Source: Armatimonadota bacterium
Lineage (GTDB): Bacteria > Armatimonadota > SYMT01
Length of the DNA stretch: 64,000 nucleotides
Reading direction: 5' to 3'
Assembly: GCA_041690135.1 (NCBI GenBank)
Contig: JAWLHY010000006.1
Coordinates: 166,327-230,326, forward strand
In this document: positions 1 to 64,000 of the stretch, one piece after another
Layout of the letters: each line of letters opens with the position of its first letter
Position numbering within the stretch: position 1 is the first letter of the stretch
The notes under the pieces: generated by a model
Told to the model about the DNA's origin: nothing
The model's database searches: none
What the model saw: the letters and a program-made list of their open reading frames with translations, nothing else
Made by a program: the position numbers and the translations under genes

Positions 1-453
1 CACGCCGCCGCCAATGGTGCCGGGGATGCCACACGCAAACTCGAGACCGGCCAGTCCCGAAACAGCCGCGGTACGGGAAACCACCGCGAGGAGCGCGCCC
101 GACTGGGCGTAGCCGGAAGTGTCGCGGAACTCGATGCGGGAGAGGTTCTCCGCCACTTTCAGCACGACCCCTCGGATCCCGCCATCGCGGATCAGCAGGT
201 TGCTGCCGTTCCCGATCACCGTGAACGGCACGCCCGTTTCCCGCACGAGGGGAACGATGGCCTGGAGATCGGTTACCGTCCGAGGCAACAGGAGAACATC
301 TGCCGGGCCTCCTATCCGGAAACTGGTGTGCCGCGATAACGGCTCCTGGAGCCGGATTTCCGTGTCCTTCAGGTGGCTCTCCAGCCGCACCAACAACCGA
401 TCCGATACTTCCGGGTCCAGCCCCACTTTTGCCTCCGTTGCCACTCCCGCCAT
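1..453 (-). CDS. murB: UDP-N-acetylenolpyruvoylglucosamine reductase (5' part; runs off the window)
   Basis: Manual translation from ATG at 453: MAGVATEAK...QEPLSRHTSFRIGGPADVLL...VIGNGSNLLI...LAGLEFACGIPGTIGGGV, typical MurB motifs. Not in the ORF track because it is truncated. Confidence 0.93.
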   Translation of the reverse strand, partial: MAGVATEAKVGLDPEVSDRLLVRLESHLKDTEIRLQEPLSRHTSFRIGGPADVLLLPRTVTDLQAIVPLVRETGVPFTVIGNGSNLLIRDGGIRGVVLKVAENLSRIEFRDTSGYAQSGALLAVVSRTAAVSGLAGLEFACGIPGTIGGGV

Positions 454-500
454 CGCCGAACAGCCTGCCTTTAGATTCTCGGTGAGTGAGGCGGGGAGGC

Positions 501-1559
501 CTACTCCCCCTTCCCCGTGACTTCTCCCTCCGTCTCCAGCCCCAGCTTCCGCTCCAACTCTTTCACTCGCTTCAGCAATTGGGGCAACTGGCCAAGTGCT
601 GCTTCCAGGCGCACCGCCTCCCGGTGCGGCCGCGCCGGATGGCCGGAGATCATCTTCCCTGCGGGCTGGTCGCCCCAGATCCCGGACTTGCCGCCGGCCA
701 TCACTCCGTCGCCAATCTTGATGTGATCCTTCACCCCCGACTGCCCCGCCAATACTACCCCGTTGCCGAGAACGGCACTCCCGGCGATCCCCACCTGGGA
801 AATGATGAGGCAGTGGGCCCCCGTGCGCACGTTATGGGCAATCTGGACCAGGTTGTCCACTTTGGTGCCCGGACCGATCACCGTTTCACCGGTAGTGGCC
901 CGGTCGATGGTGGTATTCGCACCGATCTCCACGTCGTCCGCGATGCGCACCCGGCCTACCTGGGGAATCTTGGTGTGCTCGCGCCCGGACCACTCGTAGC
1001 CAAAACCATCCGAACCGACCACCGTTCCCGACTGGATGCGCACGCGGCTCCCCACGATCGTCTGCGGATAGAGCACCACCTGCGGGTAGAGCACGCTGTT
1101 CTCGCCCACTTCCGCCTCTTCCCCGACCACCACGTGGGCGTGGACCACCGCGCCCGGCCCCACGCGGGCGCCCCGGCCGATCACCGCATACGGCCCAATC
1201 GAGCAGCCCTCACCCAACTCCGCCTGCGGATCCACGACTGCGGTCGGGTGCACTCCCGGCGCCGGCCGCACCTCCGGCCGCAACAACTCCAGGGCGCGAG
1301 CAAAGGCCAACTTGGGTTGTGCCACGCGGATGCAGGGTCGCGGCATGGGCTCCATTTTGGTGGAAATGAGAAAGGCGCTCGCGGAAGTGGCCAGGGCCGT
1401 TTCCCGGTAGCGCTCACTCTCGACCCGCACGATCGTGCCCGGAGCTGCGTCCTCGAGACCCGCGGCCCCGTGGATCACTACATCCGGATCGCCGGCTACT
1501 TCTCCGCCCAGCGCTTCCGCCAGGTCTGCCAGGGAAATGACCCGCGCTGCTCTTAACAT
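501..1559 (-). CDS. lpxD: UDP-3-O-(3-hydroxyacyl)glucosamine N-acyltransferase
   Basis: Hexapeptide repeats, GSDGFGY, IPQVGRV, ANTTIDRAT, KVDNLVQIAHNV; GGAG RBS upstream. Confidence 0.95.
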   Translation of the reverse strand: MLRAARVISLADLAEALGGEVAGDPDVVIHGAAGLEDAAPGTIVRVESERYRETALATSASAFLISTKMEPMPRPCIRVAQPKLAFARALELLRPEVRPAPGVHPTAVVDPQAELGEGCSIGPYAVIGRGARVGPGAVVHAHVVVGEEAEVGENSVLYPQVVLYPQTIVGSRVRIQSGTVVGSDGFGYEWSGREHTKIPQVGRVRIADDVEIGANTTIDRATTGETVIGPGTKVDNLVQIAHNVRTGAHCLIISQVGIAGSAVLGNGVVLAGQSGVKDHIKIGDGVMAGGKSGIWGDQPAGKMISGHPARPHREAVRLEAALGQLPQLLKRVKELERKLGLETEGEVTGKGE

Positions 1560-1571
1560 CACTCAGCTCCT

Positions 1572-2735
1572 TTAGGGGGTACTAGGGGGTATACGGGCAG
1601 CCAGAGCCCGGCGCACGGCGGGAAGCAACTCCGCCGTTCTGTCCGGCACTCCGGTCTGTTTGGGCTTCAGGTCGACCGCCGCCGACCGTGCAGCGTTGTT
1701 GGCGGACACGCGCAGGTCGCGAAGGATGGCCTGGTAAAGCGAAGTCCTCTTGAGAAAGAGTGCCTGGAGCGCAGCCGCGTTCCCCCAAAGAGGCTGGGAT
1801 GGCTTCGGCAACTCCTGCGGCGCCGCCTGGGACCCTTCGGCGGAAGGGGCGGCACTCGGGGCCAGTGCTACCGGCACCGGCGCCACGTGCGGAGAAGGCA
1901 ACGTCCGATGCTGTAGTTGCTCTAGCGCCTCCCGTTCTTCCCGCGCGAGCCGCATTTGCTCCTGAGAGCGCGCTTCGTTGCGCTCTCGCTCGGCTCGCGC
2001 CAACTCTTCGGCGGGAATTTCCACCCGGCGCATGGGTTGGCGCCTGGGAATCTCCAACGCCCGACGCAGACGTTCCAGCTCCGCTTCCCGCAACACTTCC
2101 AATCGGTGGCGCGCTTCATCCCGCTCCGCTCGCCGCTTTCGCAATTCGTCGGAGGTGTACAGGGCGCGGCGATCCGACCGCTCTTCCAGTTCCCGAATGC
2201 GGCGCTCGAGGCGGTCCATCTCCAGGGTGCGCGCGCGCACTTCCGCCAGGTCGTCGCCGGCCGCCTCTGCCTCCGGCAATTCCAGCCGCGCTTCCACAAA
2301 GCGCCGGCGCAGCCTGGCCAACTCGATCCGATAGGCCCTCTCTGCGTGATCCGGTTCAGCCTGCGCTCGGGTCAGGAACTCCTCGCGAACGGCCTCTCGG
2401 GCGCGGTGGAGATCCGGCGTAAGTCGCGGTGCGACGGGCTCCTGCGGAGGTACCGGAGCGGGGATGATCACTTCTTCCGGTACTTCCAGAGCCTGGAGAG
2501 CCACCGGGACCGACTTGCCGCGTAAACGTTCGATCTGGCGATCCAGCGACTTGAGTTGTCCGGCGGCCGGATGGAAAGACACGTACCTTTCGACCTGCAC
2601 GTAACCCGTACGCCGAACGACGGGGGCTGGTGGGGCGACGCGAGCAGGCACGGGAGGTCTGGGTCCGCACCCAACCAACACCCCCAAACTGAGGGATAGG
2701 GCGGATGCCCGCGCTGCCGATTGCCAGCCGAACAT
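1572..2735 (-). CDS. Putative lipoprotein with long coiled coil, possibly a divergent Skp/OmpH-like protein
   Basis: Hydrophobic leader ending LVGC (lipobox), then GYVQVE resembling the Skp GYVD strand, and an E/R-rich helical body; lies between skp and lpxD. Start uncertain. Confidence 0.6.
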   Translation of the reverse strand: MFGWQSAARASALSLSLGVLVGCGPRPPVPARVAPPAPVVRRTGYVQVERYVSFHPAAGQLKSLDRQIERLRGKSVPVALQALEVPEEVIIPAPVPPQEPVAPRLTPDLHRAREAVREEFLTRAQAEPDHAERAYRIELARLRRRFVEARLELPEAEAAGDDLAEVRARTLEMDRLERRIRELEERSDRRALYTSDELRKRRAERDEARHRLEVLREAELERLRRALEIPRRQPMRRVEIPAEELARAERERNEARSQEQMRLAREEREALEQLQHRTLPSPHVAPVPVALAPSAAPSAEGSQAAPQELPKPSQPLWGNAAALQALFLKRTSLYQAILRDLRVSANNAARSAAVDLKPKQTGVPDRTAELLPAVRRALAARIPPSTP

Positions 2736-2778
2736 CCGCCCTATCTGCGTCTTTCTGCCCGTGAAAGCCACGGATCGT

Positions 2779-3447
2779 CTACTTCGCCGCCGTCGCCCCG
2801 AGCTTGCGAAGAACGTCCGGGGTAAGGTCCTGACCACCGAAGAGCACGGCCTGCCGGTCCAAAATCAGGACCAGGTCTTTGTTGTCCGCAACCTCTTCCA
2901 CCTTCTTCAGGATCTTGCCCTGCATTTCATCCAGGACCTTGCCCTGGAGTTGCGCGAGCTGTTCCCGCCGCCGATTGGCCTCATCCTGAAGGACCGTGAT
3001 GCCGGTTTTGCGCAGCTTGTCGAGTTCCCCCAGGCGCTTTTGCTGATCATCGGACAGCCGCTCCGTCCCGGCAAGAGTGCTGAACTCACGGTCGAGTACA
3101 TCGCTCTGCTTTTCGAGATCTTCGATCCGCTTCTTCTCGCCATCCGAAACCGTCTTCTTGGCTCGGAGGGTCTTCAACTCCTCCAGTTCCGCCTTGGTCA
3201 GGTAACGGGTGCGGTTGAGGGCCTCGATCTCTTCCTGCAGCTTCGTCTGCATATCCTCGTACTGGCGGACCAGGACTTGCCATTCTTGCGTTTGCTTCAC
3301 CTGGTCGGTGACTTTCGCCAGATCGACATAACCCAGGGCCGGGTCCGCCTTGCCCTTGTTCTTTTGCGCGTTGCCGGGCAGGGCCGTGGCGACGAGACCA
3401 CCTAGCACGGCCGCCGCGACGACGCTGGTCAGCTTCCATCCATGCAT
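2779..3447 (-). CDS. skp: OmpH/Skp family periplasmic chaperone
   Basis: Signal peptide, LGYVDLAKV, coiled coil, C-terminal VLILDRQAVLFGGQDLTPDVL; GAGGGGAGGA RBS; follows bamA. Confidence 0.88.
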   Translation of the reverse strand: MHGWKLTSVVAAAVLGGLVATALPGNAQKNKGKADPALGYVDLAKVTDQVKQTQEWQVLVRQYEDMQTKLQEEIEALNRTRYLTKAELEELKTLRAKKTVSDGEKKRIEDLEKQSDVLDREFSTLAGTERLSDDQQKRLGELDKLRKTGITVLQDEANRRREQLAQLQGKVLDEMQGKILKKVEEVADNKDLVLILDRQAVLFGGQDLTPDVLRKLGATAAK

Positions 3448-3599
3448 CTGCGTTCCTCCCTCTAGAGGGTATGTGCTCGGGCATTGCTGCCCTTCTCGGA
3501 TCCCGCGCCGACCAGACGTCCGCCGCCGGGATCGGCAGTGCCGGAGAGGTTTCCAGGTTACCCTCTCCGGCATCGCTTGCCGTTTCCGGAATAAGAACC

Positions 3600-3629
3600 G
3601 CGGGACGGCGGGTGGAACCGCCGTCCCGC
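3600..3629 (-). terminator. GC-rich hairpin just after the bamA stop (terminator or processing stem)
   Basis: GCGGGACGGCGG-gtggaa-CCGCCGTCCCGC, 12-bp stem. Confidence 0.5.
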
Positions 3630-3636
3630 CTTCAGC

Positions 3637-5511
3637 CTAGAAGGCGTGTCCGATACTGAAGTGGGTACGTGTCCCCTCTTCGCCGTAGCCGACGTCCAGC
3701 CGGATTGGGCCGATAGGGGTTTGCACCCGCAGTCCCAGCCCGATCGAAGCGAACGGGCGGATATCTTCGTGCTGCTCGAAGCGGTTGCCCCGGAACTGGA
3801 AGACACTTTCGGAACCGAACGCATCACCGACGTCTGCGAACAGAACGCCCACGATCGACTTCATGATCGGACGCCGGTACTCTACGCTGGCGAGATACAT
3901 GTGGTTCCCCCAGAAGCGGTCTTCCAGGTATCCGCGGAGGCTCTCGGCGCCGCCCATGAAGAACTGTTCGAAGAACGGGACCTTTCCAACTACTGTCCCC
4001 GCCATCAGACGGGTAGCGATCACCGGTACCTTTTGTGCCTCCTGCTCCCGTTCCGGTTCCTTGATGGCCTTGATCCCCCGGAGACGGAAGTAACGCCGGT
4101 AATCGACGATCACCTTGCTGAAAAAGGCGCTGTCGAACGTATCCGTGTTCGACTCGTCCAGGGACGTGTGGCCGAACTCGGTAACGACCCGGGAGAAGGT
4201 CCCTTCCGTCGGGTTCTGTACGTAGTCGCGAGTGTTCCAGATACGGCTCACATTCCCCGCGACCACCCGACCATTCTGACGCGGAAACTGGTTGTCCACG
4301 TTTCGCGGCAGGTCGCCCGTGCTAACGTCGTCGAAACGGAAGCCCATCGTTACCGGCCACCGGAAGGGCCGGCCGAAGCTCAACTGCCCGCCGAAGCGCC
4401 GTTCGAAGTAGCGGTCGTCGTCATTGTCCCGGAAATTCCCGAGGGACCGGGAGAACCGGTACACCAGCTTATTGTAGAGGCTGATGTTCATCGACGTCTT
4501 GTCCGGCGTCAACCAGGGCTCGAAGAACTGAATTTCGATGCTGGGTGCGCCGTCGCCCCCGAAGGTGCCGATTTCGCCGGCGATGCTGATCGCCTGCCCC
4601 TTACCCCGAAAGTTCTGGTCTGCCAACTCGGCACGCCCGATGAGCTGCTGCCGCGGGCTATACCCGGCACCGACCGAAACCTGGCCGGTGCGACGCTCGG
4701 TCAGTTCCCACGTGATCGCTGCCGTCGCGGTTTCCGGATCGGTCAGCACCACCGGGTTGATCGTCTCGAAGAACCCCAGCGCGCTAAGCGCCTGGTAGTC
4801 TCGATTGATCTGCTGGCTGTTGTAGAGTGCGCCGGGTCTCTGGGACAATTCCCTTTCGACGACGTAGTTCTTCGTCTTGTGCACCTCTTCGGTGCGGATG
4901 ACGTTGTCGTTCTCGTCCTTGATCTCGCGGGTGGGCCACTTGATGTTGAGGGAGCCGACCAGCAGTTCCCGGATTTCAACGCCCAGGATGCCCCGGTCCA
5001 GGAAGTCCGGGGACTCGCGGTTGGCGGTGTCCACAATGGCCACCACGTAGCCCTTGTCTGTGTAGAGCTTCTCCAGGGCGCGCAGGTCCGCTTCCCACTG
5101 GGTACGGTTGAACACCTCACCCGAGCGCGTCTTGATAGCGGCCCGGAGTTGCTCGTCGGTGAAGATGCTGCTTCCCGTGATGTCGATCTGCTGGATCAAC
5201 GGGTATTCCGTAACGATGAATACCAGGTTGACCATGTTCCCCATGCGCTGGGGATTGACGATCACGGACCGGAACCAGCCCAGCCGGAGAATGTCGAGCC
5301 GGTCGCGTTCGATACGCTCGGGCGAGGCGACATCCCCTTCTTTGGTGCTGATGGCGGTACGGATCGTCGGTTCGTTGATGCGCTGATTGCCGCGAATCTC
5401 TATCTTCTGCACCCTGAGCACCTGAGCACGCGCCGGCGTGAGCGGCGCAAGCACCAGGACAAGGAGCAGCCAGAGAGCGCAGCGAGCAGCATCGCGCGTC
5501 GCCTGGGTCAT
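3637..5511 (-). CDS. bamA: Omp85/BamA family outer membrane protein with about 3 POTRA domains
   Basis: Signal peptide, POTRA starts (IEIRGNQRI, IDITGSSIF), GGAESLRGY motif, GPIRLDVGYG, C-terminal Phe (SIGHAF). Confidence 0.9.
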   Translation of the reverse strand: MTQATRDAARCALWLLLVLVLAPLTPARAQVLRVQKIEIRGNQRINEPTIRTAISTKEGDVASPERIERDRLDILRLGWFRSVIVNPQRMGNMVNLVFIVTEYPLIQQIDITGSSIFTDEQLRAAIKTRSGEVFNRTQWEADLRALEKLYTDKGYVVAIVDTANRESPDFLDRGILGVEIRELLVGSLNIKWPTREIKDENDNVIRTEEVHKTKNYVVERELSQRPGALYNSQQINRDYQALSALGFFETINPVVLTDPETATAAITWELTERRTGQVSVGAGYSPRQQLIGRAELADQNFRGKGQAISIAGEIGTFGGDGAPSIEIQFFEPWLTPDKTSMNISLYNKLVYRFSRSLGNFRDNDDDRYFERRFGGQLSFGRPFRWPVTMGFRFDDVSTGDLPRNVDNQFPRQNGRVVAGNVSRIWNTRDYVQNPTEGTFSRVVTEFGHTSLDESNTDTFDSAFFSKVIVDYRRYFRLRGIKAIKEPEREQEAQKVPVIATRLMAGTVVGKVPFFEQFFMGGAESLRGYLEDRFWGNHMYLASVEYRRPIMKSIVGVLFADVGDAFGSESVFQFRGNRFEQHEDIRPFASIGLGLRVQTPIGPIRLDVGYGEEGTRTHFSIGHAF

Positions 5512-5631
5512 GGGACGCGTTCCTCCTTCCCTAATTACCCTTACTTTGCTTGGTTGACAGGCGTAGCCGGGCCGGCTGATGCCTTCGCAGAGGAATGTTG
5601 GCTGCGGTCTTCGTTAGTGTAGTCGGCTGGG

Positions 5632-6330
5632 TCAGCTTCGAAGATAAGCTTCGACTTTTCGCCGCAGCATCAATCGTCCCCGGTGAATGCGTGTCTTCAC
5701 CGCTTCAAGGCTGAGCGCCGTGATCTCCGCGATCTGCAAATAGGTCAAGTGCTGCAGATCGCAGAGGATGATCACCTGCCGGTACTCGTCAGGAAGGGAG
5801 TCGATCGCTTTGAGGACGTATCGATAGGTTTCTCGTCGGATAAGCACATCCTGGGGCGACTGTTCCCAGTCGGCTACTTCGAGCGGGCGCACCGCTTCCT
5901 CGGGACCCGCGGGGGCGTCGAGGGACGGTCCTTCTACGACCCGGCGGCGGTCCCGCTGCCGGAATCGGTTCTTGCACTGGTTCAGGGCGATCTGACAAAG
6001 CCACGTATGCACTTTACAGTCGCCGCGGAACGTCGAAAAGCTCTTGTACGCGTTCAGAAAGGTCTCCTGAGTCAGATCTTCAGCCTCTTCCCTATCACCA
6101 ATCTGGCGCAGGATCAGGTTGAAGATCTTCTTCTCATACTTGGAGACGATCTCTTCAAAGGTGAGCAGGCGGTCCTCGTCATCGGTAGCCCGGGACACGG
6201 AAGCACCTTCCTCGGTCGGTTCCGCGCGACGCACCGGTTCCGGCCGGCCGATCACCGCAGCATCGACGGAGCTGGACAGGCAGTCGGCCGAGAGTGACCT
6301 CTGGGATTGTGATCGATCCGCAGCATCCAT
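5632..6330 (-). CDS. ECF RNA polymerase sigma factor (RpoE/SigW-like)
   Basis: AEDLTQETFLNAY, F...TWLCQIALN (region 2); LPDEYRQVI...YLQIAEI...VKTRIHRGR (region 4). True start may be further downstream. Confidence 0.9.
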   Translation of the reverse strand: MDAADRSQSQRSLSADCLSSSVDAAVIGRPEPVRRAEPTEEGASVSRATDDEDRLLTFEEIVSKYEKKIFNLILRQIGDREEAEDLTQETFLNAYKSFSTFRGDCKVHTWLCQIALNQCKNRFRQRDRRRVVEGPSLDAPAGPEEAVRPLEVADWEQSPQDVLIRRETYRYVLKAIDSLPDEYRQVIILCDLQHLTYLQIAEITALSLEAVKTRIHRGRLMLRRKVEAYLRS

Positions 6331-6348
6331 CAGGTAGTCATTCCGGCA

Positions 6349-9300
6349 CTAAAAAGAGATCCCGCCGCTGAAGAAGAACACGCGGACACCCAACGGCTCC
6401 TCCTGGCGGTAGCCCACTCGCACCCTCGGCGTGAGCCGGTAGTAGACCTCGTAGCGAGTGGGGTTGTCGCCCTCGGCGGAACCAAACTGTTGTGAAACCG
6501 TGCCGTAAAGTTTTCCGAAAAGCTGCCTTCCCAGCCGGATACGCAGTGGTTGGCTGACCCCTACGTCGATGGCGAAAACGCTTAAGCCGAGTGCGGACTG
6601 CAGGGCATCCTCGATCCGGCCCGTGAGGGCGCTGGACACGTTGGCCGCAATCGCTTGCTCGATCTGGGTGCGTAACGCCTCTACTACATTAGACCCCCCG
6701 CCCCCAAATCCTTCCACGCCGAAGTGCTGTCGAATTAATGCCTCAATTTCGCCCGCAGGCAATGGCGGATCGGTTCGCACCGTGATCGTAAGACCGCCAT
6801 CTCCACCGAGGAGCAACCCACCGGAGACCCCGGCCGGGCGGACACTCCCTTCCCCCCCGGTGCCCGGCGTCCCGCGAATCAAGAACTCCAGTTCGTAATC
6901 CTCGGCTTCGAGCGCGACCGTGCGCTGCAGGCGCACCGTGCTGGTCGCCGTGAGGTCTACGTAAAGACTGGTCCGCCCTTCCGCGCCTGCGTCCCGCCCG
7001 CGGCCGTCGTACGCGATGCGCAGCACCCCTTCCACGTTCCTCAGGCGCAGTCCTGGGAGCGGAATCGTGCCTTCCAGCACCCGGATCTCTCCGGTGACCA
7101 GCGGTGCTCCCACCGTCTGGGTGACCCGCACTCCTTCCCCAAGCTTCAGCCGCGCCTGCGGATTACGCAGCCATACGTTGTTCCCGATGACCAACTGAAG
7201 ATCAACCGTTGGGCCGCCGGGTTCACTTTCGCGCGGTTCGGAGAAAATGGGGTCATACGCCAACAGGGTCGAGCTTTCGTCCAACCGAATTGCGCCCGTT
7301 ATAGTGGGATGTTGCAGGTCGCCCGTGATCCGGATGGGCGCCGGCTGCTTGACGGAGGCACGGTTCACCGACTGGAGCACACCCCTTGTCTGCGTCCCCT
7401 TGAAGGCCTCTCCCAGTAAGCTGCCTACCTTCTTCTCAATGAATTTAAACTGGTCTACAGAAAGTCTAATATCCAGTCGGGCCGACGCAGGCACGCCGTC
7501 CACGGAGCCCAGCGTTACCGTACCGGCACCTTCTACAGCCCCACCGTGATTGCTGTTTCCGGAAAGCTGGGTTAGCTCCAACTGGTCTCCCCGGAGGTCG
7601 ACCCGGAGGTTCACCTCACGGATCTCCGTTTCCAATCCCTCAACCCGCAGCGTTGCATCGGAGAGGCGGAAGAAGCCGTCATTTGCCGGGTTCTCACGGG
7701 TGCCGCCCAACGTGATTCGGCCTTCCATTTTCCCGTGAGTGGCGGCGATTTGCCGCAGTGCGGCCACCAGCGGCGCCATCCGGCTCGGGTTCTCGCCACC
7801 GCGCTCCGCGGCCAGAGCTTCGGACTCGGCGGCCAGTTCGTTGAGGACGGAGAGCGACTGCTCCGGTACCAGCACCGTCAACTCGCGGCGCGCGTCGACG
7901 GGAACGACCAACTTGGGCCAGGTGAGGGGCAGCGAACCAATGACCCTCACCTGGCTCTCACCGGAAGGCAGTCGCTTCACCAGCCGCGCAGCGGTAGCAC
8001 GCAGCATTCCCTCCGTGGCGGAATACTCCGCGCCTTCCAGCGCGAACTTGTCGAACGGAATCCCCGACAGGAGTGGCTCATCCACCTCGATGTTCAACTT
8101 CAGGTGGGGAAACTTCACGCTTCCGGATGCCGCAAGCGAGACCTCCGCGATCCCATCCAACGGCTGGATCCCCTGGAGGCGCGCTTCCAGGCCGCGGATC
8201 GGCAGTCGAGCGAGCGAGCTGATTTTAAGCTTCTCACCCCGGGCGTGGGCGTTGAGGCTTCCAGGGTCATCACCGGATGGCTCCACCAGTACCCCGGCCA
8301 GTGAGAGTTTGGTCTCCGGCTCCTGCACCAACGTTAGGTCTGCAACTTCCAGGCGGCCGGGCCGGTAGCTAAAGCGACTCGCGAGGCGCATCGGGGGTGC
8401 TTCCGAGTCCGGTGGAGAGGCGAGGTCGGGCACAGAGAGTTCGCCGACGACGGACGGATGCGCTCGCATGCGCATGGCATTTCCCACCGCAGCGAGCGTT
8501 GTGGGGATGGGTCCGGCGCCTATCGGCACCGAGAGGGTGGCGGAAAGGTGACCGGCGACCGGACTGGTCCACTGGTCGAGTGCTTCCCGCAGGGTATCGA
8601 AGGACTTGCGGCCATAGAAGGGGCTGTCCTGGACGAGTTGCTCGATGACGGCCACCGGGACCGCATCTACTACGATCTGCCCCCCCAGCCAGTCGAGTAG
8701 ATGCGCTTTCGGCGTCCGCCCTTCCTGCCACACGACCAGATGCGGGATGCGCAGAGTCCCAGAACCGAAGCGCGCGTTAAGCTCCCGCAGGACCGTCAGT
8801 TGCCGGTTCCATTGGACTCGGAAGGGTTGCATGGGAACCGCACGCCCATTCAGGATCAGGCCAGCCAGGGCGAATTCCCCTTCCACCTGGGGTTCGCCGA
8901 CCGTGCCACTGACGTGGACAACTGCCTGTTCCAGCGTAGCGGAGACAGAAGCGTAGTTCCGCACCTCCGGTGCAAAACGGGTGATCAGTGGCGCGAGACG
9001 TATTCCTCTTACATCCAGACGCAGATCCAGATGCATCTGGGAAGTCCGGTCGTCGGGAGGTGCCTTCGGATCCCACAAGAGTTTGCCGGCCCCCCCCGCC
9101 TGAAGCAGTGTGGATGCCGCGCTGAGGTCGGAGAGTTCCACAGTGGACTGCGCCAGGTCGACCTTCCCGACGACGTGGACGCTGCCCAGGTCGAACTGCT
9201 GGTAGGCGACCCGGCTCCCCTGCGCCTCAAAGGTGAGTTCCGGCGCTTCGATGGATCCGGCCACCCCAACGCTGAACGCGTCCAGACTGCCGGAAATGGG

Positions 9301-11619
9301 GGTCTCGTGCAGGCGCTCCAAGGATATGCCAGCCAGCCGTAGAGCATGGGTGAGGGTGAGGCCATCCACGTCCACCTGGGACTGTACGTGCCACTTGAAC
9401 TGCGGGGGACGACCCTCTTCCGCCACGGTCTGGCGCGTCAACTCGATCGTATCGGTGCGGAGCGAGACGGGCGCTCGTTCCAGGGCAACCTCCGTGAGAA
9501 GGAGCTTTTCCTCGCCATTCCACACGAACGCGGCTTCCGCGTAGTCCGCCGTGAGATCCGGCTGGCTCAGCAAGGCAGGCTGATAAACCTGAACGCGGCC
9601 GGATACCTTCGGTTTGGCGACGGATCCCGAAAGTTGCGCGACGACATACGCCTGGCCGGATACCCGTTCCTGGATGCGTCCCGCCAGCAGCCTTTCGAGA
9701 CTCAGCCCGCGACCTGTCAGATCGAGCGCCAGCTCATTTTCACGCGTCACCGTCCCCGAAAGAGTGATCTGCTCGCCCCGCTGCTCCACAACCGCGTAGG
9801 GAATGTGGAAGGCGCCCGTCTCATAGACAACTCGCCCGGTCACGCGGTCGAAGCTCTCATCACCGACTTCGAGCGGTCCGGCTTCCACGTAGCCTGCCAC
9901 GCGGGGAGCGTCCAGGGTGCCGGAAGCGACGAACTGGACGCTTGCACCGCCTGAAATGCGGGTTCGAGCTTCCACCTGCGGCCAGTGCTCCGGTCGGAGG
10001 TGACGCGCTTCTCCCGCCGCGTAGAATTCGGACGGGCTTTTCGCCAGGTCGATCCAACCCTTAGCGGTGATGCTGCCGTCCAGTGCCCGGCCGGCAGCCG
10101 TGAACTGGAGCCACTTTTCCCGCAGGCGAAAGCCCGTCGTGAGACCCTGGATAGGCACCTCGCGATACCGACCTTCCGCCGCGCGCAGCTCGCCATCTAA
10201 CTGGAGCGGCGTTCCGGTGCGGTAGTGCCCGCGATAGGTAGCGCGGATGGTCCGCAGCTCGGCCTGGGTTCCACCGTCGGAACCGGCGTGGAGCACGAGA
10301 GGCGTGACGGCGCTCCCCTGGAAGTCCCACCCCTTTTCACTCCCGGCCAGCGCGGCGTCAACCCGCACTGGCTGGGTTACGGCGACCCCTTCCGGCAGCT
10401 TTACATCCGGAAGCACCCTGCGTAGCCAGACTGGCGTCACCTGATCCGCCCGCAGCTTCAGCCGGGTCTGGAGCCTGGGGAGCAGCGCAACCTCTCCGCT
10501 CGTGGTGACAGGCAGCCCCGCCACGCGCAATGAACCATCTACTATCGCGGCCGCCCCGTTGACGATGATCTGGCCGCGAATAGCGGTGAGCGGGTGCGCG
10601 AATGAGTTGAGGTGCAGGTCTCCATCGGACACCGCCAGGGTCGCTTGGTACTCTGGAGGGGCGCCCTTCCGATGGCCCCACGCAGATATCACCGCGCGAA
10701 CGGTTCCCCGGCGGATGTGGAACGGTTCCTCCTTCCGGGTGGATACATAGTCGTACCAGTACTGCGGTTGGTCGGAGATGACGTTCGCGTTGACCATCCA
10801 GGTGCCTTTCCTGGCATCCGCATGGCCTTCAACCGTTACCGGTCGCCGAGCACCTCGTCGTATGGGTCCGTCGGTCAAATCGCCAGCAAGTGCGAACTGC
10901 AACTGGGGATGGGCGCCGAACCCGACTCGTAAAGAGCCCAAAAAGCGATGGTGCTGCACGCCCGCGAGCCGGCCCGCCCGCTCGTTCCAGAAGTCGAGCT
11001 GGGCATCTCTGGCAACGACCGAGCCGCGAAAGGCGAGGGGCTTTTCTTCCTTCCGCTTCGGCAGTAAGTTCTCGTAATTCCACTTCCCGCGACGGTCGCG
11101 GCGGATGTGCAACCGGGGCTTCTCCACGTGAACCTGGGAAACCGTAGCCAGGACGTCGCCGCCTCCCTTCAAGAGGGGAGCCAGGTCGAATTGCGTGGAG
11201 GCAGCCGGGGCCACCAGAAACTGGCTTCCGTCCGCCTGCAACACGCGGAGGTCGCGAATAGAGAGGCTTGCGCGGGTGTCCCTCCCCAGTCCCCGGCCAA
11301 GCAAGCTACTCCAATGCTGAAGGCTCGGATCGAAGCGAAGTTCCACCCGACCCGCGGTGAGGAAATCCGGCTCATTGGCAGCGAGGCCTCGCCCTACTTT
11401 GAGGCCTTCCACCACCGCCAGTCCGGGGCGTTCCAGGGAGAGCCGGTCGTAGCGGATCCGCCGTTCCAGACGCTTTTCAACTTCTGCCAGCACGGTGGGT
11501 GCGATACCCTGCAGCACGCGTTGGGCATACTGACGCACCTGCTGCCCGATCCCAACGATCAGCAACAGGGCTAAGAACAGCATGAGACCGCGTGCGCGGC
11601 GAGACCCGGGGAGGTGCAT
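6349..11619 (-). CDS. Large AsmA/TamB-like protein
   Basis: 1756 aa, N-terminal TM anchor, beta-strand-rich repeats, TamB-like C-terminus (TDPPLPAGEIEALI...LGRQLFGKLYGTVS...YRLTPRVRV); upstream of Omp85. Confidence 0.8.
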   Translation of the reverse strand: MHLPGSRRARGLMLFLALLLIVGIGQQVRQYAQRVLQGIAPTVLAEVEKRLERRIRYDRLSLERPGLAVVEGLKVGRGLAANEPDFLTAGRVELRFDPSLQHWSSLLGRGLGRDTRASLSIRDLRVLQADGSQFLVAPAASTQFDLAPLLKGGGDVLATVSQVHVEKPRLHIRRDRRGKWNYENLLPKRKEEKPLAFRGSVVARDAQLDFWNERAGRLAGVQHHRFLGSLRVGFGAHPQLQFALAGDLTDGPIRRGARRPVTVEGHADARKGTWMVNANVISDQPQYWYDYVSTRKEEPFHIRRGTVRAVISAWGHRKGAPPEYQATLAVSDGDLHLNSFAHPLTAIRGQIIVNGAAAIVDGSLRVAGLPVTTSGEVALLPRLQTRLKLRADQVTPVWLRRVLPDVKLPEGVAVTQPVRVDAALAGSEKGWDFQGSAVTPLVLHAGSDGGTQAELRTIRATYRGHYRTGTPLQLDGELRAAEGRYREVPIQGLTTGFRLREKWLQFTAAGRALDGSITAKGWIDLAKSPSEFYAAGEARHLRPEHWPQVEARTRISGGASVQFVASGTLDAPRVAGYVEAGPLEVGDESFDRVTGRVVYETGAFHIPYAVVEQRGEQITLSGTVTRENELALDLTGRGLSLERLLAGRIQERVSGQAYVVAQLSGSVAKPKVSGRVQVYQPALLSQPDLTADYAEAAFVWNGEEKLLLTEVALERAPVSLRTDTIELTRQTVAEEGRPPQFKWHVQSQVDVDGLTLTHALRLAGISLERLHETPISGSLDAFSVGVAGSIEAPELTFEAQGSRVAYQQFDLGSVHVVGKVDLAQSTVELSDLSAASTLLQAGGAGKLLWDPKAPPDDRTSQMHLDLRLDVRGIRLAPLITRFAPEVRNYASVSATLEQAVVHVSGTVGEPQVEGEFALAGLILNGRAVPMQPFRVQWNRQLTVLRELNARFGSGTLRIPHLVVWQEGRTPKAHLLDWLGGQIVVDAVPVAVIEQLVQDSPFYGRKSFDTLREALDQWTSPVAGHLSATLSVPIGAGPIPTTLAAVGNAMRMRAHPSVVGELSVPDLASPPDSEAPPMRLASRFSYRPGRLEVADLTLVQEPETKLSLAGVLVEPSGDDPGSLNAHARGEKLKISSLARLPIRGLEARLQGIQPLDGIAEVSLAASGSVKFPHLKLNIEVDEPLLSGIPFDKFALEGAEYSATEGMLRATAARLVKRLPSGESQVRVIGSLPLTWPKLVVPVDARRELTVLVPEQSLSVLNELAAESEALAAERGGENPSRMAPLVAALRQIAATHGKMEGRITLGGTRENPANDGFFRLSDATLRVEGLETEIREVNLRVDLRGDQLELTQLSGNSNHGGAVEGAGTVTLGSVDGVPASARLDIRLSVDQFKFIEKKVGSLLGEAFKGTQTRGVLQSVNRASVKQPAPIRITGDLQHPTITGAIRLDESSTLLAYDPIFSEPRESEPGGPTVDLQLVIGNNVWLRNPQARLKLGEGVRVTQTVGAPLVTGEIRVLEGTIPLPGLRLRNVEGVLRIAYDGRGRDAGAEGRTSLYVDLTATSTVRLQRTVALEAEDYELEFLIRGTPGTGGEGSVRPAGVSGGLLLGGDGGLTITVRTDPPLPAGEIEALIRQHFGVEGFGGGGSNVVEALRTQIEQAIAANVSSALTGRIEDALQSALGLSVFAIDVGVSQPLRIRLGRQLFGKLYGTVSQQFGSAEGDNPTRYEVYYRLTPRVRVGYRQEEPLGVRVFFFSGGISF

Positions 11620-11943
11620 GCGCAGAAACCAGGGGCCAGCGCTTTGGATAGCGCCACGGAGAGAAACATCACTCTCCCCTTATCTTATCGGTGGTCTGGG
11701 CCCCGCACCAGTGCCCGCCCCTGCTTCAGGTGAGGATTCTCGCGAACTCGGCAGCGGCCCGCAGGGGATCCGAGCAGAACTGTATAAGTTTTCAGAGCAA
11801 AGCTTTACAGGCTTACTGGTGGAGGTGGCGGCTACTCCAGGAGGGGCTGCAAAAGTCTCTTATCTTCGTAGTACGTCATGCCTGACCTGTTCGGGGTGGT
11901 GGTCCACGTTAGTCAGCGGTCGCAGTGGTGGTACCCCGGAGAG

Positions 11944-13323
11944 ATGAGTTCCGAAAGGCGCATGGTAGCGGGCTTCCTCGCGGCGGTAACGGCGGTTTCC
12001 CTGCTGTTGCTGGGATTGTTTGCGGCCTGGGGCCGCGCAGGCCGCGCCCTCGCCATGACCGATGATCGCCGGCCCCTCCTGTTCACCGGCTGGGGAGGGA
12101 TCATTGAGAGACAAGTCTTCGAACGGCTCATCGCGGAGTTCGAACGCCTGCACCCGGAGATCCGGGTCGATTACCGACCGACGCCCCGAGACTACCCCAC
12201 CAAGCTCAAACTGATGTTCGCCGGGGGAACGCCTCCGGACGTGTTCTACCTTCCCGACACGGAGTTTCCCGGGTTTGCGATCAACGGTCGGATCTTGAAC
12301 CTCCAACCCTGGATCGACAGGAGCGTCGTGATCCGAGAACGGGAATTCTGGCCCTCGTCTCTGCGGCGTTACCGGTTTGATGACCGGGTGTTCGGGCGCG
12401 GCCCTCTCTATGCGTTGCCGAAGGACATTGGTCCCACGGCGATGTTCGTAAACCTCGATCTGCTGCGTGCCGTGAACCCGGGACTGGCGGCCAGGATCCA
12501 GAAGCGAGAAGTTGCCCCGACCCTCACCTGGCCGGAAGCTGAACAGCTCTGGAAGGAGCTGACCCGCGATCTCAATGGCGATGGTCGCACCGACCAGTGG
12601 GGTACCCACGGAATCACGCTGGAAGCTGCGGTCTGGAGCCACGGCGGCAAGTTCCTCAGCGACGATGGACGCTGTTTCATCATGCTGCAGGACGCGCTCG
12701 CGATTGAGGCGGCCGAATGGCTCGTGGGGCTACAGACCCGCCTGAAGGTCGCGCCCATGGAGCGGCAAAGGCAGTCGATTCCGGTCGACACGTTGTTCCT
12801 TACCGGTCGGCTCGCCACTTTCGTCGGAGGCCGCTGGATGGTTCCGCAGTTCCGCAGGGCCGCATTCGCTTGGGACGTGTTACCCGTTCCTGTCAGCCCG
12901 CGAACGCGGCGTCTGGCCGGGTGGAGCGGCAGCGTGGGCCTGGCCATCTCCTCGCACTGCCGGCACCCGGGAGATGCCTGGAAGCTGATCGAGTTTCTGT
13001 CCGGCCCGCAGGGACAGGCGGCACAGGCGAGAACCGGGTTCCAGATTCCCAATCAACGCTGGCTTTCGCACACCGAAGTCTTCTTGCAGCCCGGCCAGCG
13101 CCCCGAACATGCAGAAGTCTTCATCGATGCAGCCGGATATCAGGACGCCGGACCTCCGACCCGCACGCCGGATGATGAATGGTGGGACCTCCTCCACCGC
13201 TCGCTTTCGCGCGCCTACCGCGGTGAGGCAACCGCACGGGAGGCGGTGTTGCGGGTCGCGCCGGACGTGCAGGCGGCACTCGATCGCGCGTGGCGCGCCA
13301 TAGATCGCGAGCGCAGACCATGA
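11944..13323 (+). CDS. Sugar ABC transporter substrate-binding protein
   Basis: FERLHPEIRV, GTPPDVFY, LYALPKD, AWKLIEFLSG; followed by two permeases. Confidence 0.9.
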   Translation: MSSERRMVAGFLAAVTAVSLLLLGLFAAWGRAGRALAMTDDRRPLLFTGWGGIIERQVFERLIAEFERLHPEIRVDYRPTPRDYPTKLKLMFAGGTPPDVFYLPDTEFPGFAINGRILNLQPWIDRSVVIREREFWPSSLRRYRFDDRVFGRGPLYALPKDIGPTAMFVNLDLLRAVNPGLAARIQKREVAPTLTWPEAEQLWKELTRDLNGDGRTDQWGTHGITLEAAVWSHGGKFLSDDGRCFIMLQDALAIEAAEWLVGLQTRLKVAPMERQRQSIPVDTLFLTGRLATFVGGRWMVPQFRRAAFAWDVLPVPVSPRTRRLAGWSGSVGLAISSHCRHPGDAWKLIEFLSGPQGQAAQARTGFQIPNQRWLSHTEVFLQPGQRPEHAEVFIDAAGYQDAGPPTRTPDDEWWDLLHRSLSRAYRGEATAREAVLRVAPDVQAALDRAWRAIDRERRP

Positions 13324-14222
13324 CCGAAAAGCCACCTATCCGAACTCTCGGCCCGCTGGCCAGATCGGAAGCTCGTTGGGCCTACGGCTTCATCCTGGCG
13401 CCGTTCGTCGGGTTTGTGCTGTTTGGGTTGGGCCCCGTCCTGGCATCCGCCCTGTTGAGCTTCTATGAATACAACCTGCTGGGGGCCCCGCGCTGGATCG
13501 GCCTGGGAAACTTCCGGGAACTGGGAGGCGATGCGCGGTTCCACGAGTCTCTCTGGAACACGGCTTTCTTCCTCCTGGGAATTCCAGTTGGTATGGCGCT
13601 CTCGCTACTAGTCGCGCTCGCTCTCAACCGGATGCCTGGGGCACCGCTACTCCGGTCGCTCTACTTCCTTCCCGCGGTGACGAGCATCGTCGCCGTATCG
13701 TTGTTGTGGACGTGGCTCTACAACCCGGAGTTCGGTTGGATCAACAACGTGCTGTCGCAGTTGGGTATTGTTGGGCCTGCGTGGCTCCAGGACCCGTTGT
13801 GGGTGAAACCGGCCCTGATCCTGATGGGCATCTGGATGGGTTTAGGCCACTCGCTCCTGCTCTACCTGGCGGGGCTACAAAGCATACCCGGCGCCCTACT
13901 GGAAGCCGCCTCCCTTGATGGAGCCGGCGTCGTGGGTCGTTTCCGGTGGGTGGTGTGGCCACTGCTGACCCCTACCACCTTTTTCATCGTCATTACGTCC
14001 GTCATCGGCACGCTGCAGATGTTCGGGCAGATCTACATGATGACCCAGGGCGGTCCGGAGTTCGCCTCGGCCACCACTATGTACTACCTGTGGGAGACGG
14101 CGTTCCAGTGGAACCGCATGGGCTATGCCTGCGCGATGGCCTGGATCCTGGGAAGTGCGATCATCGGCGCCACCGGGGCACAGTTCGCGGTAGCCCGCAG
14201 GTGGGTCTACTACCAGGAGTGA
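13320..14222 (+). CDS. Sugar ABC transporter permease
   Basis: ATGA overlap with the binding-protein stop; EAASLDGAG (EAA loop), MTQGGP. Confidence 0.93.
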   Translation: MTEKPPIRTLGPLARSEARWAYGFILAPFVGFVLFGLGPVLASALLSFYEYNLLGAPRWIGLGNFRELGGDARFHESLWNTAFFLLGIPVGMALSLLVALALNRMPGAPLLRSLYFLPAVTSIVAVSLLWTWLYNPEFGWINNVLSQLGIVGPAWLQDPLWVKPALILMGIWMGLGHSLLLYLAGLQSIPGALLEAASLDGAGVVGRFRWVVWPLLTPTTFFIVITSVIGTLQMFGQIYMMTQGGPEFASATTMYYLWETAFQWNRMGYACAMAWILGSAIIGATGAQFAVARRWVYYQE

Positions 14223-14233
14223 CCCTCGGGGGG

Positions 14234-14275
14234 ATTGCCAATTGAGAATTGCAAATTGCAAATTGCTAATTGGGA
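14234..14275. repeat. Degenerate 7-mer tandem array, 6 x ATTGnnA
   Basis: attgcca attgaga attgcaa attgcaa attgcta attggga, an AT-rich patch at the permease-permease junction. Confidence 0.9.
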
Positions 14276-15081
14276 CCACCGTTGCGAGGGGCGGAGTGGT
14301 GGTCGGTGCGGTGGTGATGCTGCTGCCTTTCGGCTGGATGCTCTCCACGGCGCTACAAACACCCGCTGAGGTATTCTCGCAGCCGCCACGCTGGCTGCCC
14401 CGGGCGCCGCAGTGGGGGAACTTTGTTCAGGCGACCACCGTCGTGCCGTTCTGGCAGGGAGTGCTGAATACCTTGCTCATCACGCTCCCAGGGCTGATCG
14501 GTGGTCTGTTTGCCTCGGCCCTGGCCGCTTACGCATTCGCCCGGCTCCGGTTTCCCGGCCGGGAGATGCTCTTTGGGACGCTCCTGGTGACGTTGATGAT
14601 TCCCGCCGCCGTGACCATGGTGCCCCTGTTCGTGCTCTTTCGAGAACTGCGTTGGATCGACAGCTTCCGACCGCTTATCGTCCCAGCCCTCTTCGGCGGC
14701 GCCTATGCCATTTTCTTTCTCCGGCAGTTCTTTAGAACACTCCCCGCTGACCTGGACGAAGCCTCCCGTATCGACGGTTGCTCGTACTGGCAAACCTTCT
14801 GGAAGATCCTGCTCCCCCTCGCCCACGCGCCCGTGGCGACCCTGGCGGTATTCGGCTTCCTTGCCGGATGGAACGAGTTCCTGGCGCCGCTGATCTATCT
14901 CAGCTCTCCAGAACGGTTTCCGCTGCAACTGGTTCTGGCGGAGTTCCAGAGCCTCTACTACACGGACTGGTCGCTGATGATGGCGGGCGCGACCCTGGCC
15001 AGCCTACCCGTCATGGCACTTTATCTCGTCGCCCAACGCTACGTGGCGGAAGGGATTGCCCTCTCGGGAATCAAGGCTTAA
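14242..15081 (+). CDS. Carbohydrate ABC transporter permease
   Basis: AAYAFARLRFPG, FFLRQFF, DEASRIDGC, WNEFLAPLIYL. N-terminus overlaps the 7-mer array, so the start is uncertain. Confidence 0.92.
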   Translation: MRIANCKLLIGTTVARGGVVVGAVVMLLPFGWMLSTALQTPAEVFSQPPRWLPRAPQWGNFVQATTVVPFWQGVLNTLLITLPGLIGGLFASALAAYAFARLRFPGREMLFGTLLVTLMIPAAVTMVPLFVLFRELRWIDSFRPLIVPALFGGAYAIFFLRQFFRTLPADLDEASRIDGCSYWQTFWKILLPLAHAPVATLAVFGFLAGWNEFLAPLIYLSSPERFPLQLVLAEFQSLYYTDWSLMMAGATLASLPVMALYLVAQRYVAEGIALSGIKA

Positions 15082-15866
15082 CTGGATGCGCGAGACATGC
15101 CGGCACTGTCGGGCTGCAAGATCTTGATACCGATCACCGAACGCCGAGCTCGTGGAAGGTACTCCAGCAATGGCTCATCGATCACCTTCTTCCGAGTCTG
15201 GCTGGCGTGTCGCAGGATCAGTGTCCCCTTGTTCCGGAACAAAAATCCGACGTGGCCGGCTACGATATCGGGCCGGTCAAGGACGAAAAGCACCACGGAA
15301 CCATCCGGGATCTGCGCCTGCACCGCAGCTACTTTTGCCCGCGGAAGATAGGTCGTCTTCACCGCTCGCGCGACGGCGCCGGATCGCTTGGGATCGCCGC
15401 CCCGCGAAGACAACAACTTCGGAAGATCGATTTGCCGGTTGATCCACTTCACGTGGTTGCCACCGACTTGTGCCGTGACATCCCGCGCAGGCCAGGGGTA
15501 GATCAACCAATCCGGCACGCAATAATGGTGGCGGTTCTCCAACCGCACCTGACCACGCCGGTACCGGATTAACCGTACCGCGGCATCGAGCCCGCCCACC
15601 CACGGAGCAATCGCCTCCGCCATGACCTGTTCCACCAGAGTCTGGCAGTCGGCATATTTGCGGCTGAACAACGGGTCCCTATCCGGTCCGGTAGCTTCAC
15701 CAAGACAATCGAGACGGTACGGAACGCCGAGGTAACGGCCACTGATGGCACGCAAGCGCGAAGGAGAAACCGCATGCACCGGGACGGTGGCTGCTTCGAC
15801 ACCTTGCCCGATAGCGATCCAACCGAATAGGCCCAATATCGCCAACCGCCGGTACACCCGCCTCAT
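15078..15866 (-). CDS. DUF1460 / NlpC-P60-fold amidase-like secreted protein
   Basis: Signal peptide, YLGVPY, DCQTLVE (Cys), IRY..G, RHHY, GHVGF, LRHAS. Confidence 0.8.
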   Translation of the reverse strand: MRRVYRRLAILGLFGWIAIGQGVEAATVPVHAVSPSRLRAISGRYLGVPYRLDCLGEATGPDRDPLFSRKYADCQTLVEQVMAEAIAPWVGGLDAAVRLIRYRRGQVRLENRHHYCVPDWLIYPWPARDVTAQVGGNHVKWINRQIDLPKLLSSRGGDPKRSGAVARAVKTTYLPRAKVAAVQAQIPDGSVVLFVLDRPDIVAGHVGFLFRNKGTLILRHASQTRKKVIDEPLLEYLPRARRSVIGIKILQPDSAGMSRASS

Positions 15867-17590
15867 GGAAGGTCTTCCAGCAGAGGCTGGGGCTGGTACC
15901 GATCGCCGGTTCCTAACTGTTCGTCTACCAGACTCAGCAGTGCCGAAGACCGATCGACCGGCCTTTCCAACTCCCGAATAAGTGCCAGCGCCCGCCGTGG
16001 CTCCACGCTAAAGAGACCCCGCGCAGCCTCGGCCAATGCGCTCCCCCGCTCACGCCGGTCGGGAATATGGGGGGCTAGCTCCATCACAATCTCCGGAGCG
16101 ACACCAGCGGCCGCACGCGAAAAGTCACCCATGGATGGACAGTCGATCCGCCGCAACAGCAGGTCGCAAACCCGCCGAAGCGCCGCCTTACCCTGCACCG
16201 GATCACAGCGGTGGAGCGCGAGAGCGGCCTGTGTCATCCCCTCGGTATCGTCACTCGCTTCGGCAACCGAGAGCCAGCGCTGGAGCACCACAGCGCCCGC
16301 CCCGGCATCGAGTTGCTCCATCCAGCGGCTGGCCTCGGGGAGGCCCAGCACGCCCGGGATCCGGGGATCGTCATCCGAGAGGCGCGACAGCACCCGTTCG
16401 ATCAACGGCTTTGCCGCGCTGATATCCAGGTAGGGCGAGCGGTCGGTCCGGAACACCAGGTCCAGGATATGGGCGTATTCCCAAAGGGCTTCCAGCGCCT
16501 CCCCTTCCCGCATCGCTTGCGCAAACAGATCGGCTGCTTCCCGCGGATGCGAGGCCGCGAGTTCATTGGCGATCAGCACATAGGTAGCGATCCGCCGGGC
16601 GCCCTCCTCATCCTGGGAGGCGGCGGCGATCGCATCGTGAAAAATACGCCCCGCCCACTCCCGGTCCAACTCCGCTACCGCCGACGCCACCCCCGTCCAG
16701 TGGAGCGCCTGCATCTGGGTTCCGGAACTCTCTCCGGCTTCCAGGGCCTTCTGGAACAGGCGACGGGCTCGCTCGGGCTCCGTACCGATGGCGGCATGCG
16801 CCAGCCGCACGATGGCTTCCGGACCCTGCATGTGGGCGATAAAGAGAGCGTCCTCTTCGGCGCCATCGAACACCGCTCCGCGCTGCACCGCATCCGGCAG
16901 GTTGCCGGCAACCTGCATCCGCACTTCCAGGCGCATCACGGGGTCTTGTATCTCCGACGCCAGGGCGACGGCGTGTGCTGGATCCTGCACCCCCAGCGTG
17001 TTCGCCAGAAACACCAGCAGTGGATCGCGGGACTCGAGCTCACGGCAAAGGCGCTCCGCTTCAGCCAGGAAGGCACTCCCCCGGGCCTCCCCCATTACCA
17101 CCAGCGCTTCCCCCACCAGCGCCAATGCCAGCGCCGCGGTTCGCCCCTCGCCCTCGTCGCGGGTCACGAGGGCCTCGGTCTCGGGGACCAAGCGGGACGC
17201 AGCCAGGCGTCCGGCCTCCGCATCTTTCTCGTAGAGCGTGACCGCCAACTCCGACAGCTCGTTCAGAACCCGCAACTGGTCGTCTGGGGACTGCGCACGA
17301 GCAATCTCTAACGCACGGGAGAAGAATGGCTCCAGATCCGTCTCGCTTTGACGAATCAGGTCTCTGCAGACGGTAGCGAGAAGATCCAAACGAGCGCCGA
17401 CGTCTTCCGTGGCAGCATCGATGCGTTGGCCGGCACTCCGAGGGTCAACGGTCGAGAGCCGGTAAAGCCACGCCACACAATGACGCTCCCGCATCACGGG
17501 ATGGGTGATGGACGTGGCTTCCCGGAGGCCCTCCTCCGCGACTGCGAGAAGATCCGGAGCACCCGTTGCAGGGGTTTGGTCAGTGAACAT
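15863..17590 (-). CDS. Hypothetical all-alpha (HEAT/TPR-like) protein
   Basis: 575 aa A/L/E/R-rich helical ORF; ATGA overlap with the downstream gene. Confidence 0.7.
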   Translation of the reverse strand: MFTDQTPATGAPDLLAVAEEGLREATSITHPVMRERHCVAWLYRLSTVDPRSAGQRIDAATEDVGARLDLLATVCRDLIRQSETDLEPFFSRALEIARAQSPDDQLRVLNELSELAVTLYEKDAEAGRLAASRLVPETEALVTRDEGEGRTAALALALVGEALVVMGEARGSAFLAEAERLCRELESRDPLLVFLANTLGVQDPAHAVALASEIQDPVMRLEVRMQVAGNLPDAVQRGAVFDGAEEDALFIAHMQGPEAIVRLAHAAIGTEPERARRLFQKALEAGESSGTQMQALHWTGVASAVAELDREWAGRIFHDAIAAASQDEEGARRIATYVLIANELAASHPREAADLFAQAMREGEALEALWEYAHILDLVFRTDRSPYLDISAAKPLIERVLSRLSDDDPRIPGVLGLPEASRWMEQLDAGAGAVVLQRWLSVAEASDDTEGMTQAALALHRCDPVQGKAALRRVCDLLLRRIDCPSMGDFSRAAAGVAPEIVMELAPHIPDRRERGSALAEAARGLFSVEPRRALALIRELERPVDRSSALLSLVDEQLGTGDRYQPQPLLEDLP

Positions 17591-17592
17591 GA

Positions 17593-18213
17593 CTATCCAA
17601 TAAAGCTCAACAGGTCGAGTTCGGCTCGCGCACATTCGTCCGCCGCGCTGCGGAGCTGTTTCAGCAGCCCCGAAGGACGGCTCCGCTGCCGCTGCATCGC
17701 GGCGTCAAGACCCTCAACCAGTTTGCCGGCCTCTTCGCGGGTGATGTATCCGAGATACGGCCCCACATCTTCGGCCGTCCCCTTCTCCCAGAGGTGCCGG
17801 GTGCCCCGTACTTCTCTGCCTCGGGTCAGGTAGTTCGCCAGGCGGTGGGCGTCGCTCCCCTTCGGCAATTGATCGACTAACGCCTGCAGGCGGTCGAGCG
17901 GCATTTCCTCGGACAGAGGGTCCTGATCCACGAATTCGTCGAAGAGATCGATGAGGATCTGCGTCACCAGGTAACGCTCATCTTCTTCGAGGCCTTCGTA
18001 AAGCTTGCCTTCATAAACGATCCGCTTGAGGAGCCGTTCCAGTACCGGTAGCGCCCGGGGTTCCCACCCGCCCCCTTCATCGTCATCGTCATCATCTTCC
18101 ATGAGCGCCTTCCAGGCCTCCTGGTAGCGCGTGTCATCGCCGCAGCCGATCCACCCGTGTAATTCATCCAGCTCCACGGCGTAGAGGATCACGTTGACTT
18201 CAGATCTGGCCAT
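17593..18213 (-). CDS. Hypothetical acidic protein
   Basis: GAAGGGGAGAG RBS, overlaps the ftcD end, has an EDDDDDDE tract. Confidence 0.75.
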   Translation of the reverse strand: MARSEVNVILYAVELDELHGWIGCGDDTRYQEAWKALMEDDDDDDEGGGWEPRALPVLERLLKRIVYEGKLYEGLEEDERYLVTQILIDLFDEFVDQDPLSEEMPLDRLQALVDQLPKGSDAHRLANYLTRGREVRGTRHLWEKGTAEDVGPYLGYITREEAGKLVEGLDAAMQRQRSRPSGLLKQLRSAADECARAELDLLSFIG

Positions 18214-19144
18214 TTCTCTCCCCTTCGTCCCGCACGGGCTCTTCAAGTCGGGCGACCCACAAGTCCAGGATCTGGCTCGCTTTCAGTTCGTGCAGACCCA
18301 GGTAATACCGAACCACCTCCAGCGCTTCATCCAGCCGGATGGCGCCGACCAGTTCACTTCCGGAAACGGCCACCCCAAAGCGCGCGGCTTCGAGTTTAAC
18401 GAGTTCAAAGACCCGATACAGCGGCACGTGTGCGGGGCGCGTAACATTGAGTGACACCTGCGCCTGGCCCAGGTGGTCAAGCCACATCCCCAATGCTTTT
18501 ACTCCGAGTAGGCCCCCGTCCCGTTCCCGGACACGACGGGCTATGGCGCGGGCAATCCCGACATCGGTGGTATGCAGGTTAACGTTATAGGCCAGGAGGG
18601 GTCCCCGTGCCCCCACGGCGACCGCACCCGCCGTGGGGTGCATTCTTTCGGGCCCGGCATCCGGCTGTCGTTCCCCGAGGAGCGGCATGGTATGGAGCAC
18701 GTCGAACCCGGCGCCCCGAACCCGGGCGAGGTTCTTCCGTTCCGGGTGCGTGGCTGCCTCCTCATAGAAGTAAACCGGCAAGTCGAGTTCGGCCGCGAGG
18801 AGTTGGCCCACATCCCGCGCTACCCGAATACACGATTCCATCGACGTATTACCCACCGGCACAAACGGCAGCACATCCAACGCTCCAATGCGCGGGTGCT
18901 CGCCGCGGTGTTTCGTAAGGTCAATCCGCCGGACGGCTTCCCGGGCTACCGCCAACGACGCCCGGGTCACTCCATCCGCATCGCCCAGGTAGGTGAGGAC
19001 CATCCGGTTGTGATCCGGATCGGTGTGCCTATCGACCAGTGCCACTCCCGGCGTTGCCTGGACGGTGGCTTCCAGGGCATCCATCACTTCCGCATCCCGT
19101 CCCTCGCTAAAGTTGGGTACACATTGGATCAACTCAGCCGGCAT
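18200..19144 (-). CDS. ftcD: Glutamate formimidoyltransferase
   Basis: CVPNFSEGRD, DPDHNR, HRGEHPRIGALDVLPFVP, HPTAGAVAVGAR; AGGAGGT RBS. Transferase domain only. Confidence 0.93.
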   Translation of the reverse strand: MPAELIQCVPNFSEGRDAEVMDALEATVQATPGVALVDRHTDPDHNRMVLTYLGDADGVTRASLAVAREAVRRIDLTKHRGEHPRIGALDVLPFVPVGNTSMESCIRVARDVGQLLAAELDLPVYFYEEAATHPERKNLARVRGAGFDVLHTMPLLGERQPDAGPERMHPTAGAVAVGARGPLLAYNVNLHTTDVGIARAIARRVRERDGGLLGVKALGMWLDHLGQAQVSLNVTRPAHVPLYRVFELVKLEAARFGVAVSGSELVGAIRLDEALEVVRYYLGLHELKASQILDLWVARLEEPVRDEGERNGQI

Positions 19145-19171
19145 CCACGCGTCACCTCCTGGGGAAGTGTA

Positions 19172-19281
19172 TCGTTCGGGCACTCTGGCGTTCAGGCGTT
19201 CAGGCATTCAGGCCCCCCTATGAGGGATGGGCGTTCGGGCGCTTGGGCACTCGGACGGTGTTCGGGTGGTCAGGTGTTCAG
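19172..19281. repeat. Degenerate 8-mer array (about 11 units, CCTGAAYR-like on the - strand) with a central CCCTCATAGGG hairpin
   Basis: tcgttcgg gcactctg gcgttcag gcgttcag gcattcag [gcccccctatgagggatgg] gcgttcgg gcgcttgg gcactcgg acg gtgttcgg gtggtcag gtgttcag. Confidence 0.85.
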
Positions 19282-19456
19282 GATGTTTTGGCGAATTGTT
19301 GACGCCTCGGATGACGGCGCCGTAGGGAAGGTAACGGACACCCGGCAGAGCCTGGTGAGTTCCATTCCGCTGCTCGCGAGGTTGATCTCGTGGGGCCAAA
19401 TGGTGCTCTTGGAGCATCATGGGGCGGACGCATCCGTTTCCGTACACCCATGCGAG

Positions 19457-19485
19457 AAGGGGAACGGTCGTCGACCGTTCCCCTT
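19457..19485 (-). terminator. Perfect hairpin downstream of the prepilin-type gene
   Basis: AAGGGGAACGGTCG-T-CGACCGTTCCCCTT. Confidence 0.65.
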
Positions 19486-19542
19486 TCAAACCTTCCGGCA
19501 GCAGTGTCCAACTCCGGCGGAGCCGAACGTACAGCTACCCGA

Positions 19543-20199
19543 TTAATAAAGGTTCCAGAGTTCGAAGCGGTTGAGCGTGGCGGGGTCGATGGTGGTGCCG
19601 TCTTCGGCAGCCACTTCCTTCTCGAGGAAGCCCTTCTTCATCGACTTCACGTGGCCGTCCAGGAAACCGACGTTCGCCATCTCGTTGTGCAGATACCACG
19701 CACCACCGTAGGTACCGGCCACCGTTAAGGGATCGGCCCGGTAGGAGCCCTGATCCACGATGGCCACCGTGTCGGCGGGCTTTGCGACCCCAGCCAGGGC
19801 CGTCGCGTGGAGGAACCGCCAGTTGTAACCGTAGGTCACCTGATCGTCCGCCGGGTTGTTCGTATCCAGCGTGTCCTGCTGGTCGGTACTACTGGCGCAC
19901 TTCCAGACCTGGCTGTTCTTCACGTAGGCGTTCACCGCCGTCGGCCAGGTAGCGAGTACCGTCGTACCCCCCGAATCGAGTGAGGCGAAGATGGGATTCA
20001 CTTCATCGTAATCGTTGGTATACATCTGAATCGCCGACAGGATCTGCTTCACGTTGGAGCGGCATGAGGTCTGCCGGGCCGCTTCCCGAGCCCGCGCGAA
20101 CACGGGGAACAGGATGGAAGCCAGGATGGCGATGATGGCAATCACGACGAGGAGCTCGATGAGCGTGAAGCCTCGCCGGGCGAGCGGTCTGCTGGACAT
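19543..20199 (-). CDS. Prepilin-type N-terminal cleavage/methylation protein with DUF1559 and H-X9-DG C-terminus
   Basis: [42 protein letters not shown]...[15 protein letters not shown]. Confidence 0.92.
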
Positions 20200-20362
20200 T
20201 GCGGGAGTTCCTTTCCGAGCCGGGTAAAAGCAGGGGCGTCGCTGCGGGAGCGACCTGTGGCAGCACATCCGGGCCTGCTCTTTCCCGGACCTGTTCATTA
20301 GACGACTGTCGCGCGCCCGGGTTCCCTCAAGTCGGTTCCCAGGCAGGCCGTTGTCCACATGC

Positions 20363-20989
20363 CTACCGGGCGCCGGTCAGGTCGAGGGTTAAAAGCATGC
20401 GTGCGAGCGTTTCTGCATGCGCATCCCAGTCGGCCAATTCACAGTCGAAGGTAACGAAGAGCTGCTGCCCTTTGCTGAGATACGTCCACTGCAGGCGATT
20501 CATTTCAATCGCTCCCCGTTTATACGTGCCGCCCACCATGGCAAAGCGTTCCTTCTTTCCCAGCACCGCCAGGCCGCTGTCCGTTACCTCAAACTTCCCG
20601 GAGAAGGCGCGCTCGGGGTACTCCTCCGCATAGGCTTCCACGTAATCTTCATCCACGGAGGTAGGTTCTCCCGCGGCTGGTTTGAACCGATCCACGCGCA
20701 ATACGGCGCGCGGCGGTTGGGCGCCCGCCAGCCGGACTTGAAGCACGCGGCTTCCCGCCGCTTTCCGGTCGATCTCCGCATTGGCCGGAACGCGAATCCG
20801 GAAAGTGAGGCCATCATCGCCCGTTTCCGTCCACGTGTCGGGCGCCGGAATCGCCGCGGTAAGGGTCCGGGCGAAGGCTCCCTGGGGACGAAAGACCTGA
20901 ATGAAGCGGGAAAATAGCTCCTCAACCTGCGCAAAACCGGCTGTTACGGTCAGAAGCAGCGTGCCGGCCACGAGAACGACATGGCGCAT
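20363..20989 (-). CDS. Hypothetical exported protein
   Basis: Signal peptide [21 protein letters not shown]; GGAG upstream. Confidence 0.7.
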
Positions 20990-21478
20990 CGAGAGTACTC
21001 CAGTAGGCAAATACAAAAAATGTTTCCGTAACTGCTTGCAATCTTGGGAAGAATAGCCGAAAATGCTGGGTAGGGAAAGACGTTCCATACGTGACCGCGT
21101 TTCGGCGCAGGTCTCCTCTTCCCCATCCAAGACGGTCGTGCCAGGTCGGATGTATCGAGGCACTTGGCCATTTCCTGGTCCGCCGACCGACCGTCTGCCC
21201 GTGAAGTGCCCACCGGGGCTTGCGGATATCCACCGAGTTTGCGGAGATATCCCACCGTCCGCCGTAGAAGTAACGGCAGCCTGGTCCCGGACCGCTCCTG
21301 AGAACTCCGGAGTGCTTACACCGGTCCGTGCCTGGTATCCGGTGGTGCGGTAAGTCTATCGCACCTCAGACTATTACGCCTTTGTTGATTTCCAACATCT
21401 TCCGCCTGCCGGCCGCAGCCGCTACTGCCGTTGTGTACCAGCCTTCCGGCACGGCTTCTTCCCGAAAGATCGTTCTGT

Positions 21479-22645
21479 ATGCCTAGACCCACGCCTGCCG
21501 CCGACCCGATCCAGGGTGTTCTCGAGCTCACCCAGCAGGGGCACGGTTTTCTGCGCCGGGACCCAAACTGGCTTCCCAGCCGCGAAGACCTGTTCGTCCC
21601 TAACGGGCTTATCCGCCAGTTTAACTTGCGCTCCGGTCAGCAACTCACGGCTGCGTGGCGTCCGCCTGGAAAGGGCCAGCGGAGCGCCTCGGTGAGCCAG
21701 GTGCTGGCCGTGGAAGGTGAGCCGCCGCAGCAGGCGAAGACGTGGCCCCAGTTCGACAAACTCGTCGCCGAGTCTCCCACCCGGCGTATCGTGCTGGAGT
21801 CCGGGCCGGAAGACTACACCGGGAGGGCGGTCGACCTCTTCGCCCCCATGGGGTTTGGTCAGCGCGGTCTCATTATCGCCCAGCCGTTCGCCGGCAAGAC
21901 CACGATGCTGCGCAATATCGCGAACTCCATCAAGGTGAAGTATCCGGAGACGGAGCGCTTCATCCTGCTGGTGGACGAACGTCCCGAGGAAGTCACCGAT
22001 TTCCGTCGTGCGGAAGTCGGCCACGTCATCGGCTCAAGTTTCGATACGGGCGCGGAAAACCACCTGAAGAACGCCGAACTCCTCCTGCAGCGCGCGCACC
22101 GACTGGTGGAAGCCGGTAAGGACGTAGTGATGCTGGTCGACAGTTTGACCCGCCTCGCTCGTGCCTCCAACCTCAGCGGCAAGCAGTCCGGCCGCACCCT
22201 TACCGGTGGTCTCGACCCGGCCGCACTCCAGTTCCCGCGCCGCCTGTTCGGCGCGGCCCGAGCCACGGAAGGCCGGGGGAGTTTCACCATAATCGCCACG
22301 GTGCTGGTTGATACCGGCAGCCGCCTGGACGATATGGTGTTCGAGGAGTTCAAGGGCACCGGCAACTGGGAAGTCCGGCTCGACCGGAAACTGGCCGAAG
22401 CCCGCCTGTTCCCGGCCATCGACATTCCGGCCAGCGGTACCCGGCGCGAGGAACTCCTTTACAGCGAAACGGAAATGACCGCGGTCCGCCGCCTCCGCCG
22501 GTTCCTCCACGGTCAAACGGGTGATCGCCAGGAGCAGCTCGACATGTTCCTGAAGTGGATGAAGAAGTTCCCCTCCAACCAGCAGATCATCGAACTTGCC
22601 GCCCAGCTTCAGCAAACGGCCGCCGCCGGCGGCGCCAAGAAGTAG
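21479..22645 (+). CDS. rho: Transcription termination factor Rho (short form)
   Basis: GVLEL...GHGFLR, PMGFGQRGLI, AGKTTML, LVDERPEEVTDF, DSLTRLARA, EEFKGTGN, FPAIDI..SGTRREELL. Confidence 0.95.
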   Translation: MPRPTPAADPIQGVLELTQQGHGFLRRDPNWLPSREDLFVPNGLIRQFNLRSGQQLTAAWRPPGKGQRSASVSQVLAVEGEPPQQAKTWPQFDKLVAESPTRRIVLESGPEDYTGRAVDLFAPMGFGQRGLIIAQPFAGKTTMLRNIANSIKVKYPETERFILLVDERPEEVTDFRRAEVGHVIGSSFDTGAENHLKNAELLLQRAHRLVEAGKDVVMLVDSLTRLARASNLSGKQSGRTLTGGLDPAALQFPRRLFGAARATEGRGSFTIIATVLVDTGSRLDDMVFEEFKGTGNWEVRLDRKLAEARLFPAIDIPASGTRREELLYSETEMTAVRRLRRFLHGQTGDRQEQLDMFLKWMKKFPSNQQIIELAAQLQQTAAAGGAKK

Positions 22646-22671
22646 CGGCGCGTCTCCGCACTGCAAAGTCT

Positions 22672-22718
22672 AATGAATATGGGGGCCGAAAGCTTGGCTT
22701 TCGGCCCCCATATTCATT
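22672..22718. terminator. Long perfect hairpin between convergent rho and oxygenase genes (bidirectional terminator candidate)
   Basis: 22-bp stem AATGAATATGGGGGCCGAAAGC-ttg-GCTTTCGGCCCCCATATTCATT. Confidence 0.75.
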
Positions 22719-22752
22719 GAGGTGTATTCAATAGGGTACCAACTCCACGAGC

Positions 22753-23715
22753 TCAGACCAGGCCGATCTCTCGAAGGCGCTGCAAGAGGTACTCGCCGGC
22801 AGTGATGTCGGGATAGCGCTTCTCACCCACCTGCTCCACGCAACAAGCCAGGGGAGCCAAACTCACGTCGGAGCGAGGGTGAACGAAGAACGGCATGGAA
22901 AAGCGGCGATCGCGGGAAGAGTCGGGATTGACCACCCGATGTGTGGTGCTCCGCATCACGCCGTTGGTCAGGTTCTGCAGCATGTCGCCCGCATCGACGA
23001 TGATCTGCCCGGGGATCGCCTCAATCGGCAGCCAGGAACCGTCGCGCTGCTGGAGTTCCAGACCTCGATCCGTTGACTCGCAAAGCAGCGTGATCAGGTT
23101 AATATCCTCGTGCGGCGCGGCCCGCAGGCTAGCGGGGTCGGCGGTTTCCGGGACCGGCGGATAATGGATGATCCGCAGGATCGAGTTACCTTCCCTGGCG
23201 GTGTCGCTCAGGCCTAGGCCCTCTTCCCCCAACGCAGCACCCACGGCATCCAACAGGCGTATCGCGCAATGGTCGAGATGCGAATACAGTTCGCGGAAGA
23301 CCGGCTCGAACTCCGGCACTTCGGCTGGCCACACGTTAGCGGGGTATTCTCGCGCGCGCGGATGCTCCGGAGACACTTCCCGACCGACGTGCCAGAACTC
23401 TTTCAGATCGGGAGCCGGGTGGTCTTTGGCATGCTCCTTCCCGAATCCAGTAAAACCTCGCTGGCCGTTGAGTCCCGTCAGTTCGTAGGCGCGTTTCACG
23501 GGCTCGGGTAGCTCGAAGAACCGCTCCGCCGCCGCATACGCCCGCTGAATGAGCTCCTGGTCCACGCCATGGTTCACCACGGCGAAGAAGCCGACGTCCG
23601 CGAGGGCTTCCCCCACTCCCCGCTCGAAAGCTGCCCTGGAGTCGGCTCCGGCCCACTGTTGTTCCATATCCAGCACTGGAATTGACTGCTTCACCGTCCG
23701 GTTTGAATTCTCCAA
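22753..23715 (-). CDS. 2-oxoglutarate/Fe(II) oxygenase, isopenicillin N synthase family
   Basis: GFFAVVNHGV, HEDINLITLL (HxD), STTHRVVNP, RFSMPFF (RxS). Confidence 0.92.
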   Translation of the reverse strand: MENSNRTVKQSIPVLDMEQQWAGADSRAAFERGVGEALADVGFFAVVNHGVDQELIQRAYAAAERFFELPEPVKRAYELTGLNGQRGFTGFGKEHAKDHPAPDLKEFWHVGREVSPEHPRAREYPANVWPAEVPEFEPVFRELYSHLDHCAIRLLDAVGAALGEEGLGLSDTAREGNSILRIIHYPPVPETADPASLRAAPHEDINLITLLCESTDRGLELQQRDGSWLPIEAIPGQIIVDAGDMLQNLTNGVMRSTTHRVVNPDSSRDRRFSMPFFVHPRSDVSLAPLACCVEQVGEKRYPDITAGEYLLQRLREIGLV

Positions 23716-24073
23716 CGATCAGCTCCTTCGGTCCGGATCTCCATCAAGTTCTGACCAGCCGCAAGACAGGGTGACTCAGTCTTCCTCATGGCGCGTTGTT
23801 CTGTCGCCCCTTCCATCACCCACTTCGTGGGTACCCGACGCATGCGCCAGGGCTGTTCTGTGCGGGCACCAAGTCCGGGGGCTTGCACCCCCCTGCCCGC
23901 ATGTGGGCGCCCGCCTCCCGCCGCCCCTCCGGGGCTACAGAATCGACTTTACCGAAAACCGAACCACCCAGTCCCCGGAGACGCGCACTGCCCCTTGGCG
24001 ATGCCAAATATGACCGTCTGCCGTTAACATACAGGAGGTGAGCGGAGCCTTTCACCGCCGCTCGAGGAATATT

Positions 24074-24478
24074 ATGTCCGGTCGCCTGTTCCGCATCCTG
24101 GCTGCTTTGTTTATCGGCCTGCCGCTGCTCGACACGCTGCTGCTCGTCTTCCTGGGACGCTACATCGGGTTCTGGACAACGATCGCGGTGGTTATCATCA
24201 GCGGCTTTCTTGGGGCGGGCCTCGCCAAGTCCCAGGGCCTGCAGGTCTGGTGGAACATCCAACGCGATCTTTCCGAAGGCCGGGTGCCCGCGCAGGGGAT
24301 TGTAGACGGCGTGATTATCCTGGTCGCCGGAGGCATGCTCATGGCGCCCGGTTTCATCACGGATATCCTGGGGCTGGCGTTGCTAGTGCCCGCCGTAAGA
24401 GCCCCCATCAAGGCGCAGCTCCGCCGGCGGGCCGAACGGGCATTCCTTTCGACCTCCCGTAGTCCGTTCCCTTACTGA
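24074..24478 (+). CDS. fxsA: FxsA family membrane protein
   Basis: LFIGLPLLD, IGFWTT, GGMLMAPGFITDILG; GAGG RBS. Confidence 0.88.
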   Translation: MSGRLFRILAALFIGLPLLDTLLLVFLGRYIGFWTTIAVVIISGFLGAGLAKSQGLQVWWNIQRDLSEGRVPAQGIVDGVIILVAGGMLMAPGFITDILGLALLVPAVRAPIKAQLRRRAERAFLSTSRSPFPY

Positions 24479-25896
24479 TCCTGCACGGAAGAGCTCTCTT
24501 CATCCGGCCTGGCGTCGCGTGCCTGGAGACGGGCCGCCACCTTGGGGTCGCCGATGTGCAAGGTATCGTAAGCCTGCTGGCTCGAGGTGAATGGCCCCTC
24601 GTGGGTCTCGGAGCCATGCCAGTTCAGGTTGGTGTGCATCGGGTTGGGGTTGCCGGTTTCCGCTTCGCGGCGTGCAATCCACGCTTCCATCCGCTGCTTC
24701 AGCGCGGCCACCACCTCCGGTTCCTGTTCCGCCAGGTTGTGGTCCTCGTTGGGATCGGTGATGAGATTGTAGAGCTCGACCTCCGGCTTGAAGTGGAAGT
24801 CCGGCTCCAGGGCCACGTGCAGTTTCCATTCCGGCGTACGCCAGCCGTGCTTCCGCATCCAGGTGCACTCGGTGATGTAAAAATCCGACCAGTTGCTCGC
24901 GCGCTCGCCCTGTACCAGCGGAAGCAGGCTCTTCCCATCGAACCGGGTCTCCGTGGGGATGTCGAGCAAATCGAGGACGGTAGGTACCAGGTCCTGATGC
25001 AGGGTGTAGCCGGGGACCCGTACCCCCTGCGGGAGCCGGGGGTGGCGCATGATCAACGGCACGTGCAGCGTGCAATCATACATGCCGTGATGATCGAAGT
25101 AGCACTCGTGATCCATCAGGGTTTCCCCGTGGTCTCCGTTGAGGATCACCAGGGTGTTTTCCGCCAGCCCTAACACTTCCAGGCGCTGGAAGATCCGCTG
25201 GATGCAAGCGTCCATGTAGGCGACGGCACCGTCGTACTGGGCGATGACATACTCCGCATCGGTGATGCCGGGCGGCATCCAGGCAGCGAAGTAATCGCGG
25301 AACGGCTTGAACTCCTTCACCGGATCCATCGAGCGGTTGGTGGGATCGCATGGATCTCCGTCGTAGAACAGGTGTTCGAACGGCTCCGGGGGCAGGTAGG
25401 GGCTGTGCGGATCCATGTGCCGGAGGAAGAGGAAGAAGGGCTTCTCGCCCTGGGCCAGTCGATCCAGCTCCGGGAGGGCCACTTCGTTCAGGTTCTCGGC
25501 CTTCCGGCTCGGACGCGCCTCCCAACTGCCCCACGCGGGATAGCTTAGATAATTATCAAAGCCACGCGAGCTGGGATTGCCGCTGAAGCCGACGCAGGTG
25601 GTTTCGTAGCCCTGCTCTCCCAGGATCTCCGCCAGGGTCTTCACTTTCGGAGTGAGCCCGCCCTGGTGCCGCAGCGCCACCACCTCATGCGAGAAGCAGT
25701 CCATACCGGTCAACATCGTCGCGTAGGCGCTGGTGGTGGGAATGTGCGGGCAGTAGTTCCGCTCAAACAAGACCCCCTGCGACGCCAACTTGTCGATATG
25801 CGGCGTGGTGAGGCGGTGATACCCGTAACAGCTCATGTGGTCCGCCCACAGGCTGTCCACACCCAACAAAATCAGATTGTCTTTCTTGCTCGCCAT
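24472..25896 (-). CDS. Sulfatase-like hydrolase (alkaline phosphatase superfamily)
   Basis: DSLWADH, TPHIDKLA, DPHSPY, GDHGE, HVPLI, ELYNLITDPNE; lacks the C/SxPxR motif. Confidence 0.88.
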   Translation of the reverse strand: MASKKDNLILLGVDSLWADHMSCYGYHRLTTPHIDKLASQGVLFERNYCPHIPTTSAYATMLTGMDCFSHEVVALRHQGGLTPKVKTLAEILGEQGYETTCVGFSGNPSSRGFDNYLSYPAWGSWEARPSRKAENLNEVALPELDRLAQGEKPFFLFLRHMDPHSPYLPPEPFEHLFYDGDPCDPTNRSMDPVKEFKPFRDYFAAWMPPGITDAEYVIAQYDGAVAYMDACIQRIFQRLEVLGLAENTLVILNGDHGETLMDHECYFDHHGMYDCTLHVPLIMRHPRLPQGVRVPGYTLHQDLVPTVLDLLDIPTETRFDGKSLLPLVQGERASNWSDFYITECTWMRKHGWRTPEWKLHVALEPDFHFKPEVELYNLITDPNEDHNLAEQEPEVVAALKQRMEAWIARREAETGNPNPMHTNLNWHGSETHEGPFTSSQQAYDTLHIGDPKVAARLQARDARPDEESSSVQDQ

Positions 25897-26343
25897 GGTG
25901 AATCGCACCTGAATCCCACCATACAGTATTTCGTACACGGCATCGCCGCCGCTACGGGAGTGGTCCGGACTCCCATCCCGCCCTGGGACACCCGGACAGT
26001 AGGGAATGCGACGCAGTTCCATTCCGCAGTCACCGGAGTGGAAGCCGTTGGGCCAAACCGAGATGGTCCGGAGCCCGCGGCGACGCGGGTTGGCCGAACG
26101 AGATCAGATCCGGGCCAGCGGAACGCTACGGCCCTAACTGCGTCGGGTGTACAAGACGTTCCCTAACGTTGCCGCCTTCGACGGCTTGCCGCTCGGAACC
26201 CGACCGTTGCCGCCGGACGTGTCCCGTCAGAGTGAGAGTCTGCTTGCCACTAACTAACTACACCCCAAACAGGTTAAACGTGGGCCGGGGACGTCCCTCT
26301 GCAGCACTCATACAATGACCAGAAGCAAATGAACCGAGAATCG

Positions 26344-26374
26344 AAAAGCCGCCTACTGTGCTGGTAGGCGGCTT
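26344..26374 (-). terminator. Rho-independent terminator after the BCAM0308-family gene
   Basis: AAGCCGCCTAC-tgtgctg-GTAGGCGGCTT with an A-run on the left (U-tail on the - strand). Confidence 0.7.
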
Positions 26375-26407
26375 CCCTCACGGGGCACCGACGAAATCTA
26401 GTCGGGA

Positions 26408-26989
26408 CTACTTGTGGTTACCGTTGCTCAACGGGCGGGTCCATTCCACGCGGACTAACTGGTTGCCATCGGGCCACTTGTACTCCAGATCGCCCTTGTG
26501 GGCGCTGTGGATCGCGCGGCCGATCTTCTGGGCCAGTTTTTCGTTGGTCGTTTCGACAACGAGGGCTTCCCCTTCGTCGCGGATGTCCATGATCCGCTCC
26601 AGCGGGTTCGTCCCCATGCCCCGCGCTTCCTCGTTGCGGATCAGGTTTAGAATGTCTTCCCGGTGCTCCGGCCAGTAATCACCCCGCAGCGTGACGATGC
26701 CTTGCGGGAGGTGCTGTTCGATCTGCCGGCAGGCCGGACAGATGATCAGGTTCGCCACTCCAGCGGACACCAGGGTGCGGCTGCGCCGTTCGTCCATCAC
26801 CCAATGCTGGTTCTCGTAAAGGGCGCCGCATTTTTCGCAGACGGGGTTGCCGCCAGGGCTCTGTCCCGGCCGGCTCCAGTCCGGCCAATCCTGCAAGTCA
26901 TCTCGCGGCTGGACGCCTTCCGGCGTCTGGTTCGCGGTCCGCAGATGTTGGACGTTCACCATCGGCGTCTTGCCAGTGTTCTTTGCCAT
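26408..26989 (-). CDS. BCAM0308 family (NMD3-like Zn-binding) protein
   Basis: CEKC, CPAC, GIVTLRGD, NPLERIM, TTNEKLAQKIGRA; GGGAGG RBS. Confidence 0.8.
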   Translation of the reverse strand: MAKNTGKTPMVNVQHLRTANQTPEGVQPRDDLQDWPDWSRPGQSPGGNPVCEKCGALYENQHWVMDERRSRTLVSAGVANLIICPACRQIEQHLPQGIVTLRGDYWPEHREDILNLIRNEEARGMGTNPLERIMDIRDEGEALVVETTNEKLAQKIGRAIHSAHKGDLEYKWPDGNQLVRVEWTRPLSNGNHK

Positions 26990-27035
26990 TTCGTCCCTCC
27001 CTTATCACGTGCATTGTGCCCGCAGGGAGGGTGCG

Positions 27036-28445
27036 TTAATCCATCTCTCGATACTCTTCCGCCAGATCTTCGAACCGGGCGTAGCGCCGCAAGAACCCGA
27101 AGCGCACGGTGCCGACGGGACCGTTGCGGTGCTTGGCGATGATACACTCCGCTTCTTCGAGCCACTCCTGTCCCGGTGGGGGCTCGGAGGCCCCGTCGCC
27201 TTCGCCGTCCCGATTGTAATAGCGCGAGCGGTACAGCATCATCACCATATCGGCTTCCGCCTCGATGGAACCCGATTCGCGAAGGTCGGAAAGCATCGGC
27301 CGCTTGTCCTCCCGGCGTTCTACACTCCGGGAAAGCTGGGAGAGGGCGATGACCGGGCAGTTCAACTCGCGAGCCATGGACTTGAGGGAGCGCGCGATCA
27401 CCGAGATTTCCTGGTTCCGATTCTCGTTCTTGCCGTGCCCGCGGATGAGCTGAAGGTAGTCGATCACGACGAGGCCCAGGCCATGCTCGCTCTGCAAACG
27501 CCGGCACTTGGCGCGCATCTCCAGCACGGAGATATCCGAGGAATCGTCGATGTAAATCGGCATGTCACCCAGGCGACCGACGGCGCGCCCGAGGCGAGTC
27601 CAGTCGCTCTCTTCGTCGTCGGTGTGGGTGCGGAGGTAACCCGTGCGGAGGCGCATCCCATCGACGCGCGCCTCGGAGCAAATCATACGATGTGCGAGCT
27701 GCTCGCGCGACATTTCCAGGCTGAAGATGGCGACCGGCACTTCCCCTTGCGCCGCGGCGTTCACCGCGAAGGCTAAACAGAGGGAGGTCTTCCCCATGGA
27801 AGGGCGGCCGGCGATGATGATGAAGTCGCCGCGCTGGAAGCCGGAGGTCATCTGGTCGAGTTGGGAGAAGCCGGTAGGGATACCGGTGAACTGGCTCTCG
27901 CTAGCCCGGACTTCTTCCAGGCGCTCCATCGAGTCCATCACCACATCGCGAATCGCCACGAACCCCTGGGTTGCCCGGCGCTGACCGACGGCGAAGATCA
28001 GGCGTTCCGCATTGTCGACGATGTGGTCCACCTCGTCTTCCTGCTCGAAGGAAGATGCGATGATTTCATTGGACGCATCAATCAGCTTGCGGAGCGTCGA
28101 CTTTTCCTTAACGGTGCGGGCGTAATACTCAACGTGAGCGGCGGTCGGCACGCTGTCGGCCAGCGTGTTGATATAGGCCAGCCCCCCCACCGCATCGAGC
28201 TTGCCCAGCCGCTTCAGCTCTTCCGGAACCGTCAGAAGATCGCATGGCTTGTCCCGCTCGGCCAGGTACGCGATGGCGTCGTAGATACGGCGATGCGCCT
28301 CGTGGTAAAAGTCGTCGTGCTCGAGCATCTCCAGCAAGCGCTCCACCGCGGAACGGCTGATGAGCGCCGCTCCCAGGGTCGCCTGCTCGGCCTCGATGGA
28401 CTGGGGCGGAATCCGATCCGCCAGGGTGTGGGGAGTGGTCATCAT
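27036..28445 (-). CDS. dnaB: Replicative DNA helicase
   Basis: PPQSIEAEQA, GRPSMGKT, FSLEM, DYLQL, LSQLSR, SDLRESGSIE, AKHRNGP; no intein. Confidence 0.97.
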   Translation of the reverse strand: MMTTPHTLADRIPPQSIEAEQATLGAALISRSAVERLLEMLEHDDFYHEAHRRIYDAIAYLAERDKPCDLLTVPEELKRLGKLDAVGGLAYINTLADSVPTAAHVEYYARTVKEKSTLRKLIDASNEIIASSFEQEDEVDHIVDNAERLIFAVGQRRATQGFVAIRDVVMDSMERLEEVRASESQFTGIPTGFSQLDQMTSGFQRGDFIIIAGRPSMGKTSLCLAFAVNAAAQGEVPVAIFSLEMSREQLAHRMICSEARVDGMRLRTGYLRTHTDDEESDWTRLGRAVGRLGDMPIYIDDSSDISVLEMRAKCRRLQSEHGLGLVVIDYLQLIRGHGKNENRNQEISVIARSLKSMARELNCPVIALSQLSRSVERREDKRPMLSDLRESGSIEAEADMVMMLYRSRYYNRDGEGDGASEPPPGQEWLEEAECIIAKHRNGPVGTVRFGFLRRYARFEDLAEEYREMD

Positions 28446-28460
28446 GCCGGCGTTCCGGGT

Positions 28461-28497
28461 ATGGACAATGGACAATTGACAATTGACAATTGACAAT
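28461..28497. repeat. Left arm: 5 x 7-mer AT(G/T)GACA
   Basis: atggaca atggaca attgaca attgaca attgaca at; ends 15 nt before the dnaB start. Confidence 0.93.
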
Positions 28498-28548
28498 GTG
28501 CGCCATTCGCGCTCGTGCGAATACCTGCGCTATCACAGGTGCGACGGA

Positions 28549-28926
28549 TCATTGTTCGAACCTTCGCCACTTCTCTGTATTGCGCTTTGCAGTCACCAGA
28601 GCACGGCCGATTATGTCGCATAGCTCACTACTTTCCTTCAATACAGCCACTGTGTCGGCAGGTGTCATCATCTCGCCTTTGCGAATCATCCGTAGCCAGA
28701 GACGCGTCTCGCGGAGTTCTTTCAACACGATACTCATCTTGTGGATGAAGTCGGCCCGAGACTCCGCGGCACACGCCTCTTCGTAGACAGCCGCCGGTGA
28801 CGTGCAGCAACGGACCAACTGTCCCGCGATATGTCGGCCGAGCCGGGTCTCCGGCAGACGTTCCGCTAATGCGCCAACTTTCACCGCAAAAGTAACCAGG
28901 CGGTCGGAAAGCTGCTCGGGGGTCAC
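28549..28926 (-). CDS. Four helix bundle protein (23S rRNA intervening-sequence protein / Avd-like family)
   Basis: LSDRLVTFA...LP...HIAGQLVRCCTSPAAVYEEACAAESRADFIHKMSIVLKELRETRLWLRMI; GTG start with GAGGA RBS. Confidence 0.92.
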   Translation of the reverse strand: MTPEQLSDRLVTFAVKVGALAERLPETRLGRHIAGQLVRCCTSPAAVYEEACAAESRADFIHKMSIVLKELRETRLWLRMIRKGEMMTPADTVAVLKESSELCDIIGRALVTAKRNTEKWRRFEQ

Positions 28927-28987
28927 TAGAAATCCTCATCCGTGTTAACGTTGGGGGCGGGTCGGTATGAGCAATGCGCGACTCTCC

Positions 28988-29017
28988 CAAATGACAATTG
29001 TCAATTGTCATTTGTCG
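28988..29017. repeat. Right arm: inverted 7-mer array (ATTGTCA), also a 13-bp self-palindrome
   Basis: CAAATGACAATTG-T-CAATTGTCATTTG-tcg; 28997-29016 is the reverse complement of 28471-28490 at 19/20 positions. Confidence 0.9.
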
Positions 29018-30053
29018 TTAACTTCACAGGGCGATGCCCCAACTCTTGTGAACGGAGGAAGCCCAGGAGCACCTCCAGGACAAGTCGGCCTTGTTCAGGA
29101 GGACAGGAGAGTTCGGTGACTTCGCCTTTGAGGCAGCGAAGCAATTCATCGATCCCGGCCGCGGTGCCGGTGAGCCGCATCTGGGGTTCTACCAGCCGCT
29201 GGGAGCGCCCTTCCACCGTGAGGATGGCGCCGTCCAGGTCGGACACGTGGATCTGTCCCCGGTCGCCGTAGAGGTCGAGCGCAAACCCCTTGGGGGTATC
29301 TTTACTGGCGCAAAGGAAGGCCCGTGCGCCGTTCTCAAAGTGGAGGTAAGCCGTCGCGCCGGGGTCTCCCGCAGGGTCCCGACCGCCGTCTCCGCGATAG
29401 GTAAAGTAGTCCTCGAATCCCGGGTCCAACTCCGCCCACACCCACTCCGGCCGGCTCTCTACCAGCATCAACACGGTATCGACGAGATGGCTGCCGTTCC
29501 GGAAAAGCATGGCCCGCGGACCACCCATGTAGCCGACGATACGGGTCAGTTTCCCAATCTCGCCGGCTCGTACCCGTTCGCGGACGTGGTTGTAAAGCGG
29601 GTACCACCGCCGCGTGTGGTTTACCGCCAGGAGTACACCGGCCGCGCGCGCGGCGGCAATCATCCGGTCCGCATCTTCGAGTGTGGTCGCGATCGGCTTC
29701 TCGCAGAAGATGGCTCGAACTCCAGCCTCACAGGCATCGACCACGATGTCCGCGTGGCGGTGGTCCGAGGTGACGACGCTGAGGACCTCGATTCCGCAAT
29801 CCCCAAGCATCCGGCGATAGTCCGTATAGCCCTGCGCATCCGGAAAGCGGGCGGACCAGTTCCCACGAAACTCTTCGATCAATTCCGCGCGCAAATCGCA
29901 CACTGCAGCCAGTTCGACCTCCGGCTGGAGCGCATAGGCACCCGCATGGGAGGTAGGCATCACGTCTCGGAGTCCACCCAGAAGTGGAATGGGGCTCACT
30001 CCAGCCCCTATGCCCGTCAAACCGACGATCGCCGCCCGGTAGCGCTTCATCAT
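29001..30053 (-). CDS. Gfo/Idh/MocA family oxidoreductase
   Basis: AAIVGLTGIG, CEKPIA, VNHTRRW, GSHLVD; last codons and stop lie within the 7-mer array. Confidence 0.92.
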   Translation of the reverse strand: MMKRYRAAIVGLTGIGAGVSPIPLLGGLRDVMPTSHAGAYALQPEVELAAVCDLRAELIEEFRGNWSARFPDAQGYTDYRRMLGDCGIEVLSVVTSDHRHADIVVDACEAGVRAIFCEKPIATTLEDADRMIAAARAAGVLLAVNHTRRWYPLYNHVRERVRAGEIGKLTRIVGYMGGPRAMLFRNGSHLVDTVLMLVESRPEWVWAELDPGFEDYFTYRGDGGRDPAGDPGATAYLHFENGARAFLCASKDTPKGFALDLYGDRGQIHVSDLDGAILTVEGRSQRLVEPQMRLTGTAAGIDELLRCLKGEVTELSCPPEQGRLVLEVLLGFLRSQELGHRPVKLTTNDN

Positions 30054-30186
30054 GATCATCCTGCGATCGATGCACCTCGGCGGTGCAGCGCTCATCCCAG
30101 AGCGCCACGTCTAGCCGCGTTTGTGAGCCGGTCAAAGGAGTGGATAAGGGCCATCCTCTTTCAACCGGATTCGAGAAGCTTTAGGG

Positions 30187-31659
30187 TCAGGCCCGCTTGC
30201 CGGTCTTGATCATCTGGAGCTCCTTGCGAAGGGGACTGTCCTTATAGAAGGAGTCGAGCGGGTAACAGCCGGAGATCATCCCATTGCGCGGCGCCGTAGT
30301 ACAGTCGCTGAAGGTGCGGCAGATCAGCTTCTCCTGCATTTCGCCGCGGGTCAGGGTGTCCCAGGGAAGCTGTGGGTATGAGAGGACGAGCCGCCCCAAG
30401 CCGACACAATCGACCCAACCCTGTCGCACTACGGCCTGTGCGACGTGCGGCAAATACTCCTGGAGGTAGGTGTAGGCGGTACCCACCAGCAGTAGGTCCG
30501 GGAACCGCTGCTTCAACTCGCGGACCACGCCAATCTGGCGGGCGCAGCCGACGAGCGGGTCTTCCGGCGGCTGGTAGCCGTCCGAAGGCGGGTAGATAGC
30601 CGGCCGCTGGATGTGCGGGTTGTAGTAAGGGCTGCCGGCCGAAAGGTTCACCATCCGGATACCCAGTTCACGAAGTAACTCCAGGAAGCGGATCGGCTCC
30701 GTCAGGTCCGCCTCCACGGGATGATCCGGGTTGGTGCCGAACGCATACCGGTACGGGAGGCAATTCTCGAACGCTTCCGGAATCCCGGGGCCGAGGCGAC
30801 CAGGACGGGATTGCTCGGGGTCGGGTCGGAACGGAACCCAGTCGAAGACGGAGAGACGCACCCCCAACTGCATCTCCGGGACCCGTTCCCGAATGCCCTC
30901 CACGATCTCCCGAAGGAAGCGGGTCCGATTCTCGAACGAACCACCGTAGGGGCCGGGACGGGTGTGGGCGCCCAGGAACTCGTGTCCCAGGTACCCGTGA
31001 CAGTGCTTGAGATCCAGGAACTGGAACCCGGCCTGCCGCGCCAACACCGCAGCCCGATGATAGGCCCCGATCAGGTCGCGAATCTCGTCGTCGGTCAGGA
31101 CCGGAAAATCGTCCGACAGGCCGAACTTGCGATCCAGGATGGGGTGACGGAATAGAATGCGCGGCTCCATCCGGTCTTTGCGGTACGGGCGACAGAAACG
31201 ACCGGAATGCGTCAACTGCAGACCGACCACCAGCCCCTCCTCCGAACCGCACTGCCCGCGGTGCGCTTCCACCAGGGTCTCCCGCAATCGGGCCAGGTCC
31301 CCCACCGTGTCGGGGTTGATCATCAACTGGTTGGGGTTAGCGCGTCCGTCGGGCGTCACCGCCACCGCCTCCCCACCCCAGATCAACTTGGCCCCGCTCT
31401 CGCCGAAACGACGCCACCGCCGCAGGGTGTACTCGCTGGGATGGCCGTCCGTCGTTCCGTCCCAGCCTTCCATCGGCTGAATGCACCAGCGATTCCCGAT
31501 TTCCAGGGTACCGGACTGGATTCCACGGGCCATCGGCGATTCCGGGGCGGTGAGGATCTCGTCGTCACAGGGGAGATCCAGGCCGAGAGAAGTTAGGTAA
31601 TCCCGGAAAGCCTGGGGGGAGTTGAGGGCGGGAATCTTAGCGAAGGCCTGGTTGGACAA
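30187..31659 (-). CDS. NADH:flavin oxidoreductase (Old Yellow Enzyme family)
   Basis: [46 protein letters not shown]. Confidence 0.9.
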
Positions 31660-32006
31660 CGAGGGCTCCTTTCACTGGGGATGGACATGGTACACGACCG
31701 CCTGCGACGGCGCAAGGCGGAAGAAAACAGGGTTTATCCAGCCCGGTGGGTGCGGGTAGTAGCAAGCAGAGATGCCCTCGGGTTTGCACCCGAGAGCCAC
31801 TAACCAGAGACGCCACTCGTTCCCACCCGCACCCCCTGCGGCGCAGATTTCCGAAGGCGTGGGAAATTACGGCAGTCCTGCCTCGGCCCTTTCCGGGGCA
31901 GCCGAATGCGGCCGGACAGGATGCCGCTCTTCGCATTCTCTATGTCAATCCGCGCACGCACTTGCTATGTCGCGGCGCATAAACAGTCAGTTAAGGAGAA
32001 ACGCCC

Positions 32007-33143
32007 TTGGCTTCCGAGAGCCCCATGATCGTGCACTGCCACCTCCGCTGGCATGGAGTGTGGCAGCGGCCGCAGCAGATCCTGAGCCGGATGGCGCAGA
32101 CGCGTCGTATCGCTTTCATCGAAGAGCCGATGTTCCTCCACAACGGCGAAGCCCCACGTCTCGACGTGAGCGAGCAGAACGGTCTCGTGATCGCTACGCC
32201 GCATGTTCCGGCGCAGGAAGAGCACCTGCCTCGTGTGAGCCGCGCCAACCAGCAGATCATTCGCGAACTGGTGGCGCCGTTCATTCGCAAATACGACCTT
32301 CAGGGCGGTGTCCGCTGGCACTATGCCCCGATGGCGATCTATATGAGCGACCTCGGCGAATGTTCGACCATCGTCTACGACTGTATGGACGAATTGTCGG
32401 CATTCAAAGGCGCTCCGCCCGAACTCGTGGACTGCGAACGAGCCTTGATGAACGAAGCGCAGGTGATGTTCACCGGTGGTCTGAGCATGTGGCTGAACAA
32501 AAAACAGCACCACCCCAACTGTCACCGCTTTGACTCCGGGGTAGACGTGGAGCACTTCCAGCAGGCGACACGGCCAGACCACCCAATCCCGGAAGATGCC
32601 CGCAATCTCCCGGGGCCGGTGATCGGCTACTACGGGGTCATCGACGAACGGATGGATTACGACGCCATTCGGGCCCTCGCGGCAGCGTTCCCCCAGGGTA
32701 CGATTCTGATGGTGGGACCGGTGACCAAGGTCGATCCGGCCGAGCTTCCACAGGCTCCCAACATACGTTATGTCGGCCAGCGTACCTATGCCGAACTACC
32801 GGGCTATCTCAAGGCATTCGACGTGGCACTGGTGCCGTTCGCGGATAACCCCGCGACCCGGTTCCTCAGCCCCACCAAGACCCTGGAGTACTTCGCCGGC
32901 CTGAAGCCCGTAGTGAGTTCTCCGGTGAAAGACGTGGTGGAGAACTACGCCGACATCGTGCGGCTGGCACGCAGCCCGGAAGAGTACGTCGCCGCCGTGC
33001 GTGTGGCCCTATCCGAGGACAACAGCGATCGGGCTCGCCGGGGTCTGGAGAAGGCGCAGGAGAAGACCTGGGACGCCATCGTCGCCTCCATGAGCGAACT
33101 GCTGGCGGAAGCCGAGGCGCGAGCCGCCGCGCGCGCGGCGTAA
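32007..33143 (+). CDS. GT-B glycosyltransferase (family 1/4)
   Basis: HLRWHGVWQRPQQ, VYDCMDELSAF, GYYGVIDERMD, SPTKTLEY; AAGGAG RBS, TTG start. Confidence 0.88.
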   Translation: MASESPMIVHCHLRWHGVWQRPQQILSRMAQTRRIAFIEEPMFLHNGEAPRLDVSEQNGLVIATPHVPAQEEHLPRVSRANQQIIRELVAPFIRKYDLQGGVRWHYAPMAIYMSDLGECSTIVYDCMDELSAFKGAPPELVDCERALMNEAQVMFTGGLSMWLNKKQHHPNCHRFDSGVDVEHFQQATRPDHPIPEDARNLPGPVIGYYGVIDERMDYDAIRALAAAFPQGTILMVGPVTKVDPAELPQAPNIRYVGQRTYAELPGYLKAFDVALVPFADNPATRFLSPTKTLEYFAGLKPVVSSPVKDVVENYADIVRLARSPEEYVAAVRVALSEDNSDRARRGLEKAQEKTWDAIVASMSELLAEAEARAAARAA

Positions 33144-33293
33144 GGCATTCGCGGCGGTTATTGAGCATCGATACAGCACGGCCGTCATAGCCACGGCATG
33201 GCCATGACGCGGCCTTGAACTGCCGTGCTGTACGTGCGAAACCCGTACCGCCTCGGGATGTTTTCCTGCTCGGGCGGATTGCACCCCAATAGT

Positions 33294-33325
33294 AGCCCCC
33301 GGATGAAAGTCCATCCGGGGGCTTT
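33294..33325. terminator. Hairpin between the convergent glycosyltransferase and leuS genes
   Basis: AGCCCCCGGATG-aaagtc-CATCCGGGGGCT-tt. Confidence 0.65.
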
Positions 33326-33370
33326 AAGCGGCTCTGTTTCGGTTCGGCAGGGAACGTCTGCGCTCGGCTA

Positions 33371-35956
<2,586 letters not shown>

Positions 35957-35987
35957 GACACTCTCCTGATGGTCCCATCCGGTAACT

Positions 35988-36878
35988 TTAGCCGCGCTTG
36001 CCGTACAGCAGCGCGAAATACCCGAAAAACAATCCTCCGGCCAGCAACAGGACGATCACCGTCCCCAGGATCTCGTCCCGCGTGAGGCGGAACTTGCGCC
36101 AGTTCAACGCCACGAAAGTGAGCGCCATCGGCGCCAGCGCGGGCATATTGATCCCGAACAACAGAACCGCCAGCAACGAGACGGCGAGGACCGCGCTGAG
36201 CGCCCAGGCGTTCCGAGCCAGCCCCATCTCAAACCGCGCCGCACACGCGAGAAAGATACCCAAAAAGAGAAAGTCCGCGGGACCGATGGTGAGAGTCGGC
36301 AGCGCCGGATGCACGGCGGGCACCTTCGCCGACACGGATTGCACCAGCGCCTGACCCTTGGGGGTCGAGAGCGCGTGCTTTACCGTCCCAAAATTCACCA
36401 CCACGAAATCCGCAAACGCCGCGAAGGCCCCGGCCGGCAGCAAGATGTTTGGCTCGCGCAGGGCGGCGGCCAGCGCCAGCCCCGCGGCAGAGGCCGCGAG
36501 GATCATTCCCGAATCCTGGAGGGTGCCGCGCAGCGCGCCGGGGAGTATCCCTCGCGCCGGTCCCCCGAGGAGATACCACACCCCCAGCCCGGCGACCAGT
36601 AGGCCCAGAGCCGGCAACACGGACCGCACCTGCCGCACCAGCGAGGCGATCACCAGAATGGGAAGCCCGATCGAGCCGGCGCAACTCACCGCCGCCGCCG
36701 CCGCCAGCACCCAGGCCGGGGTAGCCTCCGGAAGACGAACACTGGCCAAAAGGAAGCGGAAAACCAGGTATGCCAGGAGACCGCCCGCCAGCGCCATCCC
36801 TGGGGAGCGAGCCCCGTCCCCACCGGAAGCACCGGGCCGCGACGCTTCTCGCTCCTCACCCGCGACTTCAGCCTTCAT
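35988..36878 (-). CDS. Polytopic membrane protein with presenilin/SPP-like motif order
   Basis: About 9 hydrophobic segments; FADF, IGPADFLF and MPAL motifs. Confidence 0.7.
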   Translation of the reverse strand: MKAEVAGEEREASRPGASGGDGARSPGMALAGGLLAYLVFRFLLASVRLPEATPAWVLAAAAAVSCAGSIGLPILVIASLVRQVRSVLPALGLLVAGLGVWYLLGGPARGILPGALRGTLQDSGMILAASAAGLALAAALREPNILLPAGAFAAFADFVVVNFGTVKHALSTPKGQALVQSVSAKVPAVHPALPTLTIGPADFLFLGIFLACAARFEMGLARNAWALSAVLAVSLLAVLLFGINMPALAPMALTFVALNWRKFRLTRDEILGTVIVLLLAGGLFFGYFALLYGKRG

Positions 36879-37085
36879 CCGGAGCGACCTCCCCGGCACC
36901 CGCCGGGGGCACCCCTCCATCGCATTGAACTCGTTCCACCGTGGCGGTTATACTTCTGCGTAGGCTGCTGCCCGCGTCGTTCCGGAATCTGTGGCCCGCG
37001 TTTTTGCTCCCCCCAAAGGGAGGCTGGCCGGGTAGACATTGTACCAGAAGCGTAGGGGCGGTGCAACGCAGCCACTGGATGGGAG

Positions 37086-37670
37086 TTGAGTGTGGAGAAG
37101 TTGCGCGTAGTCATCGCCGACGATGAGTCGATTATCCGTCTCGATCTGAAGGAAACGCTCCAGCGGATGGGGCACCAGGTGGTTGCCGAGGCCGGCGATG
37201 GGCGCACCGCCCTCGACCTCATCCGGCAGCACCGGCCGGACCTCGCGATTCTGGACGTGAAGATGCCGGAGATGGACGGAATCGACGCGGCCAAGGTCGT
37301 CGCCGATGAGAAACTGGCGCCCGTACTATTGTTGACGGCGTACAGTCAGCAAGATCTCGTACAACGCGCGATGGAAGCCGGGGTGTTCGCGTATGTCGTC
37401 AAGCCGTTCACGGAAGCGGACCTTCTCCCGGCCATGGCGGTAGCCACCGCCCGGTTCCGAGAGTTCGCCGCCATCGCGGAGCAGGCGCAGTCGCTCTCGG
37501 CCGCGCTGGAGACCCGCAAGTTGGTCGACCGCGCCAAGGGGATCCTCCAGGACCGGCACGGGCTTTCCGAAGCGGAAGCGTTCCGCCGCATCCAGCAGCA
37601 GAGCATGAATACCCGCAAGCCCATGCGGGAGATTGCGGAGGCGATCATCATCGCCAATGAGCTTGCCTAG
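37086..37670 (+). CDS. Response regulator with receiver and ANTAR domains (PdtaR/EutV-like)
   Basis: IADDE, ILDVKMP, LTAYS, VVKPF; ANTAR RKLVDRAKGILQ...EAEAFRRIQQQSMNTRKPMREIA. Confidence 0.93.
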   Translation: MSVEKLRVVIADDESIIRLDLKETLQRMGHQVVAEAGDGRTALDLIRQHRPDLAILDVKMPEMDGIDAAKVVADEKLAPVLLLTAYSQQDLVQRAMEAGVFAYVVKPFTEADLLPAMAVATARFREFAAIAEQAQSLSAALETRKLVDRAKGILQDRHGLSEAEAFRRIQQQSMNTRKPMREIAEAIIIANELA

Positions 37671-39365
37671 ATGCCGAACAGCAGTACTTCCCAAGGCATC
37701 ACCCACCCCGAACAGGAGATCACCGCGCTCCGGAGCCGGATCGCCGAGCTCCAGGCGCAACTCGACGACAAAAGTGAAGAGGTGGAGCTGCTGCACGAGG
37801 TGACCGCCAAAGTGGCGGCGGCACCCGACACGGAGGGGATGCTCCAATGCATCGCCGAGATCGCCGTACGCGTCACCGGCACCGACTCCTCTTCTATTTA
37901 CGTCTTCGACCAGACGAAGCAAAACCTGCTGCTCAAGGCCGTCCATGACGCTCCGCACGGCCTGATCGGGCGTCTCTCGCTGGAGGTGGGGGAAGGGATT
38001 ACGGGGTGGGTAGCCCGGGAACGACACCCGGTGGCGCTCGAGAGGGACGCCTTCACCGATCCTCGTTTCAAGGCTCTGCCCGACCTCCGGGACCAGCAGT
38101 GCCAGAGCTTCCTCTCCGTGCCGATGACCGCCCAGAGCGAGATCATCGGCGTCTTGAATGTGAAAACGCGCGACCCGCACGTCTACTCGACACGGGCGAT
38201 CCATCTGTTGAAGGCGGTCGCAAGCCAGGCCGCGGCGGCGATTCAGGGGATGCGGCTCCAGGAAAGCATGACGGTCAAGAGCACCCAGCTCTCCGCCATC
38301 TCCGAAGTCAGCAAGACAATCACCTCCAACCTCTACCTGGAGGAAATCCTGCAGCTCATTGTGGCGATGACGGCGCGGACCTTCCACTTCAAGATCTGCT
38401 CCATCATGCTCCTCGATGAGGAGCGCCAGGAACTGGTGATTAAGGCCACCCAGAGCAAGAGTCGCGACTACGTCTCCAAACCGAACCTGAAAGTAGGCGA
38501 GAGCGTGGCCGGGCGCGCCGTTCAGGAAGGTCGCGTGCTCACCATCCTCGATGTGAAGCGTGCGCCGGAATACCGCTTCCCGGACCTCGCCGAGAAAGAG
38601 GGCCTCTGCTCCATGGTGTGCGTGCCGCTTATCAGTCGCGAGCGAAGCATCGGCGTGCTCAACTGCTACACCGGCCAGGAGAAGGTGTTCTCGCAGGAAG
38701 AGATCGACAGCCTCAAGACGATGGCGAACCAGGCGGCCATCGCCATCGAGAATGCCAAGCTCATGGTTCGCTCGGCCATCATCCAGGAGATGCACCACCG
38801 GGTCAAGAACAGCCTGCAGACGGTGGCCAGTCTGCTCCGGATCCAGCTCCATCGCCGCGGTGAAGGCACCCTGGACGAGATGCTCCGCGAGTCGATCAAC
38901 CGGATCATCAGCATCGCGACCGTCCACGACCTCCTGGCGAAGGAAGAGCTAGACCAGGTCAGCCTGCGCACCGCCGCCGAGACCATCCTGTCCCTCACCG
39001 CCCGCAGCCTGCTTCGTCCGAATCAGCAGGTGCAACTGCGCGTTACGGGAGAGGATCTCTGGCTGCCTTCCAGCCGCGCTTCCTCGGTGGCGCTGATCCT
39101 GAATGAGCTGGTACAGAACGCCGTGGAACATGGACTGCGGAATCGCGACGAGGGCCTGATCGAAGTCCACATCTCCCGGCACGATGGTCAGGTGATGATG
39201 GAAGTGATCAACGATGGCGACCCCGTTCCCGAGGGATTCGACCCCAAACAGTCCGGGAGTCTCGGTCTGCAGATCGTGGAGACTCTGGCGCAGAACGACC
39301 TGGGTGGCCGTTTCAGTCTAAGTACCACCAATCTGACTCATGCTTCGGTTGTCTTCTCCCCGTAA
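37671..39365 (+). CDS. Cytoplasmic tandem-GAF sensor histidine kinase, HisKA_2 type (PdtaS/EutW-like)
   Basis: Two GAF domains (GEGITGWVA, GESVAGRAV), EMHHRVKNSLQ, NELVQNAVEHG, SLGLQIV; no TM segment. Confidence 0.92.
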   Translation: MPNSSTSQGITHPEQEITALRSRIAELQAQLDDKSEEVELLHEVTAKVAAAPDTEGMLQCIAEIAVRVTGTDSSSIYVFDQTKQNLLLKAVHDAPHGLIGRLSLEVGEGITGWVARERHPVALERDAFTDPRFKALPDLRDQQCQSFLSVPMTAQSEIIGVLNVKTRDPHVYSTRAIHLLKAVASQAAAAIQGMRLQESMTVKSTQLSAISEVSKTITSNLYLEEILQLIVAMTARTFHFKICSIMLLDEERQELVIKATQSKSRDYVSKPNLKVGESVAGRAVQEGRVLTILDVKRAPEYRFPDLAEKEGLCSMVCVPLISRERSIGVLNCYTGQEKVFSQEEIDSLKTMANQAAIAIENAKLMVRSAIIQEMHHRVKNSLQTVASLLRIQLHRRGEGTLDEMLRESINRIISIATVHDLLAKEELDQVSLRTAAETILSLTARSLLRPNQQVQLRVTGEDLWLPSSRASSVALILNELVQNAVEHGLRNRDEGLIEVHISRHDGQVMMEVINDGDPVPEGFDPKQSGSLGLQIVETLAQNDLGGRFSLSTTNLTHASVVFSP

Positions 39366-39527
39366 AGTGTTCTATACTTTATCGTCCGACCGACGGTCAT
39401 AACTCTTAAGTTTGGCCCTCAGGAACAAAATCTCGGGAAGCGCCCCCTCCGCACAACCAAGGGCGCGCCCGCAAGCAGTTACGGAGCCGCAAGGCATTCA
39501 GGGACCCTCACGAGGAGAAGTAGATCC

Positions 39528-40259
39528 ATGCGAAGACAGTTTCCGCAGGAACAGGTAGCCTGGCTGAAGGACGTGTTCGAAGGGTTGAGCGCGGAAGACC
39601 AGGAGTTCTTGCGCGACGCCGGCACGCTCCACGTGCTTGAGGAAGGCGATAACGTGCCGGCCGTACAGGAAGGCATTGTCCGGGTCGAAAGCGGACTGGT
39701 GAAGCTAGCGGTGAGCGCGGAAGACCGCACACTGGCCATTGCGCTCTTCGGACCCAACGATACTTTCTGCACTCCCCTTTACCAAACCTGGGAGAACGAG
39801 CTGTACTATCTCCAGGTACAAGAGCAGAGCGAGGTCCGCGTCATTCCCCAGAGCGCGGTCCTGCAGGTAGCCGCCAAGGATCCCAAGTTCGGCGCGGCCG
39901 TGATGCGGCAGATGAGCCACGGCAACTGGCAGCTTCTCGACACGATCCATCGCCTTAGCTTCTACAACCTGCCGCAGCGTGTAGCCCAGGTACTGGTGAA
40001 CCTGGCCGCGATGTTCGGTATGCCGGACGGCAAGGGCGGCATCAAGCTGGGCCTGCGGCTCACGCAGGAAGAACTGGCCGAACTGGCCGGCGCCCGGCGC
40101 GAGACCCTTAGCACCGTGCTGCAGGAGTTCCGCGAGGACGGCATTCTGGATCTGCGCTACGCGCGGATCGACATCAAAGACCCGGCGGGACTGGAGCGTT
40201 TGGCCGGCAGCGAGCCGTTGCCGTTCCTGAACCGCGAGCGAGCGACAGCAGGCGCTTAA
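39528..40259 (+). CDS. Crp/Fnr family transcriptional regulator
   Basis: VESGLVKL, C-terminal HTH LTQEELAELAGARRETLS. Confidence 0.9.
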   Translation: MRRQFPQEQVAWLKDVFEGLSAEDQEFLRDAGTLHVLEEGDNVPAVQEGIVRVESGLVKLAVSAEDRTLAIALFGPNDTFCTPLYQTWENELYYLQVQEQSEVRVIPQSAVLQVAAKDPKFGAAVMRQMSHGNWQLLDTIHRLSFYNLPQRVAQVLVNLAAMFGMPDGKGGIKLGLRLTQEELAELAGARRETLSTVLQEFREDGILDLRYARIDIKDPAGLERLAGSEPLPFLNRERATAGA

Positions 40260-40283
40260 CTCACGCTTCAAAGCGAAAAGGGT

Positions 40284-40318
40284 TGGGGAGGGAAGTCGTC
40301 GACTTCCCTCCCCATTTT
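40284..40318. terminator. Terminator hairpin between the convergent Crp and KGG genes
   Basis: TGGGGAGGGAAGTCG-T-CGACTTCCCTCCCCA-tttt. Confidence 0.75.
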
Positions 40319-40376
40319 CGTACCGGAATGGAACCAACCCGCGGGCTCGACGCAGGCCTGGCGCCGCGAGGGCGAT

Positions 40377-40685
40377 CTACTTCTCGGTCTCCTCGTCCTG
40401 GGCTTGCTTGCCGCGCTCGATCAACTCTTTGACGCGGTTACCGCCCTTCTTCCCGATCTTCTCGTAGAATTCGGGGCCGTGCTTTTCGGCCGTCGTCTGA
40501 CCGCCCTTTTTACCGATCTCTCCGTAGAAGTCCGGGCCGTATTTCTTGCGGGTCGCTTCCCCGCCCTTGTGGCCGATTTCCGTGTAGAAATCCTTGCCGT
40601 ACTTCGCTTTGACCGTTTCGCCGCCTTTCTTGCCGGCTTCGGCAACGGTCATCTCCTTGCGATCCGAGGTGTCGTCCTTCGCCAT
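40377..40685 (-). CDS. KGG-repeat general stress protein (GsiB/Em-like)
   Basis: MTVAEAGKKGG followed by three FYxxIGxKGG repeats; AGGAG RBS. Confidence 0.9.
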   Translation of the reverse strand: MAKDDTSDRKEMTVAEAGKKGGETVKAKYGKDFYTEIGHKGGEATRKKYGPDFYGEIGKKGGQTTAEKHGPEFYEKIGKKGGNRVKELIERGKQAQDEETEK

Positions 40686-40852
40686 TTGCTCTATCTCCTG
40701 CGGCTGTGAGGTACTGCGGGCTTCAGTGTTCCCGCGCGGGTGCCCGCCAGGGGGTTTCCTGGGATTTGAGGCACCTTTACCACCGGCATTCCGAACCCAA
40801 ACCCGAATAGCGACCGGCCGGACGCAGGTCAGGGTGGCGAACCCCCGGGATT

Positions 40853-40914
40853 GATGAGGATGAGGATGAGGATCCGGGTGGATAAGGACAAGGATAAGGA
40901 TGGATGAAGATGGG
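40853..40914. repeat. Degenerate 6-mer array GAT(G/A)AG
   Basis: gatgag gatgag gatgag gatccg ggtg gataag gacaag gataag gatg gatgaa gatggg. Confidence 0.85.
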
Positions 40915-41160
40915 AGAGTAGACGACTGCGGCTGTCGATTAGAGACGATGGTTCTCTGGACGATGAGGAAGAGACATCCGTGCGCCTGGCCATCGAACCG
41001 TGGTGGGCTGTGACCTGGAGCAGCTGGCTCGCGAGCTAACCGGCGCGGAGACCGCCGAACTGCGGGGTGGCTGGTCCTGGGGCGTAACCCAGATGGGAAG
41101 CCACGAACTGATGCAAGCCTTCCAGTTCATTATGTAACGGGCCGAAGGTCCTGGTGACCC

Positions 41161-41685
41161 TCACGAGAGCGGACGGATACCACTGTCCGCTCTCGCTTGC
41201 CGAAGCCCCTCACGCTCCCCCCAGCGCAATATTGCGGCAAACAGTTCTGCTTCGGCTTCGGGTGCGCCGAAAAGCGGCACAAGCAACACCAGTGGAAGGA
41301 AAAAACCCGGCGCGCTACACCCAATCAGGCTCAGACCCGTCCAGAAGAGCACCAGGCAATCGGACAGGAGACCAAACAGCAGCAGGCAGGCTCCGCAGAC
41401 AGCCGCCACGCTTCCGACGCGTGCCGACCACAGTTTCCACCAGTCGAACACCAATGGTTGGTTGGGCGATGCATCGGAAATACCAGGCAATAGTCCATTG
41501 ATCCGGTCCAGCCGCGCCTTTCGCCACAGCCGGTCGGCCTCACGCGCTGCATCCAGGCGTAAGCCCTTGTCGGGCGATGGGGTCCCAGACGCACGCAGTG
41601 TTCCCGGCGCGGCGCAGCCGCCGGCGTGAGTAGCGCCTTCCGTAGCTTCTCTCCCTTCCCTATGGATTACGTTTCGGTGGCTCAT
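41161..41685 (-). CDS. Possible small membrane protein
   Basis: Two hydrophobic segments in the C-terminal half; start unclear, no family recognised. Confidence 0.4.
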   Translation of the reverse strand: MSHRNVIHREGREATEGATHAGGCAAPGTLRASGTPSPDKGLRLDAAREADRLWRKARLDRINGLLPGISDASPNQPLVFDWWKLWSARVGSVAAVCGACLLLFGLLSDCLVLFWTGLSLIGCSAPGFFLPLVLLVPLFGAPEAEAELFAAILRWGEREGLRQARADSGIRPLS

Positions 41686-41891
41686 CTATTGGGATCAGCG
41701 ATAGAACGGGAGCCCGCGTTCCCCGCACCATCAACGCAGCTCCCAGCTAACTCAAGCCGCAAAATCTGTGGCTGGCAATGCGACCACCCCCGGCAGGACA
41801 CGACGGCACGGGCGCGGAACAGGATATGGGCGAGCCGGGCGTCTTACTCTCCGTACTTCTATCGAAGGCCCGGCGGAAGCGAGCAGTTCAA

Positions 41892-42770
41892 GTGCGTGCT
41901 ATCCAATATGCGGCGCCGCAGTCCCTCGAGGACGCGGTCGCCCTTCTCAACCAGTTCGGTCCCCGCGCCCGGATCCTCGCGGGTGGGACGGACCTGATCG
42001 TGCAGGTCCGCGAGAACGTGCGCGACGTGGACGTTTTTGTCGACGGGAAGAAGATTCCCGAACTGATGCAGTTGACCTTTGACCCGGCCGAGGGGTTGAC
42101 GCTGGGCGCCGCGGTTCCCTGCCACCTCATCTACGGGAATGAAGACATTCAGCGGCACTACCCCGGGCTCGTAGACTCCGCCTCGATCATCGGGGGCACG
42201 GGGATCCAGGGGCGCGCCTCCGTGGGAGGCAACCTGTGCAATTCCGGACCCGCGGCGGACTCGACGCCGGCGCTGATCGCGCTGGGCGCCACGGCCCGCA
42301 TCCTCGGTCCCGGCGGCGAGCGCTCCGTGCCGGTAGAGGAGTTCTGCACCGCGCCGGGGCGCAACGTGCTGCAGCCCGGTGAGTTGCTGGTATCGCTGCG
42401 AATCCCCGCACCGGCACCGCACTCCGGCTCCCGATATCTGCGCTTCATCCCGCGGAACGAGATGGATATCGCGGAGGTAGGCGCCGGCGCGGCCGTGACG
42501 TTGAGCGCGGACGGTAGCCGGATCGAGGCGGCAAGGGTCGCGCTCGGTGCAGTCGCCCCTACTCCGCTCTACGTGGCCGAAGCGGGGGCGGCCCTGGTGG
42601 GACAGGCGCCTACGGACGAGGGCCTCGAAGCCGCCGTTCAGGCAGCCCGCGCCGCCGCCCGACCGATCACCGACATGCGCGGCACGGCCGAGCATCGCCG
42701 CCACCTGGCGGGAGTGCTCACGCGACGAGCCCTCAAGGGAGCCATCGATCGGGCTCTTTCCGGGGCATAG
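41892..42770 (+). CDS. Xanthine/CO dehydrogenase family FAD-binding subunit
   Basis: ILAGGTDL, ASVGGNLCN..PAAD, VALGAVAPTP, PITDMRGTAEHR. Confidence 0.92.
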   Translation: MRAIQYAAPQSLEDAVALLNQFGPRARILAGGTDLIVQVRENVRDVDVFVDGKKIPELMQLTFDPAEGLTLGAAVPCHLIYGNEDIQRHYPGLVDSASIIGGTGIQGRASVGGNLCNSGPAADSTPALIALGATARILGPGGERSVPVEEFCTAPGRNVLQPGELLVSLRIPAPAPHSGSRYLRFIPRNEMDIAEVGAGAAVTLSADGSRIEAARVALGAVAPTPLYVAEAGAALVGQAPTDEGLEAAVQAARAAARPITDMRGTAEHRRHLAGVLTRRALKGAIDRALSGA

Positions 42771-42803
42771 ACAGATTTGAGTTCACAGGGGCCGATATCA
42801 ATA

Positions 42804-42885
42804 TTAGCAGGTTTGCAAGTTGGAAAGTTTGCAGGTTAGGGTGGATCGGATAACCTGCCAACCTGCTAACCTTCAAACCTGCCAA
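42804..42885. repeat. Inverted pair of 8-mer arrays (TTnGCAGG x4 / CCTGCnAA x4) around a 12-nt loop
   Basis: ttagcagg tttgcaag ttggaaag tttgcagg tta [ggtggatcgga-type loop] taa cctgccaa cctgctaa ccttcaaa cctgccaa; arms match at 28/35. Confidence 0.9.
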
Positions 42886-42919
42886 CGCAGCACCCCATTG
42901 TGATTGAACCATCAACATC

Positions 42920-43417
42920 ATGAGTGTACAGATACAATCTGGGCCGGTGGCGGTGAACGCCACGATCAATAATGAGCCGGTGGACTTCCTTTGCGAGCCG
43001 CGGGAGAGCCTGCTGGAGGTCCTGCGGGACCGCCTGGGCCTTACCGGTAGCAAGGAAGGCTGCAACAACGGCAACTGCGGCGCCTGCAATGTGATGCTGG
43101 ATGGCCGCCTCGTCAACTCCTGCTGCGTGCTGGGCGTGGAGTGCCAGGGGACCACGGTTACCACCGTGGAAGGAGTCGGGAGCCCCGAGGGCCTTACCCC
43201 GTTGCAGCAGTGCTTTCTTGAAGGGGCCGCACTCCAATGCGGCATCTGCACGCCGGGCTTCATCGTGGCGGCGCAGGCCCTGCTTGAGAAGAACCCGAAC
43301 CCCACCGAGCACGAAATCCGGTTCTGGCTGGCGGGCAATCTCTGCCGCTGCACCGGATACGACAAGATCGTCCGCGCGGTGCAGGATGCCGCCGCGCAGA
43401 TGCGGGAAGGGAAGTAA
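42920..43417 (+). CDS. Xanthine/CO dehydrogenase family [2Fe-2S] subunit
   Basis: GSKEGCNNGNCGAC, QCGICTPG, GNLCRCTGY. Confidence 0.95.
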   Translation: MSVQIQSGPVAVNATINNEPVDFLCEPRESLLEVLRDRLGLTGSKEGCNNGNCGACNVMLDGRLVNSCCVLGVECQGTTVTTVEGVGSPEGLTPLQQCFLEGAALQCGICTPGFIVAAQALLEKNPNPTEHEIRFWLAGNLCRCTGYDKIVRAVQDAAAQMREGK

Positions 43418-43420
43418 ACG

Positions 43421-45700
43421 ATGGCTACCACCAAGGAAAGCGGTACCGGAAAGTATCGCGTCATCGGCACGCGCCCCGTCCGGCCGGACGGCGTCGATAA
43501 AGTCACCGGGCGCGCGGTTTACGGCGCGGACGTGCAGCTCCCACGCCTGGCGTATGCCGAAGTGCTCCGCAGTCCGCACGCGCACGCACGCATCCGCGGC
43601 ATCGACACCTCGAAGGCGGCTGCCCTTCCGGGCGTGCTGGCAGTTATCACCGCCGCCGATCTGCCCAGTATCCAGGCCATGGCCCATCTGGGTGAAGCGG
43701 GGGTCGTCAATCTTGCCCACATGAGCGCGAACGTATTGGCCCGCGACAAGGCCCTTTACCAGGGCCACGCCGTGGCCGCCGTCGCCGCGCTGAACCCCCA
43801 CGTGGCGGCGGAAGCCCTCAAGCTGATCGAAGTCGACTACGAGCCGCTGCCGCCCGTGATGGATGTTCGCGAGGCGATGAAGGAAGATGCGCCGCTGCTG
43901 CATGAGGACCTCCACACCGACACTGCCGGAGAAAAGTCCGAAAGGCCCAGCAACGTGGCGACCCATCTCATCTTTGAGGAGGGAGATGTAACGGAAGGCT
44001 TTGCCCAGGCCGTCCATGTGGTGGAGCGGGAGTTCTTTACCGCCACCGTCCACCAGGGCTACATCGAGCCTCAGAATGCCACGGCGGAATGGCGCGCGGA
44101 TGGCCAGTTGACCGTCTGGACCAGCACCCAGGGCGCCTTCCCGGTGCGCACCCAGCTCGCGCAGATCCTGCAGCACCCGATCTCGCAGATCAAGGTCATT
44201 CCCTGTGAGATCGGCGGCGGCTTCGGCGGCAAGATCAACGTTTACCTGGAACCCGTGGCCGCCATTCTCTCCCGGAAAACGGGGCGTCCCATCAAGATGA
44301 CGATGGACCGCGCCGAGGTGCTCACCGGCACCGGGCCCACCCCGGGCAGCTACATGCGCGTCAAGATGGGGGTCGATGCCGAGGGCCGCATTACCGCCGC
44401 CGAAGCCGAGATCGCCTTCGAGTCGGGCGGCTATCCCGGCTCCCCCATCGGCGCCGGGTGCATGACCGTGTTCGCGCCGTACAAGCTGGAGAATGTCCGC
44501 ATCGACGGCTACGACGTGCTGGTCAACAAGCCCAAATCGGCGGCTTACCGCGCGCCCGGCGCCACGCAGGCAGAATACGCCTCGGAAACCGTGGTGGATG
44601 AGTTGTGCCGCCTGCTGGGCATGGACCCGCTGGAGTTCCGTTTGAAGAACGGCTCCAAGGAAGGAGACTGGCGAGCGGGTGGACCTCCCTACCAGCGCAT
44701 AGGGAACCTGGAGTGCCTGCAGGCGACCCTGGCTTCCCCCCACTGGCAGACTGCCCTGGAGCGCCAGGGTCCCGATGGTAAGCTGCGGGGGCGGGGGGTG
44801 GCCAGCGGCTACTGGTTCAACATCGGCCTCACCTCGAGCTGCACCGGACGCCTCAACCCGGACGGCACGGTGACCCTGGTGGAGGGCTCCACAGATATCG
44901 GCGGCACCCGCGCGTCCATCGCCATGCAATTCGCGGAAGAGTTCGGTATCGAATACAACGCCGTTTATCCGTCGGTGGTCGATACCGACTCCGTGGGCTA
45001 TACGGAAGTCACTGGTGGCAGCCGCACGACCTATGCGACGGGCTATGCCGCCTACGAGCTGGCTCGCCGCATGAAGGCCCAGATCGTGCAGTCTCTGGCC
45101 AAACATTGGGAGGTGGAGCCGGCTTCCATCCAGGTGGAGGGCGGCGTGTACTCGTTGAACGGTAAGAGCGCCAACCTCACGGAAGTGGCGCAGCTTCTCA
45201 ACGAGTCGGGCGAGCAGGTCCAGATCTCGGTCACCCTGTCTCCCACCGGTCACGGCGGGGCGTTCGCGACCCACATTGCCGACGTGGAAGTGGACCCGGA
45301 GACCGGGAAGGTAGAGATCCTCCGCTACACGGCGGTCCAGGATGCCGGCACCGCCATCCACCCGTCCTACGTGGAAGGGCAGATGCAGGGCGGCGTGGTC
45401 CAGGGAATCGGCTGGGCGCTGAACGAAGAGTACTACTACGACGATCAGGGCCGGATGCGAAACGCCTCTTTCCTGGACTACCGCATCCCGACGGCGCTGG
45501 ACCTTCCGCTCATCGAGACCATCATCGTTGAGGTGCCGAACCCCGGCCATCCGTACGGCGTCCGGGGCGTGGGAGAGGTGCCGATCGTTCCACCGCCCGC
45601 GGCCATCGCCAACGCGATCTACGACGCAGTCGGCGTCCGCCTGCGTACGCTCCCGATGAACCCATCGCGCGTTTGGGAAGCGATGGCTTCCAAGGCGTGA
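43421..45700 (+). CDS. Xanthine dehydrogenase family molybdopterin-binding subunit
   Basis: DKVTGRAVY, IGGGFGGK, AYRAPG, GQMQGGVVQGIG, GVRGVGE. Confidence 0.93.
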   Translation: MATTKESGTGKYRVIGTRPVRPDGVDKVTGRAVYGADVQLPRLAYAEVLRSPHAHARIRGIDTSKAAALPGVLAVITAADLPSIQAMAHLGEAGVVNLAHMSANVLARDKALYQGHAVAAVAALNPHVAAEALKLIEVDYEPLPPVMDVREAMKEDAPLLHEDLHTDTAGEKSERPSNVATHLIFEEGDVTEGFAQAVHVVEREFFTATVHQGYIEPQNATAEWRADGQLTVWTSTQGAFPVRTQLAQILQHPISQIKVIPCEIGGGFGGKINVYLEPVAAILSRKTGRPIKMTMDRAEVLTGTGPTPGSYMRVKMGVDAEGRITAAEAEIAFESGGYPGSPIGAGCMTVFAPYKLENVRIDGYDVLVNKPKSAAYRAPGATQAEYASETVVDELCRLLGMDPLEFRLKNGSKEGDWRAGGPPYQRIGNLECLQATLASPHWQTALERQGPDGKLRGRGVASGYWFNIGLTSSCTGRLNPDGTVTLVEGSTDIGGTRASIAMQFAEEFGIEYNAVYPSVVDTDSVGYTEVTGGSRTTYATGYAAYELARRMKAQIVQSLAKHWEVEPASIQVEGGVYSLNGKSANLTEVAQLLNESGEQVQISVTLSPTGHGGAFATHIADVEVDPETGKVEILRYTAVQDAGTAIHPSYVEGQMQGGVVQGIGWALNEEYYYDDQGRMRNASFLDYRIPTALDLPLIETIIVEVPNPGHPYGVRGVGEVPIVPPPAAIANAIYDAVGVRLRTLPMNPSRVWEAMASKA

Positions 45701-45733
45701 TGCGTCGTCCACGCATCGTCCACATATGCGGTG

Positions 45734-45765
45734 GCGGGGTACGAGGTTTTCACCTCGTACCCCGC
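45734..45765 (+). terminator. 14-bp hairpin after the Mo subunit
   Basis: GCGGGGTACGAGGT-tttc-ACCTCGTACCCCGC; no clear U-tail. Confidence 0.55.
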
Positions 45766-45772
45766 TGTATCG

Positions 45773-45800
45773 AAGGATGAAGGCGGAAGGCGGAAGGATG
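45773..45800. repeat. 4 x 7-mer AAGG(AT/CG)G
   Basis: aaggatg aaggcgg aaggcgg aaggatg. Confidence 0.75.
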
Positions 45801-45938
45801 TAGCAGGCAACCTGTCGCCCTGGATCGGAAGCCTGTGATCTCGCAGTCGTCACGGCTAACCCCGTTCGCCGGTGCTGGTCTCAATTCGGGAGCGGCTGCA
45901 GTTGCCACTGCAGCCGCTCCCGAATTGTCCAACAAGAT

Positions 45939-46020
45939 CCTGAATGCCTGAACGTTTACCCCCACATGGGGGGGCCGATGCCCGACCACCCGAAAACCTG
46001 AACACCTGGAATTCCGAACC
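45939..46020. repeat. Degenerate 8-mer array (CCTGAAYR-like) with central CCCCC-ACAT-GGGGG hairpin, abutting the MoaD-like start
   Basis: cctgaatg cctgaacg [tttacccccacatgggggggccgatg] cccgacca cccgaaaa cctgaaca cctggaat tccgaacc t ATG. Confidence 0.85.
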
Positions 46021-46021
46021 T

Positions 46022-46285
46022 ATGCCCATTCTTTCCATTCCCTCTGCGATGCGGAAGCTCACCGGCGGCCAGTCCCGGGTAGAAGTGCCGGGAAACACCC
46101 TTGGGGAAGCGATCGACCAGCTCGAAGCGCTCTATCCGGGTATCAAGGCGCGGCTGGTGGAAGGGGAGAAGCTCCGCGGCGGTCTCAGCGTGTTCGTCGA
46201 TAACGAGCTTCCCCTGACGGGTCTCCGCACCCGGTTGAAGCCCGAGTCGGAGGTCTATTTTGCACCGGCGATCTCGGGCGGCTAA
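46022..46285 (+). CDS. MoaD/ThiS family sulfur carrier
   Basis: IPSAMRKLTGG, beta-grasp size, C-terminal PAISGG. Confidence 0.9.
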   Translation: MPILSIPSAMRKLTGGQSRVEVPGNTLGEAIDQLEALYPGIKARLVEGEKLRGGLSVFVDNELPLTGLRTRLKPESEVYFAPAISGG

Positions 46286-46410
46286 CGAGCCGGGTTGCTG
46301 ATCGGCCGCTCGTGGTGCGACAATAGAGAGAGCTACCGCTTCCCCCTTAGAGGAGCGACCTCCTCTGACCGCTCTTCATCCTATCCGTCCGCCTGGGAGG
46401 GAACCCCCGG

Positions 46411-47397
46411 ATGTATGCCCGTACCCGCCTCATGTTGGGCCTGACCGCCCTGTCCGCCCTCGTAACCGCCGCAGGCGCAACGCGGCCGACGCTCGCCGCG
46501 CGGAAACTGGAAGGGCCGCGCTATCTCGCCTTGAGTTCCGACCGGCCCAACGGAAGCGGAGGGCTCGACATTTACCTTCACGATCGTCTCACTGGCCATA
46601 TGGTTCCGCTCCCGGGAGCCAACTCGCGTCACGACGAGGTGCGTCCCGTACTCGGGCAAAGCGCGGCCTTGCTGGGATTCACTTCCTATCGCGACGATCC
46701 GGCTGGCAACGCCTTTCTCTACGAGGTGTTCGCGCAGCGACCGGTGGAGATTCCCGGGCTCGACCGGGACGCGGAAGCGACCGAACCTGCCTTCTCCGCG
46801 GATGGACAGGTCTTCGCTTTCGGACGGTCCGCGGCGGCGGCCGGCAAGAACTCGGAAAAGCGAGACCTGGTGGTGTTCAGCCGGCCCTTGGGGCGATACC
46901 TCACACCACTCCGGTTGAACGAGCAGCCCGGCCGCCGTTCCGACGTGACGGTCAGCCCGGACGGAACCTGGTTCGGATACGTCTACCGGCGTGAGAACCC
47001 CCAGGTGCCGGGAACCCTCGTGATTCACGACCTCCTAACTGGGGCCAGCCAGCCCGCGCCCGCACAGGGCATGGCGGGGGAGTGCGCCCACCCCAGTCTC
47101 AGCCGGGAAGGACGATGGGTAGCTTTTGCTTCCCGGGCCACGGAAGACCCGCGCGCGTGGGATGTCTATGTGTACGACCGGGTCGATCAAAAGCTCCTCA
47201 CTACTCCCGGACTGAATTCGAAGGAGGCCGACGGACGACCGGCCCTCTCCGCGGACGGTCGCTTCCTGGCGTTTGAGAGTCGTCGCTCCGGGAACTGGGA
47301 CGTCCTGCTTTACGACCTGAAACGCAGGACCTTCGTCGATCTGCCCGGAATGAACACGCCCGGTATCGACCGACATCCGGCCCTCAGCCAGGAGTAA
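46411..47397 (+). CDS. Exported TolB-like PD40 beta-propeller protein
   Basis: Signal peptide; repeats PAFSADG, VSPDG, PSLSREGRWVAF, PALSADGRFLAFES. Confidence 0.85.
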   Translation: MYARTRLMLGLTALSALVTAAGATRPTLAARKLEGPRYLALSSDRPNGSGGLDIYLHDRLTGHMVPLPGANSRHDEVRPVLGQSAALLGFTSYRDDPAGNAFLYEVFAQRPVEIPGLDRDAEATEPAFSADGQVFAFGRSAAAAGKNSEKRDLVVFSRPLGRYLTPLRLNEQPGRRSDVTVSPDGTWFGYVYRRENPQVPGTLVIHDLLTGASQPAPAQGMAGECAHPSLSREGRWVAFASRATEDPRAWDVYVYDRVDQKLLTTPGLNSKEADGRPALSADGRFLAFESRRSGNWDVLLYDLKRRTFVDLPGMNTPGIDRHPALSQE

Positions 47398-47480
47398 ACA
47401 CCCGAATTCTCGCTTCCCCTGCAGCCGAACAAACCCGAGCTTACCAAGCTGCACTACGTTGGCGCTTCCGGCACATCGTA

Positions 47481-47918
47481 TTGCGATTTGTTATTAAGTC
47501 CTGGGCGGATGTGCCGAGAATCACTTCTGGCGCTTGGGGCGTCCTCAGAAGTCTTGCGAGGTTCTGGTTGATGGGTAGAGAGATACCGGTCAATTCCGGC
47601 TGGCGCGATCACGTCGTGGCCACCAAAACGATGCGCGGGCAGGTGCACCTGCTGCTCTCCATCCGGAAGACGACCTGTGATGACTGTGGTACCGGAATCC
47701 GCTTCGATACCGTCTGGTGCAGCCCCATGGATACCCCGCACGTGTTGTCCTGGTGCTCGACCTGCTTTGACGCCAACTGCATCTGCACGGAGTTGAATGA
47801 AGAGCTGACCCAACTCAGCACGACACTTTTGGATCGTCACACGCGAGGCCTGGATGTTCCCTACTGGAATAGCGCCCGCCCCGCTATCGAGGACCTGGAA
47901 CGGCGAGGCCTCCTGTAG
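47481..47918 (+). CDS. Small Cys-rich hypothetical protein (putative Zn binding)
   Basis: CDDC, WC, CSTC, CIC; followed by a terminator; start uncertain. Confidence 0.55.
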   Translation: MRFVIKSWADVPRITSGAWGVLRSLARFWLMGREIPVNSGWRDHVVATKTMRGQVHLLLSIRKTTCDDCGTGIRFDTVWCSPMDTPHVLSWCSTCFDANCICTELNEELTQLSTTLLDRHTRGLDVPYWNSARPAIEDLERRGLL

Positions 47919-47944
47919 GCTCGCTGAACAACCCTCTTCTACAC

Positions 47945-47971
47945 AAGCGAGCCGTAGCGGCTCGCTTTTTT
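47945..47971 (+). terminator. Rho-independent terminator
   Basis: AAGCGAGCCG-tag-CGGCTCGCTT-TTTT. Confidence 0.8.
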
Positions 47972-48157
47972 GCTTCTTCCCCGCCGAACAAGCAGGTCGT
48001 TTTGGGTGATCCTGTTAAGGGCTATATCAGAAGGGTACGATAGGGTTGTGCGGCGGTCGCTCGCCTGAACGGTTAGCGAGGCAAAGCAGCCTCGCCCCCT
48101 CACCCCGCACCTACCCTGATTGAACGACGCCCCGCATGGGGACCCGAAAGGAACCTG

Positions 48158-50338
48158 ATGGCTGATTCCGACGCTACTTCTCCCACCCTCCCCAGCACGG
48201 ATATCGTCTCGATCCTGGCCCACCCGGAGCAGGAGGGGCGCCTGGTGGTGGACGCTGCCTTCGTCAGCGCGAACCGGGCTAATATCGACTGGCTGCTCGA
48301 TCGTCTCTCCAAGTCCACCGCGGGAGTCCGCGGCCTCATCGCCGGGACGCCCCACCTCACCCACCTGTCTCTAGAAGAGGCATCGAAGACGACGCAGCTC
48401 AGCCCCACCATCGTGGCGATGATCGCGCAGGCCTACGCCCAATATCTCACCGGCTCCGCCCGGACTTCCGGCCAGGAGAACCCTACTGCCGCCGCCTTCG
48501 TCGGCTTCGATGCGCGCTTTCTTTCAGACCGGTTCGGGGAGATCTTTACGCGAGTATTCGCGGGCAACCAGGTGCGCGTCGTTCGCGACCATCACGGCGA
48601 GCCCACACCTACCCCGGTTACCTCGTTCATGGCGGTCTATGCCCATCTCTCCGGCGGCATCCAGATCACCGCCAGCCACAACCCACCTAACCATAACGGT
48701 GTCAAGTCGAGCACCTGGTATGGCGGGGTCGATACGGACGACATCTCGGACCGGATCGCGGAAGAGCTGCGCAAGCTGATCGGTGAAGGCGGGGAGATCC
48801 CCTTCGCGGCCCTGCCCTCGGCACTGGTCGAAGAGGTGGACGCGAAAGGGATCTACGGTGAGGAGTACCTCCGCGCCACGTTCCCCAGCGAGGATCTCCA
48901 GCCGCTGCGGTCGGCCATCGAGGGCGGCACTGGGTTCCTGTTCGACGGCCTGCATGGCGTCGGCGGCTCCGCGATGCAGCGTTATCTCGATATCCTGCTT
49001 CCCGATACGGACTGGTCCCGTTCCATCCAACTGCTGAACGACCGGCCCAACTCCAGCATCGGGGGGATCGAGAAGCCGGACCCCTCCGATCCGAACACGC
49101 TGGTGCTTTCCGGCGCGATCGAGTACCTCGTCGAGCACCCCGAGACCCTCGTGTCCGTGACCGCGGATATGGATGCGGACCGGATCGGCACGGCCATCCT
49201 GGTGCCCGAGAGCGAAGTCGCCCGCGCACGGAAGTTCGGACTGTTCGTCAGCGGGTTCGAAGGCGGCGTGTACGCGGTCCGCTTCACGCCCAACCAGATT
49301 TTCACGCTCATCGCTTACGACCGCCTGCTGAGCGCCGCGCGCCTCACCCCCGGCGAGTTGCGGGAGGCCGTGAACCGGGGCGAGTTCGCGGGCGAGCGGT
49401 ATCACCTGCTCACCACCATCGCCAGCAGCGTCCTCGCAGAGCAACTCGCCCGCACCTACGGACTCAGCTTCCACCTCACCGCCGTCGGTTTCAAGAACCT
49501 CGGCAAACTGGCGTGGCAGATCGACCGCACGGATCGCGGCGATGTCATCATCGCGTTGATGGAAGAGAGCGGTGGCGCCCAGATCGGCCCCTTCAAGCCG
49601 TGGAACTCGGCTGGCGACACGATCCACCGCGACAAGGACACTTGCGCCCTGGCCCTGGCGTTGTTCAACCTGGCCGCCCGCATGAAGGCGGAAGGGCGGA
49701 GTGTGCTCGACTTCTACCTCGAGATGGCGGAGCAGTTCGGCTCTCTGGCCTACTTCGAGCGCCTGGATGCCTACCTGCCGAACCGGGAGATGGCCGAGAA
49801 GCCCGAGCACGCCGAAGCCGCCAACCGGGTCAAAGCAGAGATCCTGGACCGCCTGGTCGCCCTGGAGAAGCCGGAGAGCCACGCCACGCTACTCCGCCTG
49901 CTGGGGTATGACCCGGATACGGCGGAGCGCGAGCCGACCACCGAGTTGAACGCCATCTCCCTACTGGTGAAGTTGGAAGGGACCTGGCAGACGATTCACC
50001 CCCTCGCCCACCGGTACCGCTTGCCGGACGGCGAGACTGTGGAGTTCTTCCGGGCCGGACCGTTCGCCCACGACGGGATGCAGATCCGCGTTTACGACGC
50101 CTCCGGCAGCGTACGCCACTGGTGCCTGGTGCGGGCCAGCGGTACGGAGGCAGTGCTACGGGCCTATATGGAAGTGGTCGAGCCGCTGGACAACCCCAAC
50201 CCCATGCGCCTCGCCGACCAGTTCGAGCCCCTCCTGCGCCACCTGGGCCTGGACCGCTACGCGATCGACGCCTCCCACCCGGATTATGTCAGTGAGTTCC
50301 GCGCCACCGTCGCCGGTAAATACGGCCACGGTTCCTGA
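48158..50338 (+). CDS. Alpha-D-phosphohexomutase (PGM/PMM family), long form
   Basis: GFDARFLS, ITASHNPP (phospho-Ser), DMDADR (metal loop), VGFK, EESGG, RDKD, RASGTE. Confidence 0.88.
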   Translation: MADSDATSPTLPSTDIVSILAHPEQEGRLVVDAAFVSANRANIDWLLDRLSKSTAGVRGLIAGTPHLTHLSLEEASKTTQLSPTIVAMIAQAYAQYLTGSARTSGQENPTAAAFVGFDARFLSDRFGEIFTRVFAGNQVRVVRDHHGEPTPTPVTSFMAVYAHLSGGIQITASHNPPNHNGVKSSTWYGGVDTDDISDRIAEELRKLIGEGGEIPFAALPSALVEEVDAKGIYGEEYLRATFPSEDLQPLRSAIEGGTGFLFDGLHGVGGSAMQRYLDILLPDTDWSRSIQLLNDRPNSSIGGIEKPDPSDPNTLVLSGAIEYLVEHPETLVSVTADMDADRIGTAILVPESEVARARKFGLFVSGFEGGVYAVRFTPNQIFTLIAYDRLLSAARLTPGELREAVNRGEFAGERYHLLTTIASSVLAEQLARTYGLSFHLTAVGFKNLGKLAWQIDRTDRGDVIIALMEESGGAQIGPFKPWNSAGDTIHRDKDTCALALALFNLAARMKAEGRSVLDFYLEMAEQFGSLAYFERLDAYLPNREMAEKPEHAEAANRVKAEILDRLVALEKPESHATLLRLLGYDPDTAEREPTTELNAISLLVKLEGTWQTIHPLAHRYRLPDGETVEFFRAGPFAHDGMQIRVYDASGSVRHWCLVRASGTEAVLRAYMEVVEPLDNPNPMRLADQFEPLLRHLGLDRYAIDASHPDYVSEFRATVAGKYGHGS

Positions 50339-50348
50339 AGGGGGGTTG

Positions 50349-50620
50349 CTCGCGCCAAGCCGCCAAGCCGCCAAGAAAGAAGGGCGGACACCAAGCCGAG
50401 CAAAAGCGCACAGGAAGTATCTGGTACTACTTAGACAGTCATTGTCGGGTCCGCCCGGATGTTGAAATCCATTGGCCACCCCGACCCAAACAACGACACC
50501 CAGGCTGACAACCAATCGGTTATCTGCCTGGGTGCTCTGATATTGTGCAGATCCAGCACGCTTGAAACGAAGCCGCCAATCCGATTCACCCTTCTTCGCG
50601 GCTTGGCGGCTTCGCGCGAG
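50349..50620. repeat. 29-bp inverted repeats built from CGCCAAGC 8-mers, enclosing a 214-bp spacer
   Basis: 50349-50377 vs reverse complement of 50592-50620: 27/29 identical; a partial third copy at 50631-50647. Confidence 0.9.
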
Positions 50621-50676
50621 GACTTCCCATCTTCGGCTTGGCGCGAGACCTTCCCCTCTCGGTAAACGGGCAGGCT

Positions 50677-52776
50677 TTAGCCCCGGAATTCCGCGGCGAC
50701 TTCGGTGCGGAGACGCTCGCGGGCGTTTTCCAGGCGGGCATCGACTTCCGCGTCCTGGAGGGTGCGGTCTTCGGCGCCGAGCTCCAGCGCGTAGGCGAGG
50801 CTCACCTTCCCCTCGGGGAGCGGTTTGCCGGCGTAGACGTCGAACAGCCGGACCGTGCGCGCCCATTCGCCGACGCTCTCGCGCAGGATCTGTTCGATCT
50901 GGGCGGAGGGGACCGTTTGGTCTACCACCACCGCCAGGTCCCTCAGGGCGCGAGGGAACCGGCTGGGAGACTCATAGCGCCGCTCGCCACTGCTGTGCCG
51001 GAGCAGAAGCTCGCCGTCCAACTCGAAGAGATAGACGCCGCGCGGCAGGTCGAGGGAGTCGGCGGTCGCCGGATGCAGTTCTCCCACCACGCCGATCCGA
51101 TCGGCTCCGGCGTAAAGCCACGCGCACCGGCCCGGATGGAACGTGGGCACCGCACCTTCCCGCCCCGTGCGCTCGACCCGCTCAGCACGAAGCTCGCCGA
51201 TCCCCAGGGCTCGGGCGAGGGCTTCCAGCGCGCCTTTCGCGGTGTAGAAGTCCGCGGCGGACTGTCGGTCCGCATTCCACACCCCGGACCAGCGGCTGCC
51301 GACCATCACGCCCGCGATAAGCAGTCGATCTTGCGGGGCTTCCCCGGCCAGGCGACTGTGAGCCCAGCCAGCCTCGAAGAGGTAGACATCGCTGATGCCA
51401 CGACGCAAGTTATGCTGCACGCCGGCGATCAATCCGGGCAGCAGCGACGGGCGCAGCATGGAGAACTCCTCGCTGAGCGGATTGCGCAGCGGTACGGCCT
51501 CCGCCGTTTCCACGCCCGGCCATACCGGCGAGACTTCGACTCCCAGGCCCTCGACCTGTGTTCGCGAGACGAGGGTGTTGGTGACGGCCTCGTACATCCC
51601 CTGCGCCAGAAGTTGCTCCCGCACCTGGCGCACCAGGTTCTCCAGCGCACTCCGTTTGCCGGGGCTCGTCACACCGCCCGGCATGGTCTCCGGGAGGCGG
51701 TCGTAGCCGTAGAGCCGCCCCACTTCCTCGATGATGTCCTCTTCGATAGCGAGGTCGGGCCGGAAGGTCGGTGCCTGCACGGTCCACGCTTCGGGGGAAT
51801 CGCGCTGCACCCGCATTCCCAGGCGGGTCAAGAACGTCTCGGCGTCCGCATCGGAGACTTCGACCCCCAGGAGTGCCCGGCAGCGCTCCGGCCGGAAGCG
51901 GATCTCCCGCGGCTCGATCGGCGTGGGATAGACATCGAGGACGGTCTTGCTGACCGTGCCCCCCGCCAGTTCCGCGATGAGCTGGGCCGCCCGGTCCGCC
52001 GCGCGCAGCACCCCGTTAGGATCCACGCCGCGCTCGAAGCGGTAAGACGAGGGGCTAGAGACACCGGTGCGCTTCGCGGTCCGTCGCACGCTCGTGGGGT
52101 TGAAGTAGGCGGACTCGAGCAGGATGTTGACCGTCCGGTCGGAAACTTCCGTGTCCTGGCCGCCCATCACGCCGGCGATCGCCACCGGCCGAGAAGCATC
52201 GGCGATGACGAGCATCTGCGGCTCCAGCTTCGCCTCGGTCCCGTCGATCGCGGTGATGGTCTCCCCGGCGCGGGCGCGGCGCACCACGATCCGATTCTCG
52301 TCCAGCAAATCCAGATCGAAGGCGTGGAGCGGCTGGCCCAGTTCGAACATCACGTAGTTGGTGATATCCACGACGTTGCTGATGGACCGGAGCCCAACGG
52401 CTTCGAGGCGGCGACGGAGCCACTCCGGCGAAGGACCGATCTTCACGCCGCGTATGATGCGGGCCACGTAGCGGGGACAGAGGTCGGGTGCTTCGACATC
52501 AACGTAAACGCCGGTCTCTTCCGGTCCGCTGGCGTGCAGGGCGATACCCGGATCCCGGAACTCCTGCCCCGTCAGGGCGGCCACTTCCCGGCCCGCCCCG
52601 CGGATGGAAAGCATATCCGCCCGGTTAGGGGTCAGCTTCAGATCGAGGACCGGACCGGTCTCGCTTTCGCGGATTTCCTCGATCTCGTTTCCGGTCAGCG
52701 TCAACCGGTCGGCCAGATCCTCGACGCTGCCGGAGACCTGGACATAGTCCTTCAACCACTCAACTGGAATTAACAT
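50677..52776 (-). CDS. pheT: Phenylalanine--tRNA ligase beta subunit (short, no OB-fold B2 domain)
   Basis: TPNRADMLS, VVDITNY, GQPLHAFD, SYRFERGVD, NPLSEE, C-terminal FDX-ACB (LFDVYAG). Confidence 0.96.
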   Translation of the reverse strand: MLIPVEWLKDYVQVSGSVEDLADRLTLTGNEIEEIRESETGPVLDLKLTPNRADMLSIRGAGREVAALTGQEFRDPGIALHASGPEETGVYVDVEAPDLCPRYVARIIRGVKIGPSPEWLRRRLEAVGLRSISNVVDITNYVMFELGQPLHAFDLDLLDENRIVVRRARAGETITAIDGTEAKLEPQMLVIADASRPVAIAGVMGGQDTEVSDRTVNILLESAYFNPTSVRRTAKRTGVSSPSSYRFERGVDPNGVLRAADRAAQLIAELAGGTVSKTVLDVYPTPIEPREIRFRPERCRALLGVEVSDADAETFLTRLGMRVQRDSPEAWTVQAPTFRPDLAIEEDIIEEVGRLYGYDRLPETMPGGVTSPGKRSALENLVRQVREQLLAQGMYEAVTNTLVSRTQVEGLGVEVSPVWPGVETAEAVPLRNPLSEEFSMLRPSLLPGLIAGVQHNLRRGISDVYLFEAGWAHSRLAGEAPQDRLLIAGVMVGSRWSGVWNADRQSAADFYTAKGALEALARALGIGELRAERVERTGREGAVPTFHPGRCAWLYAGADRIGVVGELHPATADSLDLPRGVYLFELDGELLLRHSSGERRYESPSRFPRALRDLAVVVDQTVPSAQIEQILRESVGEWARTVRLFDVYAGKPLPEGKVSLAYALELGAEDRTLQDAEVDARLENARERLRTEVAAEFRG

Positions 52777-52785
52777 CGGTGATTC

Positions 52786-53766
52786 CTAGAACTGCCGGAG
52801 CATGCGGAGGTCGTTTTCGAACAGGAGGCGGATGTCGTCGATGCCGTGGCGGACCATGGGCATGCGGTCCAGGCCGAGGCCGAAGGCGTAGCCGCTCCAC
52901 TCTTCCGGATCGATGCCCACGTGTCGCAGCACATTGGGATGGATCATTCCGGCGCCGCCGATCTCCATCCACCGGTGGGGCAGCTTAACCGCCACTTCGA
53001 CACCCGGCTCCACAAACGGGAAGTAGTCCGGACGGAACCGCACGGTGGCCTCGGGACCGAAGAGCTCCCGCATCATCGCGGCGAGTGTGCCTTTCAGGTC
53101 CGCCAGTGTTACCCGGCGATCCACCATAAAGGCGTCTACCTGGTGGAACGTGTGAGAGTGGGTAGCGTCCACCGCTTCGTACCGGAAGCAACGGCCCAGT
53201 GTGAACACGCGGAACGGAGGTGCGAGACCCGGCATCACCCGCCCTTGGAGCGCCGTGGTTTGCGTACGCAGGAGCAAGTTTTCGGTGACATAAAACGACG
53301 CCTGTTCGTCCAGGGCGGGATGTTCTTCCTGGAAGTTGAGGGCTGCGAAGTTGTAGGCGTAGTCCTCGACCTCCGGTCCGTCTACCTGCTGGAAGCCCAA
53401 CCCGACCATGATGTCGGAGACCTTCTCAAAAGTCTGGGTCAGGGGATGCCGCCGGCCCACGGCCGGAGTGCGGCCGGGACGCGTAACGTCCACTGCCTCC
53501 GCACGCAGCTTCCGCTCCGTCTCCTGGGCATACAATGCCGCCCGTCGCTCCGCCAGCAGCGCGGACAATTCGTTCTTAACAGCATTGACCCGTTGGCCGA
53601 AGGCGGGGCGTTCTTCGGGAGCCAAGGTCGGAATGATGCGCATCAAGCTGCTGATGCTGCCCTTGCGCCCCAGGTATTCCACATCGACCGCTTCCAGCTC
53701 CGGAAGGCTGCCGGCGGCGGTAATGCGGGTCGCCGCTTCCTCTCGCAACGTACTTAACTGGTCCAT
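52786..53766 (-). CDS. pheS: Phenylalanine--tRNA ligase alpha subunit
   Basis: GRRHP, LRTQTT, DATHSHTFHQ, RPDYFPFVEP, GAGMIHP, AFGLGLDR. Confidence 0.97.
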   Translation of the reverse strand: MDQLSTLREEAATRITAAGSLPELEAVDVEYLGRKGSISSLMRIIPTLAPEERPAFGQRVNAVKNELSALLAERRAALYAQETERKLRAEAVDVTRPGRTPAVGRRHPLTQTFEKVSDIMVGLGFQQVDGPEVEDYAYNFAALNFQEEHPALDEQASFYVTENLLLRTQTTALQGRVMPGLAPPFRVFTLGRCFRYEAVDATHSHTFHQVDAFMVDRRVTLADLKGTLAAMMRELFGPEATVRFRPDYFPFVEPGVEVAVKLPHRWMEIGGAGMIHPNVLRHVGIDPEEWSGYAFGLGLDRMPMVRHGIDDIRLLFENDLRMLRQF

Positions 53767-53871
53767 GGCACTCTCTTTCCCGGCAATCGCTCCAGCCGCT
53801 TGAGCCGCGCACCACCCCGTTCCCGGAACCCCTCGGCTCCAATGCTTATCGGGCAGGCGGCAGCAACACGC

Positions 53872-53917
53872 AAACGCCTCTTTGCCGCACCCGGAGCCGG
53901 GCGGGCAAAGAGGCGTT
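53872..53917 (-). terminator. Hairpin after rplT
   Basis: AACGCCTCTTTGCC ... GGCAAAGAGGCGTT, 14-bp stem. Confidence 0.65.
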
Positions 53918-53942
53918 GGTGCGGTGCAGCAGGAGAAGAGGG

Positions 53943-54305
53943 TTAGGCGGCGCCGAGCGCCTGGTTGGCCTGCTGCACCAGGGCGCTAAACGCGGCCGCG
54001 TCGTTCACAGCCAGGTCCGCCATGACCTTGCGGTCCACGGTCACCCCGGCGAGGCTCAATCCGTTGATGAAGCGGCTGTAGGTGATGCCCTGGGCACGGC
54101 AAGCCGCGTTGATGCGCGCGATCCACAGCTTGCGGAACTCGCGCTTGCGGACGCGGCGGTCGCGGTAGGCATACTGCCCCGCATGCATCACGGCCTCATG
54201 GGCCTGCTTGTACTGGCTGCTACGTGCGCCCCAGTAACCCTTGGCATCCTTCAGGACACGGCTATGGCGCTTGCGGGTCATTACCCCGCGCTTAACTCGT
54301 GGCAT
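53943..54305 (-). CDS. rplT: 50S ribosomal protein L20
   Basis: MPRVKRG...AKGYWGARS...[22 protein letters not shown]. Confidence 0.98.
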
Positions 54306-54424
54306 TTCGTTTTCTCCTTTGCGGCGTTGAGGCCGCTCAATCTACGGGTCGACCGGACATCATGGCCGGGACCCACTTCTTTCGGACCGGGAGGAAGCCA
54401 CCCCCTCACCGGCCCTCGTTGGAT

Positions 54425-54628
54425 TTAGAAGCTGTTAGGAAGCAGGCGCTTGACCTTGTTGATCTCGCCGCCCTGCACCTGACCGTCCTGGTTCATCCGC
54501 CGGGTGCGACCACCATTCTTCTTGTTCATCATCAGGTGGTTCAGGCGGCTGTGTTCGTACATCAGCTTGCCGGTGCCGGTGATCTTGAATCGCTTGGCAG
54601 CGGTCTTGTTGGTTTTTACCTTCGGCAT
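54425..54628 (-). CDS. rpmI: 50S ribosomal protein L35
   Basis: [21 protein letters not shown]...KRLLP. Confidence 0.96.
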
Positions 54629-54715
54629 TTTTCTGGTCCTGAGCCTCACCCGGACGGAAACGGCCGGGTGAGGAATGCTGCGAGCCGCACAAGCTCGCAT
54701 CATAGCAAAGGGGCC

Positions 54716-56461
54716 TTACTCAGTCAACTCCTGCTGCGCCTGCGCCAGGAACTGGCCGAGCGGCAGCGGTCCGAGGTTCCCCTGGTCGCGGGAGCGGACG
54801 GCCACGGCGCCGGCTTCGGCCTCCTTATCGCCGACCACCAGCATATACGGAATCTTCTGGAGCTGCGCGTCGCGGATCTTGGACTGCATCCGGTCCCCGC
54901 GCTTATCGACTTCCACCCGGAGACCGGCGTCCGCCAACTGCTGCTTCACCTGCTCGGCATACTCCAGGTGACGGTCCGCGATCGGGATGATGACGGCCTG
55001 GACCGGAGCCAGCCAGAGCGGAAATGCCCCGGCGAAGTGCTCGATCAGCACGCCCACGAACCGCTCCAGGGAACCGAACGGTGCGCGGTGGATCATCACC
55101 GGCCGGTGCGGCTGGCCGTCCTCACCCGTGTATTCCAGGTTGAAGCGCTCGGGAGAAGGCAACACGTAATCGACCTGAACGGTGCCGAGCTGCCACTCGC
55201 GACCGATGGCGTCGCGGACCAGGAAGTCGAGCTTGGGCCCATAGATCGCGGCTTCGCCTTCCGCTACCTCGTGCGGCATTCCCAGCTGCTGCACCGCTTC
55301 AAGCAGCGCGCTCTGCGACTGCTCCCAGTCTTCCGGCGAGCCCACGTACTTGCTGGAATTGTTCGGATCCCGCAGGCCGACCCTCGCGCGATACTGGAGC
55401 TTGAGGCGCTGGAACACCAGCATAATCAGGTCCACCACGCCATGGAACTCGGAGACGAGCTGGTCCGGCCGGCAGAAGATATGGCTGTCATCCTGCGTGA
55501 AGCCGCGCACCCGGGTAAGACCTCCGAGCTCGCCGCTCTGCTCCCAGCGGTAGACGGTGCCGAACTCCGCGTAGCGGATCGGGAGATCCCGGTAGCTGCG
55601 CCGCTCGCTGGCATAGATCTGCACATGGAAGGGGCAGTTGACCGGTTTCATCACGAGCTCTTCGTGGTCGCCGTGCATCGACGGGAAGAGGTTCTCGCGG
55701 TAAGCCTGCCAGTGCCCGGAGATCTCGAACAGCTCCCTCTTCGACATGTGGGGCGTTACCACCGGCAGGTAGCCGCGCTTCCGCTGCTCATTGCGCATGA
55801 ACTCGACCAGCGTCTCACGCAGGATGGCGCCCTTCGGCAACCAGAGCGGCAAGCCCGCACCCACCGTGGGGCTGACCATAAAGATCCCCAACTCGCGGCC
55901 CAGGCGGCGGTGGTCTCGCTTGCGCGCCTCTTCCAGCCGCTCCAGGTAGGCGTCCAGTTCCTCCTGCGTGGCGAACGCGGTCCCGTAGATGCGCTGCAGC
56001 ATCTTATTCTTTTCGCTGCCCCGCCAGTAGGCGCCCGCCACGTTCAGCAGCTTGATCGCCCCGATGCTCCCGATGCGCTCCACATGCCCGCCGCGGCAGA
56101 GATCCGTAAAGTCGTCGTGGGCGTACAGAGTGATCGACTCGCCCTTCTCCGCGATCTCCTCGATCAGCTCGAGCTTGTAGGGGTTGTCCCGGAATAGCTC
56201 CCGCGCTTCGTCCACGGATACCTCGCGGCCTGCGATCGGCGAATCGGCGGCGATGCACTTCCGCATCTCCGCCTCGAGCGCTTCCAGGTCCTCGGGAGTG
56301 AACGGGGTCTCGCGGTCGAAGTCGTAGTAGAAGCCCTCCTCGGTCGCGGGGCCGATGGTCATCTTGGCCTCGGGGAAGAGGTGCTGGACGGCCTGCGCGA
56401 GCACGTGCGCGGTGCTGTGCCGCAGGCGATAGAAATCGTCTACTTCAACCGGTTTCCGCAT
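54716..56461 (-). CDS. thrS: Threonine--tRNA ligase (lacks the N-terminal TGS domain)
   Basis: RHSTAHVLA, DLCRGGH, RDHRRLG, KPVNCP, RVRGFTQDD, HRAPFGSLERF; GGAGG RBS. Confidence 0.97.
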   Translation of the reverse strand: MRKPVEVDDFYRLRHSTAHVLAQAVQHLFPEAKMTIGPATEEGFYYDFDRETPFTPEDLEALEAEMRKCIAADSPIAGREVSVDEARELFRDNPYKLELIEEIAEKGESITLYAHDDFTDLCRGGHVERIGSIGAIKLLNVAGAYWRGSEKNKMLQRIYGTAFATQEELDAYLERLEEARKRDHRRLGRELGIFMVSPTVGAGLPLWLPKGAILRETLVEFMRNEQRKRGYLPVVTPHMSKRELFEISGHWQAYRENLFPSMHGDHEELVMKPVNCPFHVQIYASERRSYRDLPIRYAEFGTVYRWEQSGELGGLTRVRGFTQDDSHIFCRPDQLVSEFHGVVDLIMLVFQRLKLQYRARVGLRDPNNSSKYVGSPEDWEQSQSALLEAVQQLGMPHEVAEGEAAIYGPKLDFLVRDAIGREWQLGTVQVDYVLPSPERFNLEYTGEDGQPHRPVMIHRAPFGSLERFVGVLIEHFAGAFPLWLAPVQAVIIPIADRHLEYAEQVKQQLADAGLRVEVDKRGDRMQSKIRDAQLQKIPYMLVVGDKEAEAGAVAVRSRDQGNLGPLPLGQFLAQAQQELTE

Positions 56462-56517
56462 GATGTTTCCTCCCGGCGGTCCTTACGAGGGACGGCCCGT
56501 GATGGTGGGGTAAGTGA

Positions 56518-56596
56518 GTATGGAAGTATGGGAGCATGGAGGATCAAAGATGGGAGACGACTCCGGTGGATCTTCCATACCCCCACACTTCCACAC
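56518..56596. repeat. Inverted pair of 8-mer arrays (GTATGGRA x3 / TTCCAYAC x3) in the thrS leader
   Basis: gtatggaa gtatggga gcatggag gatc [23 nt] gatc ttccatac ccccacac ttccacac. Confidence 0.88.
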
Positions 56597-56683
56597 GAGA
56601 AAGCAGCCAGCTACGTGCCTGGCAACGGGAACCGGGGCATTCTACCAGACCAGGCAAGGCATGGGAACCGAACCGGTGTTGAA

Positions 56684-56713
56684 GATATGGTCAAGGATGA
56701 GGATAAGGAGGGG
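56684..56713. repeat. Degenerate 6-mer array, same unit as 40853-40914
   Basis: gatatg gtcaag gatgag gataag gagggg. Confidence 0.6.
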
Positions 56714-56745
56714 CCAATCCGGGATACTGGGGGAAAGGTGGGGCG

Positions 56746-57951
56746 TCAATGACCGCAGTAATGGAGGGCGGTGAAGGCGTACATGGCGGCGCAGTGGTGA
56801 AGGCGCTCCACCAGGACGCGCTCGTCATCGGAATGCGCGGTCTTGTAGGCGGGCCCGTAATAAACGGTAGGCAGGCCTGCCAGGTTTGCATAAAGATTGG
56901 CATCGCCAACCAGGGCCATACCGATCCGTTCCGGGGCACTTCCGGTAAGAGTGCGATTGGCGGAGGTAAGAGCTCGCACCACCGGGTGATCGGCCGGCGT
57001 CTCGAACGGCTCGCGGGTGCCTTCGAGCTCCACTTCCAACTCGAGGCCGGTCTCTTCCGACAGTTCCCGACAGAGCGACTGGAATTCCGCGAGGACCTCG
57101 GCGCACGTCTGTCCAGGTGTCCAGCGGCGCTGCCCCGTCACAGTGAGCGGAGTCGGTAGCCGGTTCATGTAATCGCCTCCGTGGACCGTCCCTACGTTGA
57201 TGCGCGCGCGGCCGCAAAGGGGATGTGCCGGCTCCCGTTCGAAACGGTCTTCCCACTCCTGGAAGCGTGACAGCAATCGGCCCAAGCAGGCTGCGGGGTT
57301 CTCCCGATAGGGGACGTGGAGGGTATGGATCGGACCGCGAGGGCTGCGAATCGTAACGGTAAAGACTGCCGATCCCAGGCTGGCGGACCAGACGGCGGAC
57401 GGCCCTTCCACAATCACCGCTGCGTCGGCCCGAAGCTCTCCCGCGTTCAGCAACTCGATCAGGCGTAGCGGCCCTTCCTTCTTGCCGACGGGGGTTTCGT
57501 GTCCAACTACTCCGGTGAGCCAGAGGTCGCCGCGGAGTTCGACGCCTGCCTTCCGCAACGCGGACGCGCCATGGACCATCGCGACCAATCCGCCCTTCAT
57601 ATCCTCGGCCCCTCTGCCCACGACCCAATCACCTTCCCGCGCCGGCGGCGTAGAATTCCCGATGGGAATGGTGTCGGTGTGGCCATTGAGGAGCAGGGCA
57701 AGGGGACGGCACTGGGCGCTGGCCTTCAGGCTTTGGGCCTCTCCCGTTGGGAAGCGGGCGTAGACGTTGGGCCGTCCGGGGATAAACTCATCGAGAGTGA
57801 CCTCGAGACCTTCGCGACGCATTAAATCCGCGAGGAAGTAGCTTCCCATCCCTTCAGAGCCGGTTTCGCTCTTGACCCGCAAGAACTCGAGGGTATCCCG
57901 GGCAATGGCCTCTACATCGAGAAGGGAGAGAATCCTGCTTTCGAGTTCCAT
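56746..57951 (-). CDS. M20 family metallopeptidase/deacylase (ArgE/DapE-like)
   Basis: GRPNV, NGHTDT, GRGAEDMKGG, YGP...AHSDDE; the usual EE appears as GHET. Confidence 0.88.
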   Translation of the reverse strand: MELESRILSLLDVEAIARDTLEFLRVKSETGSEGMGSYFLADLMRREGLEVTLDEFIPGRPNVYARFPTGEAQSLKASAQCRPLALLLNGHTDTIPIGNSTPPAREGDWVVGRGAEDMKGGLVAMVHGASALRKAGVELRGDLWLTGVVGHETPVGKKEGPLRLIELLNAGELRADAAVIVEGPSAVWSASLGSAVFTVTIRSPRGPIHTLHVPYRENPAACLGRLLSRFQEWEDRFEREPAHPLCGRARINVGTVHGGDYMNRLPTPLTVTGQRRWTPGQTCAEVLAEFQSLCRELSEETGLELEVELEGTREPFETPADHPVVRALTSANRTLTGSAPERIGMALVGDANLYANLAGLPTVYYGPAYKTAHSDDERVLVERLHHCAAMYAFTALHYCGH

Positions 57952-58024
57952 CCGTGCCACCGCACCTTGTCTTCGCTGCATATCCCTGGTTGGACAGCTA
58001 TCACAGAAAACTCAGAAGCACATC

Positions 58025-58342
58025 GTGTCGCAACCTACGCCCCCCATTCCCTTCCGCAACGTACGCATCCTCGGAACGGACGAACCTTCTCCGGACGGCA
58101 CGCCGGTCTGGGTTTATGAAGGATCGCTGGAACGGTTCACCGGAGACGGGAGCCGGTTCCATTTCGAACAGCGCATCGCCTGGCCGGAGGACCCGGACTG
58201 GGAGCAAGTCCAGGAGTTGGGCCTCTGGATGGTGGCACGCCTCAGCGTGAACGGACACGTGCTCGTGGGGCTGCGGGCCCGCCCCGAAGCGGATCCACCC
58301 ACCACAGCCCGCCTGATCACCCCGACCACCGCCCCGGAGTAG
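58025..58342 (+). CDS. Hypothetical protein
   Basis: 105 aa ORF filling the gap, convergent with the next gene; no family recognised. Confidence 0.55.
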   Translation: MSQPTPPIPFRNVRILGTDEPSPDGTPVWVYEGSLERFTGDGSRFHFEQRIAWPEDPDWEQVQELGLWMVARLSVNGHVLVGLRARPEADPPTTARLITPTTAPE

Positions 58343-58349
58343 AGGGCCA

Positions 58350-59150
58350 TTAACCGCTCGGACGGCGGTAGAGCCGTGCGAAGTTATGCCTGGGTTCCCA
58401 ACCGAGGAGGCGTCGCGCTTTCGCCGGTGAGAACTTGCCGTGCGGAAGTTCTGCCAGGATGAAAAAGACCTCGTAAGGGTTGGGAGGGGTGGGCGCCCGC
58501 AGTCCGTTCAGGAACGCTTCGCCGCAATCTTCCCAACTCGTTGAGAACGGACCAATGCCCGAGCCGTCCGGCCGGTCTCCCCCATCGCCGGGTAGGAAGT
58601 GACAGTAGAGAAACGTGATCACTTCCAGGCCATGCGCCTCGGCGAAGACACGGGTCACCTCTCCACCCAGGTACTTGCTCACGGCATAGAGATCGCCACC
58701 AGGATGGAGCGGCACTTCGTCCGGAACGGCGAAGTCCCACCAGTAATCGGCGTTATGGTCGAGGCGCATGTGGTAAGGCCCGGTGTGGATGATCCGCTTG
58801 ATGCCCAACTCCACTGCGGCCTTCGCCACGTTGTAGGCCCCGATCAGGTTCACGTGGAAAGCCGGCGCGAGATGGGGGCGGACCACCGTGCAGTTGATGA
58901 GCGCATCCATGCCCCGGGCGGCCTCCAGGACCTGCTCATAATCCGCGACATCCACCACCCGGCAGTCATGGGGCGCAGGAAGCGGTTCGGGCAAGGGCGC
59001 ACCGGGCGACTGGGGGGTCGTGATCTGCTCCAGCGGTCGCACGTCGGTGAGCCGGAGGGTATAGTGCGGCGCCAGGGCGCGAGTGGCGGCTACCCCCACG
59101 GGGCCACCGGCTCCGAAGATTGCAACGTTACCTGAATGGATGGATGGCAT
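58350..59150 (-). CDS. NAD-dependent epimerase/dehydratase family (uronate dehydrogenase-like)
   Basis: IFGAGGPVG, LRLTD, VNLIGAYNV, YAVSK (YxxxK), ARRLLGWEP. Confidence 0.88.
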   Translation of the reverse strand: MPSIHSGNVAIFGAGGPVGVAATRALAPHYTLRLTDVRPLEQITTPQSPGAPLPEPLPAPHDCRVVDVADYEQVLEAARGMDALINCTVVRPHLAPAFHVNLIGAYNVAKAAVELGIKRIIHTGPYHMRLDHNADYWWDFAVPDEVPLHPGGDLYAVSKYLGGEVTRVFAEAHGLEVITFLYCHFLPGDGGDRPDGSGIGPFSTSWEDCGEAFLNGLRAPTPPNPYEVFFILAELPHGKFSPAKARRLLGWEPRHNFARLYRRPSG

Positions 59151-59152
59151 GG

Positions 59153-59229
59153 TTGGTCAGGTGGTCAGGTATGCAGGTGTTCAGGTACTCGACCGTCGGC
59201 AGTCGAGTGTTGGGCATTCAGGCGTTGAG
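59153..59229. repeat. Degenerate 8-mer array (CCTGAAYR-like on the - strand) with central ACTCGAC/GTCGAGT hairpin, abutting the start codon
   Basis: ttggtcag gtggtcag gtatgcag gtgttcag gt[actcgac cgtcggca gtcgagt]gttgg gcattcag gcgttgag. Confidence 0.85.
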
Positions 59230-59320
59230 GGATTCGCGCGGTCAGTTGGTGCGATGCACGGTGCCTGAGCGTTATGGTTTCGGATCGGTGGGAGATGAAA
59301 GACTCATCGATCCTGACAAG

Positions 59321-60019
59321 CTACGCGCCGGCACGGGTGAAAGAGAACGGCGGCTGGGCGGCGGCCGCCAGAGGGAAACGGTCGGTAGAACAGATGTGGT
59401 AGAGCCACCAGTGAGGCTTGCGCCGCTCGGAACCCGTCCCCAGGTCCATCTCGAGCGCGCGAACAACAGCGGCAAGCGCATCGTCCGGCGTTGTCCCTTC
59501 CGGTGCGTTACCGATATCTCCTATCCGCAAGCAGACGCCGACCAGATCCTCCGCGCGAACGAACTCTCGCAGCGTCAACTCCGCCAGGTACGGCGCCAGC
59601 GACACCGCATCGGCCGCCGGTCGAGGCTGCCAGGTCTCATCAAGGACGTACTCTGAAGGGTAGGCTTTCAGGAGATCCAACCGCGATGCGAGGATCACCC
59701 GCGAGACTCCCGCCCTCAACGCCGCGTGAAGGAGGACATAAGTACCCCGAGATGCCCAGTCCAATAACTCCTTCTCGCCCCCGGACCCAGCGACCGCCGT
59801 CCGCTCAAAGACCGCCAGGTGAAGGATGGTGTCCACTCCTTGGGTCAGGGCCTCGACCTGAGCAGGTTCTCGGAGATCGGCCGGCATGTACTCCAGGTCC
59901 CGCAAGTGGGAAGGTACCTGCTGCTGCAGGCCGGTGAGCCGGAGCTCATGTTGATTGCGCAGGCCCGCGGCTACCATTTGTCCCAGTGCCTGATCCGCTC
60001 CGGTGATGAGAATCCGCAT
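59321..60019 (-). CDS. NAD-dependent epimerase/dehydratase-like protein, degenerate
   Basis: MRILITGA, ADLR, ILHLA, RVILAS; YxxxK is absent (SLAPY). Confidence 0.8.
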   Translation of the reverse strand: MRILITGADQALGQMVAAGLRNQHELRLTGLQQQVPSHLRDLEYMPADLREPAQVEALTQGVDTILHLAVFERTAVAGSGGEKELLDWASRGTYVLLHAALRAGVSRVILASRLDLLKAYPSEYVLDETWQPRPAADAVSLAPYLAELTLREFVRAEDLVGVCLRIGDIGNAPEGTTPDDALAAVVRALEMDLGTGSERRKPHWWLYHICSTDRFPLAAAAQPPFSFTRAGA

Positions 60020-60098
60020 CCGAAAGGCACTCCTGCAGGAAGATCCGCTTTATACCTGCCACCGCTGCGGCGACCGAGACGGTGGCGGCTTGCGACAC

Positions 60099-60129
60099 AA
60101 AAAGAGGAGAGCCCGCACGGCTCTCCTCT
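60099..60129 (-). terminator. Rho-independent terminator
   Basis: On the - strand: AGAGGAGAGCC-gtgcg-GGCTCTCCTCT-TTTT. Confidence 0.8.
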
Positions 60130-60199
60130 CTGGCATTCGGTTACGCCCAAGAGATTCCCTCCCCAGGGAAGGGGCTGAAGCGACTGGTTTTTAAGGGCG

Positions 60200-61183
60200 T
60201 TATCTCCCGGCGCCGCGGGGCCGGGTGGGAGTACGGGCGGGGATGCGGGCGGACTCCAGCGCAGCGGCCTTCTGCATGAGCTTTCGGCTTTCGGCCGCTT
60301 TACCCAGCCTGGTGTAGCAAAAGGCCTGCTCCCGGTAGAACTCCACCAGCATCCGGTTCCGGTACTCGGGGCTGAGCGCACTTCCGGTGGCGGTGCGCAG
60401 GCGCGCCTTACCCGTCTCCAAGAGGCCGATTCCGCGTTGCCAGACCGCCGCGGCGCGCGAGAACTGGCCCGAACCCTGGAAGTACCGCCCCACCCGGTTA
60501 TAGACGCCGGGATCGGGCGGGTTGAGCTTCAACAGCGTCTCGGCATCCCGCTGGGCGGCGGATGCATTACCCAGGGTACGATGCGCTTCCAAGCGTGCGG
60601 TCCAGGCCTGTATCCGAAAGATCCCTGAGAGATCGGTAGACTTCTTGCGAGCGTAGTAGGCGGCGGAAAGTTCGTCCAGATCGGCCATGGTCAACATCAA
60701 CTTCGCCACGGACTGGCGACGCTGGTCTTGGGCTTTGGTGTCCACTCGTTTGGCGCCATTGACTCCGTACTTCTTACGAATCGCCGCCATCCGAGCCTGG
60801 TACTGGGCGAGCCGCTGGGGGTCGCCCGGACCGCGCGCGCCAGGCTTCTTCCCTTCTTCCGCGTACCACTTCCGCAAGGCCTCCACTTCGCGAACGTAGG
60901 CAGGATTGCGAACCGTCTTGGGCCGTACCGTACCCGCGGTAGTCATCGCATCCCGAACTCGCTCGCGCGCGCGCGCCACCTGCTCCAGTGCAAGATCGAG
61001 CTTACCTGCGGCCGCATAACGGGTAGCACGCGCCTTACGGTCGGCCACCGCCGACTCCAAACTTTGCTTACCGGGAGCCGCAGCGGCACTAGGCCTGGCA
61101 GGCGCGCACAGGAGGGTGAGCCCCAGGACCAGGGTGGTCGAAAGCCGAAACCACGGAAGTTGAAAAGCGTTCAGCAGAAACAT
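60200..61183 (-). CDS. Exported basic helical/TPR-like hypothetical protein
   Basis: Signal-like N-terminus; TPR-like segments (VYNRVGRYF...AAAVWQRG, AFCYTRLGK). Start uncertain. Confidence 0.65.
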   Translation of the reverse strand: MFLLNAFQLPWFRLSTTLVLGLTLLCAPARPSAAAAPGKQSLESAVADRKARATRYAAAGKLDLALEQVARARERVRDAMTTAGTVRPKTVRNPAYVREVEALRKWYAEEGKKPGARGPGDPQRLAQYQARMAAIRKKYGVNGAKRVDTKAQDQRRQSVAKLMLTMADLDELSAAYYARKKSTDLSGIFRIQAWTARLEAHRTLGNASAAQRDAETLLKLNPPDPGVYNRVGRYFQGSGQFSRAAAVWQRGIGLLETGKARLRTATGSALSPEYRNRMLVEFYREQAFCYTRLGKAAESRKLMQKAAALESARIPARTPTRPRGAGR

Positions 61184-61265
61184 CAACAGCAGATACGTGA
61201 GACAGATGGAAAGCATCGCCCTACGCGGAATAGAGAGAGGCCGGAAAGTCGAGGAGAAGACTCCC

Positions 61266-61937
61266 ATGCCGTCCAAACCGCGCATCGGAAAGTACCGCCA
61301 TACACCCGCGGACGAGATTCGGATCGGTCCGGGAGGTGCCCTGTTTCATACGCGAACCCGGCGGCGAATGCCGTTCGGAGCCCTGGTCGGCTTCCTCTAC
61401 GCGATCATCGGGCCCATTCTGGCCGCAGGTACCTCCGCCTTGTTCCACGCAATGGGCCTGGGCCGGCACCTCCCCACTATCATCGGAAACTCCAAGCTGC
61501 CGCCCAGCCCGACCCTGGAAAACGTGCTCTTCGGCGCGGGGGTGGCGGAGACGGCCCTAGGATCGATGCTGGCGGGCTACTGGCTCTGGATCATGCTCTG
61601 GCGGACTCGCCTCGCTATCCAGCAGTGCGAACGAGGGGTAGCCGGGGTTCTGCCGCACCTGTTGCGCCGCGGCGCGAGCCTGGGAGCCGTTATGGCCTTC
61701 GCTTCCGGGGCAGTCGGCATCTTTGGGTTGTATCTGCGAACGGCTCCCGCGGCCCAACCCTGGTTCGTCCGCCCCTTCTTTGGACTGCTGGCGATCATCC
61801 CGACAGGAGCCAGCGCGACGATGACGGGAGTGATTCCCCTGGTGCTCCTCGTGTTAGGCTCCCTGTGTGGAGCGGTTTCGGGGGCAGCCGTCGCGTTCCT
61901 CTGGCAGCACTACCCGGAAGAACCTATCCGGCCATAA
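61266..61937 (+). CDS. Hypothetical membrane protein
   Basis: GAGGAG RBS; 4-5 hydrophobic Gly-rich segments. Confidence 0.7.
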   Translation: MPSKPRIGKYRHTPADEIRIGPGGALFHTRTRRRMPFGALVGFLYAIIGPILAAGTSALFHAMGLGRHLPTIIGNSKLPPSPTLENVLFGAGVAETALGSMLAGYWLWIMLWRTRLAIQQCERGVAGVLPHLLRRGASLGAVMAFASGAVGIFGLYLRTAPAAQPWFVRPFFGLLAIIPTGASATMTGVIPLVLLVLGSLCGAVSGAAVAFLWQHYPEEPIRP

Positions 61938-61948
61938 GCCGGTCCGCT

Positions 61949-63811
61949 TTACTGTTGAACCAACTCCGCCAACTCGGCCCACTCCGCGTACAGCTCTTCG
62001 AGGCGTTTACCCAACTCCTCATACTCCGCCGTCAGGTTAACTGCGGTACTTCCGTCCGCCCACTGGCTCGGATCTCCGAGCAGGGCGGTGACTTCCTTCT
62101 GCCGGGCCTCTAGACGCGCAATCTCCGTCTCCACGCGGGGTAAGCGCCGGGACGGGGACTGCGTACGGGTGCGAGGAGGAGGGGCTGCTGCCTGCTTCCG
62201 AGGCGTGGTTGCCGGGACCGAATTCTTCGGAAGTGTCTCTCGATATCGTCGATAACTTCCATCGTACAACCGGTGCCCAGTCGGTCGGACTTCCAGCAGG
62301 CGGGTGGCAACCGCGTCGAGAAAATACCGATCGTGGCTGACGACGATCAATGCCCCGGGGTAGCTACAGAAGGCCCGTTCCACGGCCTCACGCGAGGGAA
62401 GGTCCAGGTGGTTGGTCGGTTCATCAAGCAGCAACAGGTTGGGACGGGTGACCATGAGGCGACATAGGGCGAGCCGGGTACGCTCCCCACCGCTTAAGTC
62501 GCCAACGCGTCGTTCCACCGCATCACCTGCAAACAGGAACTGGTGCAAAGCCTGCATGGTTTCGGTGAGATCCAGGGCACCCGTTTCGTACAGCGTCTCA
62601 AACACCGTCGCGTCGGAATCGAGCGAAGAAAGGTCCTGCGCGAAGTACGCAGGCTGCACACGGAAGCCGTACGAGATCGCGCCGCTACGCGGCGGGCACT
62701 CGCCAGTCAACACTTTAAGGAGAGTTGTTTTCCCCGCCCCGTTCGGCCCAATGATCCCCAGGCGTTCTCCCCGCTCGAGCGTAAAGGAAAGTCCGGAAAA
62801 CAGGTTGCGACCATCGTAGCCGAAGGAGAGGTCGCGGGCCGTCACCACTTCGCGACCCGAAGCGACCACCTTTCCCGTGTTGACTTTCAGTCCAGAGCGC
62901 GCCTCGCGCGGGCGTTCCACCAACTCCTCCTGGAGTTTGTCGAGAGCCCGCTCGCGGCTGTGCATCGAGTCGAACTTCCGATGGCTGCGAAGGCGCTGAA
63001 TCACTGCCTGCTGGCGCACGATCTCTTCCTGCTGCCGCCGGTACAGTTCCTCCAGTTGTTCCAGTTCGACAGCCTTTTTCTTTCGGTAAGCCGAGTAATT
63101 GCCGCGGTAACTCTTTGCCTCACCGCGCTCCAATTCCACGATCTCCTCGGCTACTTCATCGAGAAAGTACCGATCGTGCGACACAATCAGCGCGGCGCCG
63201 GGATAACGGCGGAGGTACTCCTGCAGCCATTCCGAGGCTTCCCAATCCACGTGGTTCGTCGGCTCGTCCAGCAGCAGTAAATCCGGCTGTCTCACCAGGA
63301 TCTGCACCAGGGCAAGGCGCGTGCGTTCTCCCCCACTGAGGACCGCTACGGGCTTACTCCAGGCATCCTCGCGGAAGCCGAGCCCGGCCAGGACTTCCTT
63401 GGCGCGGTTCTCACACACATAGCCGCCAAGATCCTGGTACTGATGGTGAAGATGATCATAACGGTGGAGTGCCTCCGGGTCGTGGAGTGCCGATTCTTCC
63501 AGTGCGGTCATCTCCGCCCACACGTGCTGCAGTTCTGCGGATGGGCGTTGTGCTGCTTCCAGAACCGTCCTTGCATCCCCCACCAGGGGTTCCTGTTCAA
63601 GCAACGCCACGATGGCCCCTGGCTGGAGCGCAATATGGCCGGTATCCGGAGTGGCTGTCTGCGTGATCAGTCGGAGGATGGTGGATTTCCCCGCGCCATT
63701 GGGCCCCACAAGACCCACTTTTCGTCCCGGAGCGACGAAAAACGACACCCCCCGGAGTACGTCCAGGTTGCCGTAGCTCTTACTGACATCGGAAAGGGTC
63801 AACAACGACAT
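61949..63811 (-). CDS. ABC-F family ATPase
   Basis: Two NBDs (GPNGAGKS/T, LSGGERTR, LDEPTNH, SHDRYFLD), no TM segments, C-terminal coiled coil. Confidence 0.95.
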   Translation of the reverse strand: MSLLTLSDVSKSYGNLDVLRGVSFFVAPGRKVGLVGPNGAGKSTILRLITQTATPDTGHIALQPGAIVALLEQEPLVGDARTVLEAAQRPSAELQHVWAEMTALEESALHDPEALHRYDHLHHQYQDLGGYVCENRAKEVLAGLGFREDAWSKPVAVLSGGERTRLALVQILVRQPDLLLLDEPTNHVDWEASEWLQEYLRRYPGAALIVSHDRYFLDEVAEEIVELERGEAKSYRGNYSAYRKKKAVELEQLEELYRRQQEEIVRQQAVIQRLRSHRKFDSMHSRERALDKLQEELVERPREARSGLKVNTGKVVASGREVVTARDLSFGYDGRNLFSGLSFTLERGERLGIIGPNGAGKTTLLKVLTGECPPRSGAISYGFRVQPAYFAQDLSSLDSDATVFETLYETGALDLTETMQALHQFLFAGDAVERRVGDLSGGERTRLALCRLMVTRPNLLLLDEPTNHLDLPSREAVERAFCSYPGALIVVSHDRYFLDAVATRLLEVRPTGHRLYDGSYRRYRETLPKNSVPATTPRKQAAAPPPRTRTQSPSRRLPRVETEIARLEARQKEVTALLGDPSQWADGSTAVNLTAEYEELGKRLEELYAEWAELAELVQQ

Positions 63812-64000
63812 CGGAAATACCCACCTGCCAGGCAGCAATCATCGACACTCGGAGCGTGGGAGCGCCGGATTCTGTAGCGTTACAAACTACTCCCACCGTG
63901 AGGCGCAGGCATGTTAACCGGGCAAAGATAGCACGTCAACCGGACGGGAAACGATAAGGCGGCGCGCTTCGGATTGCCGAAGCCCGCCCCCAAACGGAAA

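What the first reader, a model, noticed from the sequence alone, without database searches (positions are those of the whole stretch)
14234..59229. Window-wide family of short-period junction arrays: filled, empty and solo states of a candidate undescribed cassette system
Seen: degenerate 6-8-nt tandem arrays at 14234, 19172, 28461/28988, 40853, 42804, 45773, 45939, 50349/50592, 56518, 56684 and 59153, all at gene junctions and most close to a start or stop. Four are inverted pairs: one encloses a four-helix-bundle gene, one a 214-bp structured spacer, and two only 12-23 nt. Unit sequences differ between loci but the architecture (3-6 imperfect units per arm) is shared, and three unit types recur. 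Imperfect units and inverted pairing are not what plain slippage microsatellites give. No transposase or integrase is present. Inference: a cassette that inserts between genes, folds its cargo out as an RNA or ssDNA stem and decays to empty hairpins or single arms, or a set of binding sites for ring-shaped four-helix-bundle proteins. I do not know a described mechanism, but could not search the literature.
Basis: partly seen in the sequence, partly recalled or inferred. Interest (0 to 1): 0.85.

Follow-up and report, generated by a model that had tools for sequence, protein, structure and literature searches.

The report
Selfish gene cassettes with tandem-repeat arms
The short repeat arrays are the arms and leftovers of small selfish gene cassettes, built like the intervening sequences of ribosomal RNA genes, that sit between ordinary genes in many bacterial phyla and have apparently not been linked to such repeats before.

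Summary
All listed arrays exist, and the genome (9.1 Mb, probably a planctomycete) holds about 1,000 intergenic arrays of period 6-9 where composition-matched simulations give about 15-20.

Inverted array pairs specifically bracket small genes. They enclose 7 of 8 PF05635 (four-helix-bundle, Avd/S23p-like) genes and all 6 full-length PF13366 (GxxExxY nuclease-fold) genes (4 of 6 by the automatic test, all 6 on reading the flanks). Among other genes under 450 nt the figure is 3 of 1,093.

The same build holds in other lineages. For PF05635 it holds in 12 of 15 loci of sister genera and 22 of 24 loci across the phylum. For GxxExxY genes it holds across at least eight named groups, including isolates, with a conserved arm unit (CRCRGAG).

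Arms co-vary and diverge in step with the protein. Each resident cassette's unit also heads a genome-wide cloud of same-unit arrays, a result replicated in a second genus.

Orthologous junctions show filled, gene-less, solo and absent states.

The published precedent is the Coxiella 23S rRNA intervening sequence: an S23p ORF, a stem containing tandem heptamers, and RNase III excision.

The mechanism is not shown. There is no excess of G·U over A·C mismatches on the sense strand, which argues against an RNA-only stem.

Verdict: real, a new variant of a known kind, high interest.

The parts
28461..28498 (.). Arm of the filled cassette next to dnaB: (ATGGACA/ATTGACA) x5.4. It overlaps the dnaB start region.
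   Evidence: TRF. It pairs with 28988-29016 in the MFE and centroid fold. The pair was found genome-wide at C6:194787/195318.
28549..28926 (-). Cargo gene: PF05635 / TIGR02436 four-helix-bundle protein (S23p/Avd-like), 125 aa, co-directional with dnaB.
   Evidence: Pfam, (9.7e-12).. It is 61% identical to the PF05635 gene that also sits just upstream of dnaB in G006.
28988..29016 (.). Second arm of the filled cassette: (CAATTGT) x3.1, the reverse complement of the first arm's unit. It overlaps the stop of the GFO_IDH_MocA oxidoreductase gene (29001-30059, -).
50349..50375 (.). 5' arm of a gene-less cassette: (CGCCAAGC) x2.9, starting 10 nt after the stop of the phosphoglucomutase-like gene.
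   Evidence: The arm is nearly identical to that of the filled GxxExxY cassette at C13:240396-240969.
50376..50591 (.). Non-coding spacer of the gene-less cassette, with an internal hairpin.
   Evidence: Fold of 50335-50635: -138.6 kcal/mol, z -7.6, about 40-bp arm stem. No Pfam family for the ORF across it (protein 23). No remnant of either cargo family. No Rfam match.
50592..50616 (.). 3' arm of the gene-less cassette: (CTTCGCGG) x2.9, lying 60 nt from the pheT stop.
42804..42886 (.). Tight array hairpin (GCAGGTT-type arms, 12-14 nt loop) between the FAD-binding and 2Fe-2S subunit genes of a xanthine-dehydrogenase-like operon. The unit is a variant of the GAAGGTT family.
   Evidence: C6:209130/209178. 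Three relatives have 27-50 nt junctions with no array. Family variants are listed.
56517..56597 (.). Tight array hairpin (AGTATGGA-type arms) in the thrS upstream region.
   Evidence: Fold: -50.2 kcal/mol on the minus strand (z -7.75), -39.7 on the plus strand. It is absent at the corresponding place in G005, G003 and G006.
56684..56705 (.). Solo array (GGATGA/GGATAA). It is the positional counterpart of the left arm of a complete inverted pair in G005.
   Evidence: G005 has (GAGGGAT) x6.3 ... (TCATCCC) x3.9 at the same place relative to a conserved upstream motif.
14234..14272 (.). Solo array (ATTGCAA) x5.6 between two ABC-permease genes. The unit is that of the filled PF05635 cassette at C13:90951-91465.
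   Evidence: 15 intergenic arrays carry this unit.
19187..19287 (.). Direct composite of the CGGGTGTT/TTCAGGYG family: array, small GC hairpin, array.
   Evidence: Family structure. The unit is that of the filled PF05635 cassette at C3:996548-997186.
40853..40912 (.). Direct arrays GATGAG x3.5 and GGATAA x3.7 (GGATRA family).
   Evidence: The AAGGAT family has 61 intergenic arrays. The same unit lies beside the PF05635 gene at C2:253271.
45773..45797 (.). Short solo array (GAAGGCG x2.7), 72 nt after the stop of the large dehydrogenase subunit gene.
45939..46008 (.). Composite of the TTCAGGYG family in reverse orientation (CCTGAA-type units around a small GC hairpin), ending about 40 nt before a ThiS-like gene.
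59153..59235 (.). Direct composite of the TTCAGGYG family: TGGTCAGG x4.1, a small hairpin, then further units.

Best explanation
The arrays are the arms, and the derivatives of arms, of a widespread class of small selfish cassettes.

Build. A complete cassette is a promoter-less small gene, or a non-coding core, bracketed by two inverted arrays of 3-6 (sometimes more than 20) copies of a 6-9 nt unit. The gene is a PF05635 four-helix-bundle (S23p/Avd-like) protein, a PF13366 GxxExxY PD-(D/E)XK-fold protein, or rarely DUF559. The 5' arm is purine-rich. Cassettes are wedged between host genes, mostly co-directional with them.

Shown:
- The arms are inherited with the gene.
- The two arms co-vary.
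- Each resident cassette shares its unit with a genome-wide cloud of gene-less pairs, hairpins, composite direct arrays and solo arrays.
- Cassettes are gained and lost at orthologous junctions, and solo arrays can be what is left of pairs.

Inferred:
- The arms act as terminal repeats recognised by the cassette's own protein acting in trans on its cognate unit. This would resemble RAYT with REPINs, or a transposon with its MITEs, and would spread or maintain the arrays.
- When transcribed through, the arms also form a 25-45 bp duplex that RNase III can cut. That would release the cassette RNA and make insertion into operons or rRNA harmless. RNase III excision has been demonstrated for the S23p-bearing 23S rRNA intervening sequence.
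For: (1) Specific association. By the automatic test, 7 of 8 PF05635 genes and 4 of 6 full-length GxxExxY genes are enclosed by an inverted array pair; all 6 GxxExxY genes are when the flanks are read directly. Among other called genes the figures are 3 of 1,093 (under 450 nt), 0 of 712, 5 of 1,560, 0 of 2,268 and 0 of 1,306. Of those 3, one is the second half of a frameshifted PF05635 gene and one is a DUF559 gene.

(2) Generality. TRF finds inverted arms around 12 of 15 PF05635 loci in G003, G005 and G006. Across the phylum, 22 of 24 loci from 24 genomes score 28 or more, against 3 of 24 for other-locus controls and 3 of 24 for direct orientation. For GxxExxY homologues from many phyla, 54 of 71 loci score 32 or more. 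Three finished records of cultured species (Bacteroides finegoldii, a Bernardetia isolate, Gemmatirosa kalamazoonensis) show the same CRCAGAG-type arms.

(3) Arms travel with the gene. The GxxExxY arm unit is conserved across phyla. For PF05635, protein identity correlates with arm similarity (rho 0.21; 0 of 2,000 permutations reach it; 47 loci).

(4) The two arms co-vary. In 27 of 33 loci the same unit variant dominates both arms.

(5) Master and cloud. The arm units of G000's own 8 PF05635 cassettes occur as 9, 20, 8, 66, 15, 1, 48 and 61 intergenic arrays, ranking 22, 10, 25, 1, 15, 110, 4 and 2 of 284 unit types. The arm units of 37 cassettes from other genomes have a median of 0 (Mann-Whitney p 7e-6). 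In a 100-kb sample of G005, 5 of 39 arrays carry one of G005's own 7 units, and 0 carry any of 38 foreign units.

(6) Dispersed-element character. Each array family has its own companion motifs.

(7) Presence and absence at orthologous junctions.
- OYE-like gene to dnaB: G001 is tight, G005 has a small inverted pair, and G006 is filled. G001 and G006 are the same genus.
- GFO-like gene to dnaB: G003 and G007 are tight, and G000 is filled.
- Phosphoglucomutase-like gene and pheT: G000 and G005 carry gene-less cassettes with different arms, and G003 has a 45-nt junction.
- thrS upstream: a pair in G005 and a solo array in G000.

(8) Array density tracks cargo genes loosely. G001 has 0 PF05635 genes and 4 arrays per 100 kb. 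G000, G005 and G006 have 8-9 genes and 12.5-39 per 100 kb. G007 does not fit: no PF05635 gene at the thresholds used, but 13 per 100 kb.

(9) Predicted pairing of the arms, and an RNase III gene in the genome.

(10) Published precedent. The Coxiella 23S rRNA intervening sequence is described as a selfish element. It has an S23p ORF in the loop, a 28-bp terminal stem, 3-4 tandem GACAGAT heptamers whose number varies between strains, and is cut by RNase III (PMC4990558, passages read).
Against: - No direct evidence of movement: no near-identical recent copies of filled cassettes, no target-site duplication defined, and no excision junctions.
- Arm mismatches show no G·U over A·C excess on the cargo-sense strand: 94 v 94 in 60 GxxExxY loci and 58 v 56 in 45 PF05635 loci.
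- In 52 co-directional contexts in G000, the antisense arm duplex is the more stable (29 v 15, 8 equal, p 0.013). Selection on a sense-RNA stem is therefore not visible, and the RNase III step rests on analogy alone.
- About 80% of arrays have no detectable partner. An inverted partner scoring 28 or more was found for 101 of 1,033, against 39 in the control.
- Spacers of gene-less pairs hold no detectable remnant of either cargo family: of 65 interiors, only the 11 known genes hit. They are also not homologous to one another.
- With one mismatch allowed, membership in cassette-arm families (544 of 1,033) does not exceed a null drawn from existing unit types (418 +/- 77).
- Large families exist with no resident cargo: AATCCT 52 and AATGCGT 30.
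- Gene calls are my own crude codon model.
- Relatives are not independent samples.
Confidence: 0.6

Rival explanations
1. Plain slippage microsatellites. This lineage, like others rich in 5-11 nt simple repeats, expands short units wherever selection allows. On this view the inverted repeats around the small genes are ordinary stems that happen to expand by the same process, and solo arrays have nothing to do with cassettes.
For: - Most arrays are solo or direct.
- Copy numbers vary, and heptamers dominate such repeats in many bacteria (Mrazek 2007, as summarised in PMC4679880, passages read).
- Arrays are tolerated mainly outside genes.
- The one-mismatch family test is not significant against existing unit types.
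Against: - GxxExxY arms are arrays of the same unit in phyla with very different genomes.
- The Coxiella intervening sequence has them too.
- The top-ranking unit types are exactly the arm units of the genome's own cassettes, not those of other genomes. This was replicated in G005.
- Array families carry family-specific companion motifs.
- The purine-rich arm lies 5' in 67 pairs and 3' in 17.
- G001, the same genus as G006 with similar GC, has 4 arrays per 100 kb.
Confidence: 0.1
2. MITE-like elements moved by an unrelated host or transposon enzyme. On this view the arrays are terminal inverted repeats for some transposase encoded elsewhere, and the small genes are passengers with no role in spread.
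For: - Terminal inverted arms, with gene-less derivatives far outnumbering gene-bearing ones.
- No G·U bias, as expected for DNA-level recognition.
- Companion motifs.
- Nine Y1_Tnp genes are present in the genome.
Against: - None of the 9 Y1_Tnp genes is flanked by the arrays.
- The same three small-protein families recur as the only cargo. Pfam scans of 92 ORFs inside 20 other pairs added only DUF559.
- Arm similarity tracks cargo-protein similarity.
- Each paralogue has its own unit and cloud. This is hard to reconcile with a single external enzyme.
- No transposase or integrase was seen beside the cassettes examined. The window genes were scanned with Pfam; the other loci were examined only by my own gene calls and by reading the flanks.
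Confidence: 0.15
3. Host regulatory sites. On this view the arrays are repeated binding sites for a host RNA- or DNA-binding regulator (for example Csr-, Csp- or S1-type proteins acting on GGA-rich units) that tune translation or termination of neighbouring genes. This was proposed for the TAACTGA repeats of Beggiatoaceae.
For: - Many units contain GGA or AGG.
- Arrays lie close to starts and stops.
- Precedent proposal in PMC4679880 (abstract and passages read).
Against: - Orientation relative to transcription is weak for the large families: AACCTTC 21 of 42, AAGGAT 25 of 39, AATCCT 17 of 33.
- Density is higher in convergent (0.80 per kb) and tandem (0.73) spacers than in divergent, promoter-bearing ones (0.42).
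- Arrays at orthologous junctions come and go between genera, and differ in unit.
- There are 284 unit types.
Confidence: 0.1

Closest known systems
23S rRNA intervening sequences carrying an S23p (PF05635) ORF (Coxiella burnetii; also reported for Leptospira and others)
   Same: A PF05635 ORF sits in the loop. Terminal inverted repeats form a long stem (28 bp in Coxiella). The 5' part of the element holds 3-4 tandem purine-rich heptamers (GACAGAT) upstream of the ORF, whose number varies between strains. The authors describe it as a selfish element, and excision is by RNase III (PMC4990558, abstract and passages read).
   Different: Here the elements lie between protein-coding genes, not in rRNA. 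Two further cargo families occur (GxxExxY, DUF559). Gene-less, hairpin and solo derivatives number in the hundreds. Each cassette has a cognate cloud. RNase III cutting is untested here. The 23S rRNA gene of this assembly is missing, so an rRNA copy could not be sought.
REPIN-RAYT systems (Bertels and Rainey 2011)
   Same: A single-copy gene is flanked by its own repeat type. There is a genome-wide population of inverted doublets that fold as hairpins, plus decayed singlets. Several gene-and-repeat 'flavours' coexist in one genome, and long co-evolution of gene and repeat is inferred (PMC3116915, abstract and passages read).
   Different: RAYT is a Y1 transposase and REPs are GC-rich palindromes. 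Here the proteins are a four-helix-bundle pentamer family and PD-(D/E)XK-fold proteins, and the repeats are tandem arrays. The 9 Y1_Tnp genes of this genome are not flanked by the arrays.
Long simple sequence repeats of 5-11 nt (Mrazek 2007) and heptamer direct repeats such as TAACTGA in Beggiatoaceae, Cyanobacteria and Bacteroidetes
   Same: Tandem heptamer-class units that are mostly intergenic. They have a patchy phylogenetic distribution suggesting horizontal spread, with no known mechanism (PMC4679880, abstract and passages read; Mrazek 2007 is known to me only through that paper's summary).
   Different: Those reports describe direct repeats, explained by slippage or translational control. 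No link to PF05635/GxxExxY genes or to inverted pairing is made there: the term S23 has 0 occurrences in PMC4679880. The cyanobacterial STRR heptamers are recalled from memory only.
Foldback transposons of eukaryotes, and MITEs
   Same: Terminal inverted repeats that are themselves built of short tandem repeats. A few gene-bearing copies coexist with many gene-less copies. (Foldback features are recalled; only the search listing was seen.)
   Different: Foldback elements are eukaryotic and transposase-dependent. Here there is no transposase, and no target-site duplication was seen.
Avd of diversity-generating retroelements
   Same: PF05635 resembles Avd, a pentameric four-helix-bundle accessory protein that binds nucleic acid (PMC10053308, passage read).
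   Different: No reverse transcriptase lies next to any of the cassettes. The two RVT_1 genes of the genome lie more than 50 kb from the nearest PF05635 gene. No template or variable repeats were seen.

Membership tests
S23p-type intervening sequence (IVS) element | ORF of the S23p / PF05635 family inside the element | tested here: met
   Window 28549-28926(-): PF05635 at 45.5 bits against a cut-off of 33.8; TIGR02436 at 68.9 bits.
S23p-type intervening sequence (IVS) element | Terminal inverted repeats that form a long stem enclosing the ORF | tested here: met
   The arms pair in the MFE and centroid structures of the 581-nt transcript. The same holds around 7 of 8 PF05635 genes in the genome.
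S23p-type intervening sequence (IVS) element | Inserted in a helix of the 23S rRNA gene | tested here: not met
   The window cassette lies between the oxidoreductase gene and dnaB. The other copies also lie between protein genes. The assembly's 23S rRNA is missing.
S23p-type intervening sequence (IVS) element | Excised from the precursor RNA by RNase III | not testable with these tools
   An RNase III gene is present. No RNA run holds this sequence.
REPIN-RAYT system | Y1 (RAYT) transposase gene flanked by the repeat it is associated with | tested here: not met
   There are 9 Y1_Tnp matches. None is flanked by the array families; they carry other palindromes.
REPIN-RAYT system | The repeat type flanking the gene is the one that is abundant genome-wide, mostly as inverted doublets | tested here: inconclusive
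   The first half is met for PF05635 cassettes. However, only about 10% of arrays have an inverted partner.
MITE / DNA transposon | Target-site duplication and a cognate transposase | tested here: inconclusive
   No transposase lies beside the cassettes. A duplication could not be defined because filled and empty junctions come from different genera or species and are too diverged.
Integron gene cassette | A single attC site downstream of the ORF and an IntI integrase with attI | tested here: not met
   The arms lie on both sides of the ORF, and the cassettes are scattered singly between housekeeping genes. No integrase was seen in the window genes scanned. IntI was not searched genome-wide.
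Simple slippage microsatellite (5-11 nt simple repeats) | Head-to-tail iterations of one short unit, varying in place by unit number, with no associated sequence | tested here: inconclusive
   Tandem iteration is met. The family-specific companion motifs, the cognate cargo genes and the inverted pairing speak against 'no associated sequence'. Strain-level copy-number data are not available.
Diversity-generating retroelement | Avd-like gene next to a reverse transcriptase, with template and variable repeats | tested here: not met
   The RVT_1 genes at C2:307761 and C4:300853 are not next to any PF05635 gene.

The most novel reading that the evidence does not exclude
PF05635 (S23p/Avd-like ring proteins) and GxxExxY nuclease-fold proteins may be the trans-acting factors of a previously unrecognised class of mobile elements. 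In this class each protein paralogue would recognise arrays of its own 6-9 nt unit, and would spread or maintain gene-less array pairs throughout the genome. That would be a REPIN-RAYT-like partnership run by proteins that are not transposases.

The same class would account for three things: the S23p-bearing intervening sequences of 23S rRNA; the horizontal spread of GxxExxY genes across bacterial and archaeal phyla; and the long-unexplained heptamer repeat families of large bacterial genomes (5-11 nt simple repeats, the TAACTGA repeats, perhaps the cyanobacterial STRR).
Probability: 0.3. Interest if true: 0.9.

Novelty: new variant of a known kind. Interest (0 to 1): 0.8.

Why it matters
Two very common families of "hypothetical" small proteins have no known role outside diversity-generating retroelements and rRNA intervening sequences. 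The first is PF05635/TIGR02436, found here in 38 of 81 sampled genomes of the phylum. The second is PF13366, whose members are 60-78% identical across phyla. This finding gives both a concrete sequence partner, arrays of a cognate unit, and therefore a testable function.

It suggests that rRNA intervening sequences are one landing place of a much broader cassette class.

It also offers an origin for part of the short tandem repeats that fill the intergenic DNA of large bacterial genomes, which break assemblies and have been put down to slippage.

In practice, array pairs can be used to find such cassettes, and to flag gene junctions that are hot spots of gain and loss.

Tried and rejected
- Rfam at gathering thresholds on the whole window: 0 matches. 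tRNA scan: 0.
- The idea that spacers of gene-less pairs are one repeated element: BLAST of all spacers against each other gave only scattered short matches, mostly further arrays.
- The idea that spacers are decayed cargo genes: profile search of six-frame translations of 65 pair interiors hit only the 11 known genes.
- Other cargo families: Pfam on 92 ORFs inside 20 further pairs gave only DUF559, plus three ordinary genes flanked by arrays: GT87, AP_endonuc_2, and a weak Amidohydro_3 hit. DUF559 has just 2 copies in the genome.
- Link to a reverse transcriptase or DGR: rejected.
- Link to RAYT/IS200-type transposases: rejected.
- Test for selection on a sense-RNA stem: negative.
- Public sequencing runs: no RNA holder is listed.
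- A 23S rRNA copy of the cassette: not testable, because only an 83-nt fragment matches the LSU model in this assembly.
- The search for related loci with alignments A1 and A2 returned an error saying no stretch was conserved enough. A single protein was used instead.
- Literature: 7 searches. Only 10 papers in the library mention PF05635, TIGR02436, PF13366, TIGR04256, GxxExxY or the Pfam name. Of these I opened four. None of the opened passages links the genes to flanking tandem arrays outside rRNA. Subscription-only papers and the original family descriptions could not be searched.

Full report
**Checking the observation**

The three items it misses are visible in the sequence: the left arm at 42804, the right arm near 56575, and the short array at 56684. 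The first two also pair with their partner arms when folded.

The window is G000:C6:166327-230326, from a 9.10-Mb, 25-contig assembly of about 63% GC. A DUF1559/N-methyl protein at 19543-20199 and the genome size suggest a planctomycete. That is my inference; no call names the organism.

I built a simple codon-model gene caller, which gave 6,949 genes and 82.4% coding. I checked the window genes against Pfam. By those calls every array lies in a spacer or overlaps a start or stop by a few bases.

**The arrays are far above chance**

Genome-wide, arrays with at least 2.8 copies peak sharply at periods 6, 7 and 8 (489, 600 and 445 rows), against 72 at period 10. Of 1,724 non-redundant arrays of period 6-9, 1,044 are intergenic, although spacers make up 17.6% of the genome. 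For period 8 the intergenic share is 81%.

In the 1.60 Mb of intergenic DNA there are 249/376/356/109 arrays of period 6/7/8/9. Three third-order Markov simulations of the same segments give 2-4/2-7/5-8/1-3.

**What the arrays look like**

- The 1,044 intergenic arrays fall into 282 unit types by rotation and strand, with a few large families: AACCTTC 65, AAGGAT 61, AATCCT 52, AACACCCG 50.
- Density is 0.73 per kb in tandem spacers, 0.80 in convergent spacers and 0.42 in divergent ones.
- Orientation relative to transcription is weak for the largest families.
- About 10% have an inverted partner within 1 kb: 101 of 1,033 at score 28 or more, against 39 in a control that used another array's flanks.
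- About 16% have a direct partner (168, control 26). Most arrays are therefore solo.

**The key result: inverted pairs enclose particular small genes**

The genome has 10 PF05635 matches, 8 above the cut-off, and 7 PF13366 (GxxExxY) matches, 6 of them full length.

Arrays whose units are reverse complements of each other flank these genes on both sides, and the unit differs at every locus. In an automatic test, 7 of 8 PF05635 genes and 4 of 6 GxxExxY genes are enclosed by an inverted array pair. The two missed GxxExxY loci have two- to three-unit arms that TRF skipped but that are plain in the sequence.

Among all other called genes the figures are 3 of 1,093 (under 450 nt), 0 of 712, 5 of 1,560, 0 of 2,268 and 0 of 1,306. 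Of the 3 short ones, one is the second half of a frameshifted PF05635 gene and one is a DUF559 gene.

Eleven of the 14 cargo genes point the same way as both neighbours. This fits promoter-less cassettes that are read through from host genes.

**The build is general**

- In sister genera of the same family, 12 of 15 PF05635 loci show arrays with complementary units on both sides, again a different unit each time.
- Across the phylum, 38 of 81 sampled genomes have the gene.
- Of 24 loci from 24 genomes with full flanks, 22 have inverted arms scoring 28 or more. Controls gave 3 of 24 and direct orientation 3 of 24. Almost all are period-7 arrays of 3.6 to more than 25 copies.
- One GxxExxY copy of this genome has 222 confirmed relatives in the species-genome collection. 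The best 80 are 60-78% identical and come from Planctomycetota, Chloroflexota, Acidobacteriota, Bacteroidota, Bipolaricaulota, Desulfarculales, Thiotrichaceae and two archaeal bins.
- In 54 of the 71 loci with full flanks, the left flank matches the reverse complement of the right flank at score 32 or more. The arms there are the same family everywhere: about three 8-9 nt units built on CRCRGAG.
- Three finished records of cultured species show the same arms. In Bacteroides finegoldii the cassette sits between radA and an FAD-dependent protein gene, with spacers of 59 and 44 nt. The Bernardetia isolate shows the same arrangement. In Gemmatirosa kalamazoonensis the gene lies between two tight hairpins of the same units.

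**The arms belong to the cassette**

- The unit variant that dominates the left arm also dominates the right arm in 27 of 33 GxxExxY loci where both are unambiguous.
- For 47 PF05635 loci, arm similarity rises with protein identity, from 0.16 below 35% identity to 0.27 at 55% or more. Spearman rho is 0.21, and 0 of 2,000 permutations reach it.
- The window's PF05635 protein is 61% identical to the one that also sits directly upstream of dnaB in G006, and 59% identical to a paralogue on contig 13. All three have related AATTG-type units.

**Each cassette has a cloud**

The arm units of this genome's own eight PF05635 cassettes occur, exactly, as 9, 20, 8, 66, 15, 1, 48 and 61 intergenic arrays. 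That places them at ranks 22, 10, 25, 1, 15, 110, 4 and 2 among 284 unit types.

The arm units of 37 cassettes from other genomes have a median of 0 and a sum of 65, mostly from related cassettes in sister genera (Mann-Whitney p 7e-6).

In a 100-kb sample of G005 taken away from its cassettes, 5 of 39 arrays carry one of G005's own 7 arm units, and none carries any of 38 foreign units (p 2e-5).

One check is weaker. With one mismatch allowed, 544 of 1,033 arrays fall in a cassette-arm family. That is far above random units (mean 104) but not above a null drawn from existing unit types (418 +/- 77).

The large families are also not bare microsatellites. Each has its own companion motifs and small GC hairpins. 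For example, GCCCCCCTCGGGGGC lies within 200 nt of a GAAGGTT-family array in 34 of 61 hits and near the other family in 1.

Nearly every array in the window can be assigned to such a family (see parts).

**Filled, gene-less, solo and absent states at orthologous junctions**

| Junction | State in each genome |
|---|---|
| OYE-like gene to dnaB | G001: the stop overlaps the dnaB start. G005: a 270-nt spacer with a small inverted pair around a hairpin. G006: a full PF05635 cassette. G001 and G006 are the same genus. |
| GFO-like gene to dnaB | G003 and G007: tight junctions. G000: the cassette. |
| Xanthine-dehydrogenase FAD and FeS subunit genes | G000: a 176-nt spacer with the array hairpin. 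G001, G003, G006: 27-50 nt and no array. G004: about 167 nt and no array. |
| Phosphoglucomutase-like gene and pheT | G000: a gene-less cassette with CGCCAAG arms. G005: one with different arms (GACACAGAGG), almost identical to the arms of a filled GxxExxY cassette of G000. G003: about 45 nt. G004: about 185 nt without arrays. |
| Upstream of thrS | G005: a complete pair, (GAGGGAT) x6.3 and (TCATCCC) x3.9. G000: only a solo array of the same unit at the corresponding place. |

Array density also follows cargo-gene number loosely. G001 has no PF05635 gene and 4 arrays per 100 kb. G000, G005 and G006 have 8-9 genes and 12.5-39 per 100 kb. G007 has none at the thresholds used, yet 13 per 100 kb, so the relation is not clean.

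**Mechanism**

The arms are predicted to pair:

| Region folded | Result |
|---|---|
| 581-nt transcript through the window cassette | Arm stem present in both MFE and centroid |
| Gene-less cassette, 50335-50635 | -138.6 kcal/mol, z -7.6 |
| thrS hairpin, 56505-56605 | -50.2 kcal/mol (minus strand), z -7.75 |

The genome has an RNase III gene.

The published parallel is close. The Coxiella 23S rRNA intervening sequence is a 428-nt selfish element with the S23p ORF in its loop. It has a 28-bp terminal stem and three to four tandem GACAGAT heptamers upstream of the ORF, whose number differs between strains. RNase III cuts within the stem (PMC4990558, abstract and passages).

I therefore think the cassettes work like intervening sequences when transcribed. 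This step is inferred, and two tests speak against selection on a sense-RNA stem:

- Arm mismatches are G·U as often as A·C on the cargo strand: 94 v 94 and 58 v 56.
- In 52 co-directional contexts the antisense duplex is the more stable: 29 v 15, with 8 equal.

Complementarity seems to be kept at the DNA level, as with terminal inverted repeats or by copy-correction between arms.

Put together with the one-unit-per-paralogue clouds, the best-fitting picture is a partnership like RAYT with REPINs (PMC3116915). In it, the small protein acts on arrays of its own unit. The genome's nine Y1 transposase genes themselves are not flanked by these arrays. No reverse transcriptase is adjacent either.

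How the elements move remains unknown. I found no recent identical copies, no target duplication and no excision junction.

Nearly all pairs share a polarity, with the purine-rich arm 5' on either strand: 67 v 17 of 100 pairs. This is unexplained.

**Novelty**

Seven literature searches found only 10 papers in the library that mention these families at all. None of the passages I read links them to flanking tandem arrays outside rRNA.

The heptamer-repeat literature I could read (PMC4679880) treats such repeats as slippage products or translational signals, and does not mention S23p. Subscription journals and the curators' family notes were out of reach, so prior description elsewhere cannot be excluded.

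I file the finding as a new variant of a known kind: intervening-sequence-type selfish elements. The bolder reading, a new class of protein-and-array mobile partnership, is kept as the novel case.

Noticed in passing
window 45880-45927: A 48-nt near-perfect palindrome (CTCAATTCGGGAGCGGCTGCAG...CTGCAGCCGCTCCCGAATTG) lies between the dehydrogenase operon and the ThiS-like gene. A separate GC hairpin lies at about 45742-45769. Both look like terminators and are not built of arrays.
   Followed up: no
window 40440-40604: A 60-nt period repeat (x2.8) lies inside a small KGG / LEA_5-type stress protein gene (40377-40685, -). These are coding repeats, unrelated to the arrays.
   Followed up: partly
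window 56462-56650; L194, L195, L196: The thrS upstream region keeps a conserved leader hairpin (CCTCCCGGCGGTCCTTACGAGGGACG) in G000 and G005. It also keeps a conserved motif (GGGAAC...GGCA.TCTA.CAGA) in G000, G005 and G006. This may be a thrS leader or promoter. The G000 array hairpin is inserted between the two.
   Followed up: partly
G000 C5:237900-239400 (L041); L199: One GxxExxY gene of this genome lies between two complete, mutually homologous array-spacer-array modules rather than inside one pair. In Gemmatirosa the gene lies between two tight hairpins of the same units. An 'outside the hairpins' arrangement therefore also exists.
   Followed up: partly
G000 genome-wide: Large array families have no resident cargo gene in this assembly: AATCCT 52, AATGCGT 30, AATACGC 26, ACGCATC 26. 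AATACGC is the arm unit of a PF05635 cassette in G005 (L019), so some clouds may outlive their gene.
   Followed up: partly
G000 C11:209659, C1:627841, C2:54557 and six more: There are nine Y1_Tnp (IS200/RAYT-like) genes. The first and third are flanked by their own GC-rich palindromes (for example CCCCGGATTCAAATCCGGGG). This may be a separate REP-like system.
   Followed up: partly
G000 C1:613085-614043: The cassette whose unit heads the largest family (GTTGAAG, 66 arrays) carries a PF05635 gene split over two reading frames. The apparent 'master' of the biggest cloud is therefore probably a pseudogene.
   Followed up: partly
L091 (an Anaerolineaceae bin): Downstream of its GxxExxY gene, short TCTCAGCG arrays recur at offsets of 65 or 130 nt. 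This is a higher-order tandem structure of array-bearing modules.
   Followed up: no
G000 assembly: Only an 83-nt fragment (C4:52623-52705) matches the bacterial LSU rRNA model, so the rRNA operon is not assembled. Completeness is given as 97%.
   Followed up: no
window 3637-5622 and elsewhere: Long shadow ORFs lie on the opposite strand of real genes (for example 624 aa and 658 aa on the two strands). This is usual at this GC content and is a warning for ORF-based reading.
   Followed up: no

Follow-up and report, generated by a model that had tools for sequence, protein, structure and literature searches.

The cassette between an oxidoreductase gene and dnaB

A cassette of 557 nt is located at positions 28461-29017 (minus strand) of the 64,000-nucleotide stretch of DNA that was analysed (the window), where a PF05635/TIGR02436 four-helix-bundle gene is enclosed by inverted arrays of the heptamer ATTGTCA (Table 1). 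The cassette extends from within the TGA of a Gfo/Idh/MocA oxidoreductase gene to a point 15 nt 5' of the dnaB start, and this 15-nt gap between arm and ATG contains no Shine-Dalgarno-like motif. The oxidoreductase terminates in ...KLTTNDN, in which the ...TTNDN tail is encoded by the repeat, and the C-termini of related oxidoreductases were observed to end before such a tail. Every detail of the locus listed in a previous sequence-only reading of this DNA was found to be present on the minus strand.

Table 1. Features of the cassette and of the two flanking host genes (window coordinates)
Feature	Position	Strand	Remarks
Upstream host gene, Gfo/Idh/MocA oxidoreductase	29001..30095	-	Pfam PF01408 and PF22725
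Oxidoreductase TGA stop	29001..29003	-	within the upstream array and supplied by it
Upstream arm	28988..29017	-	GACAAAT (29016-29010), GACAATT (29009-29003), GACAATT (29002-28996), then GTCATTTG (28995-28988)
5' spacer of the cassette	28927..28987	-	Shine-Dalgarno-like GGATGAGGA (28941-28933), 6 nt before the GTG start
125-aa four-helix-bundle gene	28549..28926	-	GTG start; PF05635/TIGR02436, '23S rRNA intervening sequence protein' family
3' spacer of the cassette	28498..28548	-	small local hairpin, no intrinsic terminator
Downstream arm	28461..28497	-	ATTGTCA x3 and ATTGTCC x2 (28497-28463), then AT; TRF period 7, 5.4 copies
Downstream host gene, dnaB	27036..28445	-	Pfam DnaB and DnaB_C; ATG at 28445

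The two arms are complementary to each other. The repeat search paired 20 nt (28478-28497 with 28997-29016) at 95% complementarity across a distance of 499 nt, and longer registers of 25 nt and 29 nt are 92% and 86% complementary, respectively. The upstream arm also forms a palindrome on its own, with 13-nt arms (28988-29000 and 29002-29014) that are 100% complementary and separated by a single nucleotide. A two-unit 14-mer was found 11 times in the window when up to two mismatches were allowed (0.09 expected from 100 shuffles), with ten of these matches located in the two arms. A terminator scan found no terminator-like site between 28300 and 29200, and the two promoter-like matches are the array itself read from the other strand, since TTGACA is contained in the unit. 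PF05635 is the sole domain of the cassette and no transposase domain was found in it by the Pfam search. No target duplication was seen by eye at the ends of the arms, and the empty sites of relatives are too diverged for a base-by-base alignment.

In the predicted fold of a 616-nt RNA, the long-range stem between the arms is present in both the minimum-energy and the centroid structures, and the upstream arm pairs with the downstream arm with a predicted probability of about 1. The predicted energy is -31.2 kcal/mol for the arm duplex and -12.4 kcal/mol for the local hairpin. Both of the mutually exclusive folds proposed in the sequence-only reading can be drawn, with a predicted advantage of about 19 kcal/mol for the long-range stem. 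A wobble test for an RNA-level stem was made on the arms of 82 loci, comprising 659 mismatches against 3019 matches, and no preference for G-U on the sense strand was observed (130 sense and 121 antisense, p = 0.61). Since this bias is absent, the wobble test leaves selection for an RNA stem unsupported, and the arms could owe their complementarity to a process acting on DNA.

The junction was compared in three syntenic relatives, where the oxidoreductase orthologs of genomes G007, G002 and G003 are 55, 51 and 48% identical to the one described here; two weaker oxidoreductase matches (L045, 40%, and L046, 35%) lie outside this comparison. In all three relatives dnaB is the next gene and no PF05635 gene lies between, with a spacing of 36 nt in G007, 97 nt in G002 and a stop/start overlap in G003. 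The empty-site check at this junction, which had been suggested together with the sequence-only reading, thus found the cassette absent from every one of them. Among 28 genomes, an IVP gene at most 1.5 kb 5' of dnaB was observed only in the host genome and in G006, a member of a sister genus. The cassette of G006 belongs to a separate lineage: its protein is 60% identical to the present one and 76% identical to an acidobacterial one, and it has a different unit and flipped arms, so that nothing specific to dnaB is conserved. The site is filled in G006 and empty in G001 of the same genus.

The sequence-only reading had also suggested a switch controlling dnaB. Such a switch, evolved for dnaB, would use the alternative folds of the arms to couple the translation of dnaB to the upstream gene or to uncouple it. 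Although the dnaB start follows the arm so closely and without an SD-like motif, dnaB is equally devoid of a strong Shine-Dalgarno sequence in the cassette-free relatives, and its N-terminus here aligns with their dnaB starts. In relatives, the dnaB start overlaps the upstream stop or lies shortly after it, which suggests a translational coupling that the cassette interrupts; but the same geometry is found between unrelated genes, as 47 of 60 cassette loci have the upstream stop at most 40 nt from the arm and a stop in or beside the arm with the next gene soon after is the norm. For example, one cassette of the host genome with a like layout lies between two tryptophan-pathway-like genes. The second cassette before dnaB in G006 would also be expected of a switch, yet a DnaB N-terminal motif was found in the flanks of none of 109 other cassette loci (L047-L155). 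The predicted preference for the long-range stem over the local hairpin also argues against alternation between folds. We therefore consider the switch very unlikely. Despite its purpose-built appearance, the cassette before dnaB would be a passenger and any influence on dnaB a side effect of the landing site.

The four-helix-bundle protein and the closest known systems

The 125-aa protein matches PF05635 with 45.5 bits (cut-off 33.8) and TIGR02436 with 69.3 bits (cut-off 24). Its AlphaFold2 model consists of four helices with a pLDDT of 95.9, and Foldseek matched this predicted fold best to 2rld (TM 0.79/0.88, chains A-E), 2gsc (chains A, B and E) and 4dwl, and also to 8ub7. The match to 2rld_A was also found by phmmer with an E of 8.5e-12. 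The family background given in the sequence-only reading, namely an origin in 23S rRNA intervening sequences (IVS) and solved relatives that include Avd, is correct, since the predicted fold matches 2rld, 2gsc and Avd (4dwl). The dN/dS ratio was 0.03-0.11 in all ten computable pairs of cassette proteins, an eleventh pair being saturated at synonymous sites. The cassette protein is under strong purifying selection.

To our knowledge, PF05635/S23p has had no known function since its discovery in rRNA intervening sequences and is thus an orphan family about 30 years old, and the DGR cofactor Avd is the only studied member outside such sequences. Avd (PDB 4dwl and 8ub7) shares its fold and Pfam family with the present protein and, according to the entry titles, is found in a ribonucleoprotein with a reverse transcriptase. 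The gene might accordingly be a remnant avd of a diversity-generating retroelement, but the present locus has no nearby reverse transcriptase or template/variable repeats and the only two reverse-transcriptase matches of the genome lie on different contigs, at C2:307761 and C4:300853. The 125-aa protein also gave no match to the Avd equivalog NF033474 at E <= 0.001, and we find this origin scarcely credible.

The closest known system is the ORF-bearing 23S rRNA IVS. As described in the excerpts of PMC4990558, the IVS in helix 45 of 23S rRNA has a 28-bp stem within which RNase III cuts, and carries tandem GACAGAT heptamers ahead of an S23p ORF that was judged to be decaying and untranslated; further IVS of Leptospira and others are cited there, together with a homopentamer for the Xanthomonas protein. 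Within what these excerpts cover, the two systems share an S23p/PF05635 ORF in the loop of a terminal-inverted-repeat stem, arms of tandem heptamers with variable copy number (GACAGAT in the IVS, GACAATT here) and a total size of about 430-560 nt. In contrast to this IVS, the present cassette is located outside rRNA, between two protein-coding genes of which it supplies one with a stop codon, and its ORF has a good ribosome-binding site and relatives under strong purifying selection. The RNase III cut in the stem is known in the studied IVS and is a possibility in the present cassette. The sequence-only reading had suggested that five units could match a pentamer. This suggestion is not supported, as the longest ungapped paired block comprises 4-16 units across loci and the arrays of this genome have approximately 3 to 9 copies.

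The cassette would be read through within the operon transcript, and a stem of about 24 bp can form there between the arms. This stem may be cut by RNase III in analogy to the heptamer-built stem of the 23S rRNA IVS; the host genome has an RNase III gene (G000:C7:40732-41106). Such a cut would release the cassette RNA, and dnaB would be left on a separate RNA that begins with a short leader. We hold processing of the predicted mRNA stem by RNase III to be possible on this analogy, and propose it tentatively. In three soil-metagenome contig sets, many contigs were observed to match the heptamer array only, with unrelated flanks; these are short pieces and no joint across the cassette was found among them. 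A search of sequencing runs found none of RNA that contains the locus.

Recurrence of the cassette within the genome and across phyla

Seven of the eight PF05635 genes that score above the cut-off in this genome are located between inverted arrays of 6-8-nt units. Each of these cassettes has its own unit, which are GGCAGAA, GAGTAA, GGTGTTCG, GGATAA, GGTTGAA, ATTGCAA and ATTGTCA, and the other cassette genes likewise have SD-like motifs. Two proteins that are 58% identical have the units ATTGTCA and ATTGCAA, and the proteins of the two hexamer cassettes (C12 and C6:103422) are visibly similar by eye. The same arrangement was observed well beyond this genome. Among relatives found with the two closest paralogs as queries, 76 loci from many phyla could be tested; the inverted flank score reached or exceeded the 99th percentile of shuffles in 72 of them, and the direct-repeat control did so in 15 of 76. 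A period of 7 was found in nearly all of the tested loci. When the same flank test was applied to relatives within the phylum, 23 of 26 PF05635 loci were inverted versus 3 of 26 direct.

An ordinary resident gene could come to lie by chance between two copies of a common repeat, as the genome contains approximately 1008 arrays of 6-8-nt units and ATTGTCA is found without a gene at a dozen further positions. However, only 23 inverted array pairs within 1500 nt were found among the 1008 arrays genome-wide, and against this background stand the seven bracketed paralogs with their different units and the independent loci bracketed likewise elsewhere. We consider such a chance neighbourhood highly improbable. 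Nine other inverted array pairs that were inspected contain no PF05635-like ORF and are either non-coding repeat elements or parts of PSCyt/PSD1 genes. The arrays are therefore not exclusive to the PF05635 gene.

The limits of the cassette can be seen in six of 13 close pairs, in which the similarity begins approximately 60-130 nt before the gene and ends approximately 340-420 nt after the gene start; outside these limits it drops to about 45-50% on both sides. The other seven pairs share one or both flanks, so that the limits are not visible in them. The gene and its arms were shown to travel as one piece, reaching different gene contexts and different phyla. In a quick tree with 42 of 75 inner branches unresolved, the array units group with the protein clades, which themselves cross phyla, and on this comparison the repeat unit was shown to be clade-specific. 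If gene and arms are simply inherited together, the units would track the protein clades in any case, and binding is not required for this pattern.

The cassettes also have a fixed polarity. Of 72 loci, 63 have an upstream arm that is rich in purines on the coding strand and three have one that is rich in pyrimidines; the upstream arm of the present cassette is likewise purine-rich. Co-orientation with the neighbouring genes was observed in 23 of the 28 loci where both sides could be called, by a crude method. In addition, the order of the units is mirrored between the arms, with a z above 0 for 67 of 68 loci and a p of 0.05 or less for 34. These values are inflated, since it was the real order that had been optimised.

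Dispersed arrays and the possible role of the protein

Arrays and palindromes of cassette units are also scattered through genomes without a gene. Two tandem copies of ATTGCAA gave 35 matches in the host genome and 57 in G006 as compared with at most eight in the others (61 genomes), and both of these genomes hold an ATTGCAA-armed cassette. Similarly, GGGGAGT in two copies was found 65 times in G018 and 32 times in G059, both with GGGGAGT-armed cassettes, and at most 13 times elsewhere. For two copies of ATTGTCA, the host genome has 45 matches and G006 has 28, with at most four in the others. No ATTGTCA match was found on the contigs of G006 that bear its PF05635 matches, no cassette armed exactly with ATTGTCA was seen in this genome, and its ATTGTCA unit occurs mixed into ATTGCAA-type arrays. 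A cognate cassette may also be accompanied by few dispersed copies, as in G036 (one match) and G033 (ten matches, seven of which are its own arms). Furthermore, the host genome contains approximately 90 arrays of three related unit families (AATGCGT, AATACGC and ACGCATC), for which no cassette was detected. Some arrays of the genome lie in frame within coding genes, for example ...LTIDNSQLSIVN... in PSCyt/PSD1 proteins, PutA, a CarB-like protein and others. As far as these match counts go, the unit-rich genomes were shown to be those that hold a cassette armed with that unit, as is the case for REP with RAYT.

REP/REPIN sequences with a RAYT gene were reportedly described by Nunvar in 2010 and by Bertels and Rainey in 2011. 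The likeness to the present system is that one gene lies between inverted copies of a short repeat which is also scattered without the gene, that each gene lineage has its own repeat and that the abundance of the repeat goes with the cognate gene. The present gene, however, encodes a small four-helix bundle whereas RAYT is a Y1 HUH transposase, and the repeats are tandem arrays of 6-8-nt units where REP is one fixed palindrome. Cyanobacterial STRR heptamer arrays and Rickettsia palindromic elements are scattered 7-nt arrays and small palindromes, some of which lie in frame within genes. We know of no gene associated with either, while the units described here form the arms of a conserved gene cassette. 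In the partial text of the journals covered by our literature search, which are those outside subscription, no paper describing this architecture outside rRNA was found.

The cassette could alternatively be a mobile element acting at the DNA level, in which the arms would be terminal inverted repeats made of sub-repeats and would be moved or copied by the four-helix-bundle protein, acting by itself or together with a host enzyme. The gene-less arrays and palindromes would then be miniature derivatives or targets and the RNA stem would be incidental. The mirrored order of the units is as expected of a true palindrome and the arm mismatches lack a G-U bias, but the fixed polarity and the co-orientation with host genes would be unneeded by a double-stranded DNA mechanism. 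Filled and empty sites within one genus (G006 and G001), protein clades that cross phyla and the co-occurrence of dispersed arrays with cognate cassettes are also consistent with movement as DNA; against this, no catalytic domain was identified in the cassette, we know of no nuclease or recombinase motif in this fold, and no target duplication was seen by eye. One studied relative, moreover, is processed as RNA according to the excerpts of PMC4990558. On this evidence we regard a DNA-level element as rather unlikely.

We return to a cassette of the IVS type. The sequence-only reading had described the locus as intervening-sequence-like or a mobile cassette, which is upheld by the empty junction in all three relatives, the recurrent bracketing and the heptamer arm of the characterised 23S IVS as excerpted in PMC4990558. 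The locus is very likely an acquired cassette of this class. Our full explanation, that one copy of a widespread IVS-type cassette, whose gene has a ribosome-binding site of its own, entered the oxidoreductase-dnaB junction as a unit, is probable, though it is held less firmly. The cassette protein may act on the repeat units of its own cassette, which it would probably bind as an oligomer, with the arms as recognition sites in a RAYT/REP-like manner. That the protein recognises its own units has, in our estimate, a little less than an even chance.

The PF05635 gene was found to be almost always packaged in inverted arrays of short units, which turns an orphan family into a testable system of a protein and its own repeat. 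This system may explain short tandem-repeat DNA, including repeats that are translated inside essential proteins. A more speculative reading, to which we would give only modest credence, is that PF05635 proteins are sequence-specific binders of short tandem repeats and form with the inverted arrays a self-propagating system, where each lineage seeds and maintains its own family of 6-8-nt arrays and palindromes genome-wide, including in-frame insertions in essential genes. If this were true, the 23S rRNA IVS would simply be the copies that landed in rRNA, much of the heptamer-type repeat DNA of bacteria that is so far unexplained would have a cause, and the PF05635 family would have a function.

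Anatomy of the cassette upstream of dnaB

The arms of the cassette (see table) were found by repeat search to be complementary at 95% over 20 nt, 92% over 25 nt and 86% over 29 nt, with a separation of about 499 nt, and a perfect palindrome with arms of 13+13 bp was located at 28988-29014. When up to two mismatches are allowed, the window contains 11 copies of the two-unit word where 0.09 would be expected, and 10 of these 11 copies are within the arms. Pfam assigned the upstream gene to GFO_IDH_MocA, the downstream gene to DnaB and DnaB_C, and the small gene to 23S_rRNA_IVP (45.5 bits, cut-off 33.8), while NCBIfam placed the small protein in TIGR02436 (69.3 bits). An AlphaFold2 model of the 125-residue protein (62 relatives in the alignment) has four helices with a pLDDT of 95.9 and matches the structures 2rld, 2gsc, Avd (4dwl) and the ribonucleoprotein of a diversity-generating retroelement (8ub7). 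By both score and fold, the gene is a member of PF05635/TIGR02436. The locus had been described correctly throughout in the sequence-only reading. Identity of the protein as Avd itself was ruled out by the lack of an equivalog match and of a nearby reverse transcriptase.

On the plus strand at 28462-28497 the unit contains TTGACA, so that two sigma-70-like promoters are called in the array, with 9/12 matches each and on the strand opposite to the genes. These matches are probably without meaning, although such arrays could conceivably drive antisense transcription.

Features of the window cassette, of the PF05635 genes of the source genome (G000) and of its gene-less palindromes. Bare coordinates are window positions; C denotes a contig of the source genome.
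Feature	Location	Strand	Details
Upstream ORF, 364 aa	stop 29003-29001	-	ends ...KLTTNDN-TGA; read from sequence
Upstream arm	29016-28988	-	GACAAAT, GACAATT, GACAATT, then GTCATTTG
5' spacer, 61 nt	between upstream arm and small ORF	-	GGATGAGGA 6 nt ahead of GTG
Small ORF, 125 aa	28926-28549	-	GTG start
3' spacer, 51 nt	between small ORF and downstream arm	-	
Downstream arm	28497-28463	-	ATTGTCA x3 + ATTGTCC x2
dnaB ATG	28445	-	15 nt beyond downstream arm
PF05635 cassette	C6:194935		unit ATTGTCA; the window cassette
PF05635 cassette	C13:91057		unit ATTGCAA
PF05635 cassette	C2:458489		unit GGCAGAA
PF05635 cassette	C12:139242		unit GAGTAA
PF05635 cassette	C3:996621		unit GGTGTTCG
PF05635 cassette	C6:103422		unit GGATAA
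PF05635 cassette	C1:613508		unit GGTTGAA; gene frameshifted
Eighth PF05635 gene	C2:253259-254209 (C2:253271; L038:1489-2439)		AGGATA array on upstream side only
Gene-less in-frame ATTGTCA palindromes	C2:233729-233761, C2:386040-386079, C2:1150862-1150901, C3:340360-340385, C3:906107-906146, C6:379124-379156, C9:130710-130742, C11:134455-134489, C11:244668-244700, C23:10923-10955, C6:288514-288529		translated ...LTIDNSQLSIVN...

Inverted arrays around PF05635 genes

The source genome (9.1 Mb, 25 contigs, 65% G+C) contains ten PF05635 matches, of which eight are above the cut-off, and seven of these eight genes are bracketed by inverted arrays of short tandem units, with a different unit at each gene. 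The eighth gene combines the PF05635 domain with a C-terminal part weakly resembling NYN_YacP, a predicted RNase (23.4 bits, below the cut-off of 24.6). The closest paralog of the window protein (58% identity) is found in the C13 cassette, which shares the fine anatomy of the window cassette: the upstream TGA is within the array, the next ATG is about 13 nt past the other arm, and the flanking genes are two co-oriented tryptophan-pathway-like genes, named from their translations by eye. Among 1008 non-overlapping arrays of period 6-8, a strict test gave 23 inverted pairs not more than 1500 nt apart, and a PF05635 gene is located inside four of the pairs with a gap of 450-900 nt.

Other inverted pairs (C9:165364-165901, C13:230429-230866 and C2:1052448-1053875) enclose a common non-coding element of about 150-200 nt and no gene, and therefore arrays bracket inserts other than the PF05635 gene too. 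A weak PF05635 gene (C5:228463-228768, L040) is broken by an insert of about 150 nt starting ...CCCCGGAGGGGCGA..., and a similar copy adjoins the decayed GGTTGAA cassette (C1:613200-613330, L035); this insert is probably a small mobile element. In addition, a one-armed array without a gene (ATTGCCA, ATTGAGA, ATTGCAA, ATTGCAA, ATTGCTA, ATTGGGA) was noticed at window positions 14233-14270, immediately 3' of a stop codon, with co-oriented ORFs on both sides; it shares its unit with the C13 cassette.

The sequence-only reading had proposed a survey of the flanks of TIGR02436 genes, and inverted arrays were found at most PF05635 loci in two independent samples. Relatives were collected from species-representative genomes with peptide patterns from the two closest paralogs, and among the best 80 of 570 confirmed relatives, 76 had sufficient flank on both sides. 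Local alignment of the upstream flank with the reverse complement of the downstream flank scored at least 12.9, the 99th percentile of shuffles, in 72 of the 76, compared with 15 of 76 in the direct-repeat control without reverse complement. The paired stretch has a period of 7 in nearly all of them, with ATTGNAA or AATGNAA variants as units. On the coding strand, purines predominate in the upstream arm at 63 of 72 loci and pyrimidines at 3, and the remaining 6 have neither bias. When the best PF05635 locus was taken from each of 29 phylum relatives (26 testable), inverted arrays were observed in 23 and direct ones in 3, with units differing widely from the ATTGTCA type (GGGGAGT, AGTGAAA, GTTTCTG and AGTCGTC, for example). 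The order of variant units was mirrored across the arms in 67 of 68 loci (z > 0; p <= 0.05 in 34), a statistic biased upwards, since it was the real order that the aligner had optimised.

Insertion at the dnaB junction and transfer of the cassette

Orthologs of the oxidoreductase were found in three relatives of the same order or family (G007, 55% identity; G002, 51%; G003, 48%). In all three dnaB follows directly, after 36 nt, after 97 nt and with a GTG overlapping the TGA respectively, and both the small gene and the array are absent from this junction. The empty site expected of an inserted cassette was thus seen in 3/3 syntenic relatives. Their oxidoreductases stop short of the ...TTNDN tail, so this tail is encoded by the repeat.

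Among the 28 genomes in which 1.5 kb upstream of dnaB was available, the family profile found the gene there only in the source genome and in G006, from a sister genus. The G006 cassette (L156, G006:C491:25600-26500) separates dnaB from an old-yellow-enzyme-like gene, whereas in G001, another species of the G006 genus, the two genes are joined by an ATGA overlap; G006 and G001 thus form a clean filled/empty pair. Identity of the G006 cassette protein is 60% to the window protein, 69% to the C13 protein of the source genome and 76% to a protein from Blastocatellia. Its unit is ATTGCAA, and its arms face the other way round with respect to the gene. The G006 cassette belongs to another lineage, so that two different cassettes have reached the front of dnaB within one bacterial family. 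A rough count gives about 0.05 for the chance expectation of this, and the DnaB N-terminal motif was found in the flanks of 0 of 109 cassette loci elsewhere (L047-L155). The two cases hint at a site preference or possible hot spot, and the preferred sites are perhaps tightly coupled gene junctions.

Nucleotide similarity was profiled in 13 close pairs of loci. In six (e.g. L066/L074, L098/L126, L095/L108, L050/L103 and L059/L063) the contexts are unrelated on both sides: similarity starts 60-130 nt before the gene and stops 340-420 nt past the gene start, and beyond these limits on both sides it drops to about 45-50%, a value typical of unrelated sequence in the alignment used. The shared piece is the arms, spacers and gene; the other seven pairs have one or both flanks in common. 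The dN/dS ratio was 0.03-0.11 in all ten computable pairs (dS 0.5 to about 2; an eleventh was saturated). These pairs retain the same unit or one differing by one base, and therefore the unit is conserved far beyond synonymous sites. Furthermore, units group by protein clade and several clades combine different phyla in a quick maximum-likelihood tree, for which the careful search is unfinished and many forks are unresolved.

The sequence-only reading had also considered a switch controlling dnaB. No sign of a switch evolved for this gene was observed, as the stop/start geometry is general: at 47 of 60 loci the upstream stop and the arm are no more than 40 nt apart (median 10 nt), and a stop in or beside one arm with a start near the other is a general cassette feature. 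A strong Shine-Dalgarno sequence before dnaB is missing in cassette-free relatives too. In those relatives dnaB overlaps or closely trails the upstream gene, and thus the cassette interrupts an apparent translational coupling. With the cassette in place, dnaB might be translated by re-initiation downstream of the cassette ORF (103 nt away), from a short-leader RNA left by cleavage, or by an SD-independent start.

Predicted RNA pairing, dispersed copies and known systems

Several points were counted for a role in RNA. A terminator scan found no terminator in the cassette, which is co-oriented with both neighbours, as are 23 of the 28 loci callable on both sides by a crude comparison of longest open frames. 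In the predicted transcript the long-range arm stem forms with a probability of about 1 (-31.2 kcal/mol for the arm duplex versus -12.4 for the local hairpin), and barring the downstream arm from pairing is predicted to cost 18.9 kcal/mol. The source genome has an RNase III gene, and in the one relative studied, the 23S rRNA intervening sequence (IVS) of PMC4990558, RNase III cuts inside a 28-bp stem where tandem GACAGAT heptamers begin, a unit similar to the GACAATT of the window cassette. Against such a role, the 659 arm mismatches from 82 loci include 130 that are G-U-compatible in sense and 121 in antisense (p = 0.61), and transitions are not enriched. Selection for sense-RNA pairing is therefore not visible; the mirror symmetry might arise and be maintained at the DNA level, or result from two sets of protein sites in opposite orientation.

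The two-unit ATTGTCA word occurs 45 times in the source genome against 0 for a reversed control, in about 13 clusters, most of them compact palindromes of the form TTGACAATTGACAATT-N3-5-AATTGTCAATTGTCAA. Nearly all clusters are in frame within long ORFs and encode ...GQLTIDNSQLSIVNS... beside glycine-rich low-complexity stretches. The hosts include several PSCyt1/PSCyt2/PSD1 proteins, at two recurring linker positions, and PutA, where the insertion is in the linker that joins the two enzyme domains. Further hosts are a DUF5682 protein, a PMT_2 glycosyltransferase and a protein identified as CarB-like by eye alone.

We counted two-unit words across 61 genomes of the phylum. ATTGCAA is abundant in the source genome (35) and G006 (57; all others <=8), and GGGGAGT in G018 (65) and G059 (32; all others <=13); a cassette with the same unit is present in each of these genomes. 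ATTGTCA occurs 28 times in G006 (all others except the source genome <=4), mixed into ATTGCAA-type arrays; no copy is on contigs with PF05635 matches and a cassette with exactly this unit was not seen there. The rule is not two-way, as G036 and G033 own cognate cassettes but few further copies. No cassette was detected for about 90 arrays in the source genome whose units belong to the related families AATGCGT, AATACGC and ACGCATC. Composite repeats with units of these families, at C1:79480-79830, C1:172060-172330, C1:332660-332920 and C1:118360-118680, alternate short heptamer arrays (GCGTATT, ACGTGAA, GCGTAAT, TCACGCA and similar) every 77-85 nt with a conserved segment that is G+C-rich and about 50 nt long; no PF05635 gene was found beside those inspected.

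Literature searches yielded no description of arrays around PF05635 genes outside rRNA; the heptamers of one IVS are already published (PMC4990558). The window cassette has its arm design in common with ORF-bearing 23S rRNA IVSs and may, by analogy, work in a similar way, but these are defined by a location in 23S rRNA which it does not have. It is also like the REP/RAYT system in layout, though not in enzyme. The abundance of REP sequences goes with the cognate RAYT gene, and the dispersed copies of the cassette units follow the same pattern.
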